IMG/VR virus record: IMGVR_UViG_3300042330_000875
Coordinates: 1-64,000 of that record
Reading direction: 5' to 3' (one strand)
DNA length: 64,000 nt
From: a virus
In this document: positions 1 to 64,000 of the stretch, piece by piece
Layout of the letters: each line of letters opens with the position of its first letter
How positions within the stretch are numbered: position 1 is the stretch's first letter
The notes under the pieces: model-generated
What the model saw: the letters and a program-made list of their open reading frames with translations, nothing else
What the model was told of the DNA's origin: nothing
Databases searched by the model: none
Position numbers and translations under genes: made by a program

Positions 1-184
1 TATTTTCCAAATCAATAAATTTATTATTTTTTATTTTGTTTAAAATTTGTTCAGTTACTAAAATTTTAAGATATTCATCTTCATTTTTCATTTCATATTT
101 TGGTTTAATTTGTGTATGTAATCTATGTGAATAAAAATTCATCATATGATAATAAGTTTCAACTATTGTATAGAAATCTGTCAT
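1..184 (-). CDS. Hypothetical protein, runs off window edge
   Basis: ATG at 184 just after the radical SAM stop; open to position 1 (MTDFYTIVETYY...). Confidence 0.5.
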   Translation of the reverse strand, partial: MTDFYTIVETYYHMMNFYSHRLHTQIKPKYEMKNEDEYLKILVTEQILNKIKNNKFIDLEN

Positions 185-194
185 TAATTATTGT

Positions 195-1541
195 TTAAAA
201 TCCTTTTAATTCTTTAAAAATTTCTTGATAATCAGTATTTCTTGTTTTATCCAATAAATTTAACCATTCTTTTGTTTGCTCAAATCGATTAATATCTTCA
301 CTTAAACAATGTTTTAAAATACCTTCTAATCGAACAATTCCATGTGAATTATTGCGCCAAGTTTCATAATCTATATTAGGTGCAATTAATTTATGTAATT
401 TCTCAATTTCTACTATATCTTTTTTGTATTTCTCAGTCAATAATTGTTTTATTTCTTTTGGTAAAACTCTTACATCTAATTGGGGCGGATGATAAACAAA
501 ATGAGTATTAATCATACCAGCCGAATTGGGCCATGAATTTATTTTTTTAAAATTTTGATTAGCTTTCCAAATTATAAAATCAGGCAAAGACCAAATATTC
601 AATAATTGAACTGCACAAGCAATTGTAACTTCTACATTATTTGGAGAATTATCTAATACATGTAAATTTTTTACTATATTTTCAAATTTACTTGGAAAAC
701 GAATATAGTCATTTCTTTCAAAAATATCATCAACACTTGCATGAAAAATTACTTTTTTAAATTTACTCCAAACAGAAAACAACCAATCAGGAATAACAGT
801 AATATTTGAATTATATCGTAATTCAATATTTTTAGCAAATTCTGTTTCGGATATTTCTTTAATTAATCTTTCATGATGTGGCATAATTAATGGTTCACCA
901 CCAGCAAAATAAAGTTGTAAAATGTTTGGTAATTGATTGAAAAATTCATGCCAAAATTTTTCATTTTTAAACCAATTATAACTTGATCCATGTGTTTGGC
1001 CTTTTTCGTTCCAATCACGATGTTTTTTTAATTCAGGATTTTCAATTTGAGGAAAGATTTTTTTCCAATCAGAAATCCAACCAGTAGAATCATGTGGTGA
1101 ACACATAACACAAGCTAAATTACAATTATTTCCCATACGAAAATCAATATATTTTAAATTTGGAATGATTGAACCATCTTCTTTGGTATTTTCAATTAAT
1201 TCTTTAACGTCAACAATTTTTTCCCATTTTTTTGTTTCCCAAATTCTTTTACTTATATGAGAATTATTTTCTTCAACAAAACATTTTGTACACGAAGCTG
1301 GTATTTCATCATTTAACATTTTTTTTCTAATATTTTTCATATATTCATTGTTGACGGCTTCATTTAACGTGGTAGTATGAAAGTTCGCAGGTAAACCTTG
1401 ATCGGTTCTTAAAACTCCTATACCGCTTTCTGGTGCTTGGATATTTGCACCTGATGCGTTAGCTGTACAACAAACACGCATTTCTCCATTTGGTCGGGTT
1501 GAAAGATGTATCCAAGGTAATATACAAAAAGTTTTACTCAT
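195..1541 (-). CDS. Radical SAM protein with N-terminal twitch/SPASM-like Cys cluster
   Basis: CNLACVMC (CX3CX2C), YFAGGEP, N-terminal CILPW...VCC...CTKC. Confidence 0.9.
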   Translation of the reverse strand: MSKTFCILPWIHLSTRPNGEMRVCCTANASGANIQAPESGIGVLRTDQGLPANFHTTTLNEAVNNEYMKNIRKKMLNDEIPASCTKCFVEENNSHISKRIWETKKWEKIVDVKELIENTKEDGSIIPNLKYIDFRMGNNCNLACVMCSPHDSTGWISDWKKIFPQIENPELKKHRDWNEKGQTHGSSYNWFKNEKFWHEFFNQLPNILQLYFAGGEPLIMPHHERLIKEISETEFAKNIELRYNSNITVIPDWLFSVWSKFKKVIFHASVDDIFERNDYIRFPSKFENIVKNLHVLDNSPNNVEVTIACAVQLLNIWSLPDFIIWKANQNFKKINSWPNSAGMINTHFVYHPPQLDVRVLPKEIKQLLTEKYKKDIVEIEKLHKLIAPNIDYETWRNNSHGIVRLEGILKHCLSEDINRFEQTKEWLNLLDKTRNTDYQEIFKELKGF

Positions 1542-1568
1542 AGAATTATTTAAGAAAGGAATTTATTA

Positions 1569-2147
1569 ATGAATTTAATTGATTTAATGATTAAAGAAAA
1601 TAATACTGTTTATTTGCCTAACAATATTAAAGATGAAATTCTAAAAATATATGATAATATTCAAAATAAATATAGTCAATATTTTAATATCAAATTATAT
1701 TTTTCATCATACGGTAATAACTTTAATATTTTATCATATAATGAGAATAAAATCAATATTGATCATACTGTTGTAAACACACAAAAAATGGGAGATTTAA
1801 AATTAACTTTTTCTCTTAAAAATAATGTTTACGTTATGGATTCTCATTTTACAACTTTAGCAGATTTACAAGAATATAATTTAGACATAAATCCCAATAT
1901 TAAAGACGTATTAGGTAATAATGTTACAAATAATGATCATGTATTGGTTTGTGGTGAAGACAATCATCCATTACGTGGTCCTAAAAAATGTAATATTTTA
2001 AGTAATAAATGGTTTCATTATTCAACATTTAATTCTTATATATTTTTAAGTCATGATAATAATGATTTTCAATTTATTTATAATCCTGATTTACGAGTTA
2101 TTCTATTAGATAATACACAAGTTACATTACATTTATTAAGGAATTAA
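1569..2147 (+). CDS. Hypothetical protein with shared C-terminal tag
   Basis: 192-aa ORF, AAGGA SD, ends DNTQVTLHLLRN. Confidence 0.7.
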   Translation: MNLIDLMIKENNTVYLPNNIKDEILKIYDNIQNKYSQYFNIKLYFSSYGNNFNILSYNENKINIDHTVVNTQKMGDLKLTFSLKNNVYVMDSHFTTLADLQEYNLDINPNIKDVLGNNVTNNDHVLVCGEDNHPLRGPKKCNILSNKWFHYSTFNSYIFLSHDNNDFQFIYNPDLRVILLDNTQVTLHLLRN

Positions 2148-2511
2148 AAAATGGATTTTAATAACATAATTGAAAAATACAATTTACAAGAAATATTTGA
2201 AAATAAAAACATTTTTATTTTGGATGTTAATATATCTAGTGGCATAGTTGAAATGTATCCAGCAATTAATTATAAAAATGTAGCAGAAAAATATTATAAT
2301 TTAAATTTAAATGATTTGCATTGGACTTGGAATAATTTTACATCATTCAAACTGGCTTTAAATCATGTTTTATCTATAATTAGACAAGATAACGCTGATA
2401 ATATATTGAAATATAAAGATAAAATAAAAATTTATAAAATACCTTCTTCTGATAGATATTTTCCATGTTATAAAAAATAATAATATTATTCATAATTATT
2501 AAATTTTTTTA

Positions 2512-3696
2512 TTAAGATAAATGTTTTAAAACATTTACTTTAATGGGCTGAAACAAACAACCTTTATCAGATCGAATATCAGGTAAATTTACTTTCAATC
2601 CATTTCTGATTACAAATTTTTTCATTATATTTGCTGCTGAATTAACATCTGCATTAATTACTTTACCTAATGAACTTTGAAATAAACCAGTTTTTATTCG
2701 TTGGCCCAAATAAATATCATGTTTTTGTATTAATTCATTTGCTAAATAATCACATTTTGATGTGTAACTTTCTTCGATTAATTCTATTTTAATGCCAGCT
2801 AAATCAGCTTTGTATTTTATTTTATCAATTAATTGTTTATAAGGCATAGAGCAAAAAAAGAAATTGTTTTTCTTACCCATACGTGATTGGTTCTGCCAAT
2901 CATCATTATACCCAATAACAATAGTTGCTATTTTATTTGTTATGCAATGATTAATTATATCACGAGAAACTTTATGAATATAATCATTTATTTTAGCAGT
3001 TTTTTTCATAGAAAATTTCTTTTTGTTTTTCTTATTTTTTATTTGTTTGGAATAAAAATGTGAAAAACTTTTTATAATTTTACCAGAATAAAGTCTTGGA
3101 TTATTATTTGTATTAGAAACCAATGTAACTAATTTATTAACTCCTAAATCAATTGAACATAAATTAGTTGGATTTAAAATTGGATTAGTTATATTAGCCT
3201 CATAAACAATAATAATTTTATAAATGTTTTTAGTAATATGTTTTATTTTAATTTGATTAAATTTGTTATTAAAAATTTGTGGTATTTTAATAATGTCATC
3301 TTTTGTGAAATAAATTTCATTGTTTTTTATCGTAGAACATTGATTAGTAAAAGTTAATGTCATTAATTTATTTGTAATTTGTGGTGGATTGGGTTTTCCT
3401 TTTAATAAATTTGAATTATTATACAACCAATTTAATTGTTTATAACTTTTAAATGATTTTTCAACTAATTTTAATGTTTGTTGAGCAGCTTGTGCTTTTA
3501 TTGAATTTTTATAAAATATAGAATTTTTAAAATGTTCATAAAGATCATTATAACTTGGATATTTTTTATTAATTATAAAGAAATTATTAGAAAAAGCCAC
3601 AGCCTCGTTCCAAAGATTGGTATTTGCTTTCAACCAATTAAAAATTAAATTATTTTTGTCTTTATAAATGAAATCATAAGTTAATTGCATTTTCAA
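2512..3696 (-). CDS. tnpB: TnpB RNA-guided endonuclease
   Basis: SIDLGVNKL, IEESYTSKC, INADVNSAANI RuvC motifs. Confidence 0.92.
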   Translation of the reverse strand: MKMQLTYDFIYKDKNNLIFNWLKANTNLWNEAVAFSNNFFIINKKYPSYNDLYEHFKNSIFYKNSIKAQAAQQTLKLVEKSFKSYKQLNWLYNNSNLLKGKPNPPQITNKLMTLTFTNQCSTIKNNEIYFTKDDIIKIPQIFNNKFNQIKIKHITKNIYKIIIVYEANITNPILNPTNLCSIDLGVNKLVTLVSNTNNNPRLYSGKIIKSFSHFYSKQIKNKKNKKKFSMKKTAKINDYIHKVSRDIINHCITNKIATIVIGYNDDWQNQSRMGKKNNFFFCSMPYKQLIDKIKYKADLAGIKIELIEESYTSKCDYLANELIQKHDIYLGQRIKTGLFQSSLGKVINADVNSAANIMKKFVIRNGLKVNLPDIRSDKGCLFQPIKVNVLKHLS

Positions 3697-4285
3697 GTTC
3701 CAAATCTTTTTTAACTAATTCTAATTTTTTCTTTCTTCTTTGACTATAAACTTTCATCGAAAAAGTATGTAAAATCGATATAATTTCATTTAATAATTCT
3801 TGTTCGAGTGTTTGTGAATTTTCAGAATTATTTACAATAATAATTTTAGTACCAAAATTTTTAAATAATTCTTCTAATGTTTTGAAATTTAATCTTGCCA
3901 AACGATCTTTATAACTAATTATAACTTTATCTACTTCATAATTAATAACTTGATTTATTAATTCATTAAGTCCTTTACGATCAATTGTCATACCACTTTC
4001 AATATCGGATATTTCTTGTTTTATTTGAATACCTGAATTTATTGCAAAATTTCTTAATGCATTTAGTTGGTTTTCTAAATCTTTCTTTTGTTTTTGTGTA
4101 CTAACTCGCGCATAAATCACCGAACCACGTTTATTTGTTTGCCCTAATAAAGCATAAACGTCATTTTCATCATAATCATAAAGTTTATTCGGTAATTGTT
4201 TAATTTTTATCTTGTTTTGTTTGACATAATTTGATAATGTAACTCTATGAATACGTAAAATTTTTAATACTTCTTTTGCTTTCAT
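3674..4285 (-). CDS. tnpA: IS607 serine transposase (HTH + resolvase)
   Basis: MKAKEVLKIL HTH, YARVSTQKQKKDLENQ, DRLAR; ATG at 4285 preferred over the TTG at 4300. Confidence 0.93.
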   Translation of the reverse strand: MKAKEVLKILRIHRVTLSNYVKQNKIKIKQLPNKLYDYDENDVYALLGQTNKRGSVIYARVSTQKQKKDLENQLNALRNFAINSGIQIKQEISDIESGMTIDRKGLNELINQVINYEVDKVIISYKDRLARLNFKTLEELFKNFGTKIIIVNNSENSQTLEQELLNEIISILHTFSMKVYSQRRKKKLELVKKDLELENAINL

Positions 4286-4413
4286 AAATATATTTAACAA
4301 AATTAAATATAATACATTTAATATTAATTAATAAATTTAATTTATTAAAACATCATATATTGAATTAAATGATACTGAATACGTTTTATGGTTATTAGAA
4401 CAGGAATAATTAA

Positions 4414-5010
4414 ATGACAGAATTAAATAATTTATTAGTTTTAAAAGAATATGACATAGACGGTTTTACTATTAAAACTATTTGTTTTGTAGAAGAATAT
4501 TATAAAAGATTAGAAAATATTGTTAATAACAATCAAGCTTTAAACAAATTAATTGAATGTTTTGATGTATCATTAATTATTGATGAAACACATAATACTA
4601 AATTTTTTAAAATTAAAAATTTAAAAACTCTTAATAATAAACCTTATTTAATCCAAAATTATAAAGAGTTTAGATCAACTGATTTAGAAAAAATTGATAA
4701 TGTTAAAATAGAATTTACTAATGGTATTTCTTTTTCAACTTTTGAAGAACTAGAAAATATTAAATTAGAAAATTATTTTAAGTCTTTTGTTGATGTAATT
4801 GGTAATAGAATTAATCCAGGTGATTCTATAATTGTTTTTAAAGATGATTATTGTTTTGTAAGCAGTTTTTGGTTTATCATTGAAAATGAAGATGAAACCA
4901 AATATTTCATTAAAGATAATAATGATAATGAATATTATTGGTTTACCGATTATATTCCTATTATGAAAATATCAAATACCGATGCAACTCTATTTATGTT
5001 ACAAAATTAA
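4414..5010 (+). CDS. Hypothetical protein with shared C-terminal tag
   Basis: Ends SNTDATLFMLQN. Confidence 0.7.
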   Translation: MTELNNLLVLKEYDIDGFTIKTICFVEEYYKRLENIVNNNQALNKLIECFDVSLIIDETHNTKFFKIKNLKTLNNKPYLIQNYKEFRSTDLEKIDNVKIEFTNGISFSTFEELENIKLENYFKSFVDVIGNRINPGDSIIVFKDDYCFVSSFWFIIENEDETKYFIKDNNDNEYYWFTDYIPIMKISNTDATLFMLQN

Positions 5011-5409
5011 ATGGAGAAAAAACAAATGCTGATTGAAAAAATAATCAAAAAATATAAATTAGAATATTTATTTAATAATCCAAATATATATTTTTTAGAT
5101 ATTGATGATATTCTTAATAGTGATATTATTCTTTTTACTGGTAATGATTATAAAAATTTTATAATTAAAAACGGTATTTATGATTATAATGATTTAAATT
5201 TTGCGTGGACCAATCAAAAGAAAGACGAAAAGTCAAAATTAAATCAAATAGAAGATTGTTTAATTGATCAAAATACTCATTATTTACTTAATTACAAACA
5301 TAGGATAAAAATACATAGTTTTAATCTTACATCTAGACCTTATTTTTTTCTACCATATATTGAATTAAATGATACTGAATACGTTTTATATTTATTAAGT
5401 AAAAATTAA
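5011..5409 (+). CDS. Hypothetical protein with shared C-terminal tag, paralog of 2151
   Basis: IIKKYKLEYLFNNPNIYFLD vs IIEKYNLQEIFENKNIFILD; near-identical 3' DNA. Confidence 0.75.
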   Translation: MEKKQMLIEKIIKKYKLEYLFNNPNIYFLDIDDILNSDIILFTGNDYKNFIIKNGIYDYNDLNFAWTNQKKDEKSKLNQIEDCLIDQNTHYLLNYKHRIKIHSFNLTSRPYFFLPYIELNDTEYVLYLLSKN

Positions 5410-6245
5410 CATAAATTTTCCATTTTTCTAGTTAAAGTTCCAGAAATTGCTTGTAATTCTGGTGATAAATTAATTTGTTCTATTTTGTATCCAACATCTC
5501 TGCCATAAAATAAATTTGTCATATTGGGAATTTGTAAAATACCATACTTACCTGCATATGATTCCATAAATTGGTGCATTCGTTTTGCTACATCTTCAAA
5601 TCTAATCGGGTCTTTTTCTGTTGTTTGATACGTATCTCTTACTAAGAAAATAACCTGTAAACCGCGATTAAACGCCTCTACAGCTATGCTCTTATGTGCT
5701 TCGTGAAATCCTTGGTAACGCCCTGGTAAAGCTACTGTAGGGGCTTTAAAATCGAATTTTGATTGTTTAATTTGGTTACTTTCAATTAAATCTAAAATTT
5801 CTTTTGACCAAACGTTTGCATCAAAAGTATCATCGGTAATTAAATCAACTTTTTTAGGATTTTCCCAAATTTTAGTTGTATCTGTAAAATTTCTGGTTGG
5901 TTTTCTATTTGCCCAAACAGAAATAGTTGGGTTAAATAAATTTCTTGTTTCAATTAACGGGCAAACAAAATCACAAACAACATGATTGCCTGATTGATTA
6001 ACTTTATCAGCTAAAAAACTCATTCGTTTAGCTTGTTCAAAACGATCTTCTAAAGAAAATTTTAAATCTTTATTAACATTTTCTCTTAATTCATCACCAT
6101 TAAATGAAATAATATTAAGATGTTTTTGTAATTCATTTGATAATGTTGTTTTTCCACTTCCAGGCAAACCAAAAATCAATATTTTTTCTGGTTTAATTTC
6201 GATTGAAGGATGATGAAAGTATTTTAAGTTTTGATTCCACTGCAT
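5406..6245 (-). CDS. cysC: Adenylylsulfate kinase-like domain fused to a HIGH-motif nucleotidyltransferase-like domain
   Basis: GLPGSGKTT, NGDELR, DLKFSLEDR, DFVCP; C-terminal GRYQGFHEAH and ISGT. Confidence 0.8.
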   Translation of the reverse strand: MQWNQNLKYFHHPSIEIKPEKILIFGLPGSGKTTLSNELQKHLNIISFNGDELRENVNKDLKFSLEDRFEQAKRMSFLADKVNQSGNHVVCDFVCPLIETRNLFNPTISVWANRKPTRNFTDTTKIWENPKKVDLITDDTFDANVWSKEILDLIESNQIKQSKFDFKAPTVALPGRYQGFHEAHKSIAVEAFNRGLQVIFLVRDTYQTTEKDPIRFEDVAKRMHQFMESYAGKYGILQIPNMTNLFYGRDVGYKIEQINLSPELQAISGTLTRKMENLC

Positions 6246-6266
6246 TTTATTTCTTTCTAAAAAATT

Positions 6267-6770
6267 TTATTCTAAATCTAATGAATAGTCATGTAAATTA
6301 TATTTTAATTTATATAAATCTTCTAAGGGAGCAACAATTTGATAAGTATCTTCACAAATAAGGTCAATTTGCAAATCTTTATACAATTCATTTGTTTTTG
6401 CTAGATATTTTTTATCTATTATTAAATATACTGTTTTATCTTGATTTACAACAAAGCGAATATTTCTTATATCGTGCAGATAATTAACTTTAAAATCTTT
6501 ATTAATAGTGTTAATAAATTGTTTTCTATCTTCTTTAGTTAAAAACCAAAAACAAAAAGAAAAACCGCCGCCTAGATATGGCGTATTATTAAATGCCATT
6601 TGTTTAACGCTTTCATATGCGGAATTTACTTGTATTTTTATATCAGTATTTTCTATAAAATTGCAAATATTTTGCCACCATAAAAAATGTTCTTTTTCAT
6701 AAAATGAGGGTCTTCCAATATCTATTGTAAACATATTTTCTTTTTGTTCGGTTGTAAATTCGTATTTCAT
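6267..6770 (-). CDS. Hypothetical protein
   Basis: 167-aa ORF in co-oriented gene string. Confidence 0.65.
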   Translation of the reverse strand: MKYEFTTEQKENMFTIDIGRPSFYEKEHFLWWQNICNFIENTDIKIQVNSAYESVKQMAFNNTPYLGGGFSFCFWFLTKEDRKQFINTINKDFKVNYLHDIRNIRFVVNQDKTVYLIIDKKYLAKTNELYKDLQIDLICEDTYQIVAPLEDLYKLKYNLHDYSLDLE

Positions 6771-6783
6771 TTTTTATTTCTTT

Positions 6784-7338
6784 CTAAGGTAATTTTTTTC
6801 CTACAACATAAAACCATCTTTGGATTTTATCGTGACTAATATCTTTTTCAGGCAATGTTATTATAGAACCATCTAATCCTTTAGTGCCTATTTGATTAAA
6901 ATCATAAACTGCCATAGTTTTCTTGTCAAAAATTTTCGCAGGATATTTAGTAATTAATTTTTTCCATATACGTTCTGATTCAATTGTTAAACTGTAATCA
7001 TTATACAACATCCAATTTTTACTGATTAAATAATCGTAAAAGAAACTACCAATTCCATTTTTTCGATAATTTGGATCGACGTGGACGTTTCTTACTTGAG
7101 CTAATCCCGGCGTGGTATAATCAAATTCAAAACCAGCAATCATATCGTCACCATCAAATAAAATATATGTATGATTCAATGATGGGTCGGTGAATTCATA
7201 AAGTTCATAATTTTTGTTATTAATTTTTACTTTTTGAATAAAATTGAGATTTTGTTTTACATATTCATTTGGTAAGCCACCGTCAAAAATAAACATATAA
7301 TATTCTTTTAAAAAAACCCATTGTTTTATTTCTCTCAT
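6784..7338 (-). CDS. GNAT-family acetyltransferase-like protein
   Basis: VHVDPNYRKNGIGS acetyl-CoA motif A. Confidence 0.7.
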   Translation of the reverse strand: MREIKQWVFLKEYYMFIFDGGLPNEYVKQNLNFIQKVKINNKNYELYEFTDPSLNHTYILFDGDDMIAGFEFDYTTPGLAQVRNVHVDPNYRKNGIGSFFYDYLISKNWMLYNDYSLTIESERIWKKLITKYPAKIFDKKTMAVYDFNQIGTKGLDGSIITLPEKDISHDKIQRWFYVVGKKLP

Positions 7339-7769
7339 TTATTTCGCTCCATAAATCTAAAAATATTTGTATCCGGTCTTATAAAACTACTATAATATAA
7401 ATTATATTTTGGTTTTAATATAATGTTTTCTTTATTAATGAAAAAAGTTAAATTATTATTAATTTTATAATATGGAAATATTCTCATTATTTCATTTTTA
7501 TTTAAAATTGCCTTTTTAAATTGATAAAATAATCGAAAATATATAATATACGCTTGATAGAAACAACTATTAAAACTTAAATCATTTTCATAAATAATTA
7601 ATTTATTATACTTAAATTTCATTTTTAATATTAGTTTATCTTTTTTATAAAAACAGTATTCTTCATTTTCATAATATAAAGTTAACTTTTTATAAGGTAC
7701 ATCAAATTTTTTCTTATTTAAAAAAGAATTTTTATTTTCTGGAATTTTAAAATTTTTTAGATTACTCAA
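7335..7769 (-). CDS. Hypothetical protein, tandem paralog of 7787..8209
   Basis: Shared NEEYCFYKKxKLILKMKFKYNKLIxYENDLSFN. Confidence 0.7.
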   Translation of the reverse strand: MSNLKNFKIPENKNSFLNKKKFDVPYKKLTLYYENEEYCFYKKDKLILKMKFKYNKLIIYENDLSFNSCFYQAYIIYFRLFYQFKKAILNKNEIMRIFPYYKINNNLTFFINKENIILKPKYNLYYSSFIRPDTNIFRFMERNK

Positions 7770-7786
7770 TTTAATACCCTCAATAA

Positions 7787-8209
7787 CTAATTAATAATAA
7801 GAAAAATATGCATATTTGGTCCGAAAAATTTAGAATATTCTCTTGTAAATTTCGCTTTTATATTAATCTTATTATTTTTGATAATATAATTGGTATTTAT
7901 TTTATAATGGGGATAAATTCTCATTATTTCGTTTTTATTTAAAATTGTTTTTTTAAATTGGTAAAATAATCTAACATAAATTACATATGCTTGATAAAAA
8001 CAAAGATTAAAACTTAAATCATTTTCGTAAACAATTAATTTATTATACTTAAATTTCATTTTTAATATTAATTTATTTTTCTTATAAAAACAATATTCTT
8101 CATTATTATAATGTAAAATTAAACCACGATAATCAATAGTAAATTTTTTCTTATTTAAAAAAGGGTGATTGGGTGGATGAGGTAAACCAAAATGCCGTAA
8201 ATTACTCAT
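7787..8209 (-). CDS. Hypothetical protein, tandem paralog of 7335..7769
   Basis: Same shared block. Confidence 0.7.
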   Translation of the reverse strand: MSNLRHFGLPHPPNHPFLNKKKFTIDYRGLILHYNNEEYCFYKKNKLILKMKFKYNKLIVYENDLSFNLCFYQAYVIYVRLFYQFKKTILNKNEIMRIYPHYKINTNYIIKNNKINIKAKFTREYSKFFGPNMHIFLIIN

Positions 8210-9579
8210 ATTCTAATTCTCCAAAAACCAACATCATAAATTCCATCTATTGCATACACCCATTCTTTACCAGTAAATTTTAATTGTTTATTGTCATAAA
8301 GATTTGTAACATATTGAATTCTATATTCATTTTTACTATCAAAACTAACAATCCAATTGGTGCCATTAAATTCTATAATATCATTTGTATTGGCTTTAAA
8401 TCCCCAAATTGCATTTTCTGAAATATCTTCTAATATCATAAATCGATCACCAGAAGAAAAATTAAATTTTCCATCGCCTGGAAATGTTTTTAATGGATCA
8501 ATAATTGCAGTAATATTTTGTAATGTGTTATCTGGCAAAGTAGCTAATCTTGGAACCCATAATAATTTATTTTTTTCATTTGGATGATAATCAATTATAC
8601 CAATTATATCACTATCCCAAATATTAACATCAGAAGTTGTTTTAATTCTAATATTACTATATGGTGGCTGAATATTTCCATAAAAAGCAATTAATTTTTC
8701 CCATTCATAAATATTACCATTTTCATCTTTATCTAAACCAGTTGGCCCTAATAGTTTTAATTCATTTCCTTCAACAGAAATTCTGTGCATACCAGGACTT
8801 ACAAACTGTTGATACATTTCTTGTGAACCAATAATTTCATCCATGTCAAAATTCATATCAGGATCACTTGGATTATGATTTATTTCACTTGCTTGATTTA
8901 TATTATTATTAACTTGATGAACAATTTGTTGATTGAGTTTTTTAACTGGTGGCTGAATCCACATTGGTAATAAAAAGGTTAACGTTAAAATATCAATTTC
9001 ATCGGCTGTTCCTAAAGGAAAAGTTCTTGAACTCCAATTTATATCTTGCAAAGTTGCTAAAGTTAAAGCAGTCCAATCTAAAGGATTATCGGAATTTTGT
9101 ATATCAAATCCAACATTAAACAAAGAATAAATTTGTTCAAAAATTTGATGTTTTTGTAATTCATTGCTTGTCCAAATATTAATTGTAAAAGTAAGATTTA
9201 ATGGATGCGCCATTGGTTTTAAAACACTATAACTTAATCCTTGTTCAGTTGAATACGTTCCAGTTGTTTTATCAATCAAACGTTCACTAACATCATCTTG
9301 TTTAATTAAAGAAGGAACTTGAGTATTGGCACGAATTGGCTTTACATCTTGAACTTCAACGGTAATTTGAGGAATTGTTAATACAACATTTTCACTATTT
9401 TTTCTTAAAATATGTGCAACTTGACGATCTTTAGTAGCCAAATAACAAGGAATTAAAGGTTGTTCTTTAATTCCTTCTCGATATCCAGTTTCATAAACTA
9501 ATCCAGAAAATCCTTTACAAATTTGATTTAAAAAACGGCGAATTTGGCCTGAATAAAAGTAATCGTATTTTTTTTCCAT
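8206..9579 (-). CDS. T4 gp15-like tail completion/sheath stabilizer protein with C-terminal extension
   Basis: YFYSGQIRRFL start, WTSNELQKHQIFEQI, WIQPP; sits near the neck gene. Confidence 0.7.
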   Translation of the reverse strand: MEKKYDYFYSGQIRRFLNQICKGFSGLVYETGYREGIKEQPLIPCYLATKDRQVAHILRKNSENVVLTIPQITVEVQDVKPIRANTQVPSLIKQDDVSERLIDKTTGTYSTEQGLSYSVLKPMAHPLNLTFTINIWTSNELQKHQIFEQIYSLFNVGFDIQNSDNPLDWTALTLATLQDINWSSRTFPLGTADEIDILTLTFLLPMWIQPPVKKLNQQIVHQVNNNINQASEINHNPSDPDMNFDMDEIIGSQEMYQQFVSPGMHRISVEGNELKLLGPTGLDKDENGNIYEWEKLIAFYGNIQPPYSNIRIKTTSDVNIWDSDIIGIIDYHPNEKNKLLWVPRLATLPDNTLQNITAIIDPLKTFPGDGKFNFSSGDRFMILEDISENAIWGFKANTNDIIEFNGTNWIVSFDSKNEYRIQYVTNLYDNKQLKFTGKEWVYAIDGIYDVGFWRIRI

Positions 9580-9594
9580 TATATTATTTCCATA

Positions 9595-10326
9595 TTAAAC
9601 TTCATTTAGAACTTTGCCTTTTAAAGAATTAAATTTTTTAAATAATAAATCATTCATTTCTTTTACGTTTTTTAAAATTATCTCATTATCTGTATTTGCT
9701 TTAATTTCACCTTTAATTAAATAAAGCGCAATTAATTCTATGCCTAATTCACCTGTATTTCTTAATGAGAATTTATCTTTTTTCCAAGAACGAAAAGAAA
9801 ATAAATCATCAAAACTATTATCTTTATAAAATATCGTGTTTTTACTTTTTAAAATCGTATTAATACATGACATAACTTTATCAGTAAAAGAATTAATATC
9901 ATATACATCGTCAACAATAGAATGACCAATTTTATGCGCTAATATCCAAGGAGTCATTGGTAATCGGTCATTGGGTGATAAATTTCCCAATGAAACAAAC
10001 GTAATAACTCCCGGTTTACCGTTTATTTTATTTTTATTAAAGTTAACACTTTTAGTGAATTTTTTATCTGGAATAAAATCTCCTATATCCGCATTATCTT
10101 TTTTAGAACTAGCATCAAAATTATCATGATAAAGAAAAACTATGTCAAAAACAAAAGGTGTATTTTTAAATGCATCTTTTATTCGTTTTTGATATTTTTC
10201 TGTTTGCAACATTTTAATTTCACCAGGAGTAAAATTAGTTGCTGTTGAAACATTTCCGACATGCGAAATATCTTCAATTGGGGCTTCTTTTATAAAATCT
10301 AAATATTCTTTTAATAATTTATTCAT
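9595..10326 (-). CDS. Hypothetical protein
   Basis: 243-aa ORF; TPWILAHKIGH degenerate zincin-like motif. Confidence 0.6.
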   Translation of the reverse strand: MNKLLKEYLDFIKEAPIEDISHVGNVSTATNFTPGEIKMLQTEKYQKRIKDAFKNTPFVFDIVFLYHDNFDASSKKDNADIGDFIPDKKFTKSVNFNKNKINGKPGVITFVSLGNLSPNDRLPMTPWILAHKIGHSIVDDVYDINSFTDKVMSCINTILKSKNTIFYKDNSFDDLFSFRSWKKDKFSLRNTGELGIELIALYLIKGEIKANTDNEIILKNVKEMNDLLFKKFNSLKGKVLNEV

Positions 10327-10766
10327 TATGAAACCTTTAAAAATAATTCGCGTTCATCTAAACGACGATTTGTTAACCCTTGTAAAATTTTTCCACCAGC
10401 ACGATTCCATTTAGGAAATTCTTCTGCTGCCCCACGATAATTTCCTTGATTTAATAAACGCAATAAAGTACAAGAATTTTCATTAAATTTTCCAGTACCA
10501 ATATTATATAAAAATGAACAAAGTGCATCAAACTGATTTTGAGTAATAGTAACTTTTACTCTTGAACGAATTGCAGTTTCTACACCTTGAATATGAATTT
10601 TTAACATATCAATAGCTTCACTTTCTGTTATTTTAGAATTAGGTCCAATATTTGCGCCTGTTGAACCATAACCAACCGTCCAAATTCCAACAGAATCTTG
10701 ATAAGCTTTGCTTTTAAAGCCTTCCCATTTTTTAATTAAATTAATACCATTTTCGCTTATGTTCAT
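10326..10766 (-). CDS. Phage lysozyme (GH24)
   Basis: EG...AYQDSVGIWTVGYG, QFDAL, GLTNRR. Confidence 0.95.
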   Translation of the reverse strand: MNISENGINLIKKWEGFKSKAYQDSVGIWTVGYGSTGANIGPNSKITESEAIDMLKIHIQGVETAIRSRVKVTITQNQFDALCSFLYNIGTGKFNENSCTLLRLLNQGNYRGAAEEFPKWNRAGGKILQGLTNRRLDERELFLKVS

Positions 10767-10781
10767 GTTTTGTTCCTCAAT

Positions 10782-11873
10782 TTAAAAATTAGCTCGCGGT
10801 TTAATTGCATTGTTTAAAGCAACTTTTTGTTCAAATTTTGTACCATCAGGTGCGGTTTCAATTTCATCGTTATTTATAAAACTATCTCTTATTTGATTAG
10901 CAATTTTCCATTCTTTGCCACGATGATCAACTTCTTGTGGTCGCCAAACACCGTCTTTGAATTGAAATAAAACTCCTTTTGGTGGCTGATAATCAGTTCT
11001 AAAAAAATAATCACCATTTGTAGGATTAAAAGGCCAACTTGTACCACTTCCTAATAATGTTGCACCATTTGGTGGAATACCATCGCCACAAAATATCCAA
11101 GGATAAGATTCATCTGCCCCTGGAACAAACCAAAATTGACGGGTATCAAAATATCTACCATTTACATCTTCATTTGCTTGTTTTGTTAAATCAGTATTAA
11201 TTTTATCAATGGCTTTTCCATTTCCTAAAATTTCTTCTAATGTAAAACCAGTTGGGTTAAAATCTGCATCTACAATTTCTCTTTGTAAAATATCTTTAAA
11301 TTCTTGTGAAACTGTCATAGGTTCAACTTTTACACGTATTACATAAGAACGCCAAGTGCTTCCAAATCCACCAGCAGCTCGATTAACATCTTTTACAACA
11401 TACCATTTATTAATAGCAGGATCATTTTTATCTAATAATAAATCATCACGTAAATGTGGTAATTCTAATACATCTCCTGGCATAATTTTTCTACCAATAC
11501 TATCAACCACGCTGTCAGTATGAAATTCTAAAAACAAACTATCATTTGTTAAAAATAATCCTTGAGCGCGTAAATCAAATTCATTGTCTTGAACATTATA
11601 ACATGCGCGTAATTCATATGTTTCTTGTGAATACTTTCTATCTCTATTTTCTAAAAATAAAATATCTTGAATTGTTGTTTCATCGGGATTTGGATTATCA
11701 GTAATAGTTGCATCTTTTTCATCGCCCAACATTCCGCCTTGTGCATGTGGACCCAAATATTTTGCTAAGTAAACACAAGTTCCGCTAATAAAGAAATATT
11801 CTCGATTATGTTTATTAATAAAATTATGGTCATTGGCTTTGCGACCACTATTCCAAAGAGAAAGTTTAGGCAT
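10782..11873 (-). CDS. T4 gp14-like neck protein
   Basis: MPKLSLW, IQDILFLENRDRKY, GRKIMPGDVLELPHL. Confidence 0.7.
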   Translation of the reverse strand: MPKLSLWNSGRKANDHNFINKHNREYFFISGTCVYLAKYLGPHAQGGMLGDEKDATITDNPNPDETTIQDILFLENRDRKYSQETYELRACYNVQDNEFDLRAQGLFLTNDSLFLEFHTDSVVDSIGRKIMPGDVLELPHLRDDLLLDKNDPAINKWYVVKDVNRAAGGFGSTWRSYVIRVKVEPMTVSQEFKDILQREIVDADFNPTGFTLEEILGNGKAIDKINTDLTKQANEDVNGRYFDTRQFWFVPGADESYPWIFCGDGIPPNGATLLGSGTSWPFNPTNGDYFFRTDYQPPKGVLFQFKDGVWRPQEVDHRGKEWKIANQIRDSFINNDEIETAPDGTKFEQKVALNNAIKPRANF

Positions 11874-11882
11874 ATAAATATT

Positions 11883-11910
11883 TAAGGGGGAAAGTTAACT
11901 TTCCCCCTTA
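11883..11910. terminator. Palindromic intrinsic terminator
   Basis: TAAGGGGGAAAG-TTAA-CTTTCCCCCTTA. Confidence 0.75.
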
Positions 11911-11939
11911 TTATTTTAAGTATAAATTATATTTTTAAT

Positions 11940-12290
11940 TTATGATGTTGCCCAAACTACAAAAATTTCTGGTTCAATAGTTTGTAATTTTTTTTTAAAT
12001 TCTTCGTCAATATCATTATTATTTAAAATTTCATTTAATTTATTTTCAAATTCTATTTTATGATTATCAGTAGGAGTAATATTTAATGGTGAAATGGGTT
12101 CAATATCGCCTTCAATTAATTCAAACAATATAACACCAATAAAAAATTGATCTTCAATTTCAGCATTTTCACAATAATAGTTTTCTATCAAACCTTCATA
12201 ATTATCATAATAATTATTTTCAATATTAAATTTATTAAAGTTTGGAGTATTTAAATTAATACCATAAACAATTGTTGCTTGAGAATACAG
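11940..12290 (-). CDS. Hypothetical protein, paralog of 12312; probable CTG start
   Basis: Frame open to CTG at 12290 with AAGGA SD; gives ATIVYGINLN as in the paralog. Confidence 0.65.
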   Translation of the reverse strand: MYSQATIVYGINLNTPNFNKFNIENNYYDNYEGLIENYYCENAEIEDQFFIGVILFELIEGDIEPISPLNITPTDNHKIEFENKLNEILNNNDIDEEFKKKLQTIEPEIFVVWATS

Positions 12291-12311
12291 TTTAAATATC
12301 CTTTATTTTTA

Positions 12312-12635
12312 TCAAGACGACCAAACAATAAAAATATCTGGTTTTTCTTTTCCAATTAGTTTTTTAAATTCTTTATCTACTTCAACATAATTTGAAATTT
12401 GTTCAAGTTGTTTATCTAATTTTAATTTATCTTCTTCTGAAGGCGTTAATTTCAATTTAAATAAAGAAACAATTTTACCTGCATGTAAATTAGTTAATTC
12501 AACACCAATCCAAAATTGATCTAAATCATTACAAGTATAACTCTTTAGTAAATAGTCATATTTTTGTGTAAATTCGGAAAATTTTTCATGGTTTAAATTA
12601 ATACCATAAACAATAGTTGCTAATGTATCTGACAT
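12312..12635 (-). CDS. Hypothetical protein, paralog of 11940
   Basis: MSDTLATIVYGINLN...IFIVWSS; AAGGA SD. Confidence 0.7.
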   Translation of the reverse strand: MSDTLATIVYGINLNHEKFSEFTQKYDYLLKSYTCNDLDQFWIGVELTNLHAGKIVSLFKLKLTPSEEDKLKLDKQLEQISNYVEVDKEFKKLIGKEKPDIFIVWSS

Positions 12636-12659
12636 TTTAATTTCCTTTATTAAAAAAAC

Positions 12660-12686
12660 AAGAGGGATAGACGATCCATCCCTCTT
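12660..12686 (-). terminator. Intrinsic terminator
   Basis: AAGAGGGAT...ATCCCTCTT stem with U-tract on minus strand. Confidence 0.65.
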
Positions 12687-12695
12687 ATAATTCAA

Positions 12696-12974
12696 TTATT
12701 GACGATACCGTGAATAAACAATACCTTCACGCGCATCCCATTCAACAATAACATTATTACGCTTAATATTCTTACCAAGAATTTCTTGTGTTGCTTCGCG
12801 CACAAATTCAAGAATTTTATTGAATTCGTTATCGCTAAGACCAACCATCATAAAAGGTTGATAAAAATCAACTGTCATAATTGCGTTTAGATGATTTACG
12901 CCATTTACATGAATTTTACTTGGAATATTATGCTTTTTAAGGTTGTTAAGATAAGTGTTAAGACGTTTTGACAT
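12696..12974 (-). CDS. Hypothetical protein
   Basis: 92-aa ORF with AAGGA SD. Confidence 0.7.
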   Translation of the reverse strand: MSKRLNTYLNNLKKHNIPSKIHVNGVNHLNAIMTVDFYQPFMMVGLSDNEFNKILEFVREATQEILGKNIKRNNVIVEWDAREGIVYSRYRQ

Positions 12975-13071
12975 TTATTTTCCTTTTTAGGAAAAGGAGC
13001 ATTTAAAATAGGTTGCCCCTCGAAACCTCTAATCTCATTTATTAAGTTCTAAAAATTATAATCTAATTTTT

Positions 13072-13155
13072 TTACATTGGAACCTCCATGAGTAATCCAT
13101 AAATTAAAATCATAAAGGCAAAAGTTACAACGATCAATTCAAAAAGTTTAATCAT
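13072..13155 (-). CDS. Putative 27-aa single-pass membrane peptide
   Basis: MIKLFELIVVTFAFMILIYGLLMEVPM*; AAGG SD; promoter-like TTGACC upstream. Confidence 0.45.
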   Translation of the reverse strand: MIKLFELIVVTFAFMILIYGLLMEVPM

Positions 13156-13256
13156 TTGTTTTTTACCTTGTTTATCGTTTCAACAAAATCACTTTAGCAT
13201 AATTTTGGTTAAGGTCAAGATGTTTTTTGTTAGGAGTTTTATCAATTTATTTTAAG

Positions 13257-13336
13257 ATTTTTGTTAAGTTGCAGTTATAGGAACTCATTTAAAATCTCTA
13301 TATTTTCTGCGGCTCTCCATGAATAGAAAATTTATT
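13257..13336 (-). repeat. Non-coding repeat A, copy 1 (80 bp)
   Basis: Aligns without gaps to 40357..40436 and 53406..53485. Confidence 0.9.
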
Positions 13337-13348
13337 AGATAGATCAAA

Positions 13349-13654
13349 TTATGTGTATTTTAACAACATTTCTACCTGAAAGGTATTTGTTTGATTTGGG
13401 TGATCTTTCAACCAATCATGAATGTTTTTATATTTTTTCCAGTTTAACCAATATTCCAGATAACCATCAGGCCAAATAATTGCTGGACCCGTTAAACGAT
13501 GGCGAAAATAGCGTTTTTTACACCAAACTTTATAACCAGTTAATATATATTCAACTGCCGGTTTATTTTCATTTGGTGAAGAAACTTTATGCCAAGGAAT
13601 ATCTTCTTCGTCATCAGTTGTATATTTTTTTCTATTAACATAATAAATGAACAT
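13349..13654 (-). CDS. HRLTGPA-family paralog, tail type A
   Basis: SSPNENKPA, HRLTGPA, HPNQTNTFQVEMLLKYT. Confidence 0.85.
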   Translation of the reverse strand: MFIYYVNRKKYTTDDEEDIPWHKVSSPNENKPAVEYILTGYKVWCKKRYFRHRLTGPAIIWPDGYLEYWLNWKKYKNIHDWLKDHPNQTNTFQVEMLLKYT

Positions 13655-13719
13655 TTATATTGCTTTCTAATAATACAGGAGTTTTAATTTGTTAGTAATT
13701 TTTCAAGTGACAAATAACT

Positions 13720-14031
13720 TTATATGTATTTTAGTAACATTTCAACTTGAAAGGCATTGTCTTGTTTTGGATGATCTTTTAACCAATCATGAATATTATT
13801 AAAATAATTTTTATCATTTAACCAAAAAGAATAACTTCTATCAGAATAAATTCTTGCAGGTCCAGTTAATCGATGTAAAATTCTTCCTTTTTCGCACCAA
13901 ACTTTATGTTCAGAATTTAAATCTTGTAAAGCGGGTGTATTTTCATCGGGTGATGAAACATGATACCGAGGAATATCAAAATAGTTATCAGTGGTAAATT
14001 TTTCATTATCAATATAATAAATATAAGTCAT
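13720..14031 (-). CDS. HRLTGPA-family paralog, tail type A
   Basis: SSPDENTPA, HRLTGPA, FQVEMLLKYI. Confidence 0.85.
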   Translation of the reverse strand: MTYIYYIDNEKFTTDNYFDIPRYHVSSPDENTPALQDLNSEHKVWCEKGRILHRLTGPARIYSDRSYSFWLNDKNYFNNIHDWLKDHPKQDNAFQVEMLLKYI

Positions 14032-14037
14032 TTATCT

Positions 14038-14149
14038 TTCTTTCAAATAGCGGTTTAAAGGCGATTAGAGGCACATTACAGAGGTTTTAGATTGATTTAG
14101 GTATTTGGGTTAGTTAATTAAATTTAATCGGCTTTAAATCGCTTTAAAA
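14038..14149 (-). repeat. Non-coding repeat B, copy 1 (~110 bp)
   Basis: Matches 40762..40871 and 54197..54307. Confidence 0.9.
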
Positions 14150-14503
14150 CTAATTTTGTAAAAACCATAAGACTTTATCGGTTTCTGTAAAAACGCCAAT
14201 ATTATGAAAATAAAGATCGGGGTTTGGATGATCATTAATCCATTCTTTTATGGTTTTATAATATTTTCCATTTAACCAAAATTCTTCTCTTCCATCAGAA
14301 AGAATTCTTGCTGGTCCAGTTAATCGATGCCATATGTGTGATTTTTTACACCAAAGTTTTTTTAAAAATAATTTATTATTTTTATTTGATAAATTTTCAA
14401 ATGCTGGAATTTCTTCATTTGGTGAAGATATAAAAGCATACGGAACATAAAATTTTTCATTAGTTGTAAATTTTTTTCCATCGATATAATAAATAATAGT
14501 CAT
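14150..14503 (-). CDS. HRLTGPA-family paralog, tail type B
   Basis: HPNPDLYF...TETDKVLWFLQN. Confidence 0.85.
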   Translation of the reverse strand: MTIIYYIDGKKFTTNEKFYVPYAFISSPNEEIPAFENLSNKNNKLFLKKLWCKKSHIWHRLTGPARILSDGREEFWLNGKYYKTIKEWINDHPNPDLYFHNIGVFTETDKVLWFLQN

Positions 14504-14549
14504 TTTTCTTTATTACATCATTTTATTGGATTGATCAACAAGAAAATTT

Positions 14550-15080
14550 TTAAATTAAATTTTGATTTTTAGATAATTTTACAAGTAGATTTAATTTTCG
14601 ATCATAATTTAATCCCCAAGTTTTTAAACTTTTAATCCATAAGAATAATTGTTTAATCCAATTTGGAATTATAGATTCTTCGATAGGTTTAACTTTTAAA
14701 CTTGGCGATACAATTGTCGTACTGGTGTATTTTTCTTTTATTTCAGTTAATTTTGTTAATAATTCAGGAGTTAAATGTTCAGTTAATTCATCTAATACTT
14801 TAGCATAAGCTACGGTATTTCTTGGTGCTGGATTTTTACTTAATGTAAAAGTAAAAGAAACTGTTTTAACTATTCTAGTTTTTGTTATATCTTCTGCTTC
14901 ATCGAAAAGATCGGCTACAAGTTCTTTTGTTTCTTGTTTTGTAATTTCTTTTAGCTCATCCAACTCTTTGGATAATTCAGAAATTTTTAATAAATTTTTA
15001 GCTAATTTAGTATATTTTGCGCTATCATAGCTTTTCAATTCAGCAACGCACTTATCAATTAATCTGGTAATGCTAATCAT
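14550..15080 (-). CDS. Hypothetical protein
   Basis: 176-aa ORF with AAGGA SD. Confidence 0.7.
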   Translation of the reverse strand: MISITRLIDKCVAELKSYDSAKYTKLAKNLLKISELSKELDELKEITKQETKELVADLFDEAEDITKTRIVKTVSFTFTLSKNPAPRNTVAYAKVLDELTEHLTPELLTKLTEIKEKYTSTTIVSPSLKVKPIEESIIPNWIKQLFLWIKSLKTWGLNYDRKLNLLVKLSKNQNLI

Positions 15081-15111
15081 TTTGTTATCCTTAAAGGTAT
15101 TTTTAATATTT

Positions 15112-15654
15112 ATGAAAAAGAAAATTTTTAATAGAAATTACACAATAAATCCAAGCGTAAGATTATTACGTTGTTTAGAAAGTCGTAGGCATAGTTTATG
15201 TAACAATGAGTTTTGTGAGTATTGTGGTAAAGAAAAACGAAGTTCAATGAGCAATCAAATAGTAAATCGATTTTCAATGAGTAATCAGAGATTATGGGCA
15301 GTAACTTTATTAGACCCAAACAATAGTGAATTAGAAAATATAAAAAAATATCATGCTGATAATTTATTAACTGGTATTTGGGTTCCTGAGATTGTTTTTA
15401 AAAGAAAAAATGTTTCAAATTGGTTTGAAAATAATATTGTATTTCATTATCATGCTGTGGTAGTTAGTAATGATAATCCTGCTGAAACAATGAGAACAAT
15501 ATGGAATAAGTATCGTCAATTACACGTTCAAGAGATTTACAATTTATCTGGATGGGCAAATTATATGTGCAAAATGTTCGTTGATCCAAAAGATAAAAAG
15601 CAAACTAAATTTTTAGACAATCGATTAATAGAAAAAAAGTTAATAATATTTTAA
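15112..15654 (+). CDS. Putative HUH (rolling-circle Rep-like) endonuclease
   Basis: CNNEFCEYC, WAVTLL, FHYHAVV, YMCK in the expected order. Confidence 0.55.
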   Translation: MKKKIFNRNYTINPSVRLLRCLESRRHSLCNNEFCEYCGKEKRSSMSNQIVNRFSMSNQRLWAVTLLDPNNSELENIKKYHADNLLTGIWVPEIVFKRKNVSNWFENNIVFHYHAVVVSNDNPAETMRTIWNKYRQLHVQEIYNLSGWANYMCKMFVDPKDKKQTKFLDNRLIEKKLIIF

Positions 15655-15663
15655 AGGAATAAA

Positions 15664-16254
15664 ATGAATACTATTAGTATAAAAGGTAAATTTGTTATTT
15701 TTGATAATTTTTATTTTTATGGCTGCCCACATGATACAGTTGAATTTATAGATGAAAATAATAAAATCCATTTAGTTCGATTAAATTTAACCACAAGAGT
15801 TTCAAAGAATTCCAGTAAAGTTTTTGGTAATTATTTCCAAGTTAGACAACTTGATGTAAAAAACAATTGGAAAAATGTTGATACACTTTTGGATTTTATT
15901 GAAAGTAGAAAAATCATTGGCTACAATCCAACACATTTAATGTTAAATTATCATATTAGAAAAACAGCTAGTAGACAAAAAACAGTTAAAAAAGAAAAAA
16001 AGCAATTAGATTATTATCAAGATTACATGGGTAACAAGGTTGAAATTGGCAATTATGTTTTATTTTCAGTTTATAATGAAAAATTTTTATTAGGAAAAAT
16101 TATTAATTTTGATGCAAAAAGATTGGTTGTGTTACGAGAAGACAATCAAAAAGAATATCGTTTAAATCAAACATCGGTTTTATTAATGTTTGATGAAGGA
16201 AAAAATATCGAAAAATTAAAAACTTCGGTTGTTTTACATTTATTAAAGAAATAA
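15664..16254 (+). CDS. Hypothetical protein with shared C-terminal tag
   Basis: Ends KTSVVLHLLKK. Confidence 0.7.
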   Translation: MNTISIKGKFVIFDNFYFYGCPHDTVEFIDENNKIHLVRLNLTTRVSKNSSKVFGNYFQVRQLDVKNNWKNVDTLLDFIESRKIIGYNPTHLMLNYHIRKTASRQKTVKKEKKQLDYYQDYMGNKVEIGNYVLFSVYNEKFLLGKIINFDAKRLVVLREDNQKEYRLNQTSVLLMFDEGKNIEKLKTSVVLHLLKK

Positions 16255-16281
16255 AAAAGGGAGAATTAATTCTCCCTTTTT
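16254..16281. terminator. Bidirectional intrinsic terminator
   Basis: AAAAAGGGAGAA-TTAA-TTCTCCCTTTTT. Confidence 0.8.
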
Positions 16282-16463
16282 CCGTATTTTCATTTGGTGG
16301 ATGATCTTTTTAACTAAGTAATAACTATTCTGACATTTTATTTCTCCGTATCGTTGATAAAACCAATATAAAAAATTTTTGTCAAGTATTTATTTATTAA
16401 AAAATATATTCTTGCAAAAATTATAATGTATGATAGTATCAATATACAAATAAGGAGATTATT

Positions 16464-17567
16464 ATGATCACACGCGCTGAAGCCAAATCAATCGTTGAAA
16501 ATAACGCTTGTTTCTTTTGTATTGAAGAAACTGTTGATGGTTATCCAGTTGAAATTTACAATTATGGATTGGCTGGATTGATGGATTTTGAAAACCCTTT
16601 AAAGCAAGATGTTGTTAATATCAACGCTTGGGATATGCGTAGCCTTTGTTTTGTTAAAATTGAAGATAATTGGCAACGTTGGTTTAGCTTGCCTAAATTT
16701 TTCTCATTAAATCAAACTCGTGGATATATGTTAAATGATTTGAAAAATATTCCAGTTGTTGGAGTTTATGAAAAATTCGATGGTTCGTTGATTACTGCAA
16801 TTGTAATCGATAATAAAGTTTATTGTCGTAGTAAAAATTCTTTTTATTCGTCGCAAGCTGTTAAAGCTAATCAATTAATTGAACAAAATATTGAATTGAA
16901 AGATTATATCATTGCTCAATCTAAGTTGGATAACGTTTGTATTTTTGAATTGATTGGTGTTGATCGAGTTGTTGTTGAATATGATAAAATTGAATTGCGT
17001 GGATTATTTTTACGCAATAATTCAACTGGTGTTTTAACTGCATGGGAAAACGATGGTCCTGAAAATTTTATTTCTCAATACCCAACTATTGAAAGTTTGG
17101 TTAATATTGATAAAAAGAATTTTGAAGGTGTTGTTGCGTTATTGGCCGATGGGCGATTAGTTAAGTCAAAAACCAATTGGTATGAAACCATGCACGATGT
17201 TACTGTTGAAAAAACTGATAATTTAAATCGCATTATTGCTTTAGTTTTGGCTGGACATTCGGATGATGCTATTGCATCTTTACAAAACGAAGAACGTAAA
17301 GAAATTATTCGTGAAGTTGAAACTGTTGTATTTTCGGCATATAAAGAAATTATGAAAAACGTAAAAGAAGTTTTTTCTCGTTTACAAACGGAAGATCGTA
17401 AAACTTTAGCTCAAGAAATTTCTGATAAGGGAATTTTTGGTATGGCTTGTCGGCTATTAAAACAAGAAAATATTGATTGGGATAAAGAAATTCGTCAATA
17501 TATTAGTGGTTCAACTAATAGCCGTATTAAAGCTGAAGAATGGTTTAAAAAATGGAAAAATATGTAA
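16464..17567 (+). CDS. RNA ligase, T4 Rnl1-like
   Basis: PKFF, EKFDGSLI (motif I), FELIG, EGVV, KSKT. Confidence 0.85.
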   Translation: MITRAEAKSIVENNACFFCIEETVDGYPVEIYNYGLAGLMDFENPLKQDVVNINAWDMRSLCFVKIEDNWQRWFSLPKFFSLNQTRGYMLNDLKNIPVVGVYEKFDGSLITAIVIDNKVYCRSKNSFYSSQAVKANQLIEQNIELKDYIIAQSKLDNVCIFELIGVDRVVVEYDKIELRGLFLRNNSTGVLTAWENDGPENFISQYPTIESLVNIDKKNFEGVVALLADGRLVKSKTNWYETMHDVTVEKTDNLNRIIALVLAGHSDDAIASLQNEERKEIIREVETVVFSAYKEIMKNVKEVFSRLQTEDRKTLAQEISDKGIFGMACRLLKQENIDWDKEIRQYISGSTNSRIKAEEWFKKWKNM

Positions 17568-17866
17568 TTGATCAAAGTTTTAATTTAGTTAAAATGCAAG
17601 AGTTCAATCTTGCATTTGCAACAGCATCTATTCATTCAAGTAATTTAAATTTATATTTAGAAAAGAAAATTTCAGATATAGATTTTATAAATTCATTAAT
17701 AGAACATTTAGACCCAATTAAAAAAGAAAAATTATATAATATTTTAAAATATACTAATGTTGAAATAAAATTAAGTCGATTTGAATTAAGTTTATATGAA
17801 AATATTTTATTAATTTTAACATTTAAATCTTATGCTGATGAAATTTTATATTTTTTAGGATCATAA
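17552..17866 (+). CDS. Hypothetical protein with shared C-terminal tag
   Basis: Ends SYADEILYFLGS. Confidence 0.65.
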   Translation: MEKYVIDQSFNLVKMQEFNLAFATASIHSSNLNLYLEKKISDIDFINSLIEHLDPIKKEKLYNILKYTNVEIKLSRFELSLYENILLILTFKSYADEILYFLGS

Positions 17867-17868
17867 TT

Positions 17869-18201
17869 TTGAGATTTATTTATTACATTGATGGTGAAAA
17901 ATTCACAACTGAAGATAAATTCAGTAATAGTCTTTGGAAAAAAATATCATCACCTGATGATAATACGCCTGCATTCGAAACTTCTAATGGTTATAAATTT
18001 TATTGCCATTTAGATGAACAAATATATCGATTAAATGGGCCTGCCGAAATTACTTCTGATGGAAGAGAAGATTTTTATTTAAATGGAAAAAGATATGAAA
18101 CCATAAAAGAATGGATTAATGATCATCCAAATCCTGATCTTTATTTTGATGCAATTGGTTTAAATGAAACCGAACGAGTTTTATGGTTTTTAAAAAAATA
18201 A
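17869..18201 (+). CDS. HRLTGPA-family paralog, tail type B
   Basis: TTG start; YRLNGPA; HPNPDLYFDAIGLNETERVLWFLKK. Confidence 0.8.
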   Translation: MRFIYYIDGEKFTTEDKFSNSLWKKISSPDDNTPAFETSNGYKFYCHLDEQIYRLNGPAEITSDGREDFYLNGKRYETIKEWINDHPNPDLYFDAIGLNETERVLWFLKK

Positions 18202-18211
18202 AGGAATTAAA

Positions 18212-18598
18212 ATGTATAATTTGATTATTGATGATGAATTGGTTCATAATAACTCTTATCGTCATCCAAATAAAATCCCCAATCTTTGTAATATTTCAGA
18301 TCAATTTTTGATTAACAAGTATTTTAATGAAGAATGGATTTTTGCGGCTACTTTTCAAGAAGCTATTGCTATTATTGAACAAAAAGGTTGTCCAAAATTT
18401 ATCAGTTTTGACAATGATTTGGGCAATAGCAGCAATGGTGATGGTATTGATGTTGCTAAATGGCTGGTAGTAAAAGATTTGGATAACAATGGCAAATTTA
18501 TTCTACCTGAATTTGGTTATTTTGTTCATAGCCAAAACCCAATTGCTGCTGAACAAATTAGCGGATTATTGTATAATTATCTTTGTACTAAATGCTAA
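18212..18598 (+). CDS. Cyclic-phosphate-processing receiver-like domain protein
   Basis: IDD, ISFDNDLG, GIDVAKWLV, VHSQNP; close to the RNA ligase. Confidence 0.7.
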   Translation: MYNLIIDDELVHNNSYRHPNKIPNLCNISDQFLINKYFNEEWIFAATFQEAIAIIEQKGCPKFISFDNDLGNSSNGDGIDVAKWLVVKDLDNNGKFILPEFGYFVHSQNPIAAEQISGLLYNYLCTKC

Positions 18599-18628
18599 AA
18601 AAGTAATTCTTCTTCTTTAAATATTTTT

Positions 18629-19066
18629 ATGTTTAATCATATTAAATTTTTAGAAATATTAGAACAACAAATTGACATTAAAAAACCATCTTTAAAATTT
18701 ATGCTAGTTGGGGATTTAAGCACCAAATTAAATACGTTATTTTGTAATTTACGTGGAACAGAAAATTACAAAGGTAAAAGATTAACTGAACAAGGAAGAA
18801 TTTTATGTTCAAGTATTTTTGAAAGTTATCAAGTAAATTATTCAAAAGATCATCGCATAACAAACAGTGATTTAATTTGGCTTGATAATAATACTAAAAT
18901 GCCTTATTGGTTAAGTCCTGATGAATTGGTTTTATACGAAAAAAAATTAGGCGTGCTTATGTGCTTAAATGATGGCGATATAACACAAATGATAAATCAA
19001 CAAGTAAATTCTGATAAACAAAATAATATTTCAAATTGGCGAGAAAGCGTAGGAAAATATAAATGA
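18629..19066 (+). CDS. Hypothetical phage protein
   Basis: 145-aa ORF; TAAATA-N5-ATG start. Confidence 0.7.
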   Translation: MFNHIKFLEILEQQIDIKKPSLKFMLVGDLSTKLNTLFCNLRGTENYKGKRLTEQGRILCSSIFESYQVNYSKDHRITNSDLIWLDNNTKMPYWLSPDELVLYEKKLGVLMCLNDGDITQMINQQVNSDKQNNISNWRESVGKYK

Positions 19067-19371
19067 GATACGTTTATTACGTTGATGGTGAGAAATATAC
19101 AACTGATAATTATTATGAAATTAATTTTTATGGTATTTCATCATTTGATGAAAATACCCCCGCGTTTGAAGATTTATCAACCGGTGAAAAAGGATGGTGT
19201 AAAAAAGGATATATTATTCATCGTTTAACTGGACCAGCCCGAATTCTTTCTGACGATATCGAATATTTTTATTTAAACAATAAACGTTACAAAAAAGTAA
19301 ACGAATGGTTAAACCATCATCCAAATCAAGATAATTCTTTTCAAGTTGAAATGCTTTTAAAATACAGTTAA
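19063..19371 (+). CDS. HRLTGPA-family paralog, tail type A
   Basis: HRLTGPA, FQVEMLLKYS. Confidence 0.85.
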   Translation: MRYVYYVDGEKYTTDNYYEINFYGISSFDENTPAFEDLSTGEKGWCKKGYIIHRLTGPARILSDDIEYFYLNNKRYKKVNEWLNHHPNQDNSFQVEMLLKYS

Positions 19372-20000
19372 CGATAACCAATTTTCATAAATCTAATATA
19401 ATTTTCTGTTTTCATTTCATTTAAAAATAAAGTTTTTTCGCAAGAATACATTCGATCAAATTCTTCTAAATCTTTATTACAATTTACGTGTTCAGGATAT
19501 TGAAATGCATCATTTGATTGGATTATAAATGCAGTATTTTTTTCTAAATTGTTCCACCATTTTTTTCCATCAAGGTGTTCACAAATTGTATTAATAATTA
19601 AGGTTGGTTTTTCAGTTAATTCAACTTCAGTATTATCGTTTCTTAAAACCTTAAAATTAATATAAGCACCTGTAATATTCATTATATCAATTTTAGAACT
19701 TTGAAATTTCCAATTGTTGGAAAGAAATCTTCGATTTAAATCTTTTGCTATTTCATTTGATTGATTGTCTAAATCAAAACTTCTAATTTTTTTCACTAAA
19801 TTTTCATTTAATAACAACCAAGATAAAATTCCTACCCATCCACCTAAAACAAAAACTGTTTCAGTATTAAATTCTTTTGGGAAGTTATCTATAATCCATT
19901 GTTTACTCTGTAATTGGCCTCTTGATAAAGCATCTTCCCAAGAAAAATTAGGATGTTTTTCTTGTGTTTTTATTAAGTCGGCTAAAAATTCATAATTCAT
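19368..20000 (-). CDS. Class I SAM-dependent methyltransferase-like protein
   Basis: VLGGWVG motif I, SFDLD motif II, INTICEH. Confidence 0.7.
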   Translation of the reverse strand: MNYEFLADLIKTQEKHPNFSWEDALSRGQLQSKQWIIDNFPKEFNTETVFVLGGWVGILSWLLLNENLVKKIRSFDLDNQSNEIAKDLNRRFLSNNWKFQSSKIDIMNITGAYINFKVLRNDNTEVELTEKPTLIINTICEHLDGKKWWNNLEKNTAFIIQSNDAFQYPEHVNCNKDLEEFDRMYSCEKTLFLNEMKTENYIRFMKIGYR

Positions 20001-20032
20001 TTTAAATATTTAAAACAATCAAGGAAACAATT

Positions 20033-20380
20033 ATGAAATTAAAAGAATATTTAATTGACAAACAAGAAGAATTGGCGCAAACTATTGATGATGGAATAAG
20101 ATCAATTGTTGAAATTAAACAAACATGTGATGATGTACCATTTTCACAAATGGAAGTTCAAGATATTTTAAGAACAATTGCTGGGATGGCAAGAAATCAA
20201 AAAATTTTTGGAAAAGATGCAAATGGTAGATATATTTTTAATCCAAAAGAAACAGTAGAAAAAATTTACATTTCTTGGCTTGATAATAATGTTGAAACTT
20301 GTGAACAATTTCAAAAATTAACAGATCGTTTAATTTTAATATTAGAAAAAATAAACAATAAATTAAGAGGAAAAGAATGA
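20033..20380 (+). CDS. Hypothetical protein
   Basis: 115-aa ORF with AAGGA SD. Confidence 0.7.
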   Translation: MKLKEYLIDKQEELAQTIDDGIRSIVEIKQTCDDVPFSQMEVQDILRTIAGMARNQKIFGKDANGRYIFNPKETVEKIYISWLDNNVETCEQFQKLTDRLILILEKINNKLRGKE

Positions 20381-21398
20381 TTGCTGAATTAGAAATTTTT
20401 AATGGAACAAAATTATATAAAACATATGATTTAAAAGAACTCGATGTTGTCATTGATAATTTTGATTTACTAAAATTGTTAAAATGTGATTTTATTTGTC
20501 AATTACAACGCATTTATTTTCCTTGTACTTTTAGTGAAGAACATGGCGCTTATTTAGAAGTGGCTAAATTGGCTGGTAAGCAATTTATTATTCAATGTAA
20601 AAACAAAGAAGAAGTTGAAAAAATTAACACTCAAATAGTTTTATATTCTTTACAGAAAGATTAATATGAGATTTTATTTTGATTATCCAGATTTTATTGA
20701 TTGTGACAAAAATAAAGTTTATTACGAAGAAAATAAACAAATATTAGAATTTAATAAAGTAATTGAAACTATAGATATTTGGCGACTAATGATGGGTATT
20801 GATATAGAAAAAAAGTATTTTGTTGAATGTAAAAATCAAGAAGAATACGATAAAATATATTTAGATTATACTTTGTTTTTATTAGGAAAAAATTAATGTT
20901 TAAAGATAAACAACCTGAATATATATTTAAATTTGATAATAAACAATTTATTTTTGAATTTTCTGATAAACAAATTTTTTATTATTTGTTTAAAGAAAAA
21001 TGGCATAAATTTGTAAAAACTGATTGTACTTTATTGGACAAAGCAAAAATATCAATTTGTCCCATAGTTGCTATCTATTGTAAAAACAAAGAAGAATTTG
21101 AACAATATCAAACCGATTATACTTTATTTTTATTAAAGGGCGAATAATGAGATTTTATTTTGAAGATATTGAATTTATAGATTATACTCTAAAAGTTTGT
21201 TACTTAGATTTCGGAGATAGTTTTGAAATTTTTGATGAACAACTTTTGATAAGGAAATTAGCAGAGAATATTTATAATATTTTTACTAATATAAATGCTA
21301 AATGGACAGATACTCGAATGTTTATTTTTTGTGATAATCAAAAAGAATATGATCAATTAAATTCAGAATATACTTTATTCTTATTACAGAAAAATTAA
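20377..21398 (+). CDS. Four tandem related small proteins (20377..20664, 20666..20896, 20896..21147, 21147..21398)
   Basis: Shared C[KD]N[KQ][EK]E block followed by the C-terminal tag (IVLYSLQKD, YTLFLLGKN, YTLFLLKGE, YTLFLLQKN). Confidence 0.75.
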
Positions 21399-21434
21399 AT
21401 TTGTATTCTTCTTTAAAATTAAATATAATTAATA

Positions 21435-22145
21435 ATGATCGATTATCCTCTCTTAGAACGCCATACCGACGAAATCGGTAACAGAAAATACATTATACCA
21501 AATGGTAAAAGATTACCATCGGTAACAACAATCCTTTCAAATTCTGGTGATAAAACATTTTTAGAAAATTGGAAAAATTGGGTTGGACATGATAAAGCCG
21601 AAGATATTAGAAATGAAGCTGGAAAAATCGGTACGTTAATGCATGAGCATTTAGAAGCGTATATTGAACAAAGAGAACGACCAACAGCGAATACCTATGC
21701 TCGTAAATTAGTAAAAAATATGAGTGAACAAATTATTGCAAATGGGTTAAGCAAAGTTGATGAAGTTTGGGGTATTGAAAAAGCATTATATTCATCATTA
21801 GGATGGGCAGGAACAGCCGATTTAATTGGTACTTATCAAGGCATCCCAAGTATAATGGATTATAAAAATACTAGAAAATTAAAAACTAAATCAGATGAAT
21901 TAATAACACCAGAAAATAAATTAGGTGAATATTATTGTCAATTAACTGCTTATATAATTTCACATAATGAAATGTTTCCTGATAAAAAAATTCGTCAAGG
22001 CGTTATTTTCATGGTTGATCGTGAATTAAATTTTGAAACTTATGTATTAAGAGAAGATTTATTAGAATTTTGGAATGATGTTTGGTTAACACGAGTGGCA
22101 GAATATTATTCAAAAAATCCAGAATTAATTGAATTGTTAGATTGA
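21435..22145 (+). CDS. PD-(D/E)XK exonuclease
   Basis: LPSVTTIL, GTLMH, AGTADLIG, IMDYK, QLTAY. Confidence 0.85.
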   Translation: MIDYPLLERHTDEIGNRKYIIPNGKRLPSVTTILSNSGDKTFLENWKNWVGHDKAEDIRNEAGKIGTLMHEHLEAYIEQRERPTANTYARKLVKNMSEQIIANGLSKVDEVWGIEKALYSSLGWAGTADLIGTYQGIPSIMDYKNTRKLKTKSDELITPENKLGEYYCQLTAYIISHNEMFPDKKIRQGVIFMVDRELNFETYVLREDLLEFWNDVWLTRVAEYYSKNPELIELLD

Positions 22146-22221
22146 CTAACTGATCAAAATTATTCTATTTCTGCAAATGATATGAATGCTTATGAAAAAG
22201 TAGAAAACAATTAATTGTTTT

Positions 22222-23394
22222 CTACTTTGATTTAGGAATTTTAGAATCAGCACTTGAAACACAACTTTTACTTATGCATTTTGTTGGTTGATCAAATATT
22301 TTAAATCCATTTACTAAATCTCCTAATGGTTGATCAGCACAACTATAGCCGCGTTTAACAATTCCATTTGGTTCACGAATAATAATACTTTGATAACCAG
22401 AATTACAATTCCAATTTTCAAAATTATTAAAATTAAAACTGTTCATACGTTCAGCTTGATCAAGATACCATTTTTTGTTTTCTTCATCGGTTAATTCTAC
22501 TTGCATTATTTGTGGAATTTTTTCTTGATTTTCTAAAACATCTTGTAATTTTTTATATTTTGGACGGGTTGGAATTTTATTATTTTTATCTAATGCTTGT
22601 TGTGTAAAGTCTCGTTGTGGCATACCATTATAAAGACGATTTAACATGTCTTGTGAATATCCATCAACAATCTTTGTAGCATTATAATTGCTTTGTGGTT
22701 TTAATGTTGTATTAATCCCCAATTCATGAAAATAAAGTGCATTTTCCCAATCGAATTCAAATAAATCAGGACGCATAACCATATTAATTGTTACTTGTAT
22801 ATCATTTTCTTGACAATATAATAATTTTTCAATAAATTTTTCTTTTTTAGCAAATTCAGAATGAAAACTAGCTGTAATACTTACACGATGTAAATTTTTA
22901 GTTACTTCAACATATTCTTTTAACCATTTTAAATTTTTACTCATATTAGTTGTCATATGCACACTTTGATAATTTGTTTTTTCCAAATGAGTTGTATAAT
23001 GATTTAAAATTTTTAAATAATCTGGATGTGCAGTAGGTTCACCACCAGAAAAACTAAAATGAAATGAATTAAAATTGTTTTCATTAGCTTGATAGATAAT
23101 TTCATCAATTGTTTTTGTAATTACATCTAATGGTCGAAAATCTTTAATGTGTGTACTGGCGTAGCCCCAGCAGTAGGAGCAATGGGCATTTTCATATTTT
23201 TTCCCATTTACTTCAATAATTTTTTTAGATTTTTCATCAGGTTTTTTTAAAAAATTAAAATTGCAATATCTTTGCAAAATCCAACTGACATTGAATAGAT
23301 CACGCTCTAACATAGTGCGTTGACCAAATGATTTTATCTTATCAAAGGGAATTTTAGTAAAGTCATATTGTGACCATTTTAAATTATCGTTCAT
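22222..23394 (-). CDS. Radical SAM protein with extended CX27CX2C motif and C-terminal twitch-like Cys cluster
   Basis: FSGGEPT, MTTN, SFHSEF; C-terminal C...C...CISKSC. Confidence 0.85.
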   Translation of the reverse strand: MNDNLKWSQYDFTKIPFDKIKSFGQRTMLERDLFNVSWILQRYCNFNFLKKPDEKSKKIIEVNGKKYENAHCSYCWGYASTHIKDFRPLDVITKTIDEIIYQANENNFNSFHFSFSGGEPTAHPDYLKILNHYTTHLEKTNYQSVHMTTNMSKNLKWLKEYVEVTKNLHRVSITASFHSEFAKKEKFIEKLLYCQENDIQVTINMVMRPDLFEFDWENALYFHELGINTTLKPQSNYNATKIVDGYSQDMLNRLYNGMPQRDFTQQALDKNNKIPTRPKYKKLQDVLENQEKIPQIMQVELTDEENKKWYLDQAERMNSFNFNNFENWNCNSGYQSIIIREPNGIVKRGYSCADQPLGDLVNGFKIFDQPTKCISKSCVSSADSKIPKSK

Positions 23395-23408
23395 AAATAA
23401 TATTTAGT

Positions 23409-24470
23409 TTAACTTTTAAATAATTTTGTCAATTTAAAAAAGTCTTGTTTTCTCAATTGATCTAATTTATTGTTGTTTTCTAAAAAATTATTCCAATTTC
23501 CTTCTTTGATATTCAACAAATATTTTTTTATTTTATCAAATTGATTTTCAGAATAATAATCAATTAAATATTGTTTTTTATCAAATGAAATATGTTTTAA
23601 GTTTAAATAATCAGGATGTTCTAAAATATTCCAATAAATTTCACGATCACACCAATTATCTAATTCTTTTAAAAATTCGATATTGGTTATTTGAACTGTG
23701 CAGTGAATTTTTATTTCAGCTTTAAGTTGTTTTATAGTTTCATAATTTTTTAAAAATTGATTCCATTTTGCAGGATAACGAATATACTCATAAACATTTT
23801 CAATTCCATCAACCGACAAATGTAATTTTAAATTAGAAAATTTTTCCCATAATTTTAAAACTTTATCAGGTAATACAGTTAAATTTGTATTGTACTTTAA
23901 TTCTATATTAGTTTTGTTATTATCGATCAACCATTGTAATATATCAATATGATGAGGGTTCAATAAAGGTTCTCCACCTGTAAAATAAATTGCTTCAATA
24001 AATTGTAAATTATTTTTTAATTGAACAAAAAATTCTTGGTTTTTATCCCAATTGTAAAGTTTAGTTTGTTCATTCCACATTTTTTGATGATCTTCTTGCC
24101 AAGCAGAACTAGAATAGCCATTACACATTCTACAACGTAAATTACAACTATTACCTAATCTTAAATCTAAATAAACAATTTCTGTTTTTTCATTGTTTTT
24201 TATTTTTTTTAAATGAACAGAAAATTTTTCATTATAAGCTAATCTTGCACTTTTTAAACCAAAACTTTCTTCATTAAAACATCGTTTACAAACTGTTGGT
24301 TTTTTATTTTCCAACATTTCATTTTTAATTGATTTAAGGTAATTTTCTTTGTATTCTTCTATTTGATCAAAGCGATAATTTGAAGATGATTGTGCATTAC
24401 AGCAAACACGTAATTTTCCTGTTGGAGTAGTTGCTAAATGAATCCAAGGTAAAACACATAAATTATTCAT
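23409..24470 (-). CDS. Radical SAM protein with N-terminal twitch-like cluster
   Basis: CNLRCRMC, FTGGEP, SVDG. Confidence 0.9.
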   Translation of the reverse strand: MNNLCVLPWIHLATTPTGKLRVCCNAQSSSNYRFDQIEEYKENYLKSIKNEMLENKKPTVCKRCFNEESFGLKSARLAYNEKFSVHLKKIKNNEKTEIVYLDLRLGNSCNLRCRMCNGYSSSAWQEDHQKMWNEQTKLYNWDKNQEFFVQLKNNLQFIEAIYFTGGEPLLNPHHIDILQWLIDNNKTNIELKYNTNLTVLPDKVLKLWEKFSNLKLHLSVDGIENVYEYIRYPAKWNQFLKNYETIKQLKAEIKIHCTVQITNIEFLKELDNWCDREIYWNILEHPDYLNLKHISFDKKQYLIDYYSENQFDKIKKYLLNIKEGNWNNFLENNNKLDQLRKQDFFKLTKLFKS

Positions 24471-25539
24471 CGATCCAACCTACTATTTCTTTGTCGATAA
24501 CATCTTTATAATTTAAATTTCTAGTTGTATTAAAATAGTTTAAAGCAAATTTTAATTGTTCTTTATCAAATTTATTTTCTTGTTGAATAAAATTAACTAA
24601 TTCATCGTATTGATTGTGATTTTTTAATAATTGTAATTTGTTTAAAATGTATTCTTTTTTATCAGTTATATTGGCTTGGAAATATTCAGGCTTTCTTAAT
24701 ATCTCAAAATTTATTGGGATATTAAAATATTCATTTATTTTACCTAATTCACAAATATTAAAAAGCTGTACTGTACAATTAATCAATTGTTTTATATGTT
24801 GAAATTGTTGTAATTTAATTAAATTTTCTTCTATAATAGAAAATTTCAAAGGATAACGAATATATTTAAAAACATTATCTAAACCATCAATTGAGATTTT
24901 TATTTTGGCTTTGAGTTTATCAGTTAAATCAAAAAATTCTTCATCCCAAACAGATAAATTTGTTACAATATTTAATTGTGGGCTTAAATTATTTTCAACT
25001 AAATGTTGTAATACTTTTTTATTATTAATATCTAATAAAGGTTCGCCACCTCGCAAATTAATTCTTTTTGCATTTTTTAAAAAAGGTTTAACTATATCAA
25101 AATTTAATTCTGATTTTAAATTTTTGCCTTTATAATGAATTGGTACATTTTTATTTTTAACCTCTGATGCTATTGCCGAAGAACAACGTGGCGTACACAT
25201 AATACATTTACTGTTACAAATATTAGAAAAATTTAAATCTAAAATTTCTGCTTGATCAAAAAATTCAGTTAATTTGTTTGGTAAAATAAATTGTTCATTT
25301 ACAGTTAATCTTAAAGATTTTTTTCCTAATTCTTCATCTTTTTCACAACGCAAACAATTTTTTGGAAATTTATTATTAATAAAATCATTTCTAATTTGTT
25401 TCATAATTTCAGAATTATGGCGATTTTCAATGGGAATATTTTCAAAAGGCATATTTATTACAAAACCACACGGTACAAACGTGCCATCTGAATGAAAACC
25501 ATAACTTTTCCAAGGCATTACACATTTAACCATTATCAA
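24463..25539 (-). CDS. Radical SAM protein with N-terminal twitch-like cluster
   Basis: CNSKCIMC, RGGEP, SIDG. Confidence 0.9.
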   Translation of the reverse strand: MIMVKCVMPWKSYGFHSDGTFVPCGFVINMPFENIPIENRHNSEIMKQIRNDFINNKFPKNCLRCEKDEELGKKSLRLTVNEQFILPNKLTEFFDQAEILDLNFSNICNSKCIMCTPRCSSAIASEVKNKNVPIHYKGKNLKSELNFDIVKPFLKNAKRINLRGGEPLLDINNKKVLQHLVENNLSPQLNIVTNLSVWDEEFFDLTDKLKAKIKISIDGLDNVFKYIRYPLKFSIIEENLIKLQQFQHIKQLINCTVQLFNICELGKINEYFNIPINFEILRKPEYFQANITDKKEYILNKLQLLKNHNQYDELVNFIQQENKFDKEQLKFALNYFNTTRNLNYKDVIDKEIVGWIDE

Positions 25540-26311
25540 TCCAATCTAAAACTTCATTCCAATTTAAAATTATTTTATTTACATTATCAAAAGAGTAAGG
25601 ATTTTTTCTTACAAAACCTTCATGATTAAAAGAACTTTTTTCAAAAATTGTTTCACCAATTTCATGTGGTAATTTATTTACAATTGAATTATATTCAATA
25701 TTTTTATAAATTGAAAATTTATCTTTTGTTTGAATAAAAATTTCATATCGTTTTTTTATTTTATCAACTGTATTTTTATCTAAATTAAATGGTTCGGGTA
25801 ATTGATACTCTAATCCATTTAACAAATGAGTTGGATTATTTGAAAACCAAGAAATTGCATAACTTGCTATAATTTCTTTTAAATCACGATGTAAAACAAT
25901 TGCTTGATAATTTTCTTTCAAATACTCAAAATCATCATCGGGAATTAAATGATGACTTAAAATTTTTAAAAAATAATGTTGATGTTTGTATTTTTCTAAA
26001 ATTGTTTTAACTTTATAATCGTTTTTTAATAAAATATGATTTTTATTTATTAAATCTTCTTGGCAAGTAATATAAACTTCATTGGGAATTTTTCTTGTTC
26101 CTGGCGAATGTCTTACTTGAACTAAATTTTCATTTGTATCAACTAACCAGGGACATTCATTTTTATTTTGATTGAATAACTCAGTTGGAGTTACACCAAA
26201 ACTACAACTTGTTTTTGTTGCTAAATTATTATAAAATAAATAAAGTTGTAAACTACGATGTAATAAAAAACTTCCACTTCTACCACAAGAATAAACAAAA
26301 TACTTTTTCAT
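25526..26311 (-). CDS. Sulfotransferase-like P-loop protein
   Basis: N-terminal GRSGS (5'-PSB-like), HRD...IAS (3'-PB-like). Confidence 0.55.
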   Translation of the reverse strand: MKKYFVYSCGRSGSFLLHRSLQLYLFYNNLATKTSCSFGVTPTELFNQNKNECPWLVDTNENLVQVRHSPGTRKIPNEVYITCQEDLINKNHILLKNDYKVKTILEKYKHQHYFLKILSHHLIPDDDFEYLKENYQAIVLHRDLKEIIASYAISWFSNNPTHLLNGLEYQLPEPFNLDKNTVDKIKKRYEIFIQTKDKFSIYKNIEYNSIVNKLPHEIGETIFEKSSFNHEGFVRKNPYSFDNVNKIILNWNEVLDWIDNG

Positions 26312-26318
26312 TATCTAT

Positions 26319-27158
26319 TTACTTTTTCAAATAAGTCAATAAAGCTCTAGTACCAATTAGTTTATTTTCAAAAATTGCACTATGAATACAATTTGTTTTT
26401 GTTAAATTAAAATCAAAACAAAGTTTTTCATATTCTTCTCGATAATAGTTCCATAAAAAATTATCACCTAATGTTTCTATATAATGTAATGCCATAGCAG
26501 AATTAGTTTTATCAATCATATCATAAGCGTTCATTATACCAATACTTGTATTAGTTAAATCATTTTTAGATAAAATAACTCCAATTCTATTATTCATCAT
26601 ATCAAAAGATTTACTTAAACTAAAACCAATTTGTTTTATTTGACAATGACTTAAATCTAAAGTTAATTGTTCGCTACAACCCAACCAACAAGCATCAATA
26701 TAAATATCAATATTTCTTTCCGAACATATTTGTGAAATATCATTCCAATTATTGGGTAAAGATGATGTGCATGTATTTGGTATGCTAATTATTAAAGGTA
26801 TATTATTTTTTAGTTCTAATAATCCAACAGAATTATTGCCTAATTTTTGATGATATGAATATTCACCATGTAAAACTTGTATTTTATTTGATTGATAACA
26901 ATTATTAATAAAACCAGTACAGCCATTGGTTAAGTAATTATAATTAAAATTTTCTAATCCATATATATTATTATTTTTTGTAACATATTCGATAATTTTA
27001 CTTTTTATTATTGATTGAAATTTTTTATCAGTTATTATTGATCGATATTTTTTTATGTCAAAAGAAAAATACGTATCATAAAAAATCTTATTCCAAATTG
27101 GTTTTGGGGTTGGTAATAAAAATTCTTTATTATAATATGGTGCAGTTTTCATTAGCAT
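26319..27158 (-). CDS. PLP-dependent transferase-like protein
   Basis: IYIDACW, FSLSKSF, RIG. Confidence 0.7.
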   Translation of the reverse strand: MLMKTAPYYNKEFLLPTPKPIWNKIFYDTYFSFDIKKYRSIITDKKFQSIIKSKIIEYVTKNNNIYGLENFNYNYLTNGCTGFINNCYQSNKIQVLHGEYSYHQKLGNNSVGLLELKNNIPLIISIPNTCTSSLPNNWNDISQICSERNIDIYIDACWLGCSEQLTLDLSHCQIKQIGFSLSKSFDMMNNRIGVILSKNDLTNTSIGIMNAYDMIDKTNSAMALHYIETLGDNFLWNYYREEYEKLCFDFNLTKTNCIHSAIFENKLIGTRALLTYLKK

Positions 27159-28176
27159 TCCTTAAAATATTATCAATTGCAATTGGACTTATATCTTTAA
27201 ATTTTTTTCCTGTTTTAGTAAACCATAAATTTTCATAAACTATTAATTGTTTTTTATCAATATCAGAGATATTGATGTTATCAATTAATAAATTGTCGAT
27301 TATTATTTTTGTTTTTTCTGGTAAATCAATTTCATTTAAAATATCTTTTGTTAATAAATTACAATTTAAAAAATTAGGATTTCTTAATATATGAAAGTAC
27401 CAAGGTATATTTAAATTTAAAAAATAATCTTCAATTGATTTTAAATGCTCTAAATTTAACCATTGAACAGTTGTTTGAGTTCTTACGTCTGATATTTTTT
27501 TAAATTCTTGTAAGTTTTTTTCTAAGGTTTTCCAATCAGTTCCTAATCGAATATATTCTGCAATATGTCCTATTCCATCCACACTAACATTTATTTTTAT
27601 ATTTGAAAATTTTGATAATATTTGCCATATTTTTTTATTAAAAACACTTCCATTGGTTAAAAATTCTATTTCACAGGATAAATTATCGATTGATATTAAT
27701 TTTTCTAAAATATCAATAACTTTATTTTCTAAAAATGGTTCACCTCCTGCAAAACTAATAAATTTAGCATCGTGTAAATTATTCAAATAATCATAATTTT
27801 TAATAACTTTATTATGTTTTTGTTTTAATTCCTTTTCCCATTTATTACTTGCGCTTGGCCCACACATAATGCATTGAAAATTACAATGATTAGATAATTT
27901 AAAATCAAACGTTTGATAAATTTTATGATCTTTTTTAGCATCTTCAAATGAATATAAATTTCTGTTTAATTCTAAAATTCTTCTTGATTTTTTTCCTATT
28001 TTTTCATCATTATAACATCTTTTACATTCTGCGCTTTGCAAGTCATTTAACATATTATTTTTTATTTTTTTTAAAACATCATCATTGACGATTGCATCAG
28101 AATGGGCGCATAATCTTTGAGTATTATCAGTTTGGATATAAAAATGATTCCAAGGAACAGGACAAAAAGTTTTCAT
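27130..28176 (-). CDS. Radical SAM protein with N-terminal twitch-like cluster
   Basis: CNFQCIMC, FAGGEP, SVDG. Confidence 0.9.
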   Translation of the reverse strand: MKTFCPVPWNHFYIQTDNTQRLCAHSDAIVNDDVLKKIKNNMLNDLQSAECKRCYNDEKIGKKSRRILELNRNLYSFEDAKKDHKIYQTFDFKLSNHCNFQCIMCGPSASNKWEKELKQKHNKVIKNYDYLNNLHDAKFISFAGGEPFLENKVIDILEKLISIDNLSCEIEFLTNGSVFNKKIWQILSKFSNIKINVSVDGIGHIAEYIRLGTDWKTLEKNLQEFKKISDVRTQTTVQWLNLEHLKSIEDYFLNLNIPWYFHILRNPNFLNCNLLTKDILNEIDLPEKTKIIIDNLLIDNINISDIDKKQLIVYENLWFTKTGKKFKDISPIAIDNILRNANENCTIL

Positions 28177-28574
28177 TTTTTCATTATTTCATTAAAGTAA
28201 TTTTCGGGCCAATTGTTATAATAAACTGTTTTTTTTAATATATTTCTTTTAATTTCCATATCTTTTCTGTTTTGTATAAAAATACAATTGGTAAAATTTT
28301 TAACAAAAAGTCCAGATGTTGGTGTTGATTTTAAAACGATCCAATCATCATTAAATTTTAAAGTTAAAAATGTTAATAAAATATTATCAATTTTATTATC
28401 ACACCAAACGACATAAATTTTATCATTATCTGTAAAATTAAAATTATCAGTTGGTAATAAAAAATCAATTTTATTATTTATTCTAGCTGATTGGGCATAA
28501 GGACAAATATTTTTCTTTTCGATATTTGCTATTGACCATTCAATAAATTGTTTTTTAAATTCATCAAATTTCAT
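28173..28574 (-). CDS. Hypothetical protein with CPYA motif
   Basis: ICPYA; overlaps both neighbours. Confidence 0.65.
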   Translation of the reverse strand: MKFDEFKKQFIEWSIANIEKKNICPYAQSARINNKIDFLLPTDNFNFTDNDKIYVVWCDNKIDNILLTFLTLKFNDDWIVLKSTPTSGLFVKNFTNCIFIQNRKDMEIKRNILKKTVYYNNWPENYFNEIMKK

Positions 28575-29584
28575 AAATAATTTTCCATTTCACCAACTCT
28601 AGCAATATCTTGAGTACAACAATGAATGCCGCCATCCCAAAAATATTGATGTTTAAAATTCCATATTATAGGATTTACTTTAAATTTTTCTAATTGATCA
28701 AATACTTTTTTATTAAAATGCGTAAAAATAATATTATTTTCATCAATACTTAAAGCATTAACATCAAAAACAGTTTCATCCACATAACCAACCCAATCTT
28801 TTAACCATTTTTGAATAAAATCACCATAAAAATGTTGTTTTCTTAATGATAAAAATTCATTTGGTAATGGATTAAATTCTTCAATTAAAATAACATCCCA
28901 ATTTTTTAATTGTTCAGGAATCCAATCTTTATTCCAAGTAATCAATAATCCTGGTTTAACTAAACAAATTTTTCCATCAATATGTCCGCCAATAGGAAAA
29001 TCAACAAATTCACAATCGTAAAATTTGGGTAATATGTTTTTAATCCATTCTTTTCCTTTTAAATTTCCTTTGCCATTTTTTTCATCTTCTTCTATTGATT
29101 GGGATATTAAAATATGTTTACCTAGTTTAATCATATTAGCAGCATCAAAATATAATTCTACATTTTTATTTTTTTCTATTTTAGGTTGTGGCATAGATAA
29201 ATTAACAAAATCATCGATCCAATTTTTTTTATAACTTAAATGTTCAAATTGACGATTATCATGTTTAGTAAACATATCAATTGCTAAATTACCATAAACA
29301 AATAAAACATCTCTTGGCATCAAAGGTGGACTCATAAACTTATAATCATTCCAAGGTAAAGAAATATTTTCTTCAAAATTATCTACTAAAATATCAGGGC
29401 GAATAACTTCAATATCAAATGTTTTTAGTAATTTTTCTAATTCATTTAATTGTTCATTTGTTTCATGTAATATAATTTGTATGCTATTTTTAAATTCTTG
29501 ATTTTTATGATAATCAAAAATCTTTTGGTCATATGTTTTACCTACAATAATTTTTTTTAATTTTTGAAACTCAGTAAAAGTCAT
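28571..29584 (-). CDS. Amidinotransferase (pentein fold)
   Basis: MPRD, FDAAN, GHID, DGGIHCCT. Confidence 0.85.
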   Translation of the reverse strand: MTFTEFQKLKKIIVGKTYDQKIFDYHKNQEFKNSIQIILHETNEQLNELEKLLKTFDIEVIRPDILVDNFEENISLPWNDYKFMSPPLMPRDVLFVYGNLAIDMFTKHDNRQFEHLSYKKNWIDDFVNLSMPQPKIEKNKNVELYFDAANMIKLGKHILISQSIEEDEKNGKGNLKGKEWIKNILPKFYDCEFVDFPIGGHIDGKICLVKPGLLITWNKDWIPEQLKNWDVILIEEFNPLPNEFLSLRKQHFYGDFIQKWLKDWVGYVDETVFDVNALSIDENNIIFTHFNKKVFDQLEKFKVNPIIWNFKHQYFWDGGIHCCTQDIARVGEMENYL

Positions 29585-30351
29585 TCGATTTCCTCATAAA
29601 GAGTAAACGCCAATCCACATTTTGTTTTAGTATTATTTTTTCTATGATCAGCACTACAATGAATTTGTGTTGGATCAATAACCATAATTGAACCAATTTT
29701 CCAAGGCAATATTTTTTCTATATGTAAATCAGTTAAATTTTCTTTTGGAAGAAATGAAAGATATTCATCGTATATTTTTTGATCTTGCCAATTATTTTCT
29801 TTATTATATTTTCTTGATCCTTTTTCTAAATCATAAAATTCTATATCATCATGAGAATAAACATCTTTCCAATAACCTTTTACGCTATCTTTTTTAAATC
29901 CTTGACAAAAAATAGTACCATAATTTAAAACTCGTTCACGAAAGCAAATTAATCCAGAATGTAAGTCTTCATTTTTACTTGGGGTTACAAATAAAGGTAT
30001 GACAAAATGTTTTAAAGGTATTAATTTATGATCAAATATTGATGATTCTTCTTCGCTCATACTGTCTGCGTGTAAAGCATAAGGATGTAAAGTTAAATAA
30101 AAATTTCCACCATAATGTTTTTTTGAGAAATCTTTATTTATTAATCTTTTAAACCTATCAGAAAATTTATCAGCAATAATAGTATGTTTATTTTTAATTT
30201 TAAACAACATTGTGCCACTTTCTTTTATTGTTGTTGATGAATGCTCTCGCCACATAAAATCAATCATCCAAGAAATTTCTTCTTTAGAGAAAAAATCATC
30301 AACTTGAAAACATTCACTTAAATTTGTTTTCCATTTATCAAAATTAGTCAT
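29581..30351 (-). CDS. 2OG-Fe(II) dioxygenase-like protein
   Basis: LHAD ... QIHCS facial triad. Confidence 0.6.
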   Translation of the reverse strand: MTNFDKWKTNLSECFQVDDFFSKEEISWMIDFMWREHSSTTIKESGTMLFKIKNKHTIIADKFSDRFKRLINKDFSKKHYGGNFYLTLHPYALHADSMSEEESSIFDHKLIPLKHFVIPLFVTPSKNEDLHSGLICFRERVLNYGTIFCQGFKKDSVKGYWKDVYSHDDIEFYDLEKGSRKYNKENNWQDQKIYDEYLSFLPKENLTDLHIEKILPWKIGSIMVIDPTQIHCSADHRKNNTKTKCGLAFTLYEEIE

Positions 30352-30384
30352 GTAAATATTTAAATGAAAACCGATTTAATGATT

Positions 30385-31182
30385 TTAGTATAAACTAGAT
30401 AAACAAATTCTTGAATATTCGTTTCCACGATTAAATTGTTTAAACTTACCAAAGCTGTATCCTAAAATAACACTATCACTTGGTATTATTTTTAATTTAT
30501 CACAAATAGAAATTTGTTTAATTCTATATTTTTCATATAACGTATCTATATTATTATGTATAATATAATTATAAGCTATATTCATTCCTAGAAACGGTAA
30601 ATGATTATTTTGATTTAATAATTCAATAGGATCATCATCATATTTTTTAGTAAATCTAATACCACATCTATATTGAAAAACCGGAATTATTTTATGCATA
30701 GAATGCGCTATAACATCAATACAATTGTTATTTGGTATTTTTATCTTTTTTGTTGTGCCATAATAAGCCAAATCTAAAAAAACTTTAATATCGTTTACAT
30801 CACAATAATTTAATATTTCATCAATATTTTGAAAGCATCCGTTATCACAAAACGGAAAACTAATAGCTAAAATTCCTTCTTTTATTTCTTTAAAATTTTT
30901 TATAAAATTAATATTCATATTTAAAAATTTTGCCACATTTTGATAATATGAATATTCACCAACAAATAAATTCAAGGTTTTTGTTTTATTTTTCATTAAC
31001 CAAACATCAATTGATTGTGTTATTCCTGTTGTTATATTAATTTGATCAAAATCATTTATACCTAAAAATTTTTGATATTTTAATTTATAATCATTTGATA
31101 ATATAAATGAATTAGTTATTTTATTAAAAATTGGTTTTATTTGTTTTAAACTCATTTTCTTTTTAAATCCAAAGTAATACAA
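30385..31182 (-). CDS. PLP-dependent transferase-like protein
   Basis: FLDLAYY, HSMHK, RCG; paralog of 26319 (GEYSY). Confidence 0.7.
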   Translation of the reverse strand: MYYFGFKKKMSLKQIKPIFNKITNSFILSNDYKLKYQKFLGINDFDQINITTGITQSIDVWLMKNKTKTLNLFVGEYSYYQNVAKFLNMNINFIKNFKEIKEGILAISFPFCDNGCFQNIDEILNYCDVNDIKVFLDLAYYGTTKKIKIPNNNCIDVIAHSMHKIIPVFQYRCGIRFTKKYDDDPIELLNQNNHLPFLGMNIAYNYIIHNNIDTLYEKYRIKQISICDKLKIIPSDSVILGYSFGKFKQFNRGNEYSRICLSSLY

Positions 31183-32165
31183 TGTGGACCACCACCCAAT
31201 GTCCTACAATGTGTTAGTTTAATTGGTATGCAATCAAAATTGTGGTTTTTTAATAATTTCATTAAAGGTTTTTGTGTTTCTTCTACTATAATAGTTCGTT
31301 CATCAATACTTAATATATTCATAGCCATCCAAATACTACTATTACCAAAGTCTTGATGTATTTGAGTAGGGATCGGTTCATCGAAATAAATACAATTCCA
31401 ATTTTTGAAAAATTCCGGCAGGTTATGTTTATTAACTCTTGAAGAATTTAATAAAATTGTATTATCATTTAATGGAACAAAAGTTGTATCAACATGCATG
31501 TAAGAATAAAAATTTTCTAAAATATGTAGTTTATAATTTTTTGGTATATTTCTTTTTAACCATTCTGCGCCTTTTAAATTTCCAGTATTGCTTACTAAAT
31601 AAAATATATTATTATCTACTTTAAAAATATTTGCGGCATCAAATAAAATTTCTTCATTTGTTAATGTTGGTATTTTTAAATCATTTAATTGATAATTTTT
31701 ATCTAATAATTTTTGCTTTGGGGCGCTGATCCAGTTAAACCCTTCTTGAAATTTTTCTTCAAAAATTTCAAATAAAGAGAAATTCTCAAAATATCTTGAT
31801 CGTAACACATTTGGTGATTCAATTATAGTATTTTCTATTACTAATGCTGTGTCTCTTGGGCAATAAGAAAAATATTGTTCAGTTTTCCAAAAGCTATTAC
31901 TAATTTTATTTTTATTAATTGGTTTACTTCTATATGTTTTTATATTATGCGACCTTAATAATTCTTCAAATTTTTCTAAATCATCGAATGTTTCATCAAT
32001 AATATTTTTAGGATATTGACCTAATTTCAATTTTTTAAATTCATTATTTGATAAATTAGCATATTCGATACTATGCATAGATTTATCTTTTGTATTAGGT
32101 TTAATAGCATTTATAATATTACCTATTATAACTTCTTGTAATGTTGAATATTCGTTTTTAATCAT
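31152..32165 (-). CDS. Amidinotransferase (glycine/inosamine-phosphate amidinotransferase-like)
   Basis: NEYSTLQEVIIG, YCPRD, FDAAN, HVD, GGGPHCIT. Confidence 0.9.
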   Translation of the reverse strand: MIKNEYSTLQEVIIGNIINAIKPNTKDKSMHSIEYANLSNNEFKKLKLGQYPKNIIDETFDDLEKFEELLRSHNIKTYRSKPINKNKISNSFWKTEQYFSYCPRDTALVIENTIIESPNVLRSRYFENFSLFEIFEEKFQEGFNWISAPKQKLLDKNYQLNDLKIPTLTNEEILFDAANIFKVDNNIFYLVSNTGNLKGAEWLKRNIPKNYKLHILENFYSYMHVDTTFVPLNDNTILLNSSRVNKHNLPEFFKNWNCIYFDEPIPTQIHQDFGNSSIWMAMNILSIDERTIIVEETQKPLMKLLKNHNFDCIPIKLTHCRTLGGGPHCITLDLKRK

Positions 32166-32755
32166 TTATAGATGCTCTTTCTTGGTATTACATTTTCAGT
32201 ATCAGACGTATAATATATAAATCTCAATGCTTCTGCATTATTAGAATTTTTACTAACTGAATGCCAAGAATTTTCAGTATTTTCAAATATAACAAAATTA
32301 TTTTTAATCCAATCGTATGTAACTTTATTATTATCATTTTCTAAAATTAATTGACAATCGCTATTATTTAAAAAATAAATTCCAGTTAAAAATCTTTTTA
32401 AACCTAGATAGCTATTAATTGTATAATCTATATGTGCTTCAACCATATGATTTTCAGGTATTCGCATAAAACCCCCGCCCCAAAAATTCATATCAACAAT
32501 TATTCCTTTTTTATTAAAATAATTTTCTAATTTTTTTATAAATTTATGATTATAAAAATAATTTACGGGTATATTAGTAATATTTTCATCTAAATCATAA
32601 ATCCAAGTATACTCGTGTAATAATGTGTTTTTATTTTGATAAATTTTGCATTCTTTTTCTGTTAATTTATTAAAATAAATTTCTAATGTATTTGTAATTT
32701 CATTAGAAAAAACATTTGTTAATAATAAATGATTATAAGGTTTATTTTTAAACAT
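32162..32755 (-). CDS. 2OG-Fe(II) oxygenase
   Basis: GGG, AHID, SWHSV. Confidence 0.75.
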   Translation of the reverse strand: MFKNKPYNHLLLTNVFSNEITNTLEIYFNKLTEKECKIYQNKNTLLHEYTWIYDLDENITNIPVNYFYNHKFIKKLENYFNKKGIIVDMNFWGGGFMRIPENHMVEAHIDYTINSYLGLKRFLTGIYFLNNSDCQLILENDNNKVTYDWIKNNFVIFENTENSWHSVSKNSNNAEALRFIYYTSDTENVIPRKSIYK

Positions 32756-32770
32756 ATAAATATTTATATG
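32753..32770. promoter_or_regulatory. Bidirectional T4-type late promoter palindrome
   Basis: CATATAAATATTTATATG: perfect palindrome, TATAAATA on both strands, ends are the two start codons. Confidence 0.75.
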
Positions 32771-33409
32771 AAAATATTATTATTATCTTCTGAAAGAAGT
32801 GGAAGTACCGCATTTCAAGAATTTTTAGCTAATAAAAATAATATTAAAAATTATTTAGAACCTTTTGAAAATACTCAAAATAAAAGATTTACAAAAAGTA
32901 ATGAATATTCAATAATTAATGCTATAAATATATTATGTAACGATAATAATTATATTATAAAAATACAAATGAATCAAATGAATGATAATAAAATAAAATT
33001 TATAATTAATGAGTTACAAATTGATAATATAATAGTATTATTGAGAAAAAATTTTATTGAACAATGTTTAAGTAATCAATTATCAAATTATACGGATAAA
33101 TGGCACAATTCAGATTTAAAACCAAAAGATAACATAATACATCATGAAATGATAAAAAATAAAACATTTAAGGCAAATGAAAAATATTTTATAAATCAAG
33201 AAACTTACAATAAAAGATTATTAAATTGGGGGTTAAAAAATCCTATTTATTTTCATGAAGATAATATTGTTAATTTTAATTGTACACGTTATAAAAAATT
33301 AAATAACAATATTATCACTAATTTTACTAATCAAAATGAAATATTTCATTTTAATACTAATTATAATGTTAGTTTGAGAAAATATTTAAATGAAAATTTA
33401 TATTATTAA
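32768..33409 (+). CDS. Sulfotransferase-like P-loop protein
   Basis: ERSGST, YLEPF, LLRKNFIEQCLS. Confidence 0.6.
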   Translation: MKILLLSSERSGSTAFQEFLANKNNIKNYLEPFENTQNKRFTKSNEYSIINAINILCNDNNYIIKIQMNQMNDNKIKFIINELQIDNIIVLLRKNFIEQCLSNQLSNYTDKWHNSDLKPKDNIIHHEMIKNKTFKANEKYFINQETYNKRLLNWGLKNPIYFHEDNIVNFNCTRYKKLNNNIITNFTNQNEIFHFNTNYNVSLRKYLNENLYY

Positions 33410-34430
33410 AGAACCAACAGAAAATGATTTTTTTTATATAGAAGATTTAATTTCTTATTTTAATTTAGAAATAGTCGAAGATATTAAACAAGCAGATATT
33501 TTGTTTTTTCAACCTTATTATGATTATGGTAATTATAATAATGCACATACGATTTAATCGTATGTGCATTATTATAAACCTATTGTTTATTTTGATATTT
33601 GTGATTATAGCCCATTATATGAAAATAAAGAACTATTTAATTTTTTAAAAGAAAACAATATAAAATTAGTAACCTTTGATAAAGAAAATATTAAAATTAT
33701 AAATGATGAATTTATAATGAATTATTGGGAATTAAAAAGTTATCTAACAACATTAACAATAAAAAATGAAATTAATAAAAGATTTTTATGTTTAAATCGC
33801 AGGATTCATGAATTTAGAAATACATTAATTGGTGAATTATATAATCAAAATTTATTAGATAATTTTTTATTAGGTTTTGGGCGCGAACGATCAGGTAAAA
33901 AACAACATTTTGATTATAATAATTTAAAATATATAACAAATAACAATTATAAAAATTTTGAAAAACAATTACCAATTATATTACAAAACAAAGTTAACAA
34001 TTTAACTGTTGAAGATATATTTTTATTAAAACAAGATTTGTTCTCTAAAACCCAAATGAGTATAGTAACAGAAACAAACTTTAATTTTCCCATTTTAACA
34101 GAAAAAACATATTTAGAATTAAGTAATAATCGACCTTTTATAATAGCTGGCGGCGCTTATTCATTAAAAAAATTACACAATAAAGGTTTCAAAACTTTTT
34201 CTTTATTATGGGATGAAAATTATGATTTAATAGAAGATCATACAAAAAGGTTAAATGCTATCGTAGAAGTAATTAGATTTCTAAATAATTTAGATAGTAA
34301 AGAGTTTAATAATATTATTGAGAAATCAAAAATAATATCAGAATATAATAAACAAATATGTAATGAAATTTTACAAAAAACTAAAAATAACTTTAATCAA
34401 TATATTAGGAATATAAATGAAAATATTTGA
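33390..34430 (+). pseudogene. Glycosyltransferase-like gene with in-frame TAA at 33555..33557
   Basis: ORF from 33390 is in frame with the 33564 ORF; SIVTET, TEKT, RPFII, GFKTF, WDENYD motifs. Confidence 0.6.
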
Positions 34431-35397
34431 TCCAAACTATAAAAATAATATTGAAATAAAAAATAATTGGAATTGGTATGGATTACTTGGTTTAAAAAGA
34501 TTAATTCCTGAAATAGAAATAACTGAAAATATCGAACAAGCAGATTTTGTTTGGATTGAAAACTCACCTAATAAAAGAGTTAGTAAAAGAAAAGATTTTC
34601 CTGTTTATTCAAATAAAACACATATTTTAAATGCAGGTTTAGAATATGAAAATACTAAATATGATTTACCAAAAAATTATATTGTGTTTGATTGTAATGA
34701 AAAAAACAATCAAATAGATTTTAACTTATGTAAATTAACAAGTTGGTTAGATGGTCAATTAGTCACAGGAAATAAAGAAATAAAATTTAATTTTGGATTT
34801 CGTCGCCCTGATATTCATAGAAACTCATTGGAAAAATTAATAAATAATTTTTCTGTTTATCATTATCGTTGTGAAATTCCCGAAAAAATAAACGATGATA
34901 TTTTTTTAAATTCAAAATATGCCGATTTATTTCAAGAAAATATATCGGATAATATCTTTACAGATATTGCTGGTGTTCACAATCAAGTTCCTGAATCTTT
35001 TGTTAACATGTATAAAGAAACAAATATATCAATTGTAATGGAAACAATGTTTTGGCATGATTTATGCTTTGATAGTGAAAAAGTTCATCGAGAGTTAGCT
35101 TGTGGAATGATACCAATTATTTTTGGACCTATTGGTATTGTTGAAAAATTAAAAAATCAAGGATTTATTTTTCCTGAACATTTATGGGATCATAGTTATG
35201 ATAAGATTATTGATCCATTAAAACGATTTGATTTTCTCGTTGACCAATTATTTGAAATAGAAAAAACATCTAATAGAGAATTTGATTTATGGAAAAAAGA
35301 ATTTGAAATAATTGGTTTTAAAAATCATCAAACAGCTAAACGGAATTTAAAAAATGATATTGATAATCTTAGAAAAATTTTTCATAATTTTCTGTAA
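34417..35397 (+). CDS. Glycosyltransferase-like protein, paralog of preceding gene
   Basis: SIVMET, SEKV, PIIFG, WDHSYD. Confidence 0.55.
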   Translation: MKIFDPNYKNNIEIKNNWNWYGLLGLKRLIPEIEITENIEQADFVWIENSPNKRVSKRKDFPVYSNKTHILNAGLEYENTKYDLPKNYIVFDCNEKNNQIDFNLCKLTSWLDGQLVTGNKEIKFNFGFRRPDIHRNSLEKLINNFSVYHYRCEIPEKINDDIFLNSKYADLFQENISDNIFTDIAGVHNQVPESFVNMYKETNISIVMETMFWHDLCFDSEKVHRELACGMIPIIFGPIGIVEKLKNQGFIFPEHLWDHSYDKIIDPLKRFDFLVDQLFEIEKTSNREFDLWKKEFEIIGFKNHQTAKRNLKNDIDNLRKIFHNFL

Positions 35398-36283
35398 TAT
35401 CGTTTTTTAACAAAAATAAAACTTCATCTGTTTCATTAAAAAAGCTAAATGATAAGTAGAATGTATATATTATTTTACCATCTTCACAATCATCAATTAT
35501 ATTTGTATGTTCTATGTGATAGTTTACGTTCATGTGCCCAATTAACGAATTAATATCAATTAAAAATTTATTAATTAATTTATTATTTAATATTGGGAGT
35601 TTGTTGTTGAGTTGATAAAAACCGTGATTGGAATTAATAACTATTGAGCATAAACCTGATCCATCTTTATCTAATTTTCCCATAGCCGAAACGGGATAAA
35701 TTTTTTCATCACCGATAAAGAATTTTAATCTTGTTTGAGAAACCACAATATTTCATCCAAATTGTTTTTAAATTCGATTGTTATTCTTATTTTATTAAAC
35801 CATTCATTATCATAATTTATTGTACCATATTTTTCAATGTTAATATTGATATTTTCCGGCAAAGTATCAATATCATCAACAATTATTTGATTTATTTCTT
35901 TATCTGTATGATAAATTGGTAACATATAAGCTAATTGGTTTAATTTTTTGTCTGAAGTTAAGATTAATTCTGGATAACATTCAATTATGTAATATTTTGT
36001 CATTATAAATTCTTTCATTTTGTAATAGCCATAATATTTCATCTACTTCATTATTAAATTTAAAAGAAATACTAATAAATTTCAAAGAAATACAGTCATA
36101 TTCTATTTTTAATAGACTATATATTATATTTTTAGGATAATTAATTTTAAAAATATGGTTAAGTTTTTTTATATGATCTTGATCACTTGTATTATCATTT
36201 AACTCAATGAAATACCCAAAAGCATATTCTTTGTTTTTTGTAAAAGTTACAGGGTTTATAGAATATATAAAATATTCATTCAT
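35369..36283 (-). CDS. Three small related proteins (35369..35746, 35725..~36003, 35981..36283) with C-terminal tag
   Basis: Share FxNxxDE[VI]L[FW][LF]L. Confidence 0.7.
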
Positions 36284-36903
36284 CAGTTATTCCATAATTT
36301 CACTAAATTTTCAACTTGGCTTTCTAATTGATCGATTGATCCATTATTATAAATGATATGGTCAAACGCGCAGTTCAACCAATTCCATTCTGAAATATGT
36401 ATTTTAAGCTCGTTTAAGCGTTCTACAGCAATTTTGTCGCCTCTTGCGGCTTTCACCCCATCTAATATCCAAGAGGGTTCTGGATCGCGCCTAATCCAGA
36501 TTGTAGGGTACTTATTTTTCTTTAACCAATCAAATTCATTTGGGAATCTACAGTCGGTTACAACAACATCCTTGCCATCAAATTTTTTAGCTAAACTTAA
36601 CAACCAAATGTCAGGATGAAAATGTTCACGCATAACATCAGTTCCGATAAATTGCAAAGCAAAACGTGGAGTAAAATTATTAATACCCAATCGGTTACTC
36701 CACCAAACATCAATAGTTTCTCTCCAAACTCTACTTTCAGTTGTTTTGCCTTCTAATAATTCTCTATCCCAAGAAAAAATATTAGCACAAGCATCTTTTA
36801 ACGTGCCAGCAAAACTGGCTTTTTCAAAATGATAATTTTCAATTAAGATACTTCCTAGCGTATCTTTTCCTGCGCCAGCAAATCCACCTATTCCTACAAT
36901 CAT
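36283..36903 (-). CDS. Deoxynucleoside monophosphate kinase (T4 gp1-like)
   Basis: GFAGAGKDT, TPRFALQFIGTD, DCRFPNE. Confidence 0.9.
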   Translation of the reverse strand: MIVGIGGFAGAGKDTLGSILIENYHFEKASFAGTLKDACANIFSWDRELLEGKTTESRVWRETIDVWWSNRLGINNFTPRFALQFIGTDVMREHFHPDIWLLSLAKKFDGKDVVVTDCRFPNEFDWLKKNKYPTIWIRRDPEPSWILDGVKAARGDKIAVERLNELKIHISEWNWLNCAFDHIIYNNGSIDQLESQVENLVKLWNN

Positions 36904-36904
36904 A

Positions 36905-37213
36905 TTAGCTCCATTTTAAAATCATTTCTACTTGAAAAGCGTTATCTTGAATTGGGTGATCTTTTAACCAATCATGGACATTATCATATATTTTGTTATT
37001 TAAACAAAAAGAATATTTCTCATTGGGCCAAATAACTGCTGGTCCAGTTAATCGATGCCAAATATAATCTTTTTCACACCAAACTTTATGACTGCTTTCT
37101 AAATCTTCAAAAGCAGGTGTATTTTCATCAGGTGAAGAAATTTCATATAATGGCATATCATTAGGATCATCAGTAGTAAATTTTTCACCATTTACATAAT
37201 AACGGTATGTCAT
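36905..37213 (-). CDS. HRLTGPA-family paralog, tail type A
   Basis: HRLTGPA, FQVEMILKWS. Confidence 0.85.
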   Translation of the reverse strand: MTYRYYVNGEKFTTDDPNDMPLYEISSPDENTPAFEDLESSHKVWCEKDYIWHRLTGPAVIWPNEKYSFCLNNKIYDNVHDWLKDHPIQDNAFQVEMILKWS

Positions 37214-37677
37214 CTCATTAAATCAAATTGAGAAAATAATGGTCCGATTTCATCTTTATTACCAAAATAATAAAATACAGTCATTTCTTCACGCAAACAA
37301 AGACGAACGATTTTTCCACTTTCAATTTTAAAATTTTCTGTAACTGTAATATCATTATCTAAACATTTTACAATTTCTTCATCAGCCCAAAATGGATAAG
37401 TTGGATCGATAACAACATCTTTAAAAAATGTATAATTTTTATTAAAATCTTCAATTTGTTTATAAGATGCAGTTAAAGCAATTGTTGTACCAAATCCATT
37501 GCCTGAACGAATCCAAAGATCAAATAATTCATTATTGATTAAACTTGATGGATTGGTAAGATAATCATAAACAAATTTTGTCCCAGCATGATTTGCTTGA
37601 GCACAGGCTTTACCAGGATTCATACTATATAAATCACTTGGGATTAAAAGATAAAGAATAGGGGTTGTTGTAGTCAT
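37210..37677 (-). CDS. Peptidyl-tRNA hydrolase 2-like protein
   Basis: MNPGKACAQANHA; later DPT. Confidence 0.75.
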   Translation of the reverse strand: MTTTTPILYLLIPSDLYSMNPGKACAQANHAGTKFVYDYLTNPSSLINNELFDLWIRSGNGFGTTIALTASYKQIEDFNKNYTFFKDVVIDPTYPFWADEEIVKCLDNDITVTENFKIESGKIVRLCLREEMTVFYYFGNKDEIGPLFSQFDLMR

Positions 37678-37702
37678 TAATTTTTCCTCTTAAATTTTTA
37701 TC

Positions 37703-37731
37703 ATTATAAATTAATATCAATTATTAGTCAA
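37703..37731 (-). promoter_or_regulatory. Sigma70-type early promoter
   Basis: TTGACT-N17-TATAAT. Confidence 0.8.
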
Positions 37732-37732
37732 G

Positions 37733-37761
37733 AAAAAAGGGGAAATTTAAATTTCCCCTTT
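37733..37761. terminator. Intrinsic terminator
   Basis: AAAGGGGAAAT-TTAA-ATTTCCCCTTT. Confidence 0.8.
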
Positions 37762-37778
37762 ACACATTTATATGTAAT

Positions 37779-38234
37779 TTAAAATAATTGTTTTAGTAAC
37801 TTAATTTGTTCTAATGTAATATTTTCCCAATCAACAACATTATTATCAATTGTAATTTTAAGAATTTCTTTTTTAGAAAATGGTTCGTTAAAATTAATAG
37901 TTACTTTATGGGGAATTTGTTCAGTTTTTCGTTTAGTTGGTATAAGAATTTCCCAAGGGTCTTTTCCCCTATTATCATTTGGTACTTCAATATTTTTATA
38001 TGTATAAACAGTTCCAGAAATATTTTTATGCGTAACATCTTCAACATCCAAATAGTTTACATTTGGATATTTATCAGCATTACCATTGATTTGATTTAAA
38101 ACCATTAGTGCTTGTTTATATTCATATAATTTATGATATTTATAAAATAGATGTTTGTTTGAATTATAAAGAATTTTTTCTTCTTTATTATTTTCTATAA
38201 AATCATTTATTGCCATATGTAATGTTGTTTTCAT
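37779..38234 (-). CDS. Hypothetical protein
   Basis: 151-aa ORF, AAGGA SD. Confidence 0.7.
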   Translation of the reverse strand: MKTTLHMAINDFIENNKEEKILYNSNKHLFYKYHKLYEYKQALMVLNQINGNADKYPNVNYLDVEDVTHKNISGTVYTYKNIEVPNDNRGKDPWEILIPTKRKTEQIPHKVTINFNEPFSKKEILKITIDNNVVDWENITLEQIKLLKQLF

Positions 38235-38244
38235 AATTTTTCCT

Positions 38245-38550
38245 TTATGAATATTTTAATAACATTTCTACTTGAAATGCATTAACTTGATTTGGGTGTT
38301 CTTTCAACCAATTATGAATATTTTCATAAAATTTACCAATTAACCAAAAATATTCTTTTCCATCATTGTCAATAAACGCAGGGCCAGTTAATCGATGCCA
38401 ACAATTTTTTTCTTTACACCAAAGTTTTTCGCCTGTTATCAAATCTTCCCAAGCTGGTGTTTCTTCATTTAATGAACAAATTTTATCATGTGGAATTTTA
38501 TAATAATCTTTAGTTGTAAATTTCTTACCATCAATATAATAAACAATCAT
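38245..38550 (-). CDS. HRLTGPA-family paralog, tail type A
   Basis: HRLTGPA, FQVEMLLKYS. Confidence 0.85.
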   Translation of the reverse strand: MIVYYIDGKKFTTKDYYKIPHDKICSLNEETPAWEDLITGEKLWCKEKNCWHRLTGPAFIDNDGKEYFWLIGKFYENIHNWLKEHPNQVNAFQVEMLLKYS

Positions 38551-38552
38551 TT

Positions 38553-38855
38553 TTATTCTCGTAATTTAAAAATAGTCAAATTTGCACTATTAAGTTCTTG
38601 TTCAAAATGATCAAAAACATCTTCATAATGAACAAATAGATGAACTTCTTTTTCAGCAGCAAATTTCATAATTACAGGAAGATTATCTTCTTTTCCAATA
38701 GTTAATTGATAAGCAGTAATTTTTTCTTGAAAATCTTTTGGATATTGAGGAAAAGCTAACGTATCCAAGGCGCGCATAACAGCATCTTCAATTTTAAAAA
38801 TAATAACATAACCTTGCCCACCAACCCATTTATCTGTAAAAGCATATTTATTCAT
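38553..38855 (-). CDS. Hypothetical protein
   Basis: Probable start MNKYAF overlapping the tilS stop. Confidence 0.6.
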   Translation of the reverse strand: MNKYAFTDKWVGGQGYVIIFKIEDAVMRALDTLAFPQYPKDFQEKITAYQLTIGKEDNLPVIMKFAAEKEVHLFVHYEDVFDHFEQELNSANLTIFKLRE

Positions 38856-39711
38856 AACTAATCTCCAATTTTGTTTTGTTTTGTTTAAAAGAATATTTTC
38901 CAAACTTAAATGAAATTTTTGTATTTTCATTTTTTAAGTTTAGTTGTTTTAAGTATGTTTCAACTGAACGATATTTGACATTTTGAATATTATTTCTATT
39001 AAGAAATCCCATCCAAGCATTTTTTTGTCGAACGAAGGATAATTGAAACATTGCAGTTAAGTCAATAACATTATTTTGAAAAAATTTATTCCAATCTTCT
39101 AACGCCAATTCATCAATTAATTGTTCTTGTTCACTTAAAACATTAACTGTTTGTGAAACAATTTGTTTCACATCTTTATAATGTGTTTCAATGTTTGGAA
39201 TTAAAGTATTTCTAATAAAAACACGATTTCTATTATTGTCAAAATTAGTTGGATCATTGATCCAATCAAGAAAATTTTCTCGGCAATAATTTAAAATATC
39301 TTTTTTAAAAAGATTTAGCAATGGTCGATAAATTGTAAAATTTTCAAATTCAACAATTTCTTTAATTCCAGTTAATCCACGCAAGCCTGATCCACGAAAC
39401 AATCTTAGAAAAAATGTTTCGATATTATCATCTTTATGATGCCCAACTAAAATTTTATCACCATGTTTTGCTAAAGCAGAATATCGTTGATTTCTTGCTG
39501 TGTTTTCAAAATTACCCTTTTTACAAAAAACATTTTCTACAATTAAATGAAAATTGTGTTTTTTAGCAAAATTTTTACAAAATTCTTCTTCAAGTTTATC
39601 TTGATTGGATTGGTTATGATTTACATAAACAATTTTAGGATTTAAATGTTGTGTTTTATGCCAAAGACAAACCGAATCTGCCCCGCCCGAAAATCCTAAA
39701 ACCCAATTCAT
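38848..39711 (-). CDS. tilS: tRNA(Ile)-lysidine synthetase
   Basis: SGGADS, ARNQRY, GHHKDDNIETF, RPLL, DPTN. Confidence 0.92.
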   Translation of the reverse strand: MNWVLGFSGGADSVCLWHKTQHLNPKIVYVNHNQSNQDKLEEEFCKNFAKKHNFHLIVENVFCKKGNFENTARNQRYSALAKHGDKILVGHHKDDNIETFFLRLFRGSGLRGLTGIKEIVEFENFTIYRPLLNLFKKDILNYCRENFLDWINDPTNFDNNRNRVFIRNTLIPNIETHYKDVKQIVSQTVNVLSEQEQLIDELALEDWNKFFQNNVIDLTAMFQLSFVRQKNAWMGFLNRNNIQNVKYRSVETYLKQLNLKNENTKISFKFGKYSFKQNKTKLEISYE

Positions 39712-39723
39712 AATAATCTCCTT

Positions 39724-39942
39724 TTATTTTAATTTACATTGAATTAATTCATTATCTTTTTCTTTTCTTTCTGTACGTCTATCAAAGTCTCTAGTTTGTC
39801 CATAATAAACATAACGGTTTTCAATAATAAATTGTCTTGCCGCCATACATGTATCGTATGAAGAAAATTCTTGCATACTAACATTATTAGCTGGTCCTGA
39901 TAAATTACCAATAACAATTAAAACATATGCAATATTATTCAT
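39724..39942 (-). CDS. Small hypothetical protein
   Basis: SD; promoter TTGACA-N17-TAATAT at 39976..40004. Confidence 0.65.
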   Translation of the reverse strand: MNNIAYVLIVIGNLSGPANNVSMQEFSSYDTCMAARQFIIENRYVYYGQTRDFDRRTERKEKDNELIQCKLK

Positions 39943-40144
39943 AATTTCTTCCTTATCTTATAAAAATCGATTAATATATTAGAAAATTTTTTATTATTTG
40001 TCAAGATAATTTACTTCAAGATTTATTAAATCCCAATAACATCCAACAATAAAACCTATTGCAAATAAATGATGTACATAAAAAGTTAAAAAAGCGCTTG
40101 CACATAATACAAGTATAATTAAATTTTCTAAATTAAAAATCGTC

Positions 40145-40339
40145 TTAATCATCATTTTTGTAAAATCCTATAATAGAAATTGCATTTTCCATAAATTCCA
40201 TACCTTGTTCAATTAAAGAATCATTTTGATAACAATCTTCTTCACATGAAATTTTATTTTCATCTCTAAACTCTTTAACCATTTCGTAAAGTTTAATCAT
40301 TTTTTCTTGTTCGTCAATAGAATATTTTTTAAATTTCAT
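40145..40339 (-). CDS. Small hypothetical protein
   Basis: AGGAG SD. Confidence 0.65.
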   Translation of the reverse strand: MKFKKYSIDEQEKMIKLYEMVKEFRDENKISCEEDCYQNDSLIEQGMEFMENAISIIGFYKNDD

Positions 40340-40356
40340 AATTTACTCCTTTTGTA

Positions 40357-40436
40357 ATTTTTGTTAAGTTGCAGTTGTATGAACTAGTCGGAAATAGTGA
40401 GGTTTTCTGCGGCTCTTCATGAATAGAAAATTTATT
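40357..40436 (-). repeat. Non-coding repeat A, copy 2
   Basis: See copy 1. Confidence 0.9.
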
Positions 40437-40449
40437 AGAAATGATAAAA

Positions 40450-40755
40450 TTATGTGTATTTTAACAACATTTCCACTTGAAAGGCATTGTCTTTATTAGG
40501 ATGATGTTTTAACCAATCATTTACATTTTCATATTTTTTTCCATTTAACCAATATTCCAAATATCCATCAGGCCAAATTGATGATGGTCCAGTTAATCGA
40601 TGATTAATATCTCCTTTTTTACACCAAAATTTATATCCTGATTCTAAATTTTCATAAGCAGGCGTATTTTCATTGGGTGAAGAAATTTTATATATAGGAA
40701 TATTTTCATATTTTTTAGCTATATATTTTTCACCATCGATATAATAAATAATCAT
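40450..40755 (-). CDS. HRLTGPA-family paralog, tail type A
   Basis: HRLTGPS, FQVEMLLKYT. Confidence 0.85.
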   Translation of the reverse strand: MIIYYIDGEKYIAKKYENIPIYKISSPNENTPAYENLESGYKFWCKKGDINHRLTGPSSIWPDGYLEYWLNGKKYENVNDWLKHHPNKDNAFQVEMLLKYT

Positions 40756-40761
40756 TTTAAT

Positions 40762-40871
40762 TTCTTTCAAATAACGGTTTAATCGCGTTTAGAAGCATGT
40801 TACAGGGGTTTTGAATTGATTTGTGTAATTGAGTAAGTAATTAGCTTAAACGGCTTTAAATCGCTTTAAAA
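40762..40871 (-). repeat. Non-coding repeat B, copy 2
   Basis: See copy 1. Confidence 0.9.
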
Positions 40872-41204
40872 TTAATTTTGCAAATACCAAAGAATTTTAT
40901 CTGTTTCAGTAAAAATACCAATGGCATCAAAATACAGATCGGGATTTGGATGATCTTTAAGCCAATCATGAATATTTTCATAATATTTTCCATTAAGATA
41001 AAATTCTTTTGTTCCATCTGACCAAATTCTAGCTGGTCCCGTTAATCTATGATAATTTATTTCTTTTTCACACCAAAATTTAAAACCATCAGCTAAACCT
41101 TCAATTGCTGGCGTTTGTTCATTTAAAGATGATACATTAATAAATAGAATTTTTGAATAATATTTCGTTTTAAACTTTTCACCATCAATATAATAAACAT
41201 ACAT
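40872..41204 (-). CDS. HRLTGPA-family paralog, tail type B
   Basis: Start MYVYYIDG after AAGGA; ends TETDKILWYLQN. Confidence 0.85.
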   Translation of the reverse strand: MYVYYIDGEKFKTKYYSKILFINVSSLNEQTPAIEGLADGFKFWCEKEINYHRLTGPARIWSDGTKEFYLNGKYYENIHDWLKDHPNPDLYFDAIGIFTETDKILWYLQN

Positions 41205-41232
41205 TATTTTATTCCTTATAAAAGATTTGCAG

Positions 41233-43344
41233 CTAATTAGCTGCAAATCCAAATTGTTTAGTAAATTCTTTTTTATTTTCCGATTCAATTTTCAAAAGAA
41301 TTTCTGGTGTTTCTGTTGCACCAAAATCAATAAATTCTTTTACTGTTTCAAAATCGCCAGGAGCTAAAACATATTGATCATTAAGAATAAATTCATCGGG
41401 TTCTCGATCCCAATACATTTTAAACATTTTTAATTTTTGATCTTTGTTCATATAATTAAATTTAATCTTAATTTGAAACCGTCTTAAAAATGCTTGTTCT
41501 AAAGATTTTTCATAATTGGTTGTAATTGCAAAATCGCATTTACGCAATTGTGTTTGAACTAAAAATTCATTTGCAATACTTTTCATATATTCGGCGCTTT
41601 TACCTTCTTTATTTGTTAAGAAAGTTTCAGCTTCATCAATTAATAAAATTGAATCTTCTTGATAAGCTTGTTCAAAACTTTCGGCAATATTTTGTTCAGT
41701 TTCTCCATAATAAGCAGAAATTAAGTCACTTGGTTTTTTAACCAAAACATTTTTGTTAAATTTTTCACCTAAATAATGAACTAATTGACTTTTACCTGTT
41801 CCACTTGGGCCTGATAAAAGCATATTCCATTTTTTATCAACTGATTTTAATTGATCAACAATTGAATTAACATTAACGTTTGTATTCAATAAACTAAGAT
41901 CATAAACTTTTGAAGCTTCGGTTAATTTAAATTCTCGTTTACGCCCCCAACGATTCATACGGTCGATTTGTTGAACAACATCAATTACGTTTTCTTTTGG
42001 GTTTAAAGCGATAATTTCACAAACTCGTTGAATATCCCAAGGAGTAATGTCGAATGTTTTTGCAAATTGTTTCTTTTGTGTTTCATTAAAGATTTTTTCA
42101 CCGTATTTATTCCAAGTTTTAATGCGTGTTTTTGCACTATGAACTTTAAATTCGGCTGTATATTTCATTCTTCTTAAAAATGAAGTTTCCATATAAACAT
42201 GATTGGCAGTAAAGATTGTTGGGATTGTTGCTTTTTCTAATAAATTATTAACAAACAATTTACTAAATTCTTTATCTTCTCTTGTTAAATCTTCTAATTC
42301 ATCAAAAAGCAAAATAGTATTTTTTTTATTTTTAAAGAATTTTTGAGCTAACACAAAATCACCCAAGCGCTGATCTCTTTTCTTTTCACCCAATGAACTT
42401 TCGCCAACTCGAATTAATTTATATCCAAGAGAGTTTGCTAATGCGCCTGCATATTCGGTTTTACCTGTTCCTGGTTTTCCCCATAATAAAAAGTTTGTTC
42501 CGCGATCATTTTTCTTAATTAAATTTTTAAAAATATTATGAGGAATTGTATCATCATAATCATCTAAACTTAATACTGATTTTTGATCAGTTGGGAAGAA
42601 AATATTTTCAATATCTTTTTTATTGATTTCAGGTGTATCTAAAATTTGTTTTAAACGGTCATCAAATTCAAATGATAAACAACTAAACATCATATCAGAT
42701 TGTTGATAAGTTTTTTTGAAAAACCCAAAACGAAACAAATCAGTATTGCCTAAAAGAATATTTTTTATTTTTTGTTGATCAACTTCAAGAACAATTGATA
42801 ATGCGCGATAATCGCTACCAATTTTCTTAATAAAATAATCAAGATATTCTTTTACGTACCAAAGAGTTGTTTGTTCATTTTCATACATTAAATAAAGTAT
42901 TTTCATTTCTAATTGGTCAAGTGAAATACTTTTACCAAATTTTTTAATATTTTTTGGTAATTTAAAGTTTTCAACAAGCCAATTGTCTTTAATTGTATTA
43001 ACATAAAATTCTAAATCGAAATTTTGAATAAATTGTTCATTTCTACTTTTAATAAAAATATTTTTTTGTTTACCTTCGCGCTCGCCAACTGGATTTTCTT
43101 TTTCATGTTTCATTAATTCATCTTGAAAATTTTGAAACGCTGTTTGTCCTAAAAGTTTTTCATCTCCATGTTCGAATATAAATTCTCTAATAGCAAATGG
43201 TTGTTGAACATAAAGATGATCGAATAATTTATAAAAAATATTTTTTAATAATGTGGATACAATATTCACGTCTGGTTGTCCTTTACCTAAAATTAATTGT
43301 CTTATCCTGTGACCATGTAATTCTTCTATTCGCATTACTTGCAT
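41233..43344 (-). CDS. Double-AAA+ ATPase
   Basis: GKPGTGKT/LLFDE and GPSGTGKS/LLIDE; AFLRRF. Confidence 0.88.
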   Translation of the reverse strand: MQVMRIEELHGHRIRQLILGKGQPDVNIVSTLLKNIFYKLFDHLYVQQPFAIREFIFEHGDEKLLGQTAFQNFQDELMKHEKENPVGEREGKQKNIFIKSRNEQFIQNFDLEFYVNTIKDNWLVENFKLPKNIKKFGKSISLDQLEMKILYLMYENEQTTLWYVKEYLDYFIKKIGSDYRALSIVLEVDQQKIKNILLGNTDLFRFGFFKKTYQQSDMMFSCLSFEFDDRLKQILDTPEINKKDIENIFFPTDQKSVLSLDDYDDTIPHNIFKNLIKKNDRGTNFLLWGKPGTGKTEYAGALANSLGYKLIRVGESSLGEKKRDQRLGDFVLAQKFFKNKKNTILLFDELEDLTREDKEFSKLFVNNLLEKATIPTIFTANHVYMETSFLRRMKYTAEFKVHSAKTRIKTWNKYGEKIFNETQKKQFAKTFDITPWDIQRVCEIIALNPKENVIDVVQQIDRMNRWGRKREFKLTEASKVYDLSLLNTNVNVNSIVDQLKSVDKKWNMLLSGPSGTGKSQLVHYLGEKFNKNVLVKKPSDLISAYYGETEQNIAESFEQAYQEDSILLIDEAETFLTNKEGKSAEYMKSIANEFLVQTQLRKCDFAITTNYEKSLEQAFLRRFQIKIKFNYMNKDQKLKMFKMYWDREPDEFILNDQYVLAPGDFETVKEFIDFGATETPEILLKIESENKKEFTKQFGFAAN

Positions 43345-43690
43345 CTAAATTTTTAAACCTTTCATAATCTTCACCACTATCAATTAAAATATAACACCAT
43401 GCTTTATTAGCATGTTTATTATCTAAAATGTTGATTTCTTCTCTTTGGTAAAATTTACCATTACTTTCCAAATAATCTAAATCTTCTAAAGTTAATATAT
43501 CAACTTGATAAATTTCTCCTTCAACTGAATTATTTCCTTTAATCATACCAGGAAAACTTCCTAAGTTAATTAAATCAAAATTAAATTCAGTTCTTGCATT
43601 TCCTAAAAATTTATTATTTGGATTATTAATAATTAAATCATTATTATGAAAATTTTTCTTTAAACTTCCATAAACAAAAACATTATACAT
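43283..43690 (-). CDS. Gamma-glutamylcyclotransferase (AIG2-like)
   Basis: VFVYGSLK, GEIY, LDYLE, YQR. Confidence 0.85.
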   Translation of the reverse strand: MYNVFVYGSLKKNFHNNDLIINNPNNKFLGNARTEFNFDLINLGSFPGMIKGNNSVEGEIYQVDILTLEDLDYLESNGKFYQREEINILDNKHANKAWCYILIDSGEDYERFKNLDASNANRRITWSQDKTINFR

Positions 43691-43826
43691 ATTTTTACTC
43701 CTTTTAACAAAGATTAACTTATTTTTTGGTTTTGTCAAGCTAAACATTTTAAAGAATTTTATATTCTAAAAAATTAACAATTTCTTTTAAATAATTAAAA
43801 TATCTATGTTTTCTGAGGATTTTTAA

Positions 43827-46634
43827 ATGCCAGTTGTATCAAATGCAAGAATTACGCCATTAACCGGAGAAGTAACATTTTTACCTGATGATCCAAATCA
43901 AGCAGCAAGTGGTAATTCAAATGCTGATGCTGGTGCAACCGCGCCTATTTATGTAAAAACCGTTCAAGGAGAAAATCTTGGTAGTGGTGAAGAATTATTT
44001 AAATCTTCATTAGGTAGTCAAGATATTGTTTTTACTTTTAAAACATTAAAAGCCGGTACTGGTGTTGTTTTACAATCTGATGGTGAAGAAATTACAATTA
44101 ATAATACTGGAACCAGTAGTTTTATTGGATTATCAGATGGTCCTGGTTCTATTGTTTCAAATGGTATTTTAGTTGGTAATCAAAGTGCTGATCAATTAGT
44201 TTATATTACTCCACCTGCACAATCAAATTTATTTTTATCATTTAATGGAACAGATTTTGTTTGGGATACAATACCTGTTAATGTTGGTGAAATTAATACA
44301 GGTAATAATTTAGGTTCAATTGGTGAAGGTGTTTATGCTAGTAAAACTGGAACAGTATTAAACTTTAAAAAAATTCGTGCTGGTTCTGGAATTACAGTAA
44401 CTTCATCATTAAATGATATAACAATTACTGGTTCTGGTGAAGCAAATAGTGGAAGTAATTTAGGAAGTGGATTAAGCGTTTATGCTGGAAAATCAGGAAC
44501 AACTTTAAATTTTAAAACCTTAAAGGTAACAGGTGATTTAACTTCAAATTTTACAGCAAATGATATAACAATTAATTCCAATTTACAAGCAGAAAATATT
44601 GGTTTAACTGGAACTGGTTTGTTTGCACAAAAAAATAATAATTTTTTGCAATTTAAAAAATTATTAAGTGGTGGCAATATTACAATTTCAGAAACAGCAG
44701 AAAATGTAACATTAACTGTTCCTGCCGGTGAAATTGCAGAAATGACAAATTTAGGTGTAGGTGGTGCAGGAACAGGACAAATTTTCCGTGATAAAACTGC
44801 ATCAACATTTAATATGCGTCGTTTAGTTGCTGGTTCAAACGTTTCTATTGTTCAAACAGGCAATGATATTACTATAAATTCAACTACAGGTGGTGGAACA
44901 GTAACAAGTGTTACAGCAGTTGGAGCAAATGGAATTGTTGTTACAGGTGGACCAATTACAACATCTGGTTCATTAACTGTTGGTTTAAATCCAAGTGGTG
45001 CTTCGGCTGGTTCTTATGTAAATCCAACATTAACAGTAAATGATCGTGGATTAATTACATCAATTACAAGCAATCCTAGTGGTGGTGAAGCTAATACCGC
45101 AAGTAATTTGGGTGTAGTTGGACCAGGAACCGCACAAATTTTTTCTAATAAAACAGGTGTTGATTTACAATTTAGACGTTTGGTTGCTGGTGCTGGTATT
45201 AATTTATCTCAAAACTCAACTGACATACAAATTTCAAATAGTACATTAGGAACCGTAACATCAGTTGGTTTAACCGGCTCAAGTAGTATTTCAATAACTG
45301 GCGCATCACCTATTACTTCTTCTGGAACATTTGCTTTAGATTTAACTAATACAGGTGTTGCTGCTGGAACTTATTCTTATCCAACAATGCAAATTGATGC
45401 AAAAGGAAGAATTTTAGCAATTAGTAACAATATAGTTTCAGGTGGAACTGTAACAAGTGTTACTTTAAATCCATTAAGTAATAAAATTTCAATTTCAGGA
45501 AGTCCAATTACAACATCTGGAACTATCAATTTAGATGTAAATGAAAATAATTTAAACATTGCTAATATGACTGGTACTTTAAGTTATACTCGTGGTGGTA
45601 CTGGATTAACAACAACAACATTAGGAAGTTTATTAGTTCAAACTGCAACTGGTTATAATTCATTACCAATAGGTACACAAGATCAAGTATTAACCGTTGA
45701 TAGTGGAAACATTATTTGGTCAACTATTTCTGCAATGACCGATCCAACAACTACGGCAGGTGATTTAATTTATCGCAATACAAGTAATGCGATTGATCGT
45801 TTACCCGTTGGTTCAAACAATCAAGTATTAACAGTAGTTTCAGGAACATTACAATGGGCGAATAGTCCAAGTGGTTTTGCTGATCCAATGACAACAAGTG
45901 GTGATATTATCATTCGTAATAATTCAAATATTACAAGCAGATTACCAGTTGGAACAAATAATCAAATTTTAACTGTTATTGGTGGGAATGTTGTTTGGAG
46001 CAATCCTGCTTTTACAAATCCATTAACAACTGCTGGCGATTTAATGTATCAAAATTCTTCAGCAACGAGATTACCAATTGGTACCAATGGTCAAGTATTA
46101 ACTGTTGATGCTGGATTACCTAAATGGATGAACAATGCAAGTGGTTTTTCTGATCCAATGACCAATGCAGGCGATATTATTATTAGAAATGGTTCAAATA
46201 CAACTACAAGATTACCAATTGGTACAACTAATCAAGTATTATCTGTAGGTGTATCAGGTGTTCCAGAATGGGCAACTACCACAGCCGCACAAACCACTTA
46301 TACGTTTAAAGTAAATTTTGATGGTTCAGGAAACATTGATATAACAACACCATTTTCTGATGTTCCTGTTGGTTGGTCAATTAGTCGAGATAATACCAAT
46401 CAATTTACAGTAACACACAATTTAGGTAATGGTGCAACACCAAAAACAGCGTTGATTGGTTATGCTTTACATACAACTTATGGTTTTATTCAAAAAATTG
46501 TAACAGGTAATCCACCTACTCAATATTCTTGCACATTTAGTCCTACTAATAAAACATTTACTGTTTATAGTGCAAGTTTATCAAATGCACAAGTAAGTAT
46601 TAATTCATACATTTTATATAAAATAACTTTCTGA
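43827..46634 (+). CDS. Repeat-rich tail fibre/virion structural protein
   Basis: G/T/S/N-rich; several internal repeat types. Confidence 0.75.
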   Translation: MPVVSNARITPLTGEVTFLPDDPNQAASGNSNADAGATAPIYVKTVQGENLGSGEELFKSSLGSQDIVFTFKTLKAGTGVVLQSDGEEITINNTGTSSFIGLSDGPGSIVSNGILVGNQSADQLVYITPPAQSNLFLSFNGTDFVWDTIPVNVGEINTGNNLGSIGEGVYASKTGTVLNFKKIRAGSGITVTSSLNDITITGSGEANSGSNLGSGLSVYAGKSGTTLNFKTLKVTGDLTSNFTANDITINSNLQAENIGLTGTGLFAQKNNNFLQFKKLLSGGNITISETAENVTLTVPAGEIAEMTNLGVGGAGTGQIFRDKTASTFNMRRLVAGSNVSIVQTGNDITINSTTGGGTVTSVTAVGANGIVVTGGPITTSGSLTVGLNPSGASAGSYVNPTLTVNDRGLITSITSNPSGGEANTASNLGVVGPGTAQIFSNKTGVDLQFRRLVAGAGINLSQNSTDIQISNSTLGTVTSVGLTGSSSISITGASPITSSGTFALDLTNTGVAAGTYSYPTMQIDAKGRILAISNNIVSGGTVTSVTLNPLSNKISISGSPITTSGTINLDVNENNLNIANMTGTLSYTRGGTGLTTTTLGSLLVQTATGYNSLPIGTQDQVLTVDSGNIIWSTISAMTDPTTTAGDLIYRNTSNAIDRLPVGSNNQVLTVVSGTLQWANSPSGFADPMTTSGDIIIRNNSNITSRLPVGTNNQILTVIGGNVVWSNPAFTNPLTTAGDLMYQNSSATRLPIGTNGQVLTVDAGLPKWMNNASGFSDPMTNAGDIIIRNGSNTTTRLPIGTTNQVLSVGVSGVPEWATTTAAQTTYTFKVNFDGSGNIDITTPFSDVPVGWSISRDNTNQFTVTHNLGNGATPKTALIGYALHTTYGFIQKIVTGNPPTQYSCTFSPTNKTFTVYSASLSNAQVSINSYILYKITF

Positions 46635-46643
46635 GGTAATTAA

Positions 46644-48008
46644 ATGCCAATTTTTCCTTCTAAACTATTACCTTTGGATATTTTAACAATTGTGCCACAA
46701 GCCAATTGGATAGAAAATGATGGAACTGGTGATCCTTGGATTGGTAATCCTTATCGTTGGACTTTAACGGCCAATGTTTCTGCACAAACCCATTCTTGTC
46801 ATTTAACTCCAACTCCTTTTTTATATGACGGAAATGATATTTTTGTAGGTATGTGGTTAGCTGATATATTAAGTGGGTTATCAGTAAAAATTGTTACTAT
46901 AAATTCACAAAATGCAAATCAAATAAATTGTATTGTTGAAGATGTTGATCGTTTTAATACATTTTCTGATCCTTCACAAAACGGAATTGGAATTGGAAAT
47001 ACCGGAACTGGTTTTTGTTTTCAATTAGGGGAAGATGGTTTACCAGTTTTAGGAAATATGACTTCAAGTGGCCCAATTTTAAAACAAAATCCAGCTTGGC
47101 AAGAAGATTTAGTTGGTAGATTTCGTTCAAGAAACTTTACAAAAGATTATATTAATGTTTTACAACCTTCACACGGTTTACAACCCGACGATTTAATTAG
47201 ATTAAATGGTTCTGGTAATTTTGTTAAAGCGCAAGCAACAAGTTTATTGGCTGCAAACGTAATTGGTAAAGTAGTTGATGTTGGAATTCCCGGTATTAAT
47301 TATTTTAGTTATAAACCATTTGGTGATATTCGTTCAACTTCTACTGTATTACCTGGAACACCTGGAAATTTATTATATTTAAATCCAACTACTCCTGGAA
47401 CATTTACTTTATCTAAGCCTTCTATTTGGAGTAAATCAGTTGCAATTAAAATGTCAGATACAAAAGCAATGTTTTTTGCTAGTAATTTTGATGCTATTAC
47501 AAGTGCAGGATATACAAATAATGCTTATCAAGTTAACACTATTGCAGAACGTGATGCTTTAATTGGGGTTAATATTGGTGATCAAGTACGAGTTAATAAT
47601 GTTGGAAATAATCGTTGGGGATTATACAGTTATTCAACTGGTAATGTTTGGAGTTTAATATCAACACAAGAAGCAGTTGCAACTGATGCACAAACAATTA
47701 ATTTAATTGTTAATTTTGATTCAATTTCGCCAACTCAAATAGCACAAGTATTAAGTGGAACTAAAATTATTGAGGCAACTATTAGAGTAATTACGCCATT
47801 TAATGGAACTACACCAACAATAACAATTGGTGGTCCTTCAAGTAATGATTCAATAATGAAAATAAATCATAGTGATTTAAAAGCAATTGGTTTTTATGAA
47901 AAATCTTCAGAATTTGTATATCCGGTTGATTCAATTGTTAATTATTATTTAAATACTTCAGGTTCTACCGCAGGTTCACTTGAATTAACATTAACTTATG
48001 TTCGATGA
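46644..48008 (+). CDS. Putative virion structural protein
   Basis: 454 aa, in operon with fibre genes. Confidence 0.6.
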   Translation: MPIFPSKLLPLDILTIVPQANWIENDGTGDPWIGNPYRWTLTANVSAQTHSCHLTPTPFLYDGNDIFVGMWLADILSGLSVKIVTINSQNANQINCIVEDVDRFNTFSDPSQNGIGIGNTGTGFCFQLGEDGLPVLGNMTSSGPILKQNPAWQEDLVGRFRSRNFTKDYINVLQPSHGLQPDDLIRLNGSGNFVKAQATSLLAANVIGKVVDVGIPGINYFSYKPFGDIRSTSTVLPGTPGNLLYLNPTTPGTFTLSKPSIWSKSVAIKMSDTKAMFFASNFDAITSAGYTNNAYQVNTIAERDALIGVNIGDQVRVNNVGNNRWGLYSYSTGNVWSLISTQEAVATDAQTINLIVNFDSISPTQIAQVLSGTKIIEATIRVITPFNGTTPTITIGGPSSNDSIMKINHSDLKAIGFYEKSSEFVYPVDSIVNYYLNTSGSTAGSLELTLTYVR

Positions 48009-48018
48009 GGAAAAATAA

Positions 48019-49656
48019 ATGACTACTAAAAATTTTGGTTTAATTGGTGTAGGTTCTACACTTCAACTTGGGAAAAATGGCGGTGTTTTTGATTTTAACA
48101 CTGGCAAATTACGTGCTAGAAATGCTGCCAATTCAGCATTTATTAATTTTCAAGCAGCAAGTCCAGTAGCAAATGATGATGTAGCAACTAAACAATATGT
48201 TGATGGCTTAGTTGCAGGTGGCGTAAGATATCGTGGTACAGTTGATGCAAGTGCAGCCAACCCTGCTGCTGCTGGTGTTATTGGTATTCCCGCAAATGGC
48301 GATCAATATAAAGCAACAACAGCCGGTAATACTGCATTTGGTTTTCAATTAAATGTTGGTGATTTTGTCATTTATAATGGTACAATTTGGGATAAAATCG
48401 ATGCAACTGATCCAAGTATAACTGGTACGTCAAATCGTATTACTGTAACTGCAACTGGTGATACATCTTATCAAGTTGATATTGCTTCAACTTATGTTGG
48501 TCAAACTTCTATTACTACATTGGGTACAATTACAACTGGTACTTGGAATGGTACAGTAATTGGAACAACTTATGGTGGTACTGGATTAGGGTCATTAGGT
48601 ACAGCCAATCAACAATTACGTGTTAATGCTGGCGGAACTGCTTTAGAATATTTTACACCTACTGCAATTGATTCAACAAGAATTACAAACTTAGGTGGCA
48701 CAACTTTTGTTGATACAGATGAGGTTGCTAATACTGTTGTAGCAAACGTAAATGGTGATCGTGTATTTGAAATTAAAAATACTGGCGGAACTGCTGATAG
48801 CATTTTTGAAATTGAAGCTGGAACCGCTGGTGAAATTTCTATTAATGTTACTTCTGGTACTGCAACTGATAGTGATCTTCGTTTAAATCCGCTTGGTAAT
48901 GGTCGTGTTATTGTTGGTGGAACAGGCGCAGCAGTAGTTCAAGCTAATACAGATGAAGATTTGCAATTATTTGCTGGTGATGGCGTAAATGGTGGCGATT
49001 TAGTTCTTAAAGCTGGTAATGGTTCTACAACTTCAGGCACAATTCGTTTCTTAGATAATTCAGCTTCAGAAAATCTTATTTTTGAAGTTGGTGCTGGTAA
49101 TGCTGCAACCAATCTTGAATTAACTTCAAGTGCAACTGGTGTAACATTGTCTGCAAAAGGTTCAGCAACTAATATCGATTTAATTCTTGGTTCAAAAACC
49201 CCAGGTAATAACGTTGGTTTAGTAAAAGCTGTTGCTGGTTATGATGCTGCTTTAACAACCAATTATGCAACTGATTCTAATGAAACTTTTGTAACATTAG
49301 GTACAGTAAAAGCTAAATTAGCTGAAGTTGCTGCTGGTGTTGATCCAGAAGTTCGTCGTGGTTCATTTACAACAACTGCTTCAACCAATATTGGTACAGT
49401 ATTACCAACTGTTGCATATATCGGTCGTGCAATTGTAAGAGTTACAAGTGCTTATACAAGTGGTGGCACATTTACATTAAAAGCTGGTGCGACTACAATT
49501 GCCGGTGATTCTGATGTTGATTTACAAGCAACTGGTACTTATTTGATTGACATTTATGATGGTGCAAATTATGGGGCAACACAACTTGCAGTTGAAATTG
49601 GTGGTTCACCTGCTGCTGGTGCTGCAATAATTTCGGTTGAATATAAAATTGCTTAA
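48019..49656 (+). CDS. Putative virion structural/fibre protein
   Basis: DVATKQYVD, YVGQTSITTLGTITTGTWNG, GGTG motifs. Confidence 0.7.
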   Translation: MTTKNFGLIGVGSTLQLGKNGGVFDFNTGKLRARNAANSAFINFQAASPVANDDVATKQYVDGLVAGGVRYRGTVDASAANPAAAGVIGIPANGDQYKATTAGNTAFGFQLNVGDFVIYNGTIWDKIDATDPSITGTSNRITVTATGDTSYQVDIASTYVGQTSITTLGTITTGTWNGTVIGTTYGGTGLGSLGTANQQLRVNAGGTALEYFTPTAIDSTRITNLGGTTFVDTDEVANTVVANVNGDRVFEIKNTGGTADSIFEIEAGTAGEISINVTSGTATDSDLRLNPLGNGRVIVGGTGAAVVQANTDEDLQLFAGDGVNGGDLVLKAGNGSTTSGTIRFLDNSASENLIFEVGAGNAATNLELTSSATGVTLSAKGSATNIDLILGSKTPGNNVGLVKAVAGYDAALTTNYATDSNETFVTLGTVKAKLAEVAAGVDPEVRRGSFTTTASTNIGTVLPTVAYIGRAIVRVTSAYTSGGTFTLKAGATTIAGDSDVDLQATGTYLIDIYDGANYGATQLAVEIGGSPAAGAAIISVEYKIA

Positions 49657-49674
49657 TAATTAAAATATTAAAAT

Positions 49675-49707
49675 AAAAAGGGGGAGAAATAATTCTCCCC
49701 CTTTTTT
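49675..49707. terminator. Bidirectional intrinsic terminator
   Basis: AAAAAGGGGGAGAA...TTCTCCCCCTTTTTT between convergent genes. Confidence 0.85.
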
Positions 49708-49832
49708 GTTCTGATAAAAGAAACTAAACTCAGAACTAACTTGCTTTTTTTAATCTACTGTACAATCAGGAGTGATAGGTTTCTTTATATTCTAAATATA
49801 TCTTTTATTGATCGAATTGTCAATCTTTATTT

Positions 49833-50171
49833 TTATTCTTTTGAAATATTTTCTACATTATATTCCATAAAATCGCTTAGAACAAAAAACAGATATACTA
49901 AAGCAGGAGCGCCGTTAAACAATAAAATCGCAAATAAAACAATAATATTTAGTTTACCACCAGAAGTATTAAGAAAGTAATCAGCAAGTGATTTGGAATT
50001 AAAAACTTTTTGTCCATACGTATTATACATTTTTTTCATATTATGCAATGAGTAAAATAGATAAGCAAAAATAAGAAAAACAATTGCAAAATAAATAATC
50101 GAACCTGTTGTAATAGCCAAAGTTGAATTTACAATTACATCTTGTGATGGGAAAAAAGTAGTAGTAGGCAT
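49833..50171 (-). CDS. Membrane protein (2 TM)
   Basis: Start MPTTT after AGGAG; promoter TTGACA-N17-TAATAT at 50218..50246. Confidence 0.7.
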   Translation of the reverse strand: MPTTTFFPSQDVIVNSTLAITTGSIIYFAIVFLIFAYLFYSLHNMKKMYNTYGQKVFNSKSLADYFLNTSGGKLNIIVLFAILLFNGAPALVYLFFVLSDFMEYNVENISKE

Positions 50172-50264
50172 ATTGATTTCTCCTTGTGTTTGGCGATATT
50201 GCCGTGTTGATAAAATGATATTAGTATATTTGTTATTAGTTGTCAATACCTTTTTTATTATTGT

Positions 50265-50558
50265 TTAAGAAAAAATAATAAAAACCATACCGACACCAAT
50301 CATAAAAATAGGTCGAAAATAGGCCATAAATTTGAAAAATTTTTTATTTATTTGTCCTTCTTTTCCGGTAAGTTTTAAAATTAAAGCATCATTTGCTTTA
50401 ATCCAAGCATCCCAATTAACTTGTGTCGTTTTTAGGTCAATGTCCGCAAACCCAAGAGGAATAGTAATTGTTTTACCATTTAAAACATAGATAAACAATC
50501 GGCGTCCATAAACAAGCATTAAAAATACACCAAAAATTTGCAATGCATACGTAATCAT
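50265..50558 (-). CDS. Membrane protein (2 TM)
   Basis: Hydrophobic termini; AGGAG SD. Confidence 0.7.
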   Translation of the reverse strand: MITYALQIFGVFLMLVYGRRLFIYVLNGKTITIPLGFADIDLKTTQVNWDAWIKANDALILKLTGKEGQINKKFFKFMAYFRPIFMIGVGMVFIIFS

Positions 50559-50582
50559 TTGATTTCTCCTTGGTTGTGTTTT

Positions 50583-50634
50583 GACGTTTCCGTCTTGATG
50601 TACCGATAATAGAAAATTTTCTGGTTTGTGTCAA
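50583..50634 (-). promoter_or_regulatory. Sigma70 promoter plus GACG-GAAA-CGTC leader hairpin
   Basis: TTGACA-N17-TATTAT; repeated at 53337..53388. Confidence 0.8.
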
Positions 50635-50664
50635 GCATATTTTTTGAAAATGTTTTGAAAAATT

Positions 50665-50812
50665 AAAAGGCGGGAAATTTCCCGCCTTTTATGATAATGT
50701 TTTGTTTTCCTCACCATGAAACGCATTAACTTAACAAAGGAACAAAACTTGGTATGCTTGGTTTTATCACGAAACCCCTGGAGGTAGTTAAGTTTTTACT
50801 ACGTGCGCCATA
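50665..50812 (-). ncRNA. Candidate structured small RNA
   Basis: Own promoter (TTGACA 50846-50841, TAATAT 50823-50818), terminator 50665..50690, nested stems, no real ORF. Confidence 0.55.
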
Positions 50813-51050
50813 ATTGAATATTATTATTTTTAATGGTAGTTGTCAAGAAGTTTTATTTTAAAGTTTAAAATATTCTGATTTAAATTCATAAGAATTAATT
50901 TGTTTCATACGAGCAAAAATTCTTGCTAAACTTTTTATAGAATATTCTTTTTGACAAACACCAGCAAACATCCAAGAAGAATTTTCTGGTTTTATGTAAA
51001 CTTCATAACAATAAGAATTTTTATTCATAGTTTATTTATTTTGAATTTTA

Positions 51051-51076
51051 TAAGAAGAGAATTAATTCTCTTCTTA
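51051..51076. terminator. Palindromic terminator
   Basis: TAAGAAGAGAA-TTAA-TTCTCTTCTTA. Confidence 0.65.
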
Positions 51077-51089
51077 TTAAAAATTGCTA

Positions 51090-51698
51090 TTATCGAAGAG
51101 CGGGTGTAATTTGGTCAATTAAACCAATTTCAAGTGCCTGTTCTGGCGTCATCCAATAATCATGGCGCATTGTTTCTTTAAAATAATTATAATCTTTGCC
51201 TTTAAATCCACAATGTTTAACATATTTTTGTGTAAGAAGATCGTTTAAACGTCGCATTTCTTCAAGATTAATTTCCATATCATTTAATTTGCCGCCGCCC
51301 CCGCCATGTTGTGCAATTTGATGAATCATTATAGTTGAATTGGGAAGTGCGTATCTGTGATTTGGCTCCCCGGACATAAGCAGGAACGATCCCATGCTGG
51401 CACACAAAGATACGCCATAGGTATAAATTGGGCTTTTGCTGGCTAAAATACAGTCGTATAATCCCAGGCCCGCCAGAACTGAGCCGCCTTGAGAATTAAT
51501 ATAAAAATGAATAGGTTTTGTATCATTTTCATAGTTTAAATAAAAAATTTGTGCAATCAAAGATGATACAGCCTGATCTGTTACTTGTCCATTTAAAAAA
51601 ATAGTGCGATTACGTAATAACATTGAAAAAATATCCATAGCTCGCTCTCCGCGAGAATCGCTTTCAATTACCATAGGTACTAAACTATTCACATTCAT
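51090..51698 (-). CDS. clpP: ClpP protease subunit
   Basis: LVPMVIE, YINSQGG, CASMG (Ser), IMIHQ (His), DYWM. Confidence 0.93.
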   Translation of the reverse strand: MNVNSLVPMVIESDSRGERAMDIFSMLLRNRTIFLNGQVTDQAVSSLIAQIFYLNYENDTKPIHFYINSQGGSVLAGLGLYDCILASKSPIYTYGVSLCASMGSFLLMSGEPNHRYALPNSTIMIHQIAQHGGGGGKLNDMEINLEEMRRLNDLLTQKYVKHCGFKGKDYNYFKETMRHDYWMTPEQALEIGLIDQITPALR

Positions 51699-51712
51699 TT
51701 ATTTTGTTTCTC

Positions 51713-52006
51713 CTAAATATAAATTTTACTTTGTAATAATAACATAACTTCATCGGTTGAATCTTCCAACCAGATATAAACTTTTTCATTCCATCGTTGA
51801 CAATGAAACTTTCCTTTACATTTATTGTCTAAATGTTTTTTAATTAAATTATCTAAAATATATTCTGATTGATAATCTCCTTGATAATCTATACTAATAA
51901 AATAATAATTATTTTTTACATTATCATTAAATGCTTGAAATTTGGTTTCTTCAAATGCTTGAATAGGTAATTCAATTTTTCTCAATCTATTTGCAGATTT
52001 AATCAT
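51713..52006 (-). CDS. Hypothetical protein with shared C-terminal tag
   Basis: Ends DSTDEVMLLLQSKIYI. Confidence 0.65.
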   Translation of the reverse strand: MIKSANRLRKIELPIQAFEETKFQAFNDNVKNNYYFISIDYQGDYQSEYILDNLIKKHLDNKCKGKFHCQRWNEKVYIWLEDSTDEVMLLLQSKIYI

Positions 52007-52568
52007 CTAAACTCCCATTAAAAATTTTCATAATTCCAATGCTTGCAGTTGGCGCATTAAAAGTTTTACCAATCATACCAATTACATCATTTACATTGAA
52101 AATGCAAATTTCAATATCTTCATTTTCTTCAACCAAACCTTTGAATTTTGCGGTAGGCAATTGATTAATTTCAGCAACCAACAAATGTACCTTTTCAGAA
52201 CATGCTCCTGCGCTTGGATAATAATAACCCAAGTTATGCATTTTTACAACATGTTCTTTTTTAATGTCAACTTCTTCGTCAAGTTCATTATATGCAGTTT
52301 GTAAAACATCATCGTTTTCAACAACGCCAGCAGGTGCATCAAGAACAAGCCCGTTGCCATGCGAAAATTCAATTGGCACACGCATTTGTTTAACCAAAAC
52401 GATTTGATTTGTTTCTTTATGCCAAGGCACAATAACAACTGCATCTTTACGCACGATAACTTCTCGTGTATATTGTAAAGTTGTTTTATTATCCAATGAT
52501 TGATGCTTTACATCGACTTTGAAAATTTTAAGAAAACCATTGTAAATTTTTTCTGCATTGATTTCCAT
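51999..52568 (-). CDS. Nudix hydrolase (ADP-ribose pyrophosphatase-like)
   Basis: KQMRVP, PAGVVE...AYNELDEEV, YPSAG, ENEDI. Confidence 0.85.
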   Translation of the reverse strand: MEINAEKIYNGFLKIFKVDVKHQSLDNKTTLQYTREVIVRKDAVVIVPWHKETNQIVLVKQMRVPIEFSHGNGLVLDAPAGVVENDDVLQTAYNELDEEVDIKKEHVVKMHNLGYYYPSAGACSEKVHLLVAEINQLPTAKFKGLVEENEDIEICIFNVNDVIGMIGKTFNAPTASIGIMKIFNGSLDD

Positions 52569-52623
52569 GATTTTCTCCTTGTTAGATTTTGAGAATATCT
52601 TATGAATGATTTTTTGTCAATAG

Positions 52624-52651
52624 AAAAAGGCGGGAAATTTCCCGCCTTTTT
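52624..52651. terminator. Intrinsic terminator, same stem-loop as 50665..50690
   Basis: AAAAGGCGGG-AAATTT-CCCGCCTTTT. Confidence 0.85.
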
Positions 52652-52959
52652 TATCCCCAACGTTCAATCATTTCTTTCTTAAAAGTTTCATCTTGATTAG
52701 GATGGTCTTTTAACCAATCTTGAATATTTTCATAAAGTTTATCATTTAACCTAAAAGAATAACTTCCATCAGGCCAAATTCTTGCAGGTCCAGTTAATCG
52801 ATGAAATTGCCAACCTTTTTTGCACCAAAGCTTTTCGCCTGTTTCTAAATTTTCATAAGCAGGAATTTCTTCATCTGGTGAAGAAATATCCAGCCAAGGA
52901 ATGTCATCTTCATTATCAGTTGTGTATTTTTTACCATCAACGTAATAAATATAATTCAT
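52651..52959 (-). CDS. HRLTGPA-family paralog, tail type C
   Basis: HPNQDETFKKEMIERWG. Confidence 0.85.
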   Translation of the reverse strand: MNYIYYVDGKKYTTDNEDDIPWLDISSPDEEIPAYENLETGEKLWCKKGWQFHRLTGPARIWPDGSYSFRLNDKLYENIQDWLKDHPNQDETFKKEMIERWG

Positions 52960-53002
52960 AATTCATTCTCCTTTGTTCGGTTGCGTCATTCCCGCCTTTT
53001 GT

Positions 53003-53311
53003 TTATCCCCAACGTTCAATCATTTCTTTCTTAAAAGTTTCATCTTGATTAGGATGGTCTTTTAACCAATCATGGATGTTTTGGTATTTTTTATCATTTA
53101 AATAAAAATCATAACTTCCATCGGGCCAAATAATAGCTGGTCCAGTTAATCGATGCCAAATTCTACCTTTTTCAGTCCAAATTTTTTCACCTGATTCTAA
53201 ATCTTCATAAGCAGGTGTATTTTCGTCTGGTGATGAAATTTTATCAAACGGAATTTTATAACCTTCTTTTGTTTTGTATTTTTTACCATCAACGTAATAA
53301 ATATAATTCAT
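53003..53311 (-). CDS. HRLTGPA-family paralog, tail type C
   Basis: HPNQDETFKKEMIERWG. Confidence 0.85.
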   Translation of the reverse strand: MNYIYYVDGKKYKTKEGYKIPFDKISSPDENTPAYEDLESGEKIWTEKGRIWHRLTGPAIIWPDGSYDFYLNDKKYQNIHDWLKDHPNQDETFKKEMIERWG

Positions 53312-53336
53312 AATTCATTCTCCTTTGTTCGGTTGC

Positions 53337-53388
53337 GACGTTTCCGTCTTGATAAATTGATAATAGAAAATTTTTCGTTTTCTGTCAA
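53337..53388 (-). promoter_or_regulatory. Sigma70 promoter plus GACG-GAAA-CGTC leader hairpin
   Basis: TTGACA-N17-TATTAT. Confidence 0.8.
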
Positions 53389-53405
53389 GTGATTTTTTAA
53401 ATTTA

Positions 53406-53485
53406 ATTTTTGTTAAGTTGTAGTTGTAGAAACTCATTCAAAAAACCTATATTTTCTGCGGCTCTTCGTGAATAGAAAATTTATT
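53406..53485 (-). repeat. Non-coding repeat A, copy 3
   Basis: See copy 1. Confidence 0.9.
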
Positions 53486-53519
53486 GATATAATCAAATTA
53501 TAGGTATTGGATACGTATT

Positions 53520-53891
53520 TTAGTTATTAATTTCTGATATTTCAAAATAGTTTTTATTTTTTAAATTAAAATAATCTTTATAAACTCCCTTAACTATTTC
53601 ATAAATTAATTTTGTTAATCGATAGGTTTCTTTATTAGAGATAAATTTATCATTTACAATTAATAAATGTTCGTTCTTTTGAAAAACATGTTCGATTGCA
53701 ATAGTTAATTTTAAATTTTTATCGATAAATTTATTATTAGATAAATCAACTAAGTAAACAGTAAAATCTTTAATATAAATTGATGATATTATTTTTTTAT
53801 TATTTTGCATACAATTTTGATTTATTTCAGCAATTAATTTTTTAATTTTAGAAAAATAATATTTTATTAATAATCGATAAATTATGACCAT
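53520..53891 (-). CDS. Hypothetical protein inside cassette 3
   Basis: 123-aa ORF overlapping the paralog stop. Confidence 0.5.
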   Translation of the reverse strand: MVIIYRLLIKYYFSKIKKLIAEINQNCMQNNKKIISSIYIKDFTVYLVDLSNNKFIDKNLKLTIAIEHVFQKNEHLLIVNDKFISNKETYRLTKLIYEIVKGVYKDYFNLKNKNYFEISEINN

Positions 53892-54190
53892 TTTAGTAAC
53901 ATTTCAATTTGAAAGGTATTATCTTGATTTGGATGAAATGATAACCAATATTTAATATCATTATAATAACAAACGGAGTTTAAATAAAAATATTTTTTAC
54001 CATCAGGAAAAATTTCTGCGGGTCCAGTTAATCGATGATAAGCTCTTAATTTTTTACACCAAATTTTTTCACCTGTTAAAGTATCTTCATACGCAGGTAT
54101 TTGTTCATTTGGTGAAGAAATATAATCCCAAGGTACTTTTTTCTTTTTTGATTTTATAATTTTTTTACCATCAATATAATAAATTTCCAT
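53882..54190 (-). CDS. HRLTGPA-family paralog, tail type A
   Basis: HRLTGPA, FQIEMLLKWS. Confidence 0.85.
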   Translation of the reverse strand: MEIYYIDGKKIIKSKKKKVPWDYISSPNEQIPAYEDTLTGEKIWCKKLRAYHRLTGPAEIFPDGKKYFYLNSVCYYNDIKYWLSFHPNQDNTFQIEMLLKWS

Positions 54191-54196
54191 TTATCA

Positions 54197-54307
54197 TTCT
54201 TTCAAATAGCGGTTTAATCGCGTTTAGAGGCACATTGCAGAGGTTTTAGATTGATTTAGGTAATTTGGATAACCAATTAAGACAATAGGCTTTAAATCGC
54301 TTTAAAA
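54197..54307 (-). repeat. Non-coding repeat B, copy 3
   Basis: See copy 1. Confidence 0.9.
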
Positions 54308-54640
54308 CTAATTTTGTAAAAACCATAAAATTCTATCGGCTTCATTCATACCTAATGTATCAAAATAAAGATCGGGATTTGGATGATCTTTAAGCCAATC
54401 ATTTACATTTTCATATTTTTTTCCATTTAAATAAAATTCTTTAAATACATCAGAACAAATCCTGGCAGGACCAGTTAAACGATGTAAAACTTTATCTATT
54501 TGATACCAAAGTTTATATCCAGTTTCTAAGTTTTGACAAGCAGGCGTATTTTCATCTGGTGACGAAATATAATACTGAGGTATTTCTTTATAATTATAAG
54601 TTTTAAATTTTTCACCATCTATATAATAAATATATTTCAT
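54308..54640 (-). CDS. HRLTGPA-family paralog, tail type B
   Basis: HPNPDLYF...NEADRILWFLQN. Confidence 0.85.
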   Translation of the reverse strand: MKYIYYIDGEKFKTYNYKEIPQYYISSPDENTPACQNLETGYKLWYQIDKVLHRLTGPARICSDVFKEFYLNGKKYENVNDWLKDHPNPDLYFDTLGMNEADRILWFLQN

Positions 54641-55079
54641 TTTATTTTTCCATTATAAATTAAATTTACCATTTCAATTAATGAATACTTAGTAACTTTA
54701 GTATCAGTTAAAAATATACCAATATCGTTAATAGTTATACTAGATGTTTTTAATAAAATATAATTTTCATTATTACTGTATAACATACGGCAAGTTCCAA
54801 TTAATTCTATTAGTAATTTTGTTTGTAATTTTATTTTATTCATCAATTAAATCATTTATTGTTTTTACAAAAGATTCGTATTTTTGTTTTGAAACAATCA
54901 AGCCAAAAAAATTATTATATTTTTTTCTTATTTCTATTTGTAATTCAAATCTTAATTGATCACCAATTGTATCATAAAAATTATCATATAATATTTTATT
55001 GGGTAAAAATTTTTCATACATTTTTATAAAATTTTCCTTTATTTTTAATTTTAATTTTGAAAAAAGAGAACAAAAGCGG

Positions 55080-55087
55080 TATAAATA
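55080..55087 (+). promoter_or_regulatory. T4-type late promoter
   Basis: TATAAATA upstream of the SSB gene. Confidence 0.65.
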
Positions 55088-55195
55088 TATTTGTAAGCGC
55101 GAAAGTTCTTACAATGTACAAATTAGCAAAGTTTAATAGAACAAATTTTACAAGCAAAGTACAAATAACTTACAAATTATAGGACAAATAAAAAA

Positions 55196-56173
55196 ATGAC
55201 ATTCGATCTAAACAAAATCCGTGAAGCTTTAAATCAATCAAAACCCGCTTACGAAAATCAATCAACAGGCGATAATGCATCTTATCCTTTTTGGAATGCA
55301 AAAGAAAAAGAAACTGTATTTCTTCGTTTCTTACCTGATGGGGATACAAATAATCCTTTTTTCTGGCGTCATCGTCAAGTAATTAAATTACCTTTTGCTG
55401 GCGTAGTTGGTGAAAGTGATCAACCAGTAGAAGTACAAGTTCCTTGTATTAAAATGTGGGATGATAAAGCAGTTTGCCCAATCACACAAAAAATGAACGT
55501 TCTTTGGAAAGGTTCAGAAAGTGACCAAGCAATTGCTAGAATTTACAAACGTCATCACACTTACATTTATCAAGGTTTCGTGATTCAATCACCAATTGAA
55601 GAAGAAACTGTTCCTGAAAATCCAATTCGTCGTTTTGTAATTAATAAAACAATTCATGATATTATTGAAAAATCACTTCATGATACTGATCTGGAATATG
55701 TTCCAATTGATTATGAAAATGGTCTTGAATTTAAAATTTCAAAAGAAAAATCTCCTGGTCAACAATTTGCAAAATACATTTGTTCTTGGCGTCAAAAAAC
55801 AACTCCATTAACTGATGAACAATTAGTTGCAATTGAAACTTTTGGTTTATTCAATCTTGGAGAATTTCTTGGTCGTCGTCCAGATGCAGATGAATTAGCT
55901 GTTCAAGAAGCAATGTTAATGGATTCTCGTGCTGGTAAACAATTCGACAAAGCAAGTTATGGTCATCTTTATCGTGCTTATCCAACTCGTTCTGGTGGTT
56001 TTGTTCCACAAACACAAGCCACAACTAATACTCCTGTTTTTAATGGTTATACACCAAATCAAGCAGCAAGTCAAGTGCCAGTTCAAGAAGCACAAGAAAC
56101 TGCATCACAAAGTTCAGCAAGTGCATTGCTTCAACGTTTGAAAGCAAATCAAGCTGCACAAGCTGGCGGCTAA
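55196..56173 (+). CDS. Single-stranded DNA-binding protein, T4 gp32-like
   Basis: LRFLPDGD, PFFW, VPC...CP; upstream of uvsX. Confidence 0.85.
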   Translation: MTFDLNKIREALNQSKPAYENQSTGDNASYPFWNAKEKETVFLRFLPDGDTNNPFFWRHRQVIKLPFAGVVGESDQPVEVQVPCIKMWDDKAVCPITQKMNVLWKGSESDQAIARIYKRHHTYIYQGFVIQSPIEEETVPENPIRRFVINKTIHDIIEKSLHDTDLEYVPIDYENGLEFKISKEKSPGQQFAKYICSWRQKTTPLTDEQLVAIETFGLFNLGEFLGRRPDADELAVQEAMLMDSRAGKQFDKASYGHLYRAYPTRSGGFVPQTQATTNTPVFNGYTPNQAASQVPVQEAQETASQSSASALLQRLKANQAAQAGG

Positions 56174-56230
56174 AAATTGGGGAATTTAATTCCCCAATTT
56201 TATCTTTTAATTTTAATTAAGGAAAATGTG

Positions 56231-57745
56231 ATGAAACCTTTTGATCCAAGTAAGCTTATAAAAGCTGTTAATAAATCTGTACCCAATGTTAGCATTGGTT
56301 TTAATGATCCTCAAATTTGGCTTAGTACAGGCTGTTATCTTTTAAATTATCTGATATCAGGTGATTATAAAAAAGGTATTCCTTTAGAGGGCAAAATTAC
56401 CTGTGTAGGTGGTGAAAGTGGTTGTTTACCTTCAACTGCCGAAGTTATTTTAAGATCGAATTTTACCAATAATGAAAATTTAGATTATAAAACAATAACA
56501 GTTGGTGAATTAAAAAATATTTATTTTGAAAATAAAAGTAAACAATTGCCTACATTTATTGAAACTCCTGATGGTTCACAAACAATTGTCAATTGGTTTA
56601 ACAAAGGTCAATTACCTTGTGTTAAAGTAATTACTGAAAGTGGTAAAATAACAATTTGTGCAACCAATCATATGTTAGAAACTGCAAAGGGTTGGGTATT
56701 AGCTGAAAATTCTTTAAATGAAAATGTTATTATTCTTAATAACAATCAATCATTTGAAGATAAAGTTGTAGAAGTAATTCCTTACGATACAATTGAATGT
56801 TTTGATTTTGAAATCAATCATCAAAATCATCGTTATTGGGGTGATGGATTTAGTTCACATAATAGTGGCAAATCTTATATTGTTTCGGGCAACTTAGTAA
56901 AAGACGCACAAGAAAAAGGTATTTTCGTAGTTATGTTTGATACTGAAAATGCTTTAGATGAAGAATGGTTGCATAATTTGGGCGTTGATACTGATCCTAG
57001 TAAATTAATGCGAATTAATGTTGCTATGATTGATGATGTTGCCAAAACTACTACTAAAATTTTAGATGAATATAAAGAAACATTTGATGGTGTTCCTTAT
57101 AATGAACAAGCTCCTATTCTTTTTATTATTGACAGTTTAGGAATGCTTATTACACCAAACAATGAACGGCAATTCGAAGAAGGTGACATGAAAGGCGATA
57201 TGGGCATTAAAGCAAAACAATTAACTGCTTTAATGCGTGGTATAAGTGCAAAAATTGCAAATAAAAGAATTGGTATGATTTGTACCAATCACGTTTACGC
57301 TGCACATGATCAATATTCACCTGATACATTAGCTGGCGGTAAAATGGTTGAGTATGCTACTAGCATTATTATCCAAATGAATAAACTTTTATTAAAAGAA
57401 GATGAATTTGGTAATAAATTAACTGATGGCGCGGTAGCTGGTATTCGTAGTAGTGTTGTAGTTAGAAAAACACGTTATAACAAACCATTTGAAAAAATGA
57501 AAATTGAAATTCCATATGAACAAGGCATGAATCCTTATTCTGGATTATTTGATTTCTTATTTAGTAGAAATATTTTAGTTAAAGAAGGTAATCGATATTC
57601 TTATACTTCACCAGTAACAGGTGAAATTTTAAAAGATTTTCGTAAGAATTTCAAATATGAATGGTTAGATCAAATTATGGAAGAATGGTCTCATTGGACA
57701 AAACATGTTGAACAAGTAGCACCAGTTGAAATAGTAGAAGATTAA
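56231..57745 (+). CDS. uvsX: RecA-like recombinase with intein
   Basis: GGESG|intein|SGKS, FDTENA, IIDSLG, TNHVY, KTRY. Confidence 0.9.
   Translation: MKPFDPSKLIKAVNKSVPNVSIGFNDPQIWLSTGCYLLNYLISGDYKKGIPLEGKITCVGGESGCLPSTAEVILRSNFTNNENLDYKTITVGELKNIYFENKSKQLPTFIETPDGSQTIVNWFNKGQLPCVKVITESGKITICATNHMLETAKGWVLAENSLNENVIILNNNQSFEDKVVEVIPYDTIECFDFEINHQNHRYWGDGFSSHNSGKSYIVSGNLVKDAQEKGIFVVMFDTENALDEEWLHNLGVDTDPSKLMRINVAMIDDVAKTTTKILDEYKETFDGVPYNEQAPILFIIDSLGMLITPNNERQFEEGDMKGDMGIKAKQLTALMRGISAKIANKRIGMICTNHVYAAHDQYSPDTLAGGKMVEYATSIIIQMNKLLLKEDEFGNKLTDGAVAGIRSSVVVRKTRYNKPFEKMKIEIPYEQGMNPYSGLFDFLFSRNILVKEGNRYSYTSPVTGEILKDFRKNFKYEWLDQIMEEWSHWTKHVEQVAPVEIVED
56423..56863 (+). mobile_element. Mini-intein (147 aa) in the UvsX Walker A motif
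   Basis: CLPSTAEV start, ATNH block B, FDFEI block F, SHN|S end. Confidence 0.92.
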
Positions 57746-57783
57746 TCTTCTACTATTTTTCTTATAAAGAACTAAGGAAAAAT

Positions 57784-58077
57784 ATGTTTGATAAAAATTT
57801 AGAATTTTTAATAAAATTTATACCTAATAAATCATTTAGAGAATTTATTAATGATGAAATTATTATTGTTAGAATACAAAACCATTCAATACAAATTTTT
57901 AATTATCCAAACGGAGAAGAAAATATAATTTTTAAATCATATATTAAAGATGATAATTTAATAAAAGAAATTAATACAAATATTGATATTGAAAAATTAA
58001 TTAATGATATTACGGGTTTGCTTATAGCATCGGATTTGTCATGGTGGAAAATCTATAGCGCTTATATAAGATTATGA
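57784..58077 (+). CDS. Hypothetical protein
   Basis: 97-aa ORF, AAGGA SD. Confidence 0.6.
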   Translation: MFDKNLEFLIKFIPNKSFREFINDEIIIVRIQNHSIQIFNYPNGEENIIFKSYIKDDNLIKEINTNIDIEKLINDITGLLIASDLSWWKIYSAYIRL

Positions 58078-58380
58078 ATATTTTAAAAGCATTTCAATTT
58101 GAAAGGAATTGTCTTGATTTGGATGTATTGATAACCATTTATGAATATTATCATAAAAATAATCATCTATCCAAAATTGAATTTTTCCGTTAAAACAAAT
58201 TCTTGCTGGTCCTGTTAAGCGATGCCATCGCCATCCTTTTTCACACCAAAGTTTTTCACCTGTTTCTAAAACTTCATAAGCAGGTGTATTTTCATCAGGA
58301 GAGGAAATTTCATCAAAAGGAATTGTATTGTAATTATCGGTTGTAAATTTTTTATTATCAATATAATAAATATATCTCAT
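58072..58380 (-). CDS. HRLTGPA-family paralog, tail type A
   Basis: HRLTGPA, FQIEMLLKYS. Confidence 0.85.
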   Translation of the reverse strand: MRYIYYIDNKKFTTDNYNTIPFDEISSPDENTPAYEVLETGEKLWCEKGWRWHRLTGPARICFNGKIQFWIDDYFYDNIHKWLSIHPNQDNSFQIEMLLKYS

Positions 58381-58452
58381 AACATTTTATCCTTTTTTAT
58401 TGTAATTGTTTGTTAAATAGATTAAATTTAATTTTTAAAGAGGAAAGAAAAA

Positions 58453-58686
58453 ATGACACCAGAAAGTATTTTAATTGAAGAATTGTGGGAAACCATTAAA
58501 GGTTTTACGCCTGCAAAACAAAAAACAGAAGTTCTTTATCAATTATTTCGTTTATTACAAGAATATGGAATTGAACAAGAAGATTTTGAAGATTTATTAG
58601 ACCATGATGACCTTGCATTAAAAAAAGCATTTATTCATGTTTATGAATTAGATTTAGATGAAAAGGATGATGAAGAGGAAGATTAA
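58453..58686 (+). CDS. Small acidic hypothetical protein
   Basis: GAGG SD; terminator 58673..58700. Confidence 0.7.
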   Translation: MTPESILIEELWETIKGFTPAKQKTEVLYQLFRLLQEYGIEQEDFEDLLDHDDLALKKAFIHVYELDLDEKDDEEED

Positions 58687-58699
58687 TCTTCCTCTTTTT

Positions 58700-59008
58700 T
58701 TATGTGTATTTTAACAGCATTTCCACTTGAAAGGCGTTATCTTGATTTGGGTGATCTTTTAACCAATCATGTACGTTTTTATAAGCGTTATCATTTAGCC
58801 AAAAGTGTTCTTGTCCATCAGAATTAATTACTGCGGGTCCAGTTAAGCGATGCAAAATTAATCCTTTATTACACCAATATTTTTTACCTGTTGATAAATT
58901 TTCCCAAGCAGGTGTATTTTCATCGGGTGATGAAATTTTTGACAAAGGGATTTCATGAGTTTTATCAGTTGTAAATTTTTCACCATCAACATAGTAAACA
59001 TATGTCAT
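58700..59008 (-). CDS. HRLTGPA-family paralog, tail type A
   Basis: HRLTGPA, FQVEMLLKYT. Confidence 0.85.
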   Translation of the reverse strand: MTYVYYVDGEKFTTDKTHEIPLSKISSPDENTPAWENLSTGKKYWCNKGLILHRLTGPAVINSDGQEHFWLNDNAYKNVHDWLKDHPNQDNAFQVEMLLKYT

Positions 59009-59027
59009 ATTATTTTTCTTTCATATT

Positions 59028-59333
59028 TTATGTGTATTTTAATATCATTTCTACCTGAAAGGCATTGTCTTGATTTGGGTGTACTTTTAACCAATCATTT
59101 ACATTGTCATATCTTTTATCATTTAAATAAAATCGTACTCTTCCATCATCCCAAATAAAAGCAGGTCCGGTTAATCGATGATGAATACCGCCATTTAAAC
59201 ACCAAAATTTAAATCCTGATTCTAAATTTTCAAAAGCGGGTGTTCGTTCATTAGGTGAAGAAATTTCTAACAAAGGAATTACACTATTATCTTCAGTTAG
59301 AAATTTTTCACCATCAATATAATAAATAATCAT
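59028..59333 (-). CDS. HRLTGPA-family paralog, tail type A
   Basis: HRLTGPA, FQVEMILKYT. Confidence 0.85.
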   Translation of the reverse strand: MIIYYIDGEKFLTEDNSVIPLLEISSPNERTPAFENLESGFKFWCLNGGIHHRLTGPAFIWDDGRVRFYLNDKRYDNVNDWLKVHPNQDNAFQVEMILKYT

Positions 59334-59335
59334 TT

Positions 59336-61000
59336 TTATTCCTTGAATTTGTTAGTTACTGGAAAACGTCTATCTAAGCCAAATTGCAAACCAGTAATTT
59401 TTGGTCCAACTGATTTACAAAATTGTCGTTTGTATTCATTATTCATTACTTTTTTTGCAATATCACGATACAATTCAACCGTACATTTTTCAGCAATTTC
59501 AACAGGAACATTTTTTAAACACTCTTTTTGATTTAATTCAAAAAAACTAGCAGAAATGTTTTGATTGATAATTAAATCAAGTAACTGATCTAATACTGGA
59601 TATTCAGGAAGTGATTGGTTGTCTTGTTGATCTTCACGTAATTCAGCACTAGGCGGTTTAACAATGATATTTGTTGGTATTGCATTATTTTTATGTTGAT
59701 TAATCCAATGGCATAATTCAAAAACTTTTGTTTTAGGAATGTTAGATAAAACATTAATACCATTCGCACTATCACCAAAAATTGTACAGTACCCAACTGA
59801 TAATTCACTTTTATTGCCGGTTCCTAAAACCACATGACCAAATTGATTGCTTAATGCCATAAGCACAATCATTCTTGCACGACTTTGAACATTTTCATCT
59901 GCTACACCAGTTAAAGAAACAATTGGAGAAATTTGACCACGAATTGCATTAACAATAGGTTCAATTTCAACAGTTGATAAATTAATTTTTAAATTTTTTG
60001 CTAATTGTTCGGCATCGCTTAAACTATGACTGCTGCTAAATTTACTTGGTAATCGAACAGCAAAAACATTTTCTGTTCCTAAAGCTTCGGCTGCAATAAC
60101 TGCAACCAATGCACTATCAACGCCGCCACTTAATCCTAAAACAGCAGTTTTGAAATTTTGTTTTTTAAAATAATCACGCAAGTTTACAACCATTGCATTA
60201 TACATTTGCCAATTTTCATTGTATTCAGGTAAAATAAAACCTGTAAATTTTTTAATCATATCAAAATTAACATAACGAATTGGATTTGGGTTACAATCAA
60301 AAATTTCAAATGGGCGTTCATGCATCGTGTCAAAACTTCCACCATCAAAAACAAGATCATCTTGTGCAGATGTTCCAATATTAACATAAAATGCATGTTT
60401 AATATTTTTTGCAAATTTCAAATGAGTTTCAACGATTTGCATACGAATTTGTTGTTTATTAATTTCAAAAGGACTGCCATTAATTGCAATTAACAATTCG
60501 GCACCTAAATTATCAAGATGAGTTACAACATTGTCTTTCCAAATATCTTCACAAATTGCAAAACCAATTTTTACATTATCAATTAAAATTGGGTGAATTT
60601 TTTTAATATTTCCTGGAACAAAATTGCGTTTTTCATCAAACACGCCATAATTGGGTAGATGAATTTTATTTTGTTCATAAACGACTTTGCCGTTTTTAAC
60701 AACTTTTAACGTGTTGTAAATGTTACGTTTTTCAAAATTTTCAACTGTAACTGTGCCATAAACGATAAAAGCAGAAATTGTTTTAGAAAATTCTAAAATA
60801 CGATTTTCTTCTAAGGTTGCTTTTTCAATAAAACCTTTACGTTCAATTAAATCTCCTAAAGGATAGCCAACTGTTGAACATTCAGGAAACACAATAATTT
60901 GTGTATTACTATCTACGTCTTTCATTCGTTCAATCATTTTTGAAATATTATTTTCAATATCTCCAACAGTAGGGTTGAATTCAATTCCAGCTACTAACAT
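59336..61000 (-). CDS. nadE: Glutamine-dependent NAD+ synthetase
   Basis: FPE, KIHLPNY, ICED nitrilase triad; GLSGGVDS, TGNKSE, PSAEL. Confidence 0.95.
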   Translation of the reverse strand: MLVAGIEFNPTVGDIENNISKMIERMKDVDSNTQIIVFPECSTVGYPLGDLIERKGFIEKATLEENRILEFSKTISAFIVYGTVTVENFEKRNIYNTLKVVKNGKVVYEQNKIHLPNYGVFDEKRNFVPGNIKKIHPILIDNVKIGFAICEDIWKDNVVTHLDNLGAELLIAINGSPFEINKQQIRMQIVETHLKFAKNIKHAFYVNIGTSAQDDLVFDGGSFDTMHERPFEIFDCNPNPIRYVNFDMIKKFTGFILPEYNENWQMYNAMVVNLRDYFKKQNFKTAVLGLSGGVDSALVAVIAAEALGTENVFAVRLPSKFSSSHSLSDAEQLAKNLKINLSTVEIEPIVNAIRGQISPIVSLTGVADENVQSRARMIVLMALSNQFGHVVLGTGNKSELSVGYCTIFGDSANGINVLSNIPKTKVFELCHWINQHKNNAIPTNIIVKPPSAELREDQQDNQSLPEYPVLDQLLDLIINQNISASFFELNQKECLKNVPVEIAEKCTVELYRDIAKKVMNNEYKRQFCKSVGPKITGLQFGLDRRFPVTNKFKE

Positions 61001-61077
61001 TTTATTCTCCTAAAAATTTATTAATTGACATTTTGAATATATTTGCATAAATACCTTCTTTTGTCAAAGAGGAAATT

Positions 61078-61608
61078 ATGAAAAATATTTTATTAATTTT
61101 AATGGTTGTGTGTTTTGCATCAACGGCCAATGCTCAAATTTCCCACTGGAAAAACAAAGTTGAATTTGAAGAAAATTTAATTTCTGCCAGTTCAAACGTA
61201 AAAGATTTTAAATGTTTATCGGTTGCATTATATATAGAATGTCGTGCATGTTCAGGAAAAGAAATTCATACATTAGCTCAAACATTTATCAACCGAAAAT
61301 CCAATGAAAATTTTCCTGATTCAATTTGTAAAATTTTAGATCAAAAAGATCGTTTTAAAAATAAATTGGTTAAACAATTTCCTTGGGTTTATAACAAACG
61401 AATTTTAACCAAATTTTCTATTAAAGAGGAAAATAATTGGGAAACTGTTCAAAAATACGCTTATATGGTTTTAGAAAGCACAGATTCTATCGACATTTCA
61501 AATGGTGGAATTTATTTTACGCTTCCTCATGAAGTTCAAAGTTGGACTAAAAAATTAGAAATGGTTGTAAAATTGCCTTACCATAATGTTTACAAAAACA
61601 GAGAATAG
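61078..61608 (+). CDS. SleB-like cell wall hydrolase
   Basis: Signal peptide; CLSVALYIECR, FPDSIC, QFPW. Confidence 0.7.
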   Translation: MKNILLILMVVCFASTANAQISHWKNKVEFEENLISASSNVKDFKCLSVALYIECRACSGKEIHTLAQTFINRKSNENFPDSICKILDQKDRFKNKLVKQFPWVYNKRILTKFSIKEENNWETVQKYAYMVLESTDSIDISNGGIYFTLPHEVQSWTKKLEMVVKLPYHNVYKNRE

Positions 61609-61854
61609 AAAATTTTCCATATTTATCTTGCCAAAAAGCACTTTTAGGAATAGCTTGTGTTTGTCGCTGAAAACAAATCGGCAAAATTCAAAAAATCAAG
61701 TTAAAAAGGATTGAAATTTAAAAATGCTAAAAACTAATCGTAAACATCAAAAGGATGATAACAATCAATTAACAGTTTTTAAGTGGGCTAAACCGGGTTT
61801 CGGTTTTAAAAGTTAATAAAATCTTTACACAATTTACAGGAGAAAGTATTTAAT

Positions 61855-63036
61855 ATGGCTAAAAAAACATCAATGAGCGCTACATCACTAACACAAGTTA
61901 AACCAAGTCAACTTGTAAAATTTTTACAAAATCAGCGCCGTTCAAAAACTACAGTTATGATTTGGGGTGCCCCAGGCATTGGTAAAAGTTCACTTGTACG
62001 TGATTATGCTGATTCAATTTATGGTATTCGTAACGGCAAACAAGTACAATATCGATTAGTTGATATTCGCCTTGCACAAATGGAACCTACCGATCTTCGT
62101 GGTATTCCAATTCCAGTTACCATTAGTGATCCTGATCTTGCTAAAATGGCTGGTGTTAAAGAAGGCACTACTGTTATGGTTAAATGGGCTTCACCTGAAA
62201 TGTGGCCTACTGAAAACGACGCACCAACAGTTATTTTCTTGGATGAAATGAATTCTGCACAGCAAACAATTCAAGCTGCTGCTTATCAAATTCTTCTTGA
62301 TCGTGGGATTGGTGAACTTCGTTTCCCTGAAGATACTATCATCGTCGCTGCTGGTAATCGTGAAACTGACCGTGGCGTAACATTCTCTCTTCCAACTCCG
62401 GTTCGTAATCGTGTTGCTCACGTTGAATTAATTTTTGACTTTGAAGAATGGCGTACAATTGCAACTAATAAGAATTATCATGCTCTTGTAATTGGTTATC
62501 TTTCAAAGTTTACCGATGCAACCGATGAGTTTGACCCTACTTCTTCAGAAAACGCATTTGCTACGCCCCGTACATGGCAATTCGTTTCTGATTCATTAAA
62601 TGCAAATCCTGATTTGCTTGATGATCCAATTAGTTTAGGAATTGACGTTGCTTCAAAAGTTGGCACTAAACACGCTATTCCTTTCGTTGCACACGTAAAA
62701 GATGCAAATCGAATTCCTGCACCAGAAGATATTTTCACTGGTAAAATTAAGAAAATTGGTGAAAAACTCGACGTGGGCATTCAATGGACTCTTGTTACCA
62801 TGCTTATTCAAGCATTGCGTAAAATTCCTGATAATGAAAAAATTGATGCAAAAACAAAAAACAAATACGGGGAAAATTTCCTACAATTTGTTACAGTTAA
62901 TTTCTCTAAAGAATACAACATTTTAGTTGCACGTACTGCAATGAAAGACAAAATTATTGCAGACGGCTTTGTTTGGCGTGATATGCAAATCATGACTGAT
63001 TGGGCGAATGAATACGGTCCTTACATTCGTGGTTAA
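61855..63036 (+). CDS. MoxR-like AAA+ ATPase
   Basis: GAPGIGKS, IFLDE, AAGN, TPRTW. Confidence 0.9.
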   Translation: MAKKTSMSATSLTQVKPSQLVKFLQNQRRSKTTVMIWGAPGIGKSSLVRDYADSIYGIRNGKQVQYRLVDIRLAQMEPTDLRGIPIPVTISDPDLAKMAGVKEGTTVMVKWASPEMWPTENDAPTVIFLDEMNSAQQTIQAAAYQILLDRGIGELRFPEDTIIVAAGNRETDRGVTFSLPTPVRNRVAHVELIFDFEEWRTIATNKNYHALVIGYLSKFTDATDEFDPTSSENAFATPRTWQFVSDSLNANPDLLDDPISLGIDVASKVGTKHAIPFVAHVKDANRIPAPEDIFTGKIKKIGEKLDVGIQWTLVTMLIQALRKIPDNEKIDAKTKNKYGENFLQFVTVNFSKEYNILVARTAMKDKIIADGFVWRDMQIMTDWANEYGPYIRG

Positions 63037-63067
63037 AAATTAGGAGAGATTTAATCTCTCCTAATTT
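63037..63067. terminator. Palindromic hairpin
   Basis: AAATTAGGAGAGAT-TTA-ATCTCTCCTAATTT. Confidence 0.65.
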
Positions 63068-63084
63068 ATTCATAGGAGTTTTTA

Positions 63085-63636
63085 ATGGAAGAAATGTTAT
63101 TAAAAATTAAAACATCGATTATTTTATTTAAAAATCCAGAATATAGATTTTTTGTTTCTAATTTAAAAAATGTTGGTAATTCTATGGTTGATAATTTTAA
63201 AATTGAAAATAATATTTTGTTTTATAATCAAAATATTAAACAAAAATCATTTTCTGAATTAATCGATTTATTATTAGAAGAAATTAAAATTAAATTTGTT
63301 GAACCAGATTTAACTTTAAAAGATAGTATCTCAGCAATTGATGTATTTTCTGGTAATATTAAAAATTTTAATTCAAAAAATCCTTTAGGATTAATTTCAT
63401 TTCTTCTTAAAGAATTTGAAACAATTATTCAAAATAATGAAATTGACAAACAAGTGAAACAAGAATATGCTAATAATTATTTAGAATTTATTATGAATAA
63501 TTTTTCTTATGAACATAATATATTAAATTCGCGTTTAATAATGTCAAATAAAACATTATGTTATGGCGTTGATTATAGGGATTTAACTTCTATGAAAAAA
63601 CTTGCAGAAAAAGTTGGAAAATATTTACGTAATTAA
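63085..63636 (+). CDS. Chimeric protein: peptidase-like N-half plus AAA C-terminal half
   Basis: Similarity to both neighbours (see finding). Confidence 0.65.
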   Translation: MEEMLLKIKTSIILFKNPEYRFFVSNLKNVGNSMVDNFKIENNILFYNQNIKQKSFSELIDLLLEEIKIKFVEPDLTLKDSISAIDVFSGNIKNFNSKNPLGLISFLLKEFETIIQNNEIDKQVKQEYANNYLEFIMNNFSYEHNILNSRLIMSNKTLCYGVDYRDLTSMKKLAEKVGKYLRN

Positions 63637-63663
63637 ATTTAAAAAAGAAAAGAGGTAATTTAT

Positions 63664-64000
63664 ATGGCAAATGATCCAGTTGAAGTTATGATTATGAAAG
63701 CTAAAAGCTTTATCATGATGCATAACCCTTTTATGGCCCCACTTATTGCTAGTTTAATTTCTGTTGATGCTTCTACTTGGCTTCAAACGATGGCAACCGA
63801 TGGTTTAAGATTATATTACAATCGAGACTTTGTTTTAAAACGTCCAATTGGCGAATTGATCTTTATTTGTGCTCATGAAGTTTTACATTGTGCATATGAT
63901 CACATTGGGCGCGGGTATGGTAGTTATGATCGTAATATTATGAATATGGCGATGGATTATCGTATCAATTACGATATTGTTGCATGGAATGAAAAACTCA
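63664..64000 (+). CDS. DUF2201-like metallopeptidase (MoxR partner), partial
   Basis: MATDG, LYYN, AHEVLH. Confidence 0.8.
   Translation, partial: MANDPVEVMIMKAKSFIMMHNPFMAPLIASLISVDASTWLQTMATDGLRLYYNRDFVLKRPIGELIFICAHEVLHCAYDHIGRGYGSYDRNIMNMAMDYRINYDIVAWNEKL

Follow-up and report, generated by a model that had tools for sequence, protein, structure and literature searches.

Why should so many small proteins of one phage, most of them orphans, end in nearly the same short peptide? The question is raised by a window of 64,000 nt (the whole stretch analyzed here) from a 146-kb contig of an uncultured jumbo phage, ~45% complete and with 242 predicted proteins. A preliminary description had listed 18 such C-termini in the window. 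All 18 exist in the sequence, although the coordinates given for them are the left ends of genes, not the positions of the tag. In a strict form, the motif matches 35 of the 242 predicted proteins, each time no more than 13 residues from the C-terminus and with no internal match, which settles in favor of a terminal motif the comparison of C-terminal and internal frequencies that had been proposed. Shuffled versions of the predicted proteome would give 0.34 matches. Searched as a regular expression in all six frames, the motif falls within 13 codons of a stop in 18 of 20 matches in the window, and in 38 of 40 over the whole contig. A chance origin of the C-terminal motif is excluded.

The consensus is T-[DE]-x-[VI]-L-[WYF]-x-L-[KQ]-N, with the hydrophobic residues at helical spacing. 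We trained a scoring matrix only on carriers outside one large paralog family (HRLTGPA; see below). It identifies 44 carriers at ≥16 bits, and every other protein of the contig scores ≤12 bits; the tags of the type B members of that family, absent from the training set, score 23–30 bits. The tagged share of the contig genes is ~18%, or about one in five (~45 carriers), and in related phage fragments the tag occurs on 35 of 234 ORFs, with no internal matches. The invariant last leucine is followed by two residues (23 cases) or three (eight cases), and these are polar and variable (QN, KN, KK, QKD, GKN, GS, and others). Three carriers extend further beyond the tag, by 11 (gene at 35369), 12 (35981), and five residues (51713). 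Pfam and PHROG scans of carriers returned nothing significant; as remarked earlier, none of those scanned is a recognizable enzyme or structural protein, and a literature search for the tag peptide strings found no paper.

Selection acts at the protein level, because synonymous codons vary within the tag and the DNA downstream from it differs among carriers. The invariant leucine is encoded by TTA (29 cases), TTG (eight), or CTC (one), the other tag leucine uses five codons, and the threonine uses ACC, ACA, and ACT, with the synonymous variation following genome usage. A conserved DNA element at gene ends, such as a promoter or recombination site, is ruled out by these varying codons and flanks. 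A scan of the 13–22.5 kb interval for the sigma-70 consensus was uninformative in DNA of 25% GC (70 sites vs. 69 expected).

Carriers are found on both strands, and we refer to them by the left ends of their genes. On the plus strand, those at 1569–2147 (192 aa; tag core 2115–2138, ..DNTQVTLHLLRN; 23.0 bits), 4414–5010 (198 aa; core 4978–5001; 25.4 bits), and 15664–16254 (196 aa; core 16222–16245; 18.6 bits) have in common a C-terminal SH3/Tudor-like domain; the tag of 15664 is a weak variant with His in the aromatic position. The 132-aa carrier at 5011–5409 (plus strand; core 5374–5397) has a paralog that an IS607-like element (2512–4300) has split into an N-terminal part (2151–2480) and a remnant of ~20 codons (~4341–4409, plus strand; core 4374–4397, ..YIELNDTEYVLWLLEQE). 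The preliminary description had counted this split gene ("2151/4354") among the carriers; the tag is present, but it does not mark the end of an intact gene. Also on the plus strand are a 104-aa orphan (17552–17866; core 17834–17857) and four tandem paralogs of 95, 76, 83, and 83 aa (20377–21398; cores 20629–20652, 20861–20884, 21112–21135, and 21363–21386) with the common pattern C[KD]N.[EK]E...tag. The minus strand carries three tandem orphans of 125, 105, and 100 aa (35369–36283; cores 35408–35431, 35737–35760, and 36023–36046), one of which (35725–36042) matched nothing but itself in a search of 5.8 billion proteins, and a 97-aa orphan between a Nudix gene and ClpP (51713–52006; core 51734–51757, then five residues). 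Further tandem carriers occur at contig positions 105505/105826, 110855–112361, and 121794/122170.

The remaining four of the 18 listed carriers are type B members of HRLTGPA, a 40-copy paralog family: 14150–14503 (minus strand; core 14159–14182), 17869–18201 (plus; core 18169–18192), 40872–41288 (minus; core 40881–40904), and 54308–54640 (minus; core 54317–54340). A 20-nt downstream repeat is common to three type B genes only (14130–14149, 40852–40871, and 54288–54307). The HRLTGPA core bears three alternative tails, and only the B tag also occurs outside the family. Types A and B have the core and the first C-terminal helices in common; the tag is an extra, third helix present in B. The type A tail, once suspected of being a variant of the tag, scores ≤5 bits on the tag matrix and is confined to its own family, so that suggestion can be dropped.

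How far are the carriers related to one another? "Mostly unrelated," as the preliminary description put it, is too strong for the 18 proteins, about half of which fall into four paralog groups, but at least two different modeled folds and many orphan bodies are indeed represented. The AlphaFold model of a type B protein (the 54308–54640 sequence) is a beta-hairpin array with three helices (pLDDT 92), in which the tag forms helix 100–109, third of the helices in a folded subdomain at the C-terminus, at pLDDT 86–90. Its nearest matches are MORN-like or uncharacterized viral proteins; fold searches of the PDB gave nothing above Z 3.4, and Foldseek E-values were 2 or worse. The predicted complex of two type B copies scored 0.02, which weighs neither for nor against an interaction. 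The C-terminal 91 aa of 4414 are modeled as an all-beta SH3/Tudor/chromo-like barrel (core pLDDT 84–88), with the tag helix at pLDDT only 44–54, so that its placement against the barrel is of low confidence. The tag is helical in both models, as had been expected. A profile of the domain common to 1569, 4414, and 15664 found only seven proteins among 1.84 billion, and for 15664 itself there are only weak SH3-like hints (PHROG 2251 at 1.6e-5; RimP SH3 at 0.04). The homolog search gave 15664 one 94%-identical relative; in comparison with a 28%-identical ortholog, 10 of 14 tag-region residues are identical, distant orthologs retain LKTN..L..LK, and P0093 also retains the tail.

With tails trimmed, body-versus-body BLAST and iterated profiles found no relations, and for 39 of 43 non-family carriers tested, profiles linked the protein to nothing else in the set. 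Most orphan carriers do have a hydrophobic beta-strand before the tag, its pattern weakly conserved (p = 1e-9), and low-confidence Atlas models of two of them both resemble alpha+beta sandwiches. The short orphan carriers may, to judge from such models, still be one diverged superfamily. A single fold for all carriers is ruled out by the models of the type B hairpin array and the 4414 barrel: the modeled mini-module is present on at least two clearly different folds, as well as on many orphan bodies. These different folds, together with the swapping of tails within HRLTGPA, lead us to reject the idea that the tag is simply the last helix of one shared fold, and they support the portability claimed for it at the outset.

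The explanation that we favor is that the tag is a portable module of ~12 residues specific to this phage clade, and that it would be read in trans by a shared, putative partner; we hold this to be nearly an even prospect. The module consists of an N-cap (N/D-x-T-D/E) followed by x-[VI]-L-[W/Y/F]-x-L-[K/Q]-N and the stop codon, and this short amphipathic helix closes phage proteins that are small, evolve fast, and differ in fold. Serving for docking or as an address, it would let one machine handle ~45 different proteins as a class. In sequence comparisons the tag is far better conserved than the carrier bodies. Since the tag sequence stays constant on bodies that have diverged past recognition, whatever constrains it is probably external to the individual carrier.

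The most serious competitor, doubtful in our judgment but deserving real weight, dispenses with a common reader. Strand and helix together would simply be what is conserved best in the structure of a single superfamily, or of a few, of very fast-evolving small proteins that expanded through tandem duplication. The helix, joined to the HRLTGPA core in a single fusion, would stabilize each protein from within. The tandem arrays (20377–21398, 35369–36283, and the three contig regions given above) are what such growth would leave, and a common pattern of hydrophobic alternation precedes the tag. The conserved-pattern strand before the tag in most orphans fits an integral strand-helix unit and so speaks against docking, as does the fact that chromo-like barrels usually end in a helix; both Atlas orphan models are alpha+beta sandwiches. 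The type B tag could be purely structural there, since it is confidently packed as a third helix and is no floppy tail. However, co-variation with the body is to be expected of a helix packed against it, and here no similarity can be detected any longer among the bodies, although the tag retains its T, D/E, L, aromatic, and L. The presence of the tag on at least two clearly different modeled folds, its low-confidence placement in the barrel family, and its ending 2–3 residues before the stop also count against an internal cap.

If the tag is read in trans, what might read it? The contig offers three sets of candidate partners: a MoxR AAA+/peptidase-vWA pair, ClpP with ClpA-like or ClpX-like ATPases, and the tag-less type A HRLTGPA paralogs. 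It is possible, if on the whole doubtful, that this clade tags about a fifth of its genes with one C-terminal helix for a single phage-encoded machine of one of these three kinds. In that case the virus would encode its own means of addressing proteins, by which an entire class of them is sorted, timed, or destroyed.

Delivery to the Clp machinery, as degron or tether, is unlikely when taken as a specific proposal. Early proteins would be handed to the phage ClpP and its ClpX-like or ClpA-like unfoldases, and so removed or remodeled on schedule. The genes are in place: ClpP (51090–51698, minus strand; PF00574, E 4e-53), a ClpA-like protein of 739 aa with a Clp_N domain (contig 81251–83470), a ClpX-like protein of 414 aa (contig 118215–119459), and a third, 703-aa protein with two AAA+ modules (41233–43344, minus strand), a further candidate handler. 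The carrier at 51713–52006 lies directly upstream of clpP. Degrons of the ssrA type need a defined, free, unstructured end with non-polar last residues such as LAA-COOH. The tag resembles the ssrA/SspB system as a C-terminal recognition peptide on many substrates of a phage with cognate ClpP, ClpX-like, and ClpA-like proteins. It differs in its variable, polar final residues, in a conserved portion that lies on an internal face of a helix, itself partly packed, and in tolerating extensions of 5–12 residues in three carriers. Four related tag-bearing fragments (207 kb; incomplete, at 6%–33%) contain no ClpP, Clp ATPase, DUF2201_N, or peptidase-vWA gene that we could find, which argues against both Clp and MoxR readers. 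C-terminal tethering tails, as well as C-terminal degrons, are established for ClpX (PMC10638403).

An equally improbable reader is the MoxR pair (61855–64908, plus strand, of which 61855–64000 lies in the window), with the vWA domain of the metallopeptidase-vWA protein capturing the tag and the MoxR ATPase acting on the client. MoxR-vWA systems do act on client proteins, with docking of the NorQ-NorD type as the likeness, and group 2.2 jumbo phages have been described as encoding this pair (Iyer et al. 2021, PMC7824862). Those authors proposed a role in virion assembly, which counts against the present reading. In addition, phage PA5oct has the pair and neither the tag nor any strong C-terminal 3-mer enrichment.

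We consider docking among the carriers themselves slightly less probable still. The tag helix would dock in trans on tag-less HRLTGPA proteins of type A, at the position where type B accommodates its own tag in cis, or would zip carriers into hetero-oligomers. The shared core and first C-terminal helices of A and B, with the tag helix added in B, and the ~19 type A/K genes alongside ~22–25 non-family carriers on the contig suit this idea, but gene order reveals no one-to-one pairing.

Loading into the capsid or co-injection, which the preliminary description had raised, is a distant prospect. It rests on an analogy with encapsulin cargo-loading peptides and the T4 capsid-targeting sequence, short terminal peptides being able to load diverse cargo into HK97-fold shells. 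Against it, ~45 cargoes per half genome far exceeds any known packaged set, head genes are absent from the contig fragment, and the tag has no protease-type cleavage motif nearby. The T4 capsid-targeting sequence is an N-terminal leader that the prohead protease cuts at L-x-E, and it does not fit a tag that is C-terminal in all 44 carriers.

Least probable of all, and by our estimate very remote, is recognition by the phage radical-SAM enzymes for protein modification: an NF033640-family N-terminal-twitch enzyme (195–1541) adjoins carrier 1569–2147, and in a relative (L006) two carriers directly precede such an enzyme, but with 18% of genes tagged such neighbors should arise by chance alone, the other three of the four enzymes (23409–24470, 24463–25539, and 27130–28176) lie in a 13-kb biosynthetic cluster devoid of carriers, and the type B tag is packed as a helix (one further radical SAM gene is in the window).

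Terminal tags with one reader are known, including degrons, clamp-binding tails, and cargo-loading peptides, and they usually serve a few known proteins. On this fragment, ~18% of the genes, mostly orphans that evolve too quickly for their sequences to show kinship, end in one helix, which is their sole conserved feature. Should a reader exist, the tag would group dozens of proteins of jumbo-phage "dark matter" into one pathway and point to their handler, and it would be a ready-made portable tag for experiments. Even if it is only structural, the reuse of one mini-module across folds would be striking.

The tag seems to be of an address or docking kind not described before. Its sequence departs from the PIP-box (Q-x-x-[LIVM]-x-x-[FWY][FWY] or Q-L-x-L-F), given its helical spacing, and the contig, only ~45% complete, has no match to a gp45-type clamp (PF09116). 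The ChAD extensions of antitoxins in toxin-antitoxin-chaperone systems are portable C-terminal segments that make diverse proteins clients of one dedicated partner (bioRxiv 10.1101/2024.02.24.581848). They are longer than this capped 10-residue helix, and no SecB-like chaperone was seen here. The clamp-binding and acidic tails of phages T4 (gp43/gp33/gp55) and T7 (gp2.5/gp4) likewise place the same tail on unrelated proteins of one phage for docking on one hub, on few known DNA-handling proteins rather than on ~45 small proteins without known function. Encapsulin and microcompartment peptides are terminal, portable, 10–18 residues long, and, in microcompartments, helical and amphipathic. By analogy, these come close, as short terminal peptides that bring unrelated cargo to one reader. 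The present tag bears no relation to the GSL-type consensus of encapsulins, we noticed no shell or encapsulin gene in the scanned protein set, and the tag is borne by far more proteins, which are not enzymes but small proteins without known function.

The tag, a motif of ~12 residues common to many small proteins of this phage, is a capped amphipathic C-terminal helix that is under selection at the protein level, occurs on proteins of different folds, and is the most conserved part of its carriers. All 18 C-termini listed in the preliminary description are present (the coordinates given there are left gene ends, used here as gene names). A regular expression for the 8-residue core, searched in six frames of the window, gave 20 matches, 18 of them no more than 13 codons from a stop; in the whole contig, 38 of 40 are close to a stop. 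The frequency of the core at C-termini and internally was compared in 242 non-overlapping predicted proteins (45,158 residues): all 35 matches fall ≤13 residues from the C-terminus and none is internal, against 0.34 matches in residue-shuffled proteomes. Two residues follow the invariant last Leu in 23 cases, and three in eight. Carriers outside the large HRLTGPA paralog family (see below) served as the only training set for a 12-column scoring matrix, which yielded bimodal scores, with 44 proteins at 16–31 bits, all C-terminal, and the next best protein at 12 bits; the type B tags of that family, left out of training, scored 23–30 bits. Overall, ~18% of the contig's genes are tagged, and in related IMG/VR fragments (207 kb) the tag is found on 35 of 234 ORFs and never internally. 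Two carriers (35981–36046 and 35369–35431, minus strand) continue for 11–12 residues beyond the tag. In 35981–36283 the extension runs into the beginning of the following gene, and an ATG straddles the codons directly after ..LLQN, which suggests that a stop codon has been lost.

Judged from its codons and surroundings, the tag is conserved as protein rather than as DNA, because synonymous codons are mixed in a way that follows the codon usage of the genome (invariant Leu: TTA 29, TTG 8, CTC 1; other tag Leu: TTA 20, CTT 10, TTG 5, CTA 1, CTG 1; Thr: ACC 14, ACA 9, ACT 9), and because the DNA 3′ of the carrier stop codons differs, comprising the following gene's start codon, a terminator hairpin, or a promoter-like box. 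Within the window, only three type B genes have an exact copy of a 20-nt repeat, TTTTAAAGCGATTTAAAGCC, directly 3′ of the stop (14130–14149, 40852–40871, and 54288–54307, minus strand; 0 copies expected by chance). A fourth, near-identical copy lies after a type B gene with a frameshift, at contig position ~65270.

The claim that the carriers are mostly unrelated stood in part: all-against-all comparison revealed several paralog groups, so that the set is less diverse than claimed, but enough carriers are unrelated, the rest being orphans. The HRLTGPA family (named here for its core motif, ..HRLTGPA..FWLNGK.Y..DWLKDHPN) has 40 members of 100–110 residues, found at 13349–59333 in the window and across the whole contig, that combine one core with three alternative tails: type A ends ..QDNAFQVEMLLKY, the K variant ends ..QDETFKKEM.., and type B, whose tail is the tag, ends ..PDLYFDAIGLNETDRVLWFLQN. 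Four of the listed carriers (14150, 17869, 40872, and 54308) are type B. The HRLTGPA family is also the best-conserved gene family (55%–70% identity) between the contig and phage fragments to which it is otherwise barely related, a pattern that would be expected of a mobile or strongly selected gene. Elsewhere, 20377–21398 holds four tandem paralogs, and 1569, 4414, and 15664 align across their last 85 residues, with G-N-x-V-x-x-G-D-x-V-L-V and the tail in common. The entry "2151/4354" is a gene like carrier 5011, split by an IS607-like element (2481–4353; minus-strand genes for a serine recombinase with HTH, 3674–4300, and TnpB [OrfB_IS605], 2512–3696) into an N-terminal part (2151–2480) and a tag-bearing C-terminal remnant of ~20 codons (about 4341–4409). 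Once their tails were trimmed, 39 of 43 carriers outside the HRLTGPA family, from the contig and its relatives, had no counterpart at profile level among the other proteins of the set, and 35725–36042 had no relative among 5.8 billion proteins.

The idea that all carriers share one fold, of which the tag is simply the last helix, fails for the type B and 4414 groups. The AlphaFold model of type B (61-sequence alignment; mean pLDDT 92) consists of beta-hairpins and then three helices (79–84, 89–96, and the tag at 100–109), whereas the C-terminal 91 residues of 4414 (nine sequences) are predicted to form an all-beta barrel (mean pLDDT 77, core 84–88), in which the tag is a helix at residues 84–90 with a pLDDT of only 44–54. 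The barrel best matches chromo, Tudor, and PWWP domains (Foldseek probability 0.9–0.99, E about 0.3), consistent with a PHROG/RimP-SH3 hint and with matches to proteins with Tudor-like repeats. Structurally, type B comes closest to uncharacterized or MORN-like proteins from uncultured phages, giant viruses, and jumbo phage Atu_ph07; among solved structures, only weak matches to junctophilin- or Rhs-like beta-hairpin arrays were found. The family fold, as modeled, is a beta-hairpin array resembling the MORN/DUF7666 proteins found in Atu_ph07 and giant viruses. Atlas models of two orphan carriers are low-confidence alpha+beta sandwiches. One shared fold may still hold among the short orphans, whose tags follow hydrophobic, strand-like segments with greater mutual similarity than decoys (p = 1e-9).

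Of the three tails carried by the HRLTGPA core, only the tag also occurs outside the family; type A and K tails never do. In distant orthologs the body has diverged far more than the tag; carrier 15664 and a 28%-identical relative have 10 of 14 tag-region residues in common. A helix that packed only on its own body should drift along with it, so a tag that stays constant while the bodies have lost all resemblance to one another would point to a constraint in trans, i.e., a common partner. We regard recognition of the tag by such a partner as a credible but tentative reading. The main rival, which seems less probable, is that the helix serves only as a structural cap, passed down within tandem families that evolve fast and joined to the HRLTGPA core in a single fusion. 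The preliminary interpretation of a portable docking helix holds as to the helix and its portability (alternative HRLTGPA tails, different folds), but no reader, that is, no partner recognizing the tag, was found. The carriers end in polar residues that vary from one to the next, and they tolerate extensions past the tag, which makes an ssrA-like degron unlikely.

The window covers the first 64 kb of one viral contig of 146,077 bp (27.6% G+C), which is ~45% complete according to CheckV and is therefore a jumbo phage fragment. Its recognizable genes include those for a gp32-type SSB, a UvsX recombinase (51% identity with its counterpart in Pseudomonas phage PA5oct), NAD synthetase, tail-fibre proteins, ClpP, several AAA+ proteins, five radical-SAM enzymes, and a dNMP kinase; nearly all others are small ORFs without family matches. 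The radical-SAM enzymes (195–1541 and 22222–28176) comprise four with an N-terminal twitch domain (NF033640, 209–389 bits) and a fifth, most of them inside a 13-kb cluster that also contains paired amidinotransferase-fold genes. A conserved promoter-like box, TTGACA-N7-8-AAAATTTTCTATATT, occurs 50–65 nt upstream of many small genes at contig 67–132 kb, and at few window positions (37731 and 49823); a looser form has 24 matches, mostly intergenic, versus 7.8 expected.

One candidate reader is ClpP (51090–51698) together with a ClpA-like protein (Clp_N and two AAA+ modules, contig 81251–83470), a ClpX-like protein (contig 118215–119459), and a third double-AAA+ protein of 703 aa (41233–43344); another is a MoxR AAA+/metallopeptidase-vWA pair (61855–64000, continuing to contig 64908). 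The last locus encodes a MoxR-type AAA+ ATPase, a partly similar protein of 183 aa, and a DUF2201_N/DUF2201 metallopeptidase-vWA protein. Tag-less type A paralogs might also be readers, with the helix of a carrier occupying in trans the site that it fills in cis in type B. No Clp or vWA-peptidase genes were found in the related tag-bearing fragments, which are incomplete. The MoxR/vWA pair has been reported for group 2.2 jumbo phages (PMC7824862); PA5oct has the pair and no such tag. The arrangement in PA5oct is the same as in the contig, its vWA-peptidase gene apparently being annotated as an HNH endonuclease. We found no paper containing the tag motif strings.

Follow-up and report, generated by a model that had tools for sequence, protein, structure and literature searches.

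The window analysed here is a stretch of 64,000 nucleotides, positions 1 to 64,000 of IMG/VR record IMGVR_UViG_3300042330_000875, which has a full length of 146,077 bp. The record belongs to an uncultured, T4-like phage that is very AT-rich (27.6% GC). CheckV assigns this viral record a completeness of 45%, and the phage genome is probably about 320 kb in size. T4-type core genes that were matched include gp32, a RecA/UvsX-type recombinase, the gp15 tail sheath stabiliser, and dNMP kinase. The C-terminal domain of T4 Rnl1 is matched only weakly, under the Pfam cut-off.

The window carries 16 ORFs for related small proteins, each 101-117 aa in length, and all are located where a sequence-only reading of this DNA had placed them. 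The 16 copies align over their full lengths, with 42-65% identity to the first copy, and share the invariant residues Y4, Y5, K10, S26, P32, A33, K42, R53, L54, G56, P57, I60, Y75, W81, H85, P86, and F92. Each copy matches the family profile with an E-value of 1e-42 to 1e-54, which excludes chance. The copies are listed below with nearby features, including two kinds of non-coding element (spA and spB). The letters A and C denote forms of a short C-terminal tail, and B denotes a long tail.

13257-13348, minus strand: spA element, about 93 nt, 3' of a short-tailed copy
13349-13654, minus strand: copy, 101 aa, short tail (A)
13720-14031, minus strand: copy, 103 aa, short tail (A), cassette gene 2 of a B-spacer-A unit
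14032-14149, minus strand: spB spacer, about 115 nt, from a long-tailed copy to the next copy
14150-14503, minus strand: copy, 117 aa, long tail (B), first repeat loop with a 6-residue insert
17869-18201, plus strand: copy, 110 aa, long tail (B), start codon TTG, motif variant YRLNGPA
19063-19371, plus strand: copy, 102 aa, short tail (A)
35725-36042, minus strand: non-family ORF, 105 aa, ending in the tail-B terminal helix motif (..LDEILWFLKQD)
36905-37213, minus strand: copy, 102 aa, short tail (A), flanked by a weak PTH2-like ORF and dNMP kinase
38245-38550, minus strand: copy, 101 aa, short tail (A)
40357-40449, minus strand: second spA element
40450-40755, minus strand: copy, 101 aa, short tail (A)
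40756-40871, minus strand: second spB spacer
40872-41204, minus strand: copy, 110 aa, long tail (B), cassette gene 1, directly 3' of the double-AAA+ ATPase gene
41233-43344: double-AAA+ ATPase gene
52651-52959, minus strand: copy, 102 aa, short tail variant (C), with a terminator and then a TTGACA promoter on its 3' side
53003-53311, minus strand: copy, 102 aa, short tail variant (C), with its own TTGACA-type promoter, in tandem with the copy at 52651
53404-53497, minus strand: third spA element, after the ORF at 53520-53891 and downstream of the copy at 53882
53882-54190, minus strand: copy, 102 aa, short tail (A), cassette gene 2
54191-54307, minus strand: third spB spacer
54308-54640, minus strand: copy, 110 aa, long tail (B), cassette gene 1, model pLDDT 92
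58072-58380, minus strand: copy, 102 aa, short tail (A)
58700-59008, minus strand: copy, 102 aa, short tail (A), terminator on its 3' side, model pLDDT 97.4
59028-59333, minus strand: copy, 101 aa, short tail (A), separated by 2 nt from nadE, which lies upstream

The family extends well beyond these 16 copies. A family-profile search of the whole 146,077-bp record finds 38 intact and 3 broken copies, and the intact genes occupy 8.5% of the 146 kb. Related contigs hold 25, 9, and 6 more near-full copies (about 40). Copies are located directly after nadE, beside uvsX/gp32, and adjoining dNMP kinase, in agreement with the operon placements first proposed. For the copy said to lie between pth2 and dNMP kinase, the kinase neighbour is sound, but the pth2 call is weak and falls under the Pfam cut-off. 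The spB spacer is present at 4 places in the record and spA at 6, and both are also found on related contigs. Sites of the form TTGACA-N16-18-TAnnnT occur at twice their frequency in shuffled sequence and are located immediately 5' of 5 copies and immediately 3' of 8. Strong terminators follow 6 copies. We consider this descriptive account of the family to be nearly certain.

Predicted protein architecture

AlphaFold2 models of the short-tail form (pLDDT 97.4) and the long-tail form (pLDDT 92.0) both include three hairpins, accompanied by two helices in the former and three in the latter. The protein is predicted to be composed of a half-unit N-terminal hairpin and two beta-hairpin units of the HRxDGPA type, each 24-28 residues long, for about 2.5 units in total. 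In the models, the three hairpins make one sheet, wherein the first unit is degenerate (ISSPDENTPA). This sheet would be backed by the WLKDHPN helix and by one (short tail) or two (long tail) additional helices. All 16 window copies carry HRLTGPA..DG...F.LN.K.Y and thus contain the HRxDGPA repeat unit, and a three-unit paralog with HRDNDLPA and HRENGPA units is found at 139287-139688 of the record.

The family profile retrieves 6,073 uncharacterised repeat proteins from phages, giant viruses, and bacteria at E-values up to 1e-3, most of which are long. The top matches are 300-1900 aa in length and carry 5-19 matched stretches each, which fall on profile positions 30-77. Full-length look-alikes form about 20 clusters (50% identity) among the 150 best matches listed, from 1.8 billion representatives. 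Fold matches in BFVD and the ESM Atlas are small uncharacterised Caudovirales proteins, several proteins of Agrobacterium phage Atu_ph07, and giant-virus repeat proteins. Foldseek found no solved structure in the PDB at E up to 0.001, and the highest Z among 48,161 chains in VIA-align was 3.7 (an Rhs shell), where Z below 4 is the noise level for that search. Known binder families were likewise absent from these matches. The family has no Pfam entry of its own, and the five window proteins that were scanned do not match DUF6745 (PF20530) at E up to 1. Sampled long relatives match this model weakly; of the five that match, three score above the cut-off, and the other two equal it or fall slightly short.

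A WD40 reading was rejected. The summed E of 4.5e-17 to 2ymu combines 13 stretches that score 1-6 bits apiece and have E-values of 150-4500 when taken singly, and the model is a three-hairpin sheet with helices instead of a propeller.

Variable positions and tails

The proposal that a fixed framework carries variable patches is confirmed by per-position entropy. Values above 2.7 bits are reached at about 20 hypervariable positions (17-19, 22-24, 39, 42, 44, 50, 52, 60, 62, 63, 66-68, 75, 77, and 80), which are placed in the loop at 16-24 and at alternate strand residues. Along the strands they alternate with the near-invariant K43, W45, I61, F69, and Y76, and it is this strand periodicity, not model coordinates, by which the spatial clustering of variable sites was judged. 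The patches had been described as rich in aromatic and charged residues, and relative to the proteome level Trp is enriched 4.3-fold, Tyr 2.6-fold, Arg 2.2-fold, and charged residues 1.5-fold. The variable positions are also loaded with His, and their make-up is interface-like.

Selection differs between the two classes of site. With classes set on one contig set and omega measured on the other, the frame has an omega of 0.16-0.19 versus 1.5-1.6 at variable sites, although values above 1 are suggestive only because they derive from pairwise counting among recombining paralogs of a 27% GC genome with near-saturated replacement sites. Frame codons also fall short of silent-site equilibrium (heterozygosity of 0.30 versus 0.39 expected). 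Purifying selection acts on the turn motifs and on the side of the sheet that faces the helices, and the data are suggestive of variable sites that evolve at least as fast as silent sites.

The window holds 10 copies with tail A, 4 with tail B, and 2 with tail C, exactly as first counted. However, there are two real tail types rather than three, because tail C grades into tail A through a series of FQVEM, FQIEM, FQKEM, and FKKEM forms. Tail type has no association with any of core positions 1-69, and two A/B pairs have near-identical cores, such that tail and core assort independently. In the models, each tail is helical and packs into the fold. The sequence-only reading proposed that the tail sets the destination of each protein, which is a putative role.

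Exchange among copies and its possible purpose

Short segments had been noted to recur in different combinations among the copies, and these shared segments are real. The WPDGYLEYWLN stretch of the copies at 13349 and 40450 has 83% nucleotide identity (rank 11 of 2775 pairs), and the C-terminal core shared by those at 14150 and 17869 has 88.5% identity (rank 2 of 2775). Mosaic pairs have segments of 89-96% nucleotide identity, which rank first or second among the 2775 pairs, with flanks at or below the family median. Over its first two thirds, the copy at 40450-40755 shares 90.6% DNA identity with a long-tailed copy of a related contig, and the central 132 nt of the copy at 58072-58380 are 95.5% identical to a related contig's long-tailed copy. 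The last 66 nt of the tandem copies at 52651 and 53003 are identical. Over-long shared tracts are observed in 191 pairs versus about 7 expected. In addition, a related strain carries a single chimeric 127-aa gene with an internal duplication in place of the tandem copies at 58700 and 59028, and one whole copy is apparently missing from a contig of another strain. Segmental recombination among copies is thus shown by the mosaic pairs and the strain chimera. Because tests on the family as a whole are weak, the case for shuffling rests on individual events and not on every statistic.

The existing copies are stable. Each of the copies checked has the same sequence on 5-8 contigs, and across a family copy the record has 100% identity to four contigs that come from other samples. 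Diversification is therefore not fast on ecological time scales, and there is no hypermutation, as the same genotype is found unchanged in four other samples. A search of the 146-kb record, itself a fragment, gave no match to a reverse transcriptase (RVT_1), which is no proof for the entire genome. The possibility that the genes are targets of a diversity-generating retroelement was rejected on this result, as far as the 146 kb extend, and on the 100% identity of the four contigs from other samples.

In this phage, one small gene has been amplified, with no fewer than 38 copies intact within 146 kb, and its products are soluble proteins of 100-117 residues. New variants arise by tandem duplication, unequal crossing-over, and short-tract gene conversion, for which the conserved framework DNA provides the homology. 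We propose that the genes are most likely expressed from early units of the sigma-70 type, and that the proteins would serve the phage within the infected cell as a repertoire of single-domain binders. Each putative binder would recognise a different or variable target, probably a host protein, and these might include defence or takeover targets. We regard this putative function as a binder repertoire as an evenly balanced proposition. The suggestion that the proteins are anti-defence inhibitors or decoys describes a further putative role.

The copies might instead constitute an old, tree-like paralog family, wherein an ancestral burst of duplication was followed by independent divergence under relaxed surface constraint, gene conversion is incidental, and each copy has a fixed housekeeping or accessory role. 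The core tree is indeed star-like, with 54 of 72 forks unresolved, and a star tree also predicts the lack of linkage that is seen between variable columns. Likewise, PHI on the core is not significant, a single origin of the long-tailed genes survives an AU test (p 0.18), and the identity of copies across contigs and samples fits such a history. However, mosaic pairs that rank first or second in one segment are at the median elsewhere, some A/B pairs have near-identical cores, and copy number varies among related strains, which also have a chimeric gene. Moreover, variable sites rich in Trp, Tyr, and Arg outpace silent sites despite the AT bias, which would not result from neutral drift at 27% GC. 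We consider this history unlikely. As a point against the binder-repertoire model, much of the pattern would be accounted for by an old, rapid radiation and subsequent independent drift.

Some characteristics of the locus are reminiscent of a selfish cassette, in which homologous or site-directed recombination would spread the genes and their spA and spB flanks while the phage gains little. These non-coding flanks are conserved at 80-90%, which exceeds the conservation of coding DNA, the B-spacer-A unit recurs, and copies are located between unrelated operon genes. Furthermore, family DNA is nearly the only sequence of more than 65% identity that is common to the record and the related contigs. 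However, 38 of 41 copies are intact and the frame omega is 0.16, indicating selection on the protein. No nuclease, transposase, or integrase accompanies the copies, spA and spB are found with only a minority of them, and target-site duplications and terminal repeats were not seen. These findings considerably dampen the appeal of the selfish cassette, which we judge to be improbable.

Equally improbable in our view is that the proteins are adaptors with a common dock. A conserved face or terminal helix would bind a shared phage or host machine, such as the double-AAA+ ATPase, and the variable face would pick a cargo to be unfolded, degraded, or relocated. The last helix of the long tail would then be a docking tag common to other small phage proteins. 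The motif [DE]x[ILVCA][ILV][WYFL]x[LM][KQRM] closes 19 of 37 family ORFs in the record and also 11 non-family small ORFs, versus 0.06 expected from its internal frequency, and the bodies of these 11 are mostly unrelated to the family. The AAA+ gene is also located directly upstream of a long-tailed copy. However, the model packs the terminal helix into the fold (pLDDT of about 85), and so this helix might be a structural cap rather than a free tag. In addition, this tag is absent from half of the family, and the AAA+ protein has no match to a protease partner and, among named models, comes closest to that of the IteA anti-phage ATPase, far below the cut-off.

Virion or assembly components (decoration proteins, fibre tips, or chaperones) whose variety serves host range outside the cell are very improbable, even though the window has structural genes such as the gp15-like tail sheath stabiliser and the fold has weak resemblances (Z of 2-3.7, within the noise) to Rhs shells and baseplate or spike proteins, because copies are interspersed with genes for replication and nucleotide metabolism and with small early-type genes, outside the structural module, are associated with sigma-70-type promoters and terminators, and encode proteins without signal peptides or trimerisation features.

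Comparison with known systems

A close resemblance is to the HRxDGPA repeat proteins of phages, giant viruses, and bacteria, which are partly covered by Pfam DUF6745 (PF20530) and have the same unit, HR-x-x-GPA followed by G...[WFY]x[LW]N[GD]K. In those proteins, a 23-24-residue beta-hairpin unit is present in variable number, whereas the family described here is fixed at about 2.5 units. It also differs in its degenerate first unit (SSPDENTPA), its own WLKDHPN helix, and the addition of one of two tails.

MORN repeats (PF02493, PF07661) resemble the family in their period of about 23 residues and are known from eukaryotic MORN1, MORN4, and junctophilins and from bacterial antitoxins of the YwqK type. 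Their units are beta-hairpins in a continuous antiparallel sheet that is used for binding. One BFVD match of the family is annotated as a giant-virus MORN-repeat protein. However, neither Pfam model matches the proteins, nor the 146-kb record in a six-frame search at E up to 1, and MORN entries are absent among the Foldseek-PDB and VIA-align matches listed. Given that there is no Pfam match and no solved MORN structure among the matches, this resemblance is a lead rather than evidence of membership.

Giant viruses carry ankyrin, FNIP/IP22, BTB, and MORN families, and poxviruses carry ankyrin host-range genes, in which, as in the phage, dozens of paralogs with a small binding scaffold are dispersed or arrayed. 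These families are thought to engage host proteins and to evolve by duplication and recombination. The present family differs in that it belongs to a T4-like phage of a bacterium and encodes a single domain of 100 residues without an F-box or effector domain.

The vls system of Borrelia and the pilE/pilS system of Neisseria offer a conceptual comparison only. There, as here, segments are exchanged via conserved framework DNA, and variation is confined to defined patches. However, silent cassettes in those systems feed one expression site, whereas the phage carries separately placed genes, of which 38 of 41 are intact. The phage alleles are also stable across samples, and the proteins are phage-encoded and predicted to be intracellular.

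Copy number and genomic setting

The 16 ORFs that the sequence-only reading had assigned to this family of small proteins are exactly those recovered by a six-frame motif scan, and they can be aligned end to end. A profile made from them finds every copy with E values of 1e-42 to 1e-54, and it yields 43 matches in the whole 146,077-bp IMG/VR viral record, of which the window is the first 64 kb. The genome-wide copy count called for in that reading, carried out on the 146-kb record, gives 38 intact and three broken genes after curation. The record's copies comprise 19 with a long and 19 with a short C-terminal tail, and the intact genes occupy 12,360 bp, or 8.5% of its DNA.

Broken family copies
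Record 64909-65224: broken copy
Record 99287-99602: broken copy
Record 138973-139227: broken copy

Family genes appear to be decaying at record 138616-139688, which holds a divergent long-tailed copy, a 133-residue copy with three repeat units, and a frame-broken copy whose first 37 residues almost equal those of window copy 52651 (copies are named by their start coordinate in the window).

CheckV rates the record as 45% complete, and thus the genome should be roughly 320 kb. The GC content of the window is 22-32%, and no tRNAs were found in the record.

T4-type and other genes in the window
gp32
RecA/UvsX-type recombinase
gp15-like tail sheath stabiliser
dNMP kinase
Glutamine-dependent NAD synthetase
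Radical SAM enzymes

The same family is found on four IMG/VR contigs, with 25, 9 and 6 near-full copies on three of these and the fourth being a duplicate. Since one related contig is contained exactly within another and two of them have a 12-kb overlap, the unique sequence amounts to about 146 + 108 + 64 kb. The record and the related contigs (G001, G003 and G004) have almost no other genes in common, and the family is nearly the sole case of DNA identity above 65% between them. The GC content of these contigs matches that of the record, and their CheckV fractions sum to about one genome. Thus, they probably represent the rest of the same phage genome of about 320 kb, or of a sister genome, which would then carry about 75-80 family copies. 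No family match was found by tblastn among INPHARED phages, or by pattern search and tblastn in a set with one genome per prokaryote species. Among 13 phage contigs retrieved by UvsX similarity (50-63% identity; GC markedly higher, at 30-59%), none carries a family copy in the flanks fetched, and no NadE relatives were found in IMG/VR.

Copies occur singly, in tandem, or in a recurring cassette in which a long-tailed gene is followed by a 115-nt spacer and then by a short-tailed gene. The window has three such cassettes and the rest of the record one more, and the cassette also occurs on related contigs. The spacer, spB, is 82-88% identical among its occurrences, is also present on related contigs, and is better conserved than the genes that flank it. 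A second element, spA, consists of invariant blocks (GAGCCGCAGAAA ... ACTGCAACTTAACAAAA) that flank a variable middle, followed by a TTGACA box. Both elements are 80-90% conserved, which exceeds the conservation of the family genes themselves, and neither has a match in Rfam. A stem-loop seen in single-sequence folds of spA was set aside, as it has no column-wise covariation support.

Non-coding elements flanking family copies
Window 14032-14149, 40756-40871, 54191-54307; record 65277-65388: spB, about 115 nt, between a long-tailed copy and the next copy
Window 13257-13348, 40357-40449, 53404-53497; record 96954-97034, 104259-104347, 108739-108831: spA, about 93 nt, downstream of short-tailed copies

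Promoter-like sites of the sigma-70 type number 51, compared with 25 in shuffled sequence. Such a site lies just upstream of five copies and just after eight, and strong terminators follow six, suggesting from predicted sites that many copies close early-type transcription units.

Several neighbouring genes are of note. The 703-residue protein with two AAA+ domains has as its best named match an anti-phage ATPase (IteA) model, far under the cut-off. The second locus might be an RNA repair module into which a family gene is wedged. Some ORFs of the radical SAM/SPASM cluster have counterparts with 28-34% identity on a related contig.

Neighbouring genes
Window 41233-43344 (-): 703-residue AAA+ protein, directly upstream of a long-tailed family copy
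Window 16464-18598 (+): in order, weak T4 RNA ligase 1-like ORF, small ORF, family copy, cREC_REC (cyclic-phosphate processing receiver) domain protein
Window 195-1541 and 22222-35397: cluster of about 13 kb, with several ORFs of the radical SAM/SPASM type and paralogous enzymes
Record 101698-102174: 158-residue ORF with a Tn7 TnsA-like N-terminal domain, close to family copies

Fold, fixed frame and variable positions

An AlphaFold2 model of a short-tailed copy, built on a 41-row alignment, has a pLDDT of 97.4 and a pTM of 0.86. The long-tailed form is modelled with the same core and three helices (pLDDT 92).

Elements of the short-tail model
Residues 3-14: hairpin
Residues 17-19: short helix
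Residues ~35-52: second hairpin region
HRLTGPA: turn
Residues 60-76: third hairpin
Residues 79-84 and 91-101: helices

The core is repetitive by sequence. The stretch ISSPDENTPA...G.K.W is a degenerate first unit, HRLTGPA...DG...F.LN.K.Y is the second, and the N-terminal YYIDGEKF looks like the latter half of a unit; three clear units are present in one paralog of the record. Searching 1.8 billion representative proteins with the profile gave 6,073 matches, most of them long proteins with 5-19 stretches each on the core columns. Full-length look-alikes of about 100 residues number about 20 among the best 150 of these matches. Five sampled long relatives match Pfam DUF6745, three above the cut-off and two at or just below it. 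The family proteins of the window match no Pfam, PHROG or NCBIfam model.

Fold searches of solved structures gave no match (Foldseek, none at E up to 0.001; best VIA Z 3.7). These searches do return small uncharacterised Caudovirales proteins, several proteins of the jumbo Agrobacterium phage Atu_ph07, and giant-virus repeat proteins. A high-scoring WD40 match in a PDB sequence search is an artefact of many insignificant repeats being summed, and weak matches to APOBEC1, BiPBP_C, MazG-like and cupin models are at chance level. A literature search on DUF6745, the repeat motif, MORN or paralog families in phage returned nothing relevant and no published description.

The claim of a fixed framework with variable patches gained strength from the 75 copies examined. 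Entropy is near zero at Y5, Y6, S27, P33, A34, K43, W45, H53-P58, Y76, W82, H86-N88 and F93, and exceeds 2.7 bits at positions 2, 17-19, 22-24, 39, 42, 44, 50, 52, 60, 62, 63, 66-68, 75, 77 and 80. Variable and conserved residues alternate along the strands (42/43/44/45, 60/61/62, 68/69, 75/76/77). Judged from this periodicity rather than from model coordinates, the sheet appears to have one variable face and to pack against the helices with its other face. In comparison with the proteome of this phage, Trp (4.3-fold), Tyr (2.6-fold), His (2.3-fold) and Arg (2.2-fold) are overrepresented at the variable positions, where aliphatic residues, Gly and Pro are depleted. This composition is that of protein-interaction hot spots, and it runs counter to the AT bias of the genome.

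Pairwise Nei-Gojobori estimates of omega are 0.16 in frame codons and 1.6-2.1 in variable codons. When site classes were set on one contig set and omega was measured on the other, which guards against circularity, the values were 0.16-0.19 and 1.5-1.6. Silent sites of frame codons are short of codon-usage equilibrium (heterozygosity 0.30 vs 0.39), replacement sites of the variable face are near saturation, and replacement changes in recently diverged segments fall almost entirely at high-entropy positions. Although the counting method is crude for such a genome, the variable sites appear to evolve at least as fast as neutral and are probably positively selected.

Recombination and tails

The case for shuffling is uneven across methods. 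The core tree is a star on which tail types are scattered like shuffled labels (28 changes vs 28.5), a result with little power alone. The PHI test reaches significance for the whole alignment yet does not when restricted to the core, and was therefore set aside as evidence of core recombination, and an AU test on core columns does not reject a single clade of long-tailed genes (p 0.18). The decay of linkage between variable columns cannot tell recombination from a star radiation and was therefore not retained as evidence. Shared-tract breakpoints cluster at the edges of conserved blocks, as is expected from the tract scoring, and we make no claim from this.

Local events provide the decisive evidence for recombination. 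Over 132 nt, copy 58072 shares 95.5% identity with a long-tailed copy from a related contig, which ranks first among 2775 pairs, whereas the flanks are 76% and 59% identical. The short-tailed copy 40450 matches another long-tailed copy at 90.6% over 192 nt and at 49% thereafter. Within the window, the pairs 14150/17869 and 13720/52651 each share one segment (88.5% and 88.9% identity, rank 2) and are ordinary elsewhere. In 191 pairs, shared tracts exceed those of all 400 site permutations, where about 7 such pairs would be expected; this null ignores rate differences between sites.

Strains also differ at family loci. One contig of a different sample, with 87.6% identity over the nadE-proximal locus, carries a 127-residue chimeric gene with an internal duplication in place of the tandem pair 59028 and 58700. 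On another strain's contig, the 14150-13720 cassette is present with spacing too short for copy 13349. A 90%-cluster variant of copy 58072 has 13 residue differences, all within positions 29-72. In other samples, four contigs show 100% identity to the record, and each copy checked is unchanged on 5-8 contigs. Thus, family copies do not hypermutate, and no reverse transcriptase was found in the 146-kb record.

Tail type shows no statistical association with any core position from 1 to 69 and is linked only to the adjoining helix, where, for example, Ile83 is exclusive to the long tail. The sequence-only reading had described three swappable tails (A, B and C) on a shuffled repertoire. Long and short types stand as units unlinked to the core, but "C" (four short tails) grades into "A". 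Shuffling itself finds support in the mosaic pairs, over-long tracts, tail independence and strain differences, and gains none from the PHI test on the core or from the AU test.

The last helix of the long tail has the motif [DE]x[ILVCA][ILV][WYFL]x[LM][KQRM]. This motif also lies at the extreme C-terminus of 11 non-family ORFs in the record, where 0.06 would be expected from its internal frequency. The bodies of these ORFs are mostly unrelated, or barely related, to the family. Because the helix is packed into the fold in the long-tail model, a common structural cap is as plausible a role for it as a docking tag.

Non-family ORFs with the terminal-helix motif (e.g. ..TDEVLWKLKN)
Window 35725-36042
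Record 98917-99294
Record 101310-101615
Record 105505-106167
Record 106788-107504
Record 110855-112361
Record 116616-116867
Record 122170-122487

Possible functions

Most likely, the family is an intracellular repertoire of small binding proteins that the phage produces early in infection. Its diversity would stem from duplication, short-tract conversion and unequal crossing-over, and selection would act on one face of the proteins. Phage genomes are compact, yet about 8% of the DNA here is devoted to one small gene, which argues for strong selection. A complex prediction for a long-tailed copy and its cassette partner scored 0.00 without controls and weighs neither way on binding.

The main rival explanation, which we judge unlikely, is an old radiation with relaxed constraint on the protein surface and only incidental gene conversion. 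A star-like core tree and an AU test that leaves a single long-tailed clade standing sit comfortably with such a history; the omega values of the variable codons and the mosaic pairs point instead to selection and active exchange. That the genes are a selfish cassette is very improbable, since this would account for the conserved spacers but leave the purifying selection on the frame unexplained.

If the proteins are indeed binders, they constitute a natural library with dozens of variants of one scaffold, which is 100 residues long and poor in cysteine, is modelled with confidence and has defined variable positions. Such a library could help to identify what large phages have to disarm in the host, and could serve as a scaffold for protein engineering. 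The family also offers a manageable example of how a multigene family is shaped by gene conversion and unequal crossing-over, in a virus that has a UvsX recombination system of its own. The repeat superfamily has thousands of members, and we found no published study of it; any function found for the present family would extend widely.

A bolder form of the binder reading is unlikely. It holds that the phage encodes a combinatorial binder library on a minimal beta-hairpin scaffold, with a paratope-like face diversified by gene conversion and positive selection, that neutralises shifting host defence effectors or other host proteins. The C-terminal helix shared by long-tailed members and unrelated small proteins would then mark a common docking or hand-over system. 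If true, a virus of bacteria would possess an 'antibody-like' repertoire that is innate and germline-encoded.

Follow-up and report, generated by a model that had tools for sequence, protein, structure and literature searches.

A gene cluster of paired tailoring enzymes in a lake-water giant phage and its possible role in sugar guanidinylation

What does an uncultured giant phage from lake water make with a 13-kb block of soluble tailoring enzymes, and to what is the product attached? The block occupies positions 22222–35397 of the window, the 64,000-nucleotide stretch analyzed here, which is part of a 146-kb record (~45% complete). An earlier note had read it as a cluster of paired enzymes producing a guanidinylated sugar or cyclitol. 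The ORF check found the genes at the coordinates it had given, and family and motif evidence confirmed the paired-enzyme cluster overall, whereas its interpretation was supported in part.

Gene layout of the cluster

The following features were considered.

195–1541, minus: fifth radical SAM gene; N-terminal 4-Cys auxiliary domain and CX3CX2C (residue 140)
8206–9579: gp15 (neck)
10782–11873: structural protein (neck side)
22197–22228: hairpin with a 14-bp stem, closing the minus-strand operon at its 3' end
22222–23394, minus: rSAM_A, radical SAM protein with a C-terminal 4-Cys domain (PF04055, 43.6 bits)
23409–24470, minus: N-terminal-twitch radical SAM enzyme 1 (NF033640, 320 bits; CNLRCRMC at residue 109)
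24463–25539, minus: N-terminal-twitch radical SAM enzyme 2 (NF033640, 209 bits; N-terminal SPASM match)
25526–26311, minus: ST1, sulfotransferase-fold protein (RSGS loop at residue 11, R-x7-S at residue 142)
26319–27158, minus: PLP1, class-I-like aminotransferase-like protein (IDAC Asp155, SLSK Lys183)
27130–28176, minus: N-terminal-twitch radical SAM enzyme 3 (NF033640, 223 bits)
28173–28574, minus: 133-aa protein with no assigned function, overlapping both neighbors
28571–29584, minus: AT2, divergent amidinotransferase (PRD92, FDAAN, HID201-203, GGIHC322; phrog_25854)
29581–30351, minus: OG2, possible Fe(II)/2OG oxygenase (HAD 94-96 and His231)
30385–31182, minus: PLP2, class-I-like PLP protein (Asp137, SMHK Lys164, Arg172)
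31152–32165, minus: AT1, StrB1-like L-arginine amidinotransferase (Asp105, Asp176, His224, Asp226, Cys329)
32162–32755, minus: OG1, 2OG-Fe(II) oxygenase (HID 108-110, His165)
32753–32770: palindrome CATATAAATATTTATATG, containing both divergent start codons
32768–33409, plus: ST2, sulfotransferase-like P-loop protein (RSGS, R-x8-S; ORF open from 32729)
33390–33557, plus: N-terminal piece of GT1, 55 codons, ending at an in-frame TAA
33533–33577: perfect palindrome with a 21-bp stem, TAA at the tip and a GTG restart in the 3' arm
33564–34430, plus: GT1, GT-B-like transferase, C-terminal 288 aa (family profile; paralogue of GT2, E 2e-9)
34417–35397, plus: GT2, GT-B-like transferase
43827–48008: tail-fiber genes

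The minus-strand genes form an operon of 12 tightly coupled members, with OG1 first. The claim that the genes are mostly translationally coupled was borne out by five 4-bp overlaps (28173–28176, 28571–28574, 29581–29584, 32162–32165, and 31152–31155). The letters ATGA were read directly for 31152–31155 only, the other four overlaps being taken from coordinates, and 31152–31155 counts only if PLP2 starts at 31155. Such a start, within the ATGA overlap with AT1, is likely, as is a start at 27152 for PLP1. The hairpin at 22197–22228, detected in a perfect-palindrome scan of the 146-kb record, coincides with the stop of rSAM_A and is likely a bidirectional terminator. The 133-aa protein had a sole match, phrog_10325 (unknown function, E 5e-6), and no fold or family support beyond it. 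Four further lake-water runs yielded identical contig pieces, which cover most of the cluster.

At the divergent junction, TATAAATA is present on each strand 5 nt ahead of each ATG, and a Shine-Dalgarno sequence is absent, although AAGGAG is the top upstream 7-mer of the genome. The “late-type starts” proposed previously were thus found on both strands; however, they lie only 5 nt from ATG, and TATAAATA is rare as an upstream signal across this genome. As evidence for late timing, TATAAATA is ambiguous.

Enzyme families encoded in the cluster

Enzymes of the StrB1/AGAT type transfer the amidino group of L-arginine to a primary amine via a covalent Cys-amidino intermediate. Both predicted amidinotransferases carry the catalytic motifs claimed for them: PRD, FDAAN, HxD, and GGxHC were read in each, giving the full Asp/Asp/His/Asp/Cys set. 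The PDB search identified the streptidine enzyme StrB1 (1bwd) as the closest solved relative of AT1, aligned end to end (residues 2–336, E 8.7e-72), and 4,242 homologues of AT1 were found at E<=1e-20. AT2 matched HsvA (E 5.5e-16), SxtG (1e-11), and AGAT (2e-10). Judged by sequence, AT1 and AT2 are Cys-His-Asp amidinotransferases of the StrB1/AGAT type.

PLP1 and PLP2 are paralogues (E 3e-10) without Pfam matches. Their assignment as PLP enzymes was upheld by motifs, by Atlas (0.98 to viral aminotransferase-like clusters; 223/256 features for PLP1), and by a seven-sequence profile, which matched class I aminotransferases in the PDB across the PLP motifs (best E 0.006); PLP1 profile matches included ACC synthase and the aminotransferase 3if2. 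The motifs Ser/Pro, Asp, SxSK, and Arg align to class I aminotransferases, and PLP2 also had a weak NCBIfam class V match (E 0.0027). A DegT identity was rejected for both proteins because the profile points to class I aminotransferases; the StsC-like type implied by the streptidine comparison was therefore not retained.

All four radical SAM genes claimed for the cluster scored above the PF04055 cut-off, and the three twitch enzymes exceeded the NF033640 (N_Twi_rSAM, NCBIfam) cut-off of 170 bits. In rSAM_A, the cluster motif is broken by a 24-aa insertion (C44-x27-C72-x2-C75), whereas CX3CX2C is unbroken in its orthologues (E 1e-90 to 1e-98); this split motif is a new detail. The fifth gene (195–1541), 20 kb away from the cluster, had a SPASM match and a Pfam Radical_SAM match under the cut-off (24.5 bits). 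Its identity was borne out by CX3CX2C and by orthologues inside the modules of the phage loci L005, L006, and L008 (E 1e-120 to 1e-145). BtrN of butirosin synthesis is a twitch radical SAM dehydrogenase with one auxiliary 4Fe-4S cluster, which turns a secondary alcohol into the ketone that is then transaminated. The auxiliary Cys domain is N-terminal in the enzymes studied here (NF033640), and their likeness to BtrN is one of class description; we know of no NF033640 member with a known reaction.

Of the two predicted 2OG oxygenases, OG1 is firm: it scored 26.4 bits against PF13640 (cut-off 27), its homologues clear the cut-off, and an OG1-type gene holds the same position beside the amidinotransferase in L005, L006, and L008. 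OG2 was recognized by motif only; HxD...H is kept in an alignment of five homologues, and Pfam, PDB, and profile searches gave no support. An OG2 homologue adjoins a second amidinotransferase in L006 and L011-L016. The sulfotransferase-like pair showed the same gradation. ST1 had no Pfam match and was linked by Atlas to Sulfotransfer_3/NodH clusters (0.96, TM 0.55–0.69), whereas ST2, with no Pfam or PDB match, was recognized by motifs only; its homologues adjoin the amidinotransferase in 11/80 viral loci.

Fold search supported the two glycosyltransferase-like genes as GT-B-like paralogues, although GT1 is interrupted by a stop codon. Foldseek and VIA matched GT2 to GT-B glycosyltransferases only, with Z 6–8.7; this is the “common arrangement” range of the tool, yet all 50 top rows were GT-B. 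The C-terminal half of the GT2 AF2 model has pLDDT >90, and the protein carries a GT10-like ET...EK motif. The GT1/GT2 family has 13,462 representatives and lies outside Pfam coverage. The N-terminal piece of GT1 is in the same frame as the remainder, and its sequence aligns with the N-terminal ends of GT2 and of the family. A new detail is the position of the in-frame TAA, at the apex of a hairpin with a perfect 21-bp stem; the palindrome (dG -29.3 kcal/mol, z -7.4) is the longest in the 146-kb record and unique there, and contigs from other runs terminate within it.

Related modules in other genomes

The earlier proposal would have been weakened if the genes did not co-occur elsewhere; co-occurrence was found in many phage genomes. 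Among 49 IMG/VR loci whose AT1-type amidinotransferase has complete flanking sequence, the GT-like family was present in 41, radical SAM genes in 33, short DegT genes in 26, and OG1-type oxygenases in 19. Bacterial amidinotransferase loci seldom contain these partners (GT-like in 4/80, N-twitch radical SAM in 5/80), and those that do are mostly from Bdellovibrio. UDP-glucose dehydrogenase, SDR, and DegT genes lie beside the amidinotransferase in L008, L091, and Bdellovibrio L122, and four SDR dehydratases/epimerases, two DegT, and two GT7 genes in L090. Searches of the incomplete 146-kb record itself revealed neither a nucleotidyltransferase nor a UDP-glucose dehydrogenase or DegT gene, and a lone SDR (104892–105500) is far from the cluster.

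StrB1 and StsC belong to the streptidine branch of streptomycin synthesis (S. griseus locus, L161). The streptidine logic of oxidation, transamination, and amidination, each done twice, fits the gene order here, and AT1, nearest to StrB1, keeps all its catalytic residues. However, genes for a DegT/StsC-type aminotransferase, for inositol dehydrogenase or inositol-phosphate synthase, and for a kinase or phosphatase were not found in the cluster, whose radical SAM, 2OG, and GT-B-like members have no part in the streptidine route.

Similar blocks have been known in phages since 2010, when a module of radical SAM and “glycine amidinotransferase” genes in the Campylobacter phages CP220 and CPt10 was described as interchangeable and without known function (Timms et al., 2010; PMC2853527). 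Both CP220 and this phage are T4-like and encode five radical SAM proteins, an amidinotransferase of the pentein fold, and sugar-transferase-like proteins, whose genes in CP220 all lie in one block; CP220 gp086 is 30% identical over 100% of AT1. However, CP220 has one amidinotransferase instead of two, its transferases are GT-A-like rather than GT-B-like, and our profiles found no class-I-like PLP, OG1-type oxygenase, or ST2 homologues in it. CP220 also bears on DNA hypermodification, in which phage bases would carry a sugar or side chain with guanidino or sulfo groups as protection against host nucleases. Known thymidine hypermodification pathways use radical SAM and PLP enzymes; a dNMP kinase gene (36283–36903) lies 0.9 kb from the cluster, T4 alpha- and beta-glucosyltransferases were among the GT-B fold matches (Z 8.0 and 7.8), and ThyX, QueD, or QueC genes are neighbors of the module in L005, L008, and CP220. 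However, the nucleotide genes near the module differ from locus to locus, and no thymidylate-synthase-type hydroxymethylase was found in the incomplete 146-kb record. CP220, which carries the module, was reported with 7-amido-7-deazaguanine replacing all G, with no mention of a sugar or guanidino adduct (PMC10516641). We consider this alternative very unlikely.

The ORF301-310 island of the Synechococcus phage S-SCSM2R contains an “inosamine amidinotransferase” 34% identical to AT1 and several glycosyltransferases; as here, the genome has a second amidinotransferase. The island also encodes a short PLP protein resembling DegT/AHBA synthase, a 2OG oxygenase, and one radical SAM protein. It differs in its DegT-type PLP enzyme, its glycosyltransferases (types GT2/GT25), and the single radical SAM gene of the island. 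Its authors called these genes antibiotic synthesis genes, and purified virions contained an amidinotransferase and a 2OG hydroxylase (PMC12801897). Their reading favors a free small molecule, and so do the best PDB relatives, StrB1, SxtG, and HsvA; the product would be a guanidino metabolite resembling aminoglycosides or saxitoxin, or polyamines amidinated for use in packaging DNA. HsvA acts on polyamines, and among the saxitoxin genes an amidinotransferase and a PLP domain likewise occur together with oxygenases and sulfotransferases. Nevertheless, exporter, resistance, PKS, and carrier-protein genes are absent, and the GT-like genes of relatives, up to five per locus, fit glycan building better; this is the least probable of the alternatives.

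The cluster lies between neck and tail-fiber genes, a position comparable to that of the host recognition cluster of marine T4-like phages. In pelagimyophages and cyanomyophages, this variable island extends from neck to tail-fiber genes, has VrlC as one of two boundary genes, and contains glycosyltransferases and radical SAM cassettes; amidinotransferases are absent from its description, and the freshwater group was stated to be without radical SAM genes (Zaragoza-Solas et al., 2020; PMC7029224). The published view of these glycosyltransferases in pelagimyophages (PMC7029224) favors remodeling of the host envelope, in which an altered nucleotide-sugar pool or surface glycan would exclude other phages or aid release. 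Bdellovibrio chromosomes, moreover, hold the same gene set next to genes for a polysaccharide lyase and an outer-membrane beta-barrel protein. The combination of UDP-glucose dehydrogenase, SDR, and DegT in relatives also resembles the lipid A aminoarabinose route. However, a priming transferase, polymerase, and membrane protein are all absent from the cluster, as is a flippase, and a lytic giant phage would have little time to profit; we regard remodeling as unlikely, although less so than the other alternatives.

Proposed pathway

No product of the homologous modules has been reported in the literature. We lean toward a cytoplasmic tailoring pathway for a sugar, and we infer the substrate of every cluster enzyme. 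The location between neck and tail-fiber genes and the two enzymes detected in S-SCSM2R virions count in favor of this reading, whereas the failure to find nucleotidyltransferase, UDP-glucose dehydrogenase, or DegT genes in the incomplete record and the in-frame stop of GT1 count against it. A 2OG oxygenase or BtrN-like twitch radical SAM enzyme would convert a sugar hydroxyl carbon to a ketone, the class-I-like PLP proteins would transaminate the ketone to an amine, and AT1 and AT2 would move an amidino group from L-arginine onto this amine. The order oxygenase, amidinotransferase, PLP is found in two consecutive runs (OG1-AT1-PLP2, then OG2-AT2...PLP1); since the set is encoded twice, the pathway may add as many as two guanidino groups. 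The other radical SAM enzymes might carry out further redox, epimerization, or C-H chemistry, the sulfotransferase-fold proteins could add sulfate from PAPS, or phosphate, and the GT-B-like proteins would pass the sugar to an acceptor. Of the sugar or cyclitol suggested earlier, a nucleotide-sugar rather than a cyclitol is favored by the UDP-glucose dehydrogenase, SDR, and DegT genes of relatives.

The same chemistry might act without a sugar on peptide or protein side chains, for example converting lysine or ornithine to a guanidino residue on a ribosomal peptide or virion protein. SPASM/twitch radical SAM enzymes are typically peptide maturases, to which many weak NCBIfam matches were obtained, and PF13640 includes prolyl hydroxylases. 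However, the operon has no small precursor-like gene, the closest solved amidinotransferases have small molecules as substrates, and sugar enzymes (DegT aminotransferases, UDP-glucose dehydrogenase, SDR) accompany the module in relatives, so that we give this option only a slim chance, slightly below that of DNA hypermodification.

Returning to the sugar pathway, all the cluster proteins appear to be soluble, and the cluster lacks genes for a lipid carrier, a flippase, or export; the acceptor is thus most likely assembled in the cytoplasm. In conclusion, the cluster most likely puts guanidino groups on a sugar, to which sulfate is perhaps also added, and then attaches the sugar to an acceptor, for which our leading guess is a virion protein such as a tail fiber.

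Setting and layout of the cluster

The source record is an IMG/VR virus sequence of 146 kb with a CheckV completeness of about 45%; its first 64 kb make up the window, the G+C content of which is about 25%. The phage is a T4-like myovirus that also encodes gp32-like and UvsX-like proteins. In at least four other metagenome runs of lake water, identical contig pieces were found that cover most of the cluster; thus, the cluster DNA is real and recurrent in lakes. Apparent joints in those contigs had sides of only 21–33 nt at 85% likeness and were taken as AT-rich noise. Megablast comparison of the 13 kb cluster with 50,697 phage records gave no match. The genes around the cluster and within it are as follows.

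8206-9579, gp15 tail-sheath stabiliser
10782-11873, virion structural protein
16464-17567, gp63-like RNA ligase/tail-fibre attachment protein
22222-23394, minus strand, radical SAM protein rSAM_A (operon gene 12)
23409-24470, minus strand, N-twitch radical SAM enzyme 1 (gene 11)
24463-25539, minus strand, N-twitch radical SAM enzyme 2 (gene 10)
25526-26311, minus strand, sulfotransferase-like protein ST1 (gene 9)
26319-27158, minus strand, putative class-I-like PLP protein PLP1 (gene 8)
27130-28176, minus strand, N-twitch radical SAM enzyme 3 (gene 7)
between genes 7 and 5, minus strand, 133-aa protein (gene 6)
28571-29584, minus strand, predicted amidinotransferase AT2 (gene 5)
29581-30351, minus strand, 2OG oxygenase candidate OG2 (gene 4)
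30385-31182, minus strand, putative class-I-like PLP protein PLP2 (gene 3)
31152-32165, minus strand, predicted amidinotransferase AT1 (gene 2)
32162-32755, minus strand, 2OG oxygenase candidate OG1 (gene 1)
32768-33409, plus strand, sulfotransferase-like protein ST2
33390-34430, plus strand, GT-B-like protein GT1, split
34417-35397, plus strand, GT-B-like protein GT2
36283-36903, dNMP kinase
43827-48008, tail-fibre proteins

The minus-strand operon comprises 12 genes running from 32755 down to 22222, with small gaps and overlaps, five of the overlaps being of 4 bp, and is closed by a 14-bp hairpin at 22197-22228. The genes of ST2, GT1, and GT2 are divergent to it and extend from 32768 to 35397. 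A PP-loop gene at 38848-39711 was considered as a member of the module and rejected as TilS-like. Other genes of the phage encode a TnpB-like protein (2512-3696; OrfB_IS605 and a Cas12f-like TNB domain), a double AAA+ ATPase of 703 aa (41233-43344), a gamma-glutamyl cyclotransferase-like protein (43283-43747), and a glutamine-dependent NAD synthetase (59336-61000). In addition, the same record contains an SDR epimerase/dehydratase gene at 104892-105500 and a sixth radical SAM gene at 114170-115144, both far from the cluster.

Both divergent start codons are contained in an 18-bp palindrome at 32753-32770. The motif TATAAATA is present on both strands of this palindrome, 5 nt before each ATG, without a Shine-Dalgarno sequence. 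In T4, the late motif is located at positions -13 to -6; applied to this palindrome, the rule would place the start of transcription at the A of each ATG, and the divergent transcripts are possibly leaderless. The motif is under-represented in the window (10 observed against 23 expected) and is located about 25 nt upstream of only 3 genes in 146 kb, so a T4-type late promoter was rejected as the signal of the operon. A scan for sigma-70 promoters showed no excess over shuffled sequences. The earlier note had described late-type starts at the head of these genes: the motif does precede both divergent ATGs, but with such scarcity, and with only 3 other genes preceded by it, late timing cannot be read from it.

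Enzymes encoded by the cluster

AT1 aligned end-to-end with StrB1, the inosamine-phosphate amidinotransferase (1bwd; residues 2-336, E 8.7e-72), and its matches to SxtG, HsvA, and AGAT were weaker. AT2 is a divergent member, matching HsvA (5wpi) with an E of 5.5e-16. Both retain PRD, FDAAN, HxD, and GGxHC, in columns that are invariant in 28 homologues, and the catalytic sets consist of D105, D176, H224, D226, and C329 in AT1 and of D92, D147, H201, D203, and C322 in AT2. By these matches, both proteins were assigned to the pentein-fold amidinotransferase group of StrB1, AGAT, SxtG, and HsvA, and their predicted activity is the transfer of an amidino group from arginine to an amine.

PLP1 and PLP2 are paralogues. 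Neither matched Pfam, including PF00155, and the word-index homologue search with PLP1 returned only proteins of the window itself. The family assembled from the pair and homologues of three viral and three Bdellovibrio loci has an invariant Ser/Pro, Asp, SxSK, and Arg; all 7 sequences have D137, S161, K164, and R172 (PLP2 numbering), which aligned with the same motifs of 3if2 and ACC synthase. The profile of these 7 sequences matched the class I aminotransferase 3if2 with an E of 0.006 over exactly those motifs. PLP1 also had an Atlas score of 0.98 to viral aminotransferase-like clusters, in which only 14–20% of members carry PF00155; an AF2 model of PLP1 built from two sequences (pLDDT 38.5) was not used. 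A DegT identity was considered for the pair and rejected. PF01041 (DegT/DnrJ/EryC1/StrS) had no match anywhere in the 146-kb record, and the hhalign comparisons of the pair with the short DegT proteins of related modules (E 0.55) and with CP220 gp082 were not significant. The conserved motifs suggest that PLP1 and PLP2 are class-I-like, and by these comparisons the two are not DegT proteins. In two other loci (L084, 1440-2816; L052, 1459-2835), an N-terminal extension of about 200 residues, without a Pfam match, precedes the class-I-like PLP domain in the same protein; a ParB/sulfiredoxin-like DGSHR motif was noticed in this extension by eye.

All three N-twitch radical SAM enzymes passed the PF04055 cut-off and contain CX3CX2C. 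Enzymes 1, 2, and 3 scored 320, 209, and 223 bits for NF033640 (N_Twi_rSAM; cut-off 170 bits), and each has an N-terminal four-Cys domain with Cys at about residues 5, 23, 61, and 64. To our knowledge, this N-terminal-twitch family has no characterised member, and none was found by the searches. rSAM_A passed PF04055 as well; its CX3CX2C is split by 24 inserted residues into C-x27-C-x2-C (residues 44-75), a second insertion of 28 residues is located further along, and four orthologues have the normal motif. The gene at 195-1541 has the motif, scores 24.5 bits for PF04055 (under the 29.5 cut-off), and is orthologous to radical SAM genes located within the module in other phages.

OG1 scored 26.4 bits for PF13640 (cut-off 27), with HID and the distal His present, and has homologues (E 1e-9 to 1e-13) that reach 55 bits for this model; by this homology, it was placed in the 2OG-Fe(II) oxygenase family. 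OG2 has only a conserved HxD...H motif: comparison with PDB sequences gave nothing meaningful, hhalign with the OG1 family gave nothing significant, and the word-index search returned the window's own proteins and a single relative of 86% identity. ST1 looks like a sulfotransferase by its Atlas score (0.96; TM 0.55–0.69 to sulfotransferase clusters) and by its RSGS and R-x7-S motifs. ST2 is sulfotransferase-like by motifs only, with nothing meaningful among PDB sequences, and neither protein matched Pfam. Alternatively, ST1 and ST2 may have a kinase role.

The family of GT1 and GT2 has 13,462 representatives (E<=0.001) and is covered by no Pfam model. In the GT2 model, the N-terminal half was poorly modelled, and the confident C-terminal half matched GT-B glycosyltransferases almost exclusively: all 50 of the top 50 VIA matches were GT-B enzymes or fusions holding one, as were nearly all Foldseek matches, with Z of 6-8.7 and E of 4e-3 and weaker. 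An ET...EK motif conserved in the family aligned with the GT10 fucosyltransferase motif. We know of no characterised member of this GT-B-like family, and the searches found none.

The GT1 frame extends upstream to the ATG at 33390 and is interrupted by a single in-frame TAA at 33555-33557. The upstream piece of 55 residues aligned, without extra length, to the N-terminal ends of GT2 and of the other family members. The TAA is located at the tip of a perfect palindrome with a 21-bp stem (dG -29.3 kcal/mol, z -7.4), the longest in the 146-kb record and unique there, and the GTG at 33564, a possible restart, lies within its 3' arm. Contigs from other lakes terminate inside the palindrome, which is typical of assemblers at inverted repeats and indicates that the population carries it. 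Interrupted in this way, GT1 may be a gene broken by a nonsense mutation or a gene split in two with a coupled restart; alternatively, the site may serve in recoding or as an internal terminator.

Co-occurrence of the genes in phages and bacteria

A cluster of this kind has been known since 2010, when that of the Campylobacter phages CP220 and CPt10 was described as an "interchangeable module" of unknown function (PMC2853527); homologues in the Synechococcus phage S-SCSM2R were called "antibiotic synthesis genes" (PMC12801897). As in the CP220-type module, a single block of a T4-like phage here combines several radical SAM genes, a pentein amidinotransferase gene, and sugar-transferase-like genes. 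No paper with a functional assignment for the module was found in the literature. The window cluster adds to this known kind; noteworthy features are its duplication, its putative class-I-like PLP enzymes, and a pair of sulfotransferase-like genes.

An IMG/VR scan with AT1 as a single protein found nothing, and an alignment-based profile was needed to detect relatives. The profile scan yielded 488 stretches with an AT1 relative, and the best 80 of these 488 loci were searched with family profiles built for this analysis; many of the 80 are near-duplicates, so the counts are not of independent events. As a bacterial control, we used 80 loci with the closest cellular homologues (35–44% identity).

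Table. Partner families within 10 kb of the amidinotransferase, in 49 IMG/VR loci with full flanks and in 80 bacterial loci. DegT was counted with a seed-only profile; bacterial radical SAM counts refer to the N-twitch type.
GT-like family: viral 41/49; bacterial 4/80
Radical SAM: viral 33/49; bacterial 5/80
Short DegT: viral 26/49; bacterial 20/80
OG1-type oxygenase: viral 19/49; bacterial 1/80
Amidinotransferase alone: viral 5/49

The streptomycin locus of S. griseus is among the bacterial loci that have DegT, and the full set was confined, on the bacterial side, to Bdellovibrio/Bdellovibrionota and a single Chloroflexota MAG contig. This rarity indicates that the association is specific to phages and Bdellovibrio, rather than something that amidinotransferase neighbourhoods generally show. 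Co-occurrence in other genomes, which the earlier note had named as a check of its reading, was thus found in many other phage genomes. Overall, hundreds of IMG/VR contigs have the gene set, as have cultured phages of three kinds that infect Campylobacter or Synechococcus.

The viral loci nearest in design (L011-L016) have two amidinotransferases, an OG2 homologue, OG1, and rSAM_A. Three metagenomic contigs reached through AT1 homologues contain a triad of 2OG oxygenase, short DegT, and amidinotransferase amid many radical SAM genes. A chromosomal copy of the set was detected in Bdellovibrio sp. HCB2-146 (1849803-1870792 of a 2.2-Mb contig), with four radical SAM genes and genes for an amidinotransferase, UDP-glucose dehydrogenase, SDR, short DegT, GT-like, and class-I-like PLP protein. 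A polysaccharide lyase gene and an outer-membrane beta-barrel gene are also located there.

Possible product and its acceptor

Neighbouring genes in related loci point to sugars. In two of these loci (L008 and L091), UDP-glucose dehydrogenase and an SDR dehydratase/epimerase precede the triad, and in a third (L090) the amidinotransferase is located among four SDR dehydratases/epimerases, two DegT, and two GT7 genes. By their families, the neighbours in these three loci and in HCB2-146 were assigned to nucleotide-sugar chemistry. A combination of dehydrogenase, SDR, and DegT resembles the route to UDP-4-amino-4-deoxy-arabinose, and the amidinotransferase would convert the amine of such a nucleotide-sugar product to a guanidine. 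Since no UDP-glucose dehydrogenase, DegT, or nucleotidyltransferase was found in the window, the keto intermediate would here be made by a 2OG oxygenase or the radical SAM enzymes, and the amine would be installed by the class-I-like PLP proteins.

A cyclitol, which the earlier note had offered as the alternative product, appears less likely. StrB1 is the closest match of AT1, but the partner enzymes that accompany the amidinotransferase in the streptidine pathway were not found here: no StsC-type aminotransferase, inositol dehydrogenase, or inosamine kinase/phosphatase was detected among the cluster proteins.

Several observations suggest that the acceptor of the sugar is in the cytoplasm, such as a virion protein. 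All products of the cluster look soluble, and lipid-carrier or export genes are absent; the cluster is located between neck and tail-fibre genes, where marine T4-like phages have their host recognition cluster (PMC7029224); and purified virions of S-SCSM2R were reported to contain an amidinotransferase and a 2OG hydroxylase (PMC12801897). DNA is a less favoured target, as CP220 has the module and the only DNA modification reported for it is 7-amido-7-deazaguanine (PMC10516641). The complete reading, in which a doubly guanidinylated, possibly sulfated sugar is placed on a tail-fibre or capsid protein of the virion and GT1 is made via recoding or coupled restart at the stop codon at the hairpin tip, is one that we put forward as improbable. 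If true, it would introduce a type of surface chemistry new to phages, in which a permanently cationic glycan serves adsorption to anionic host envelopes, and which hundreds of uncultured T4-like phages of aquatic habitats would share with Bdellovibrio.

The lake-water instance contributes a compact duplicated version and the contrast between phages and bacteria that shows the specific association. One solved instance would assign the chemistry to all carriers of the module and could bring to light a new mode of decorating virions, hosts, or DNA by phages.
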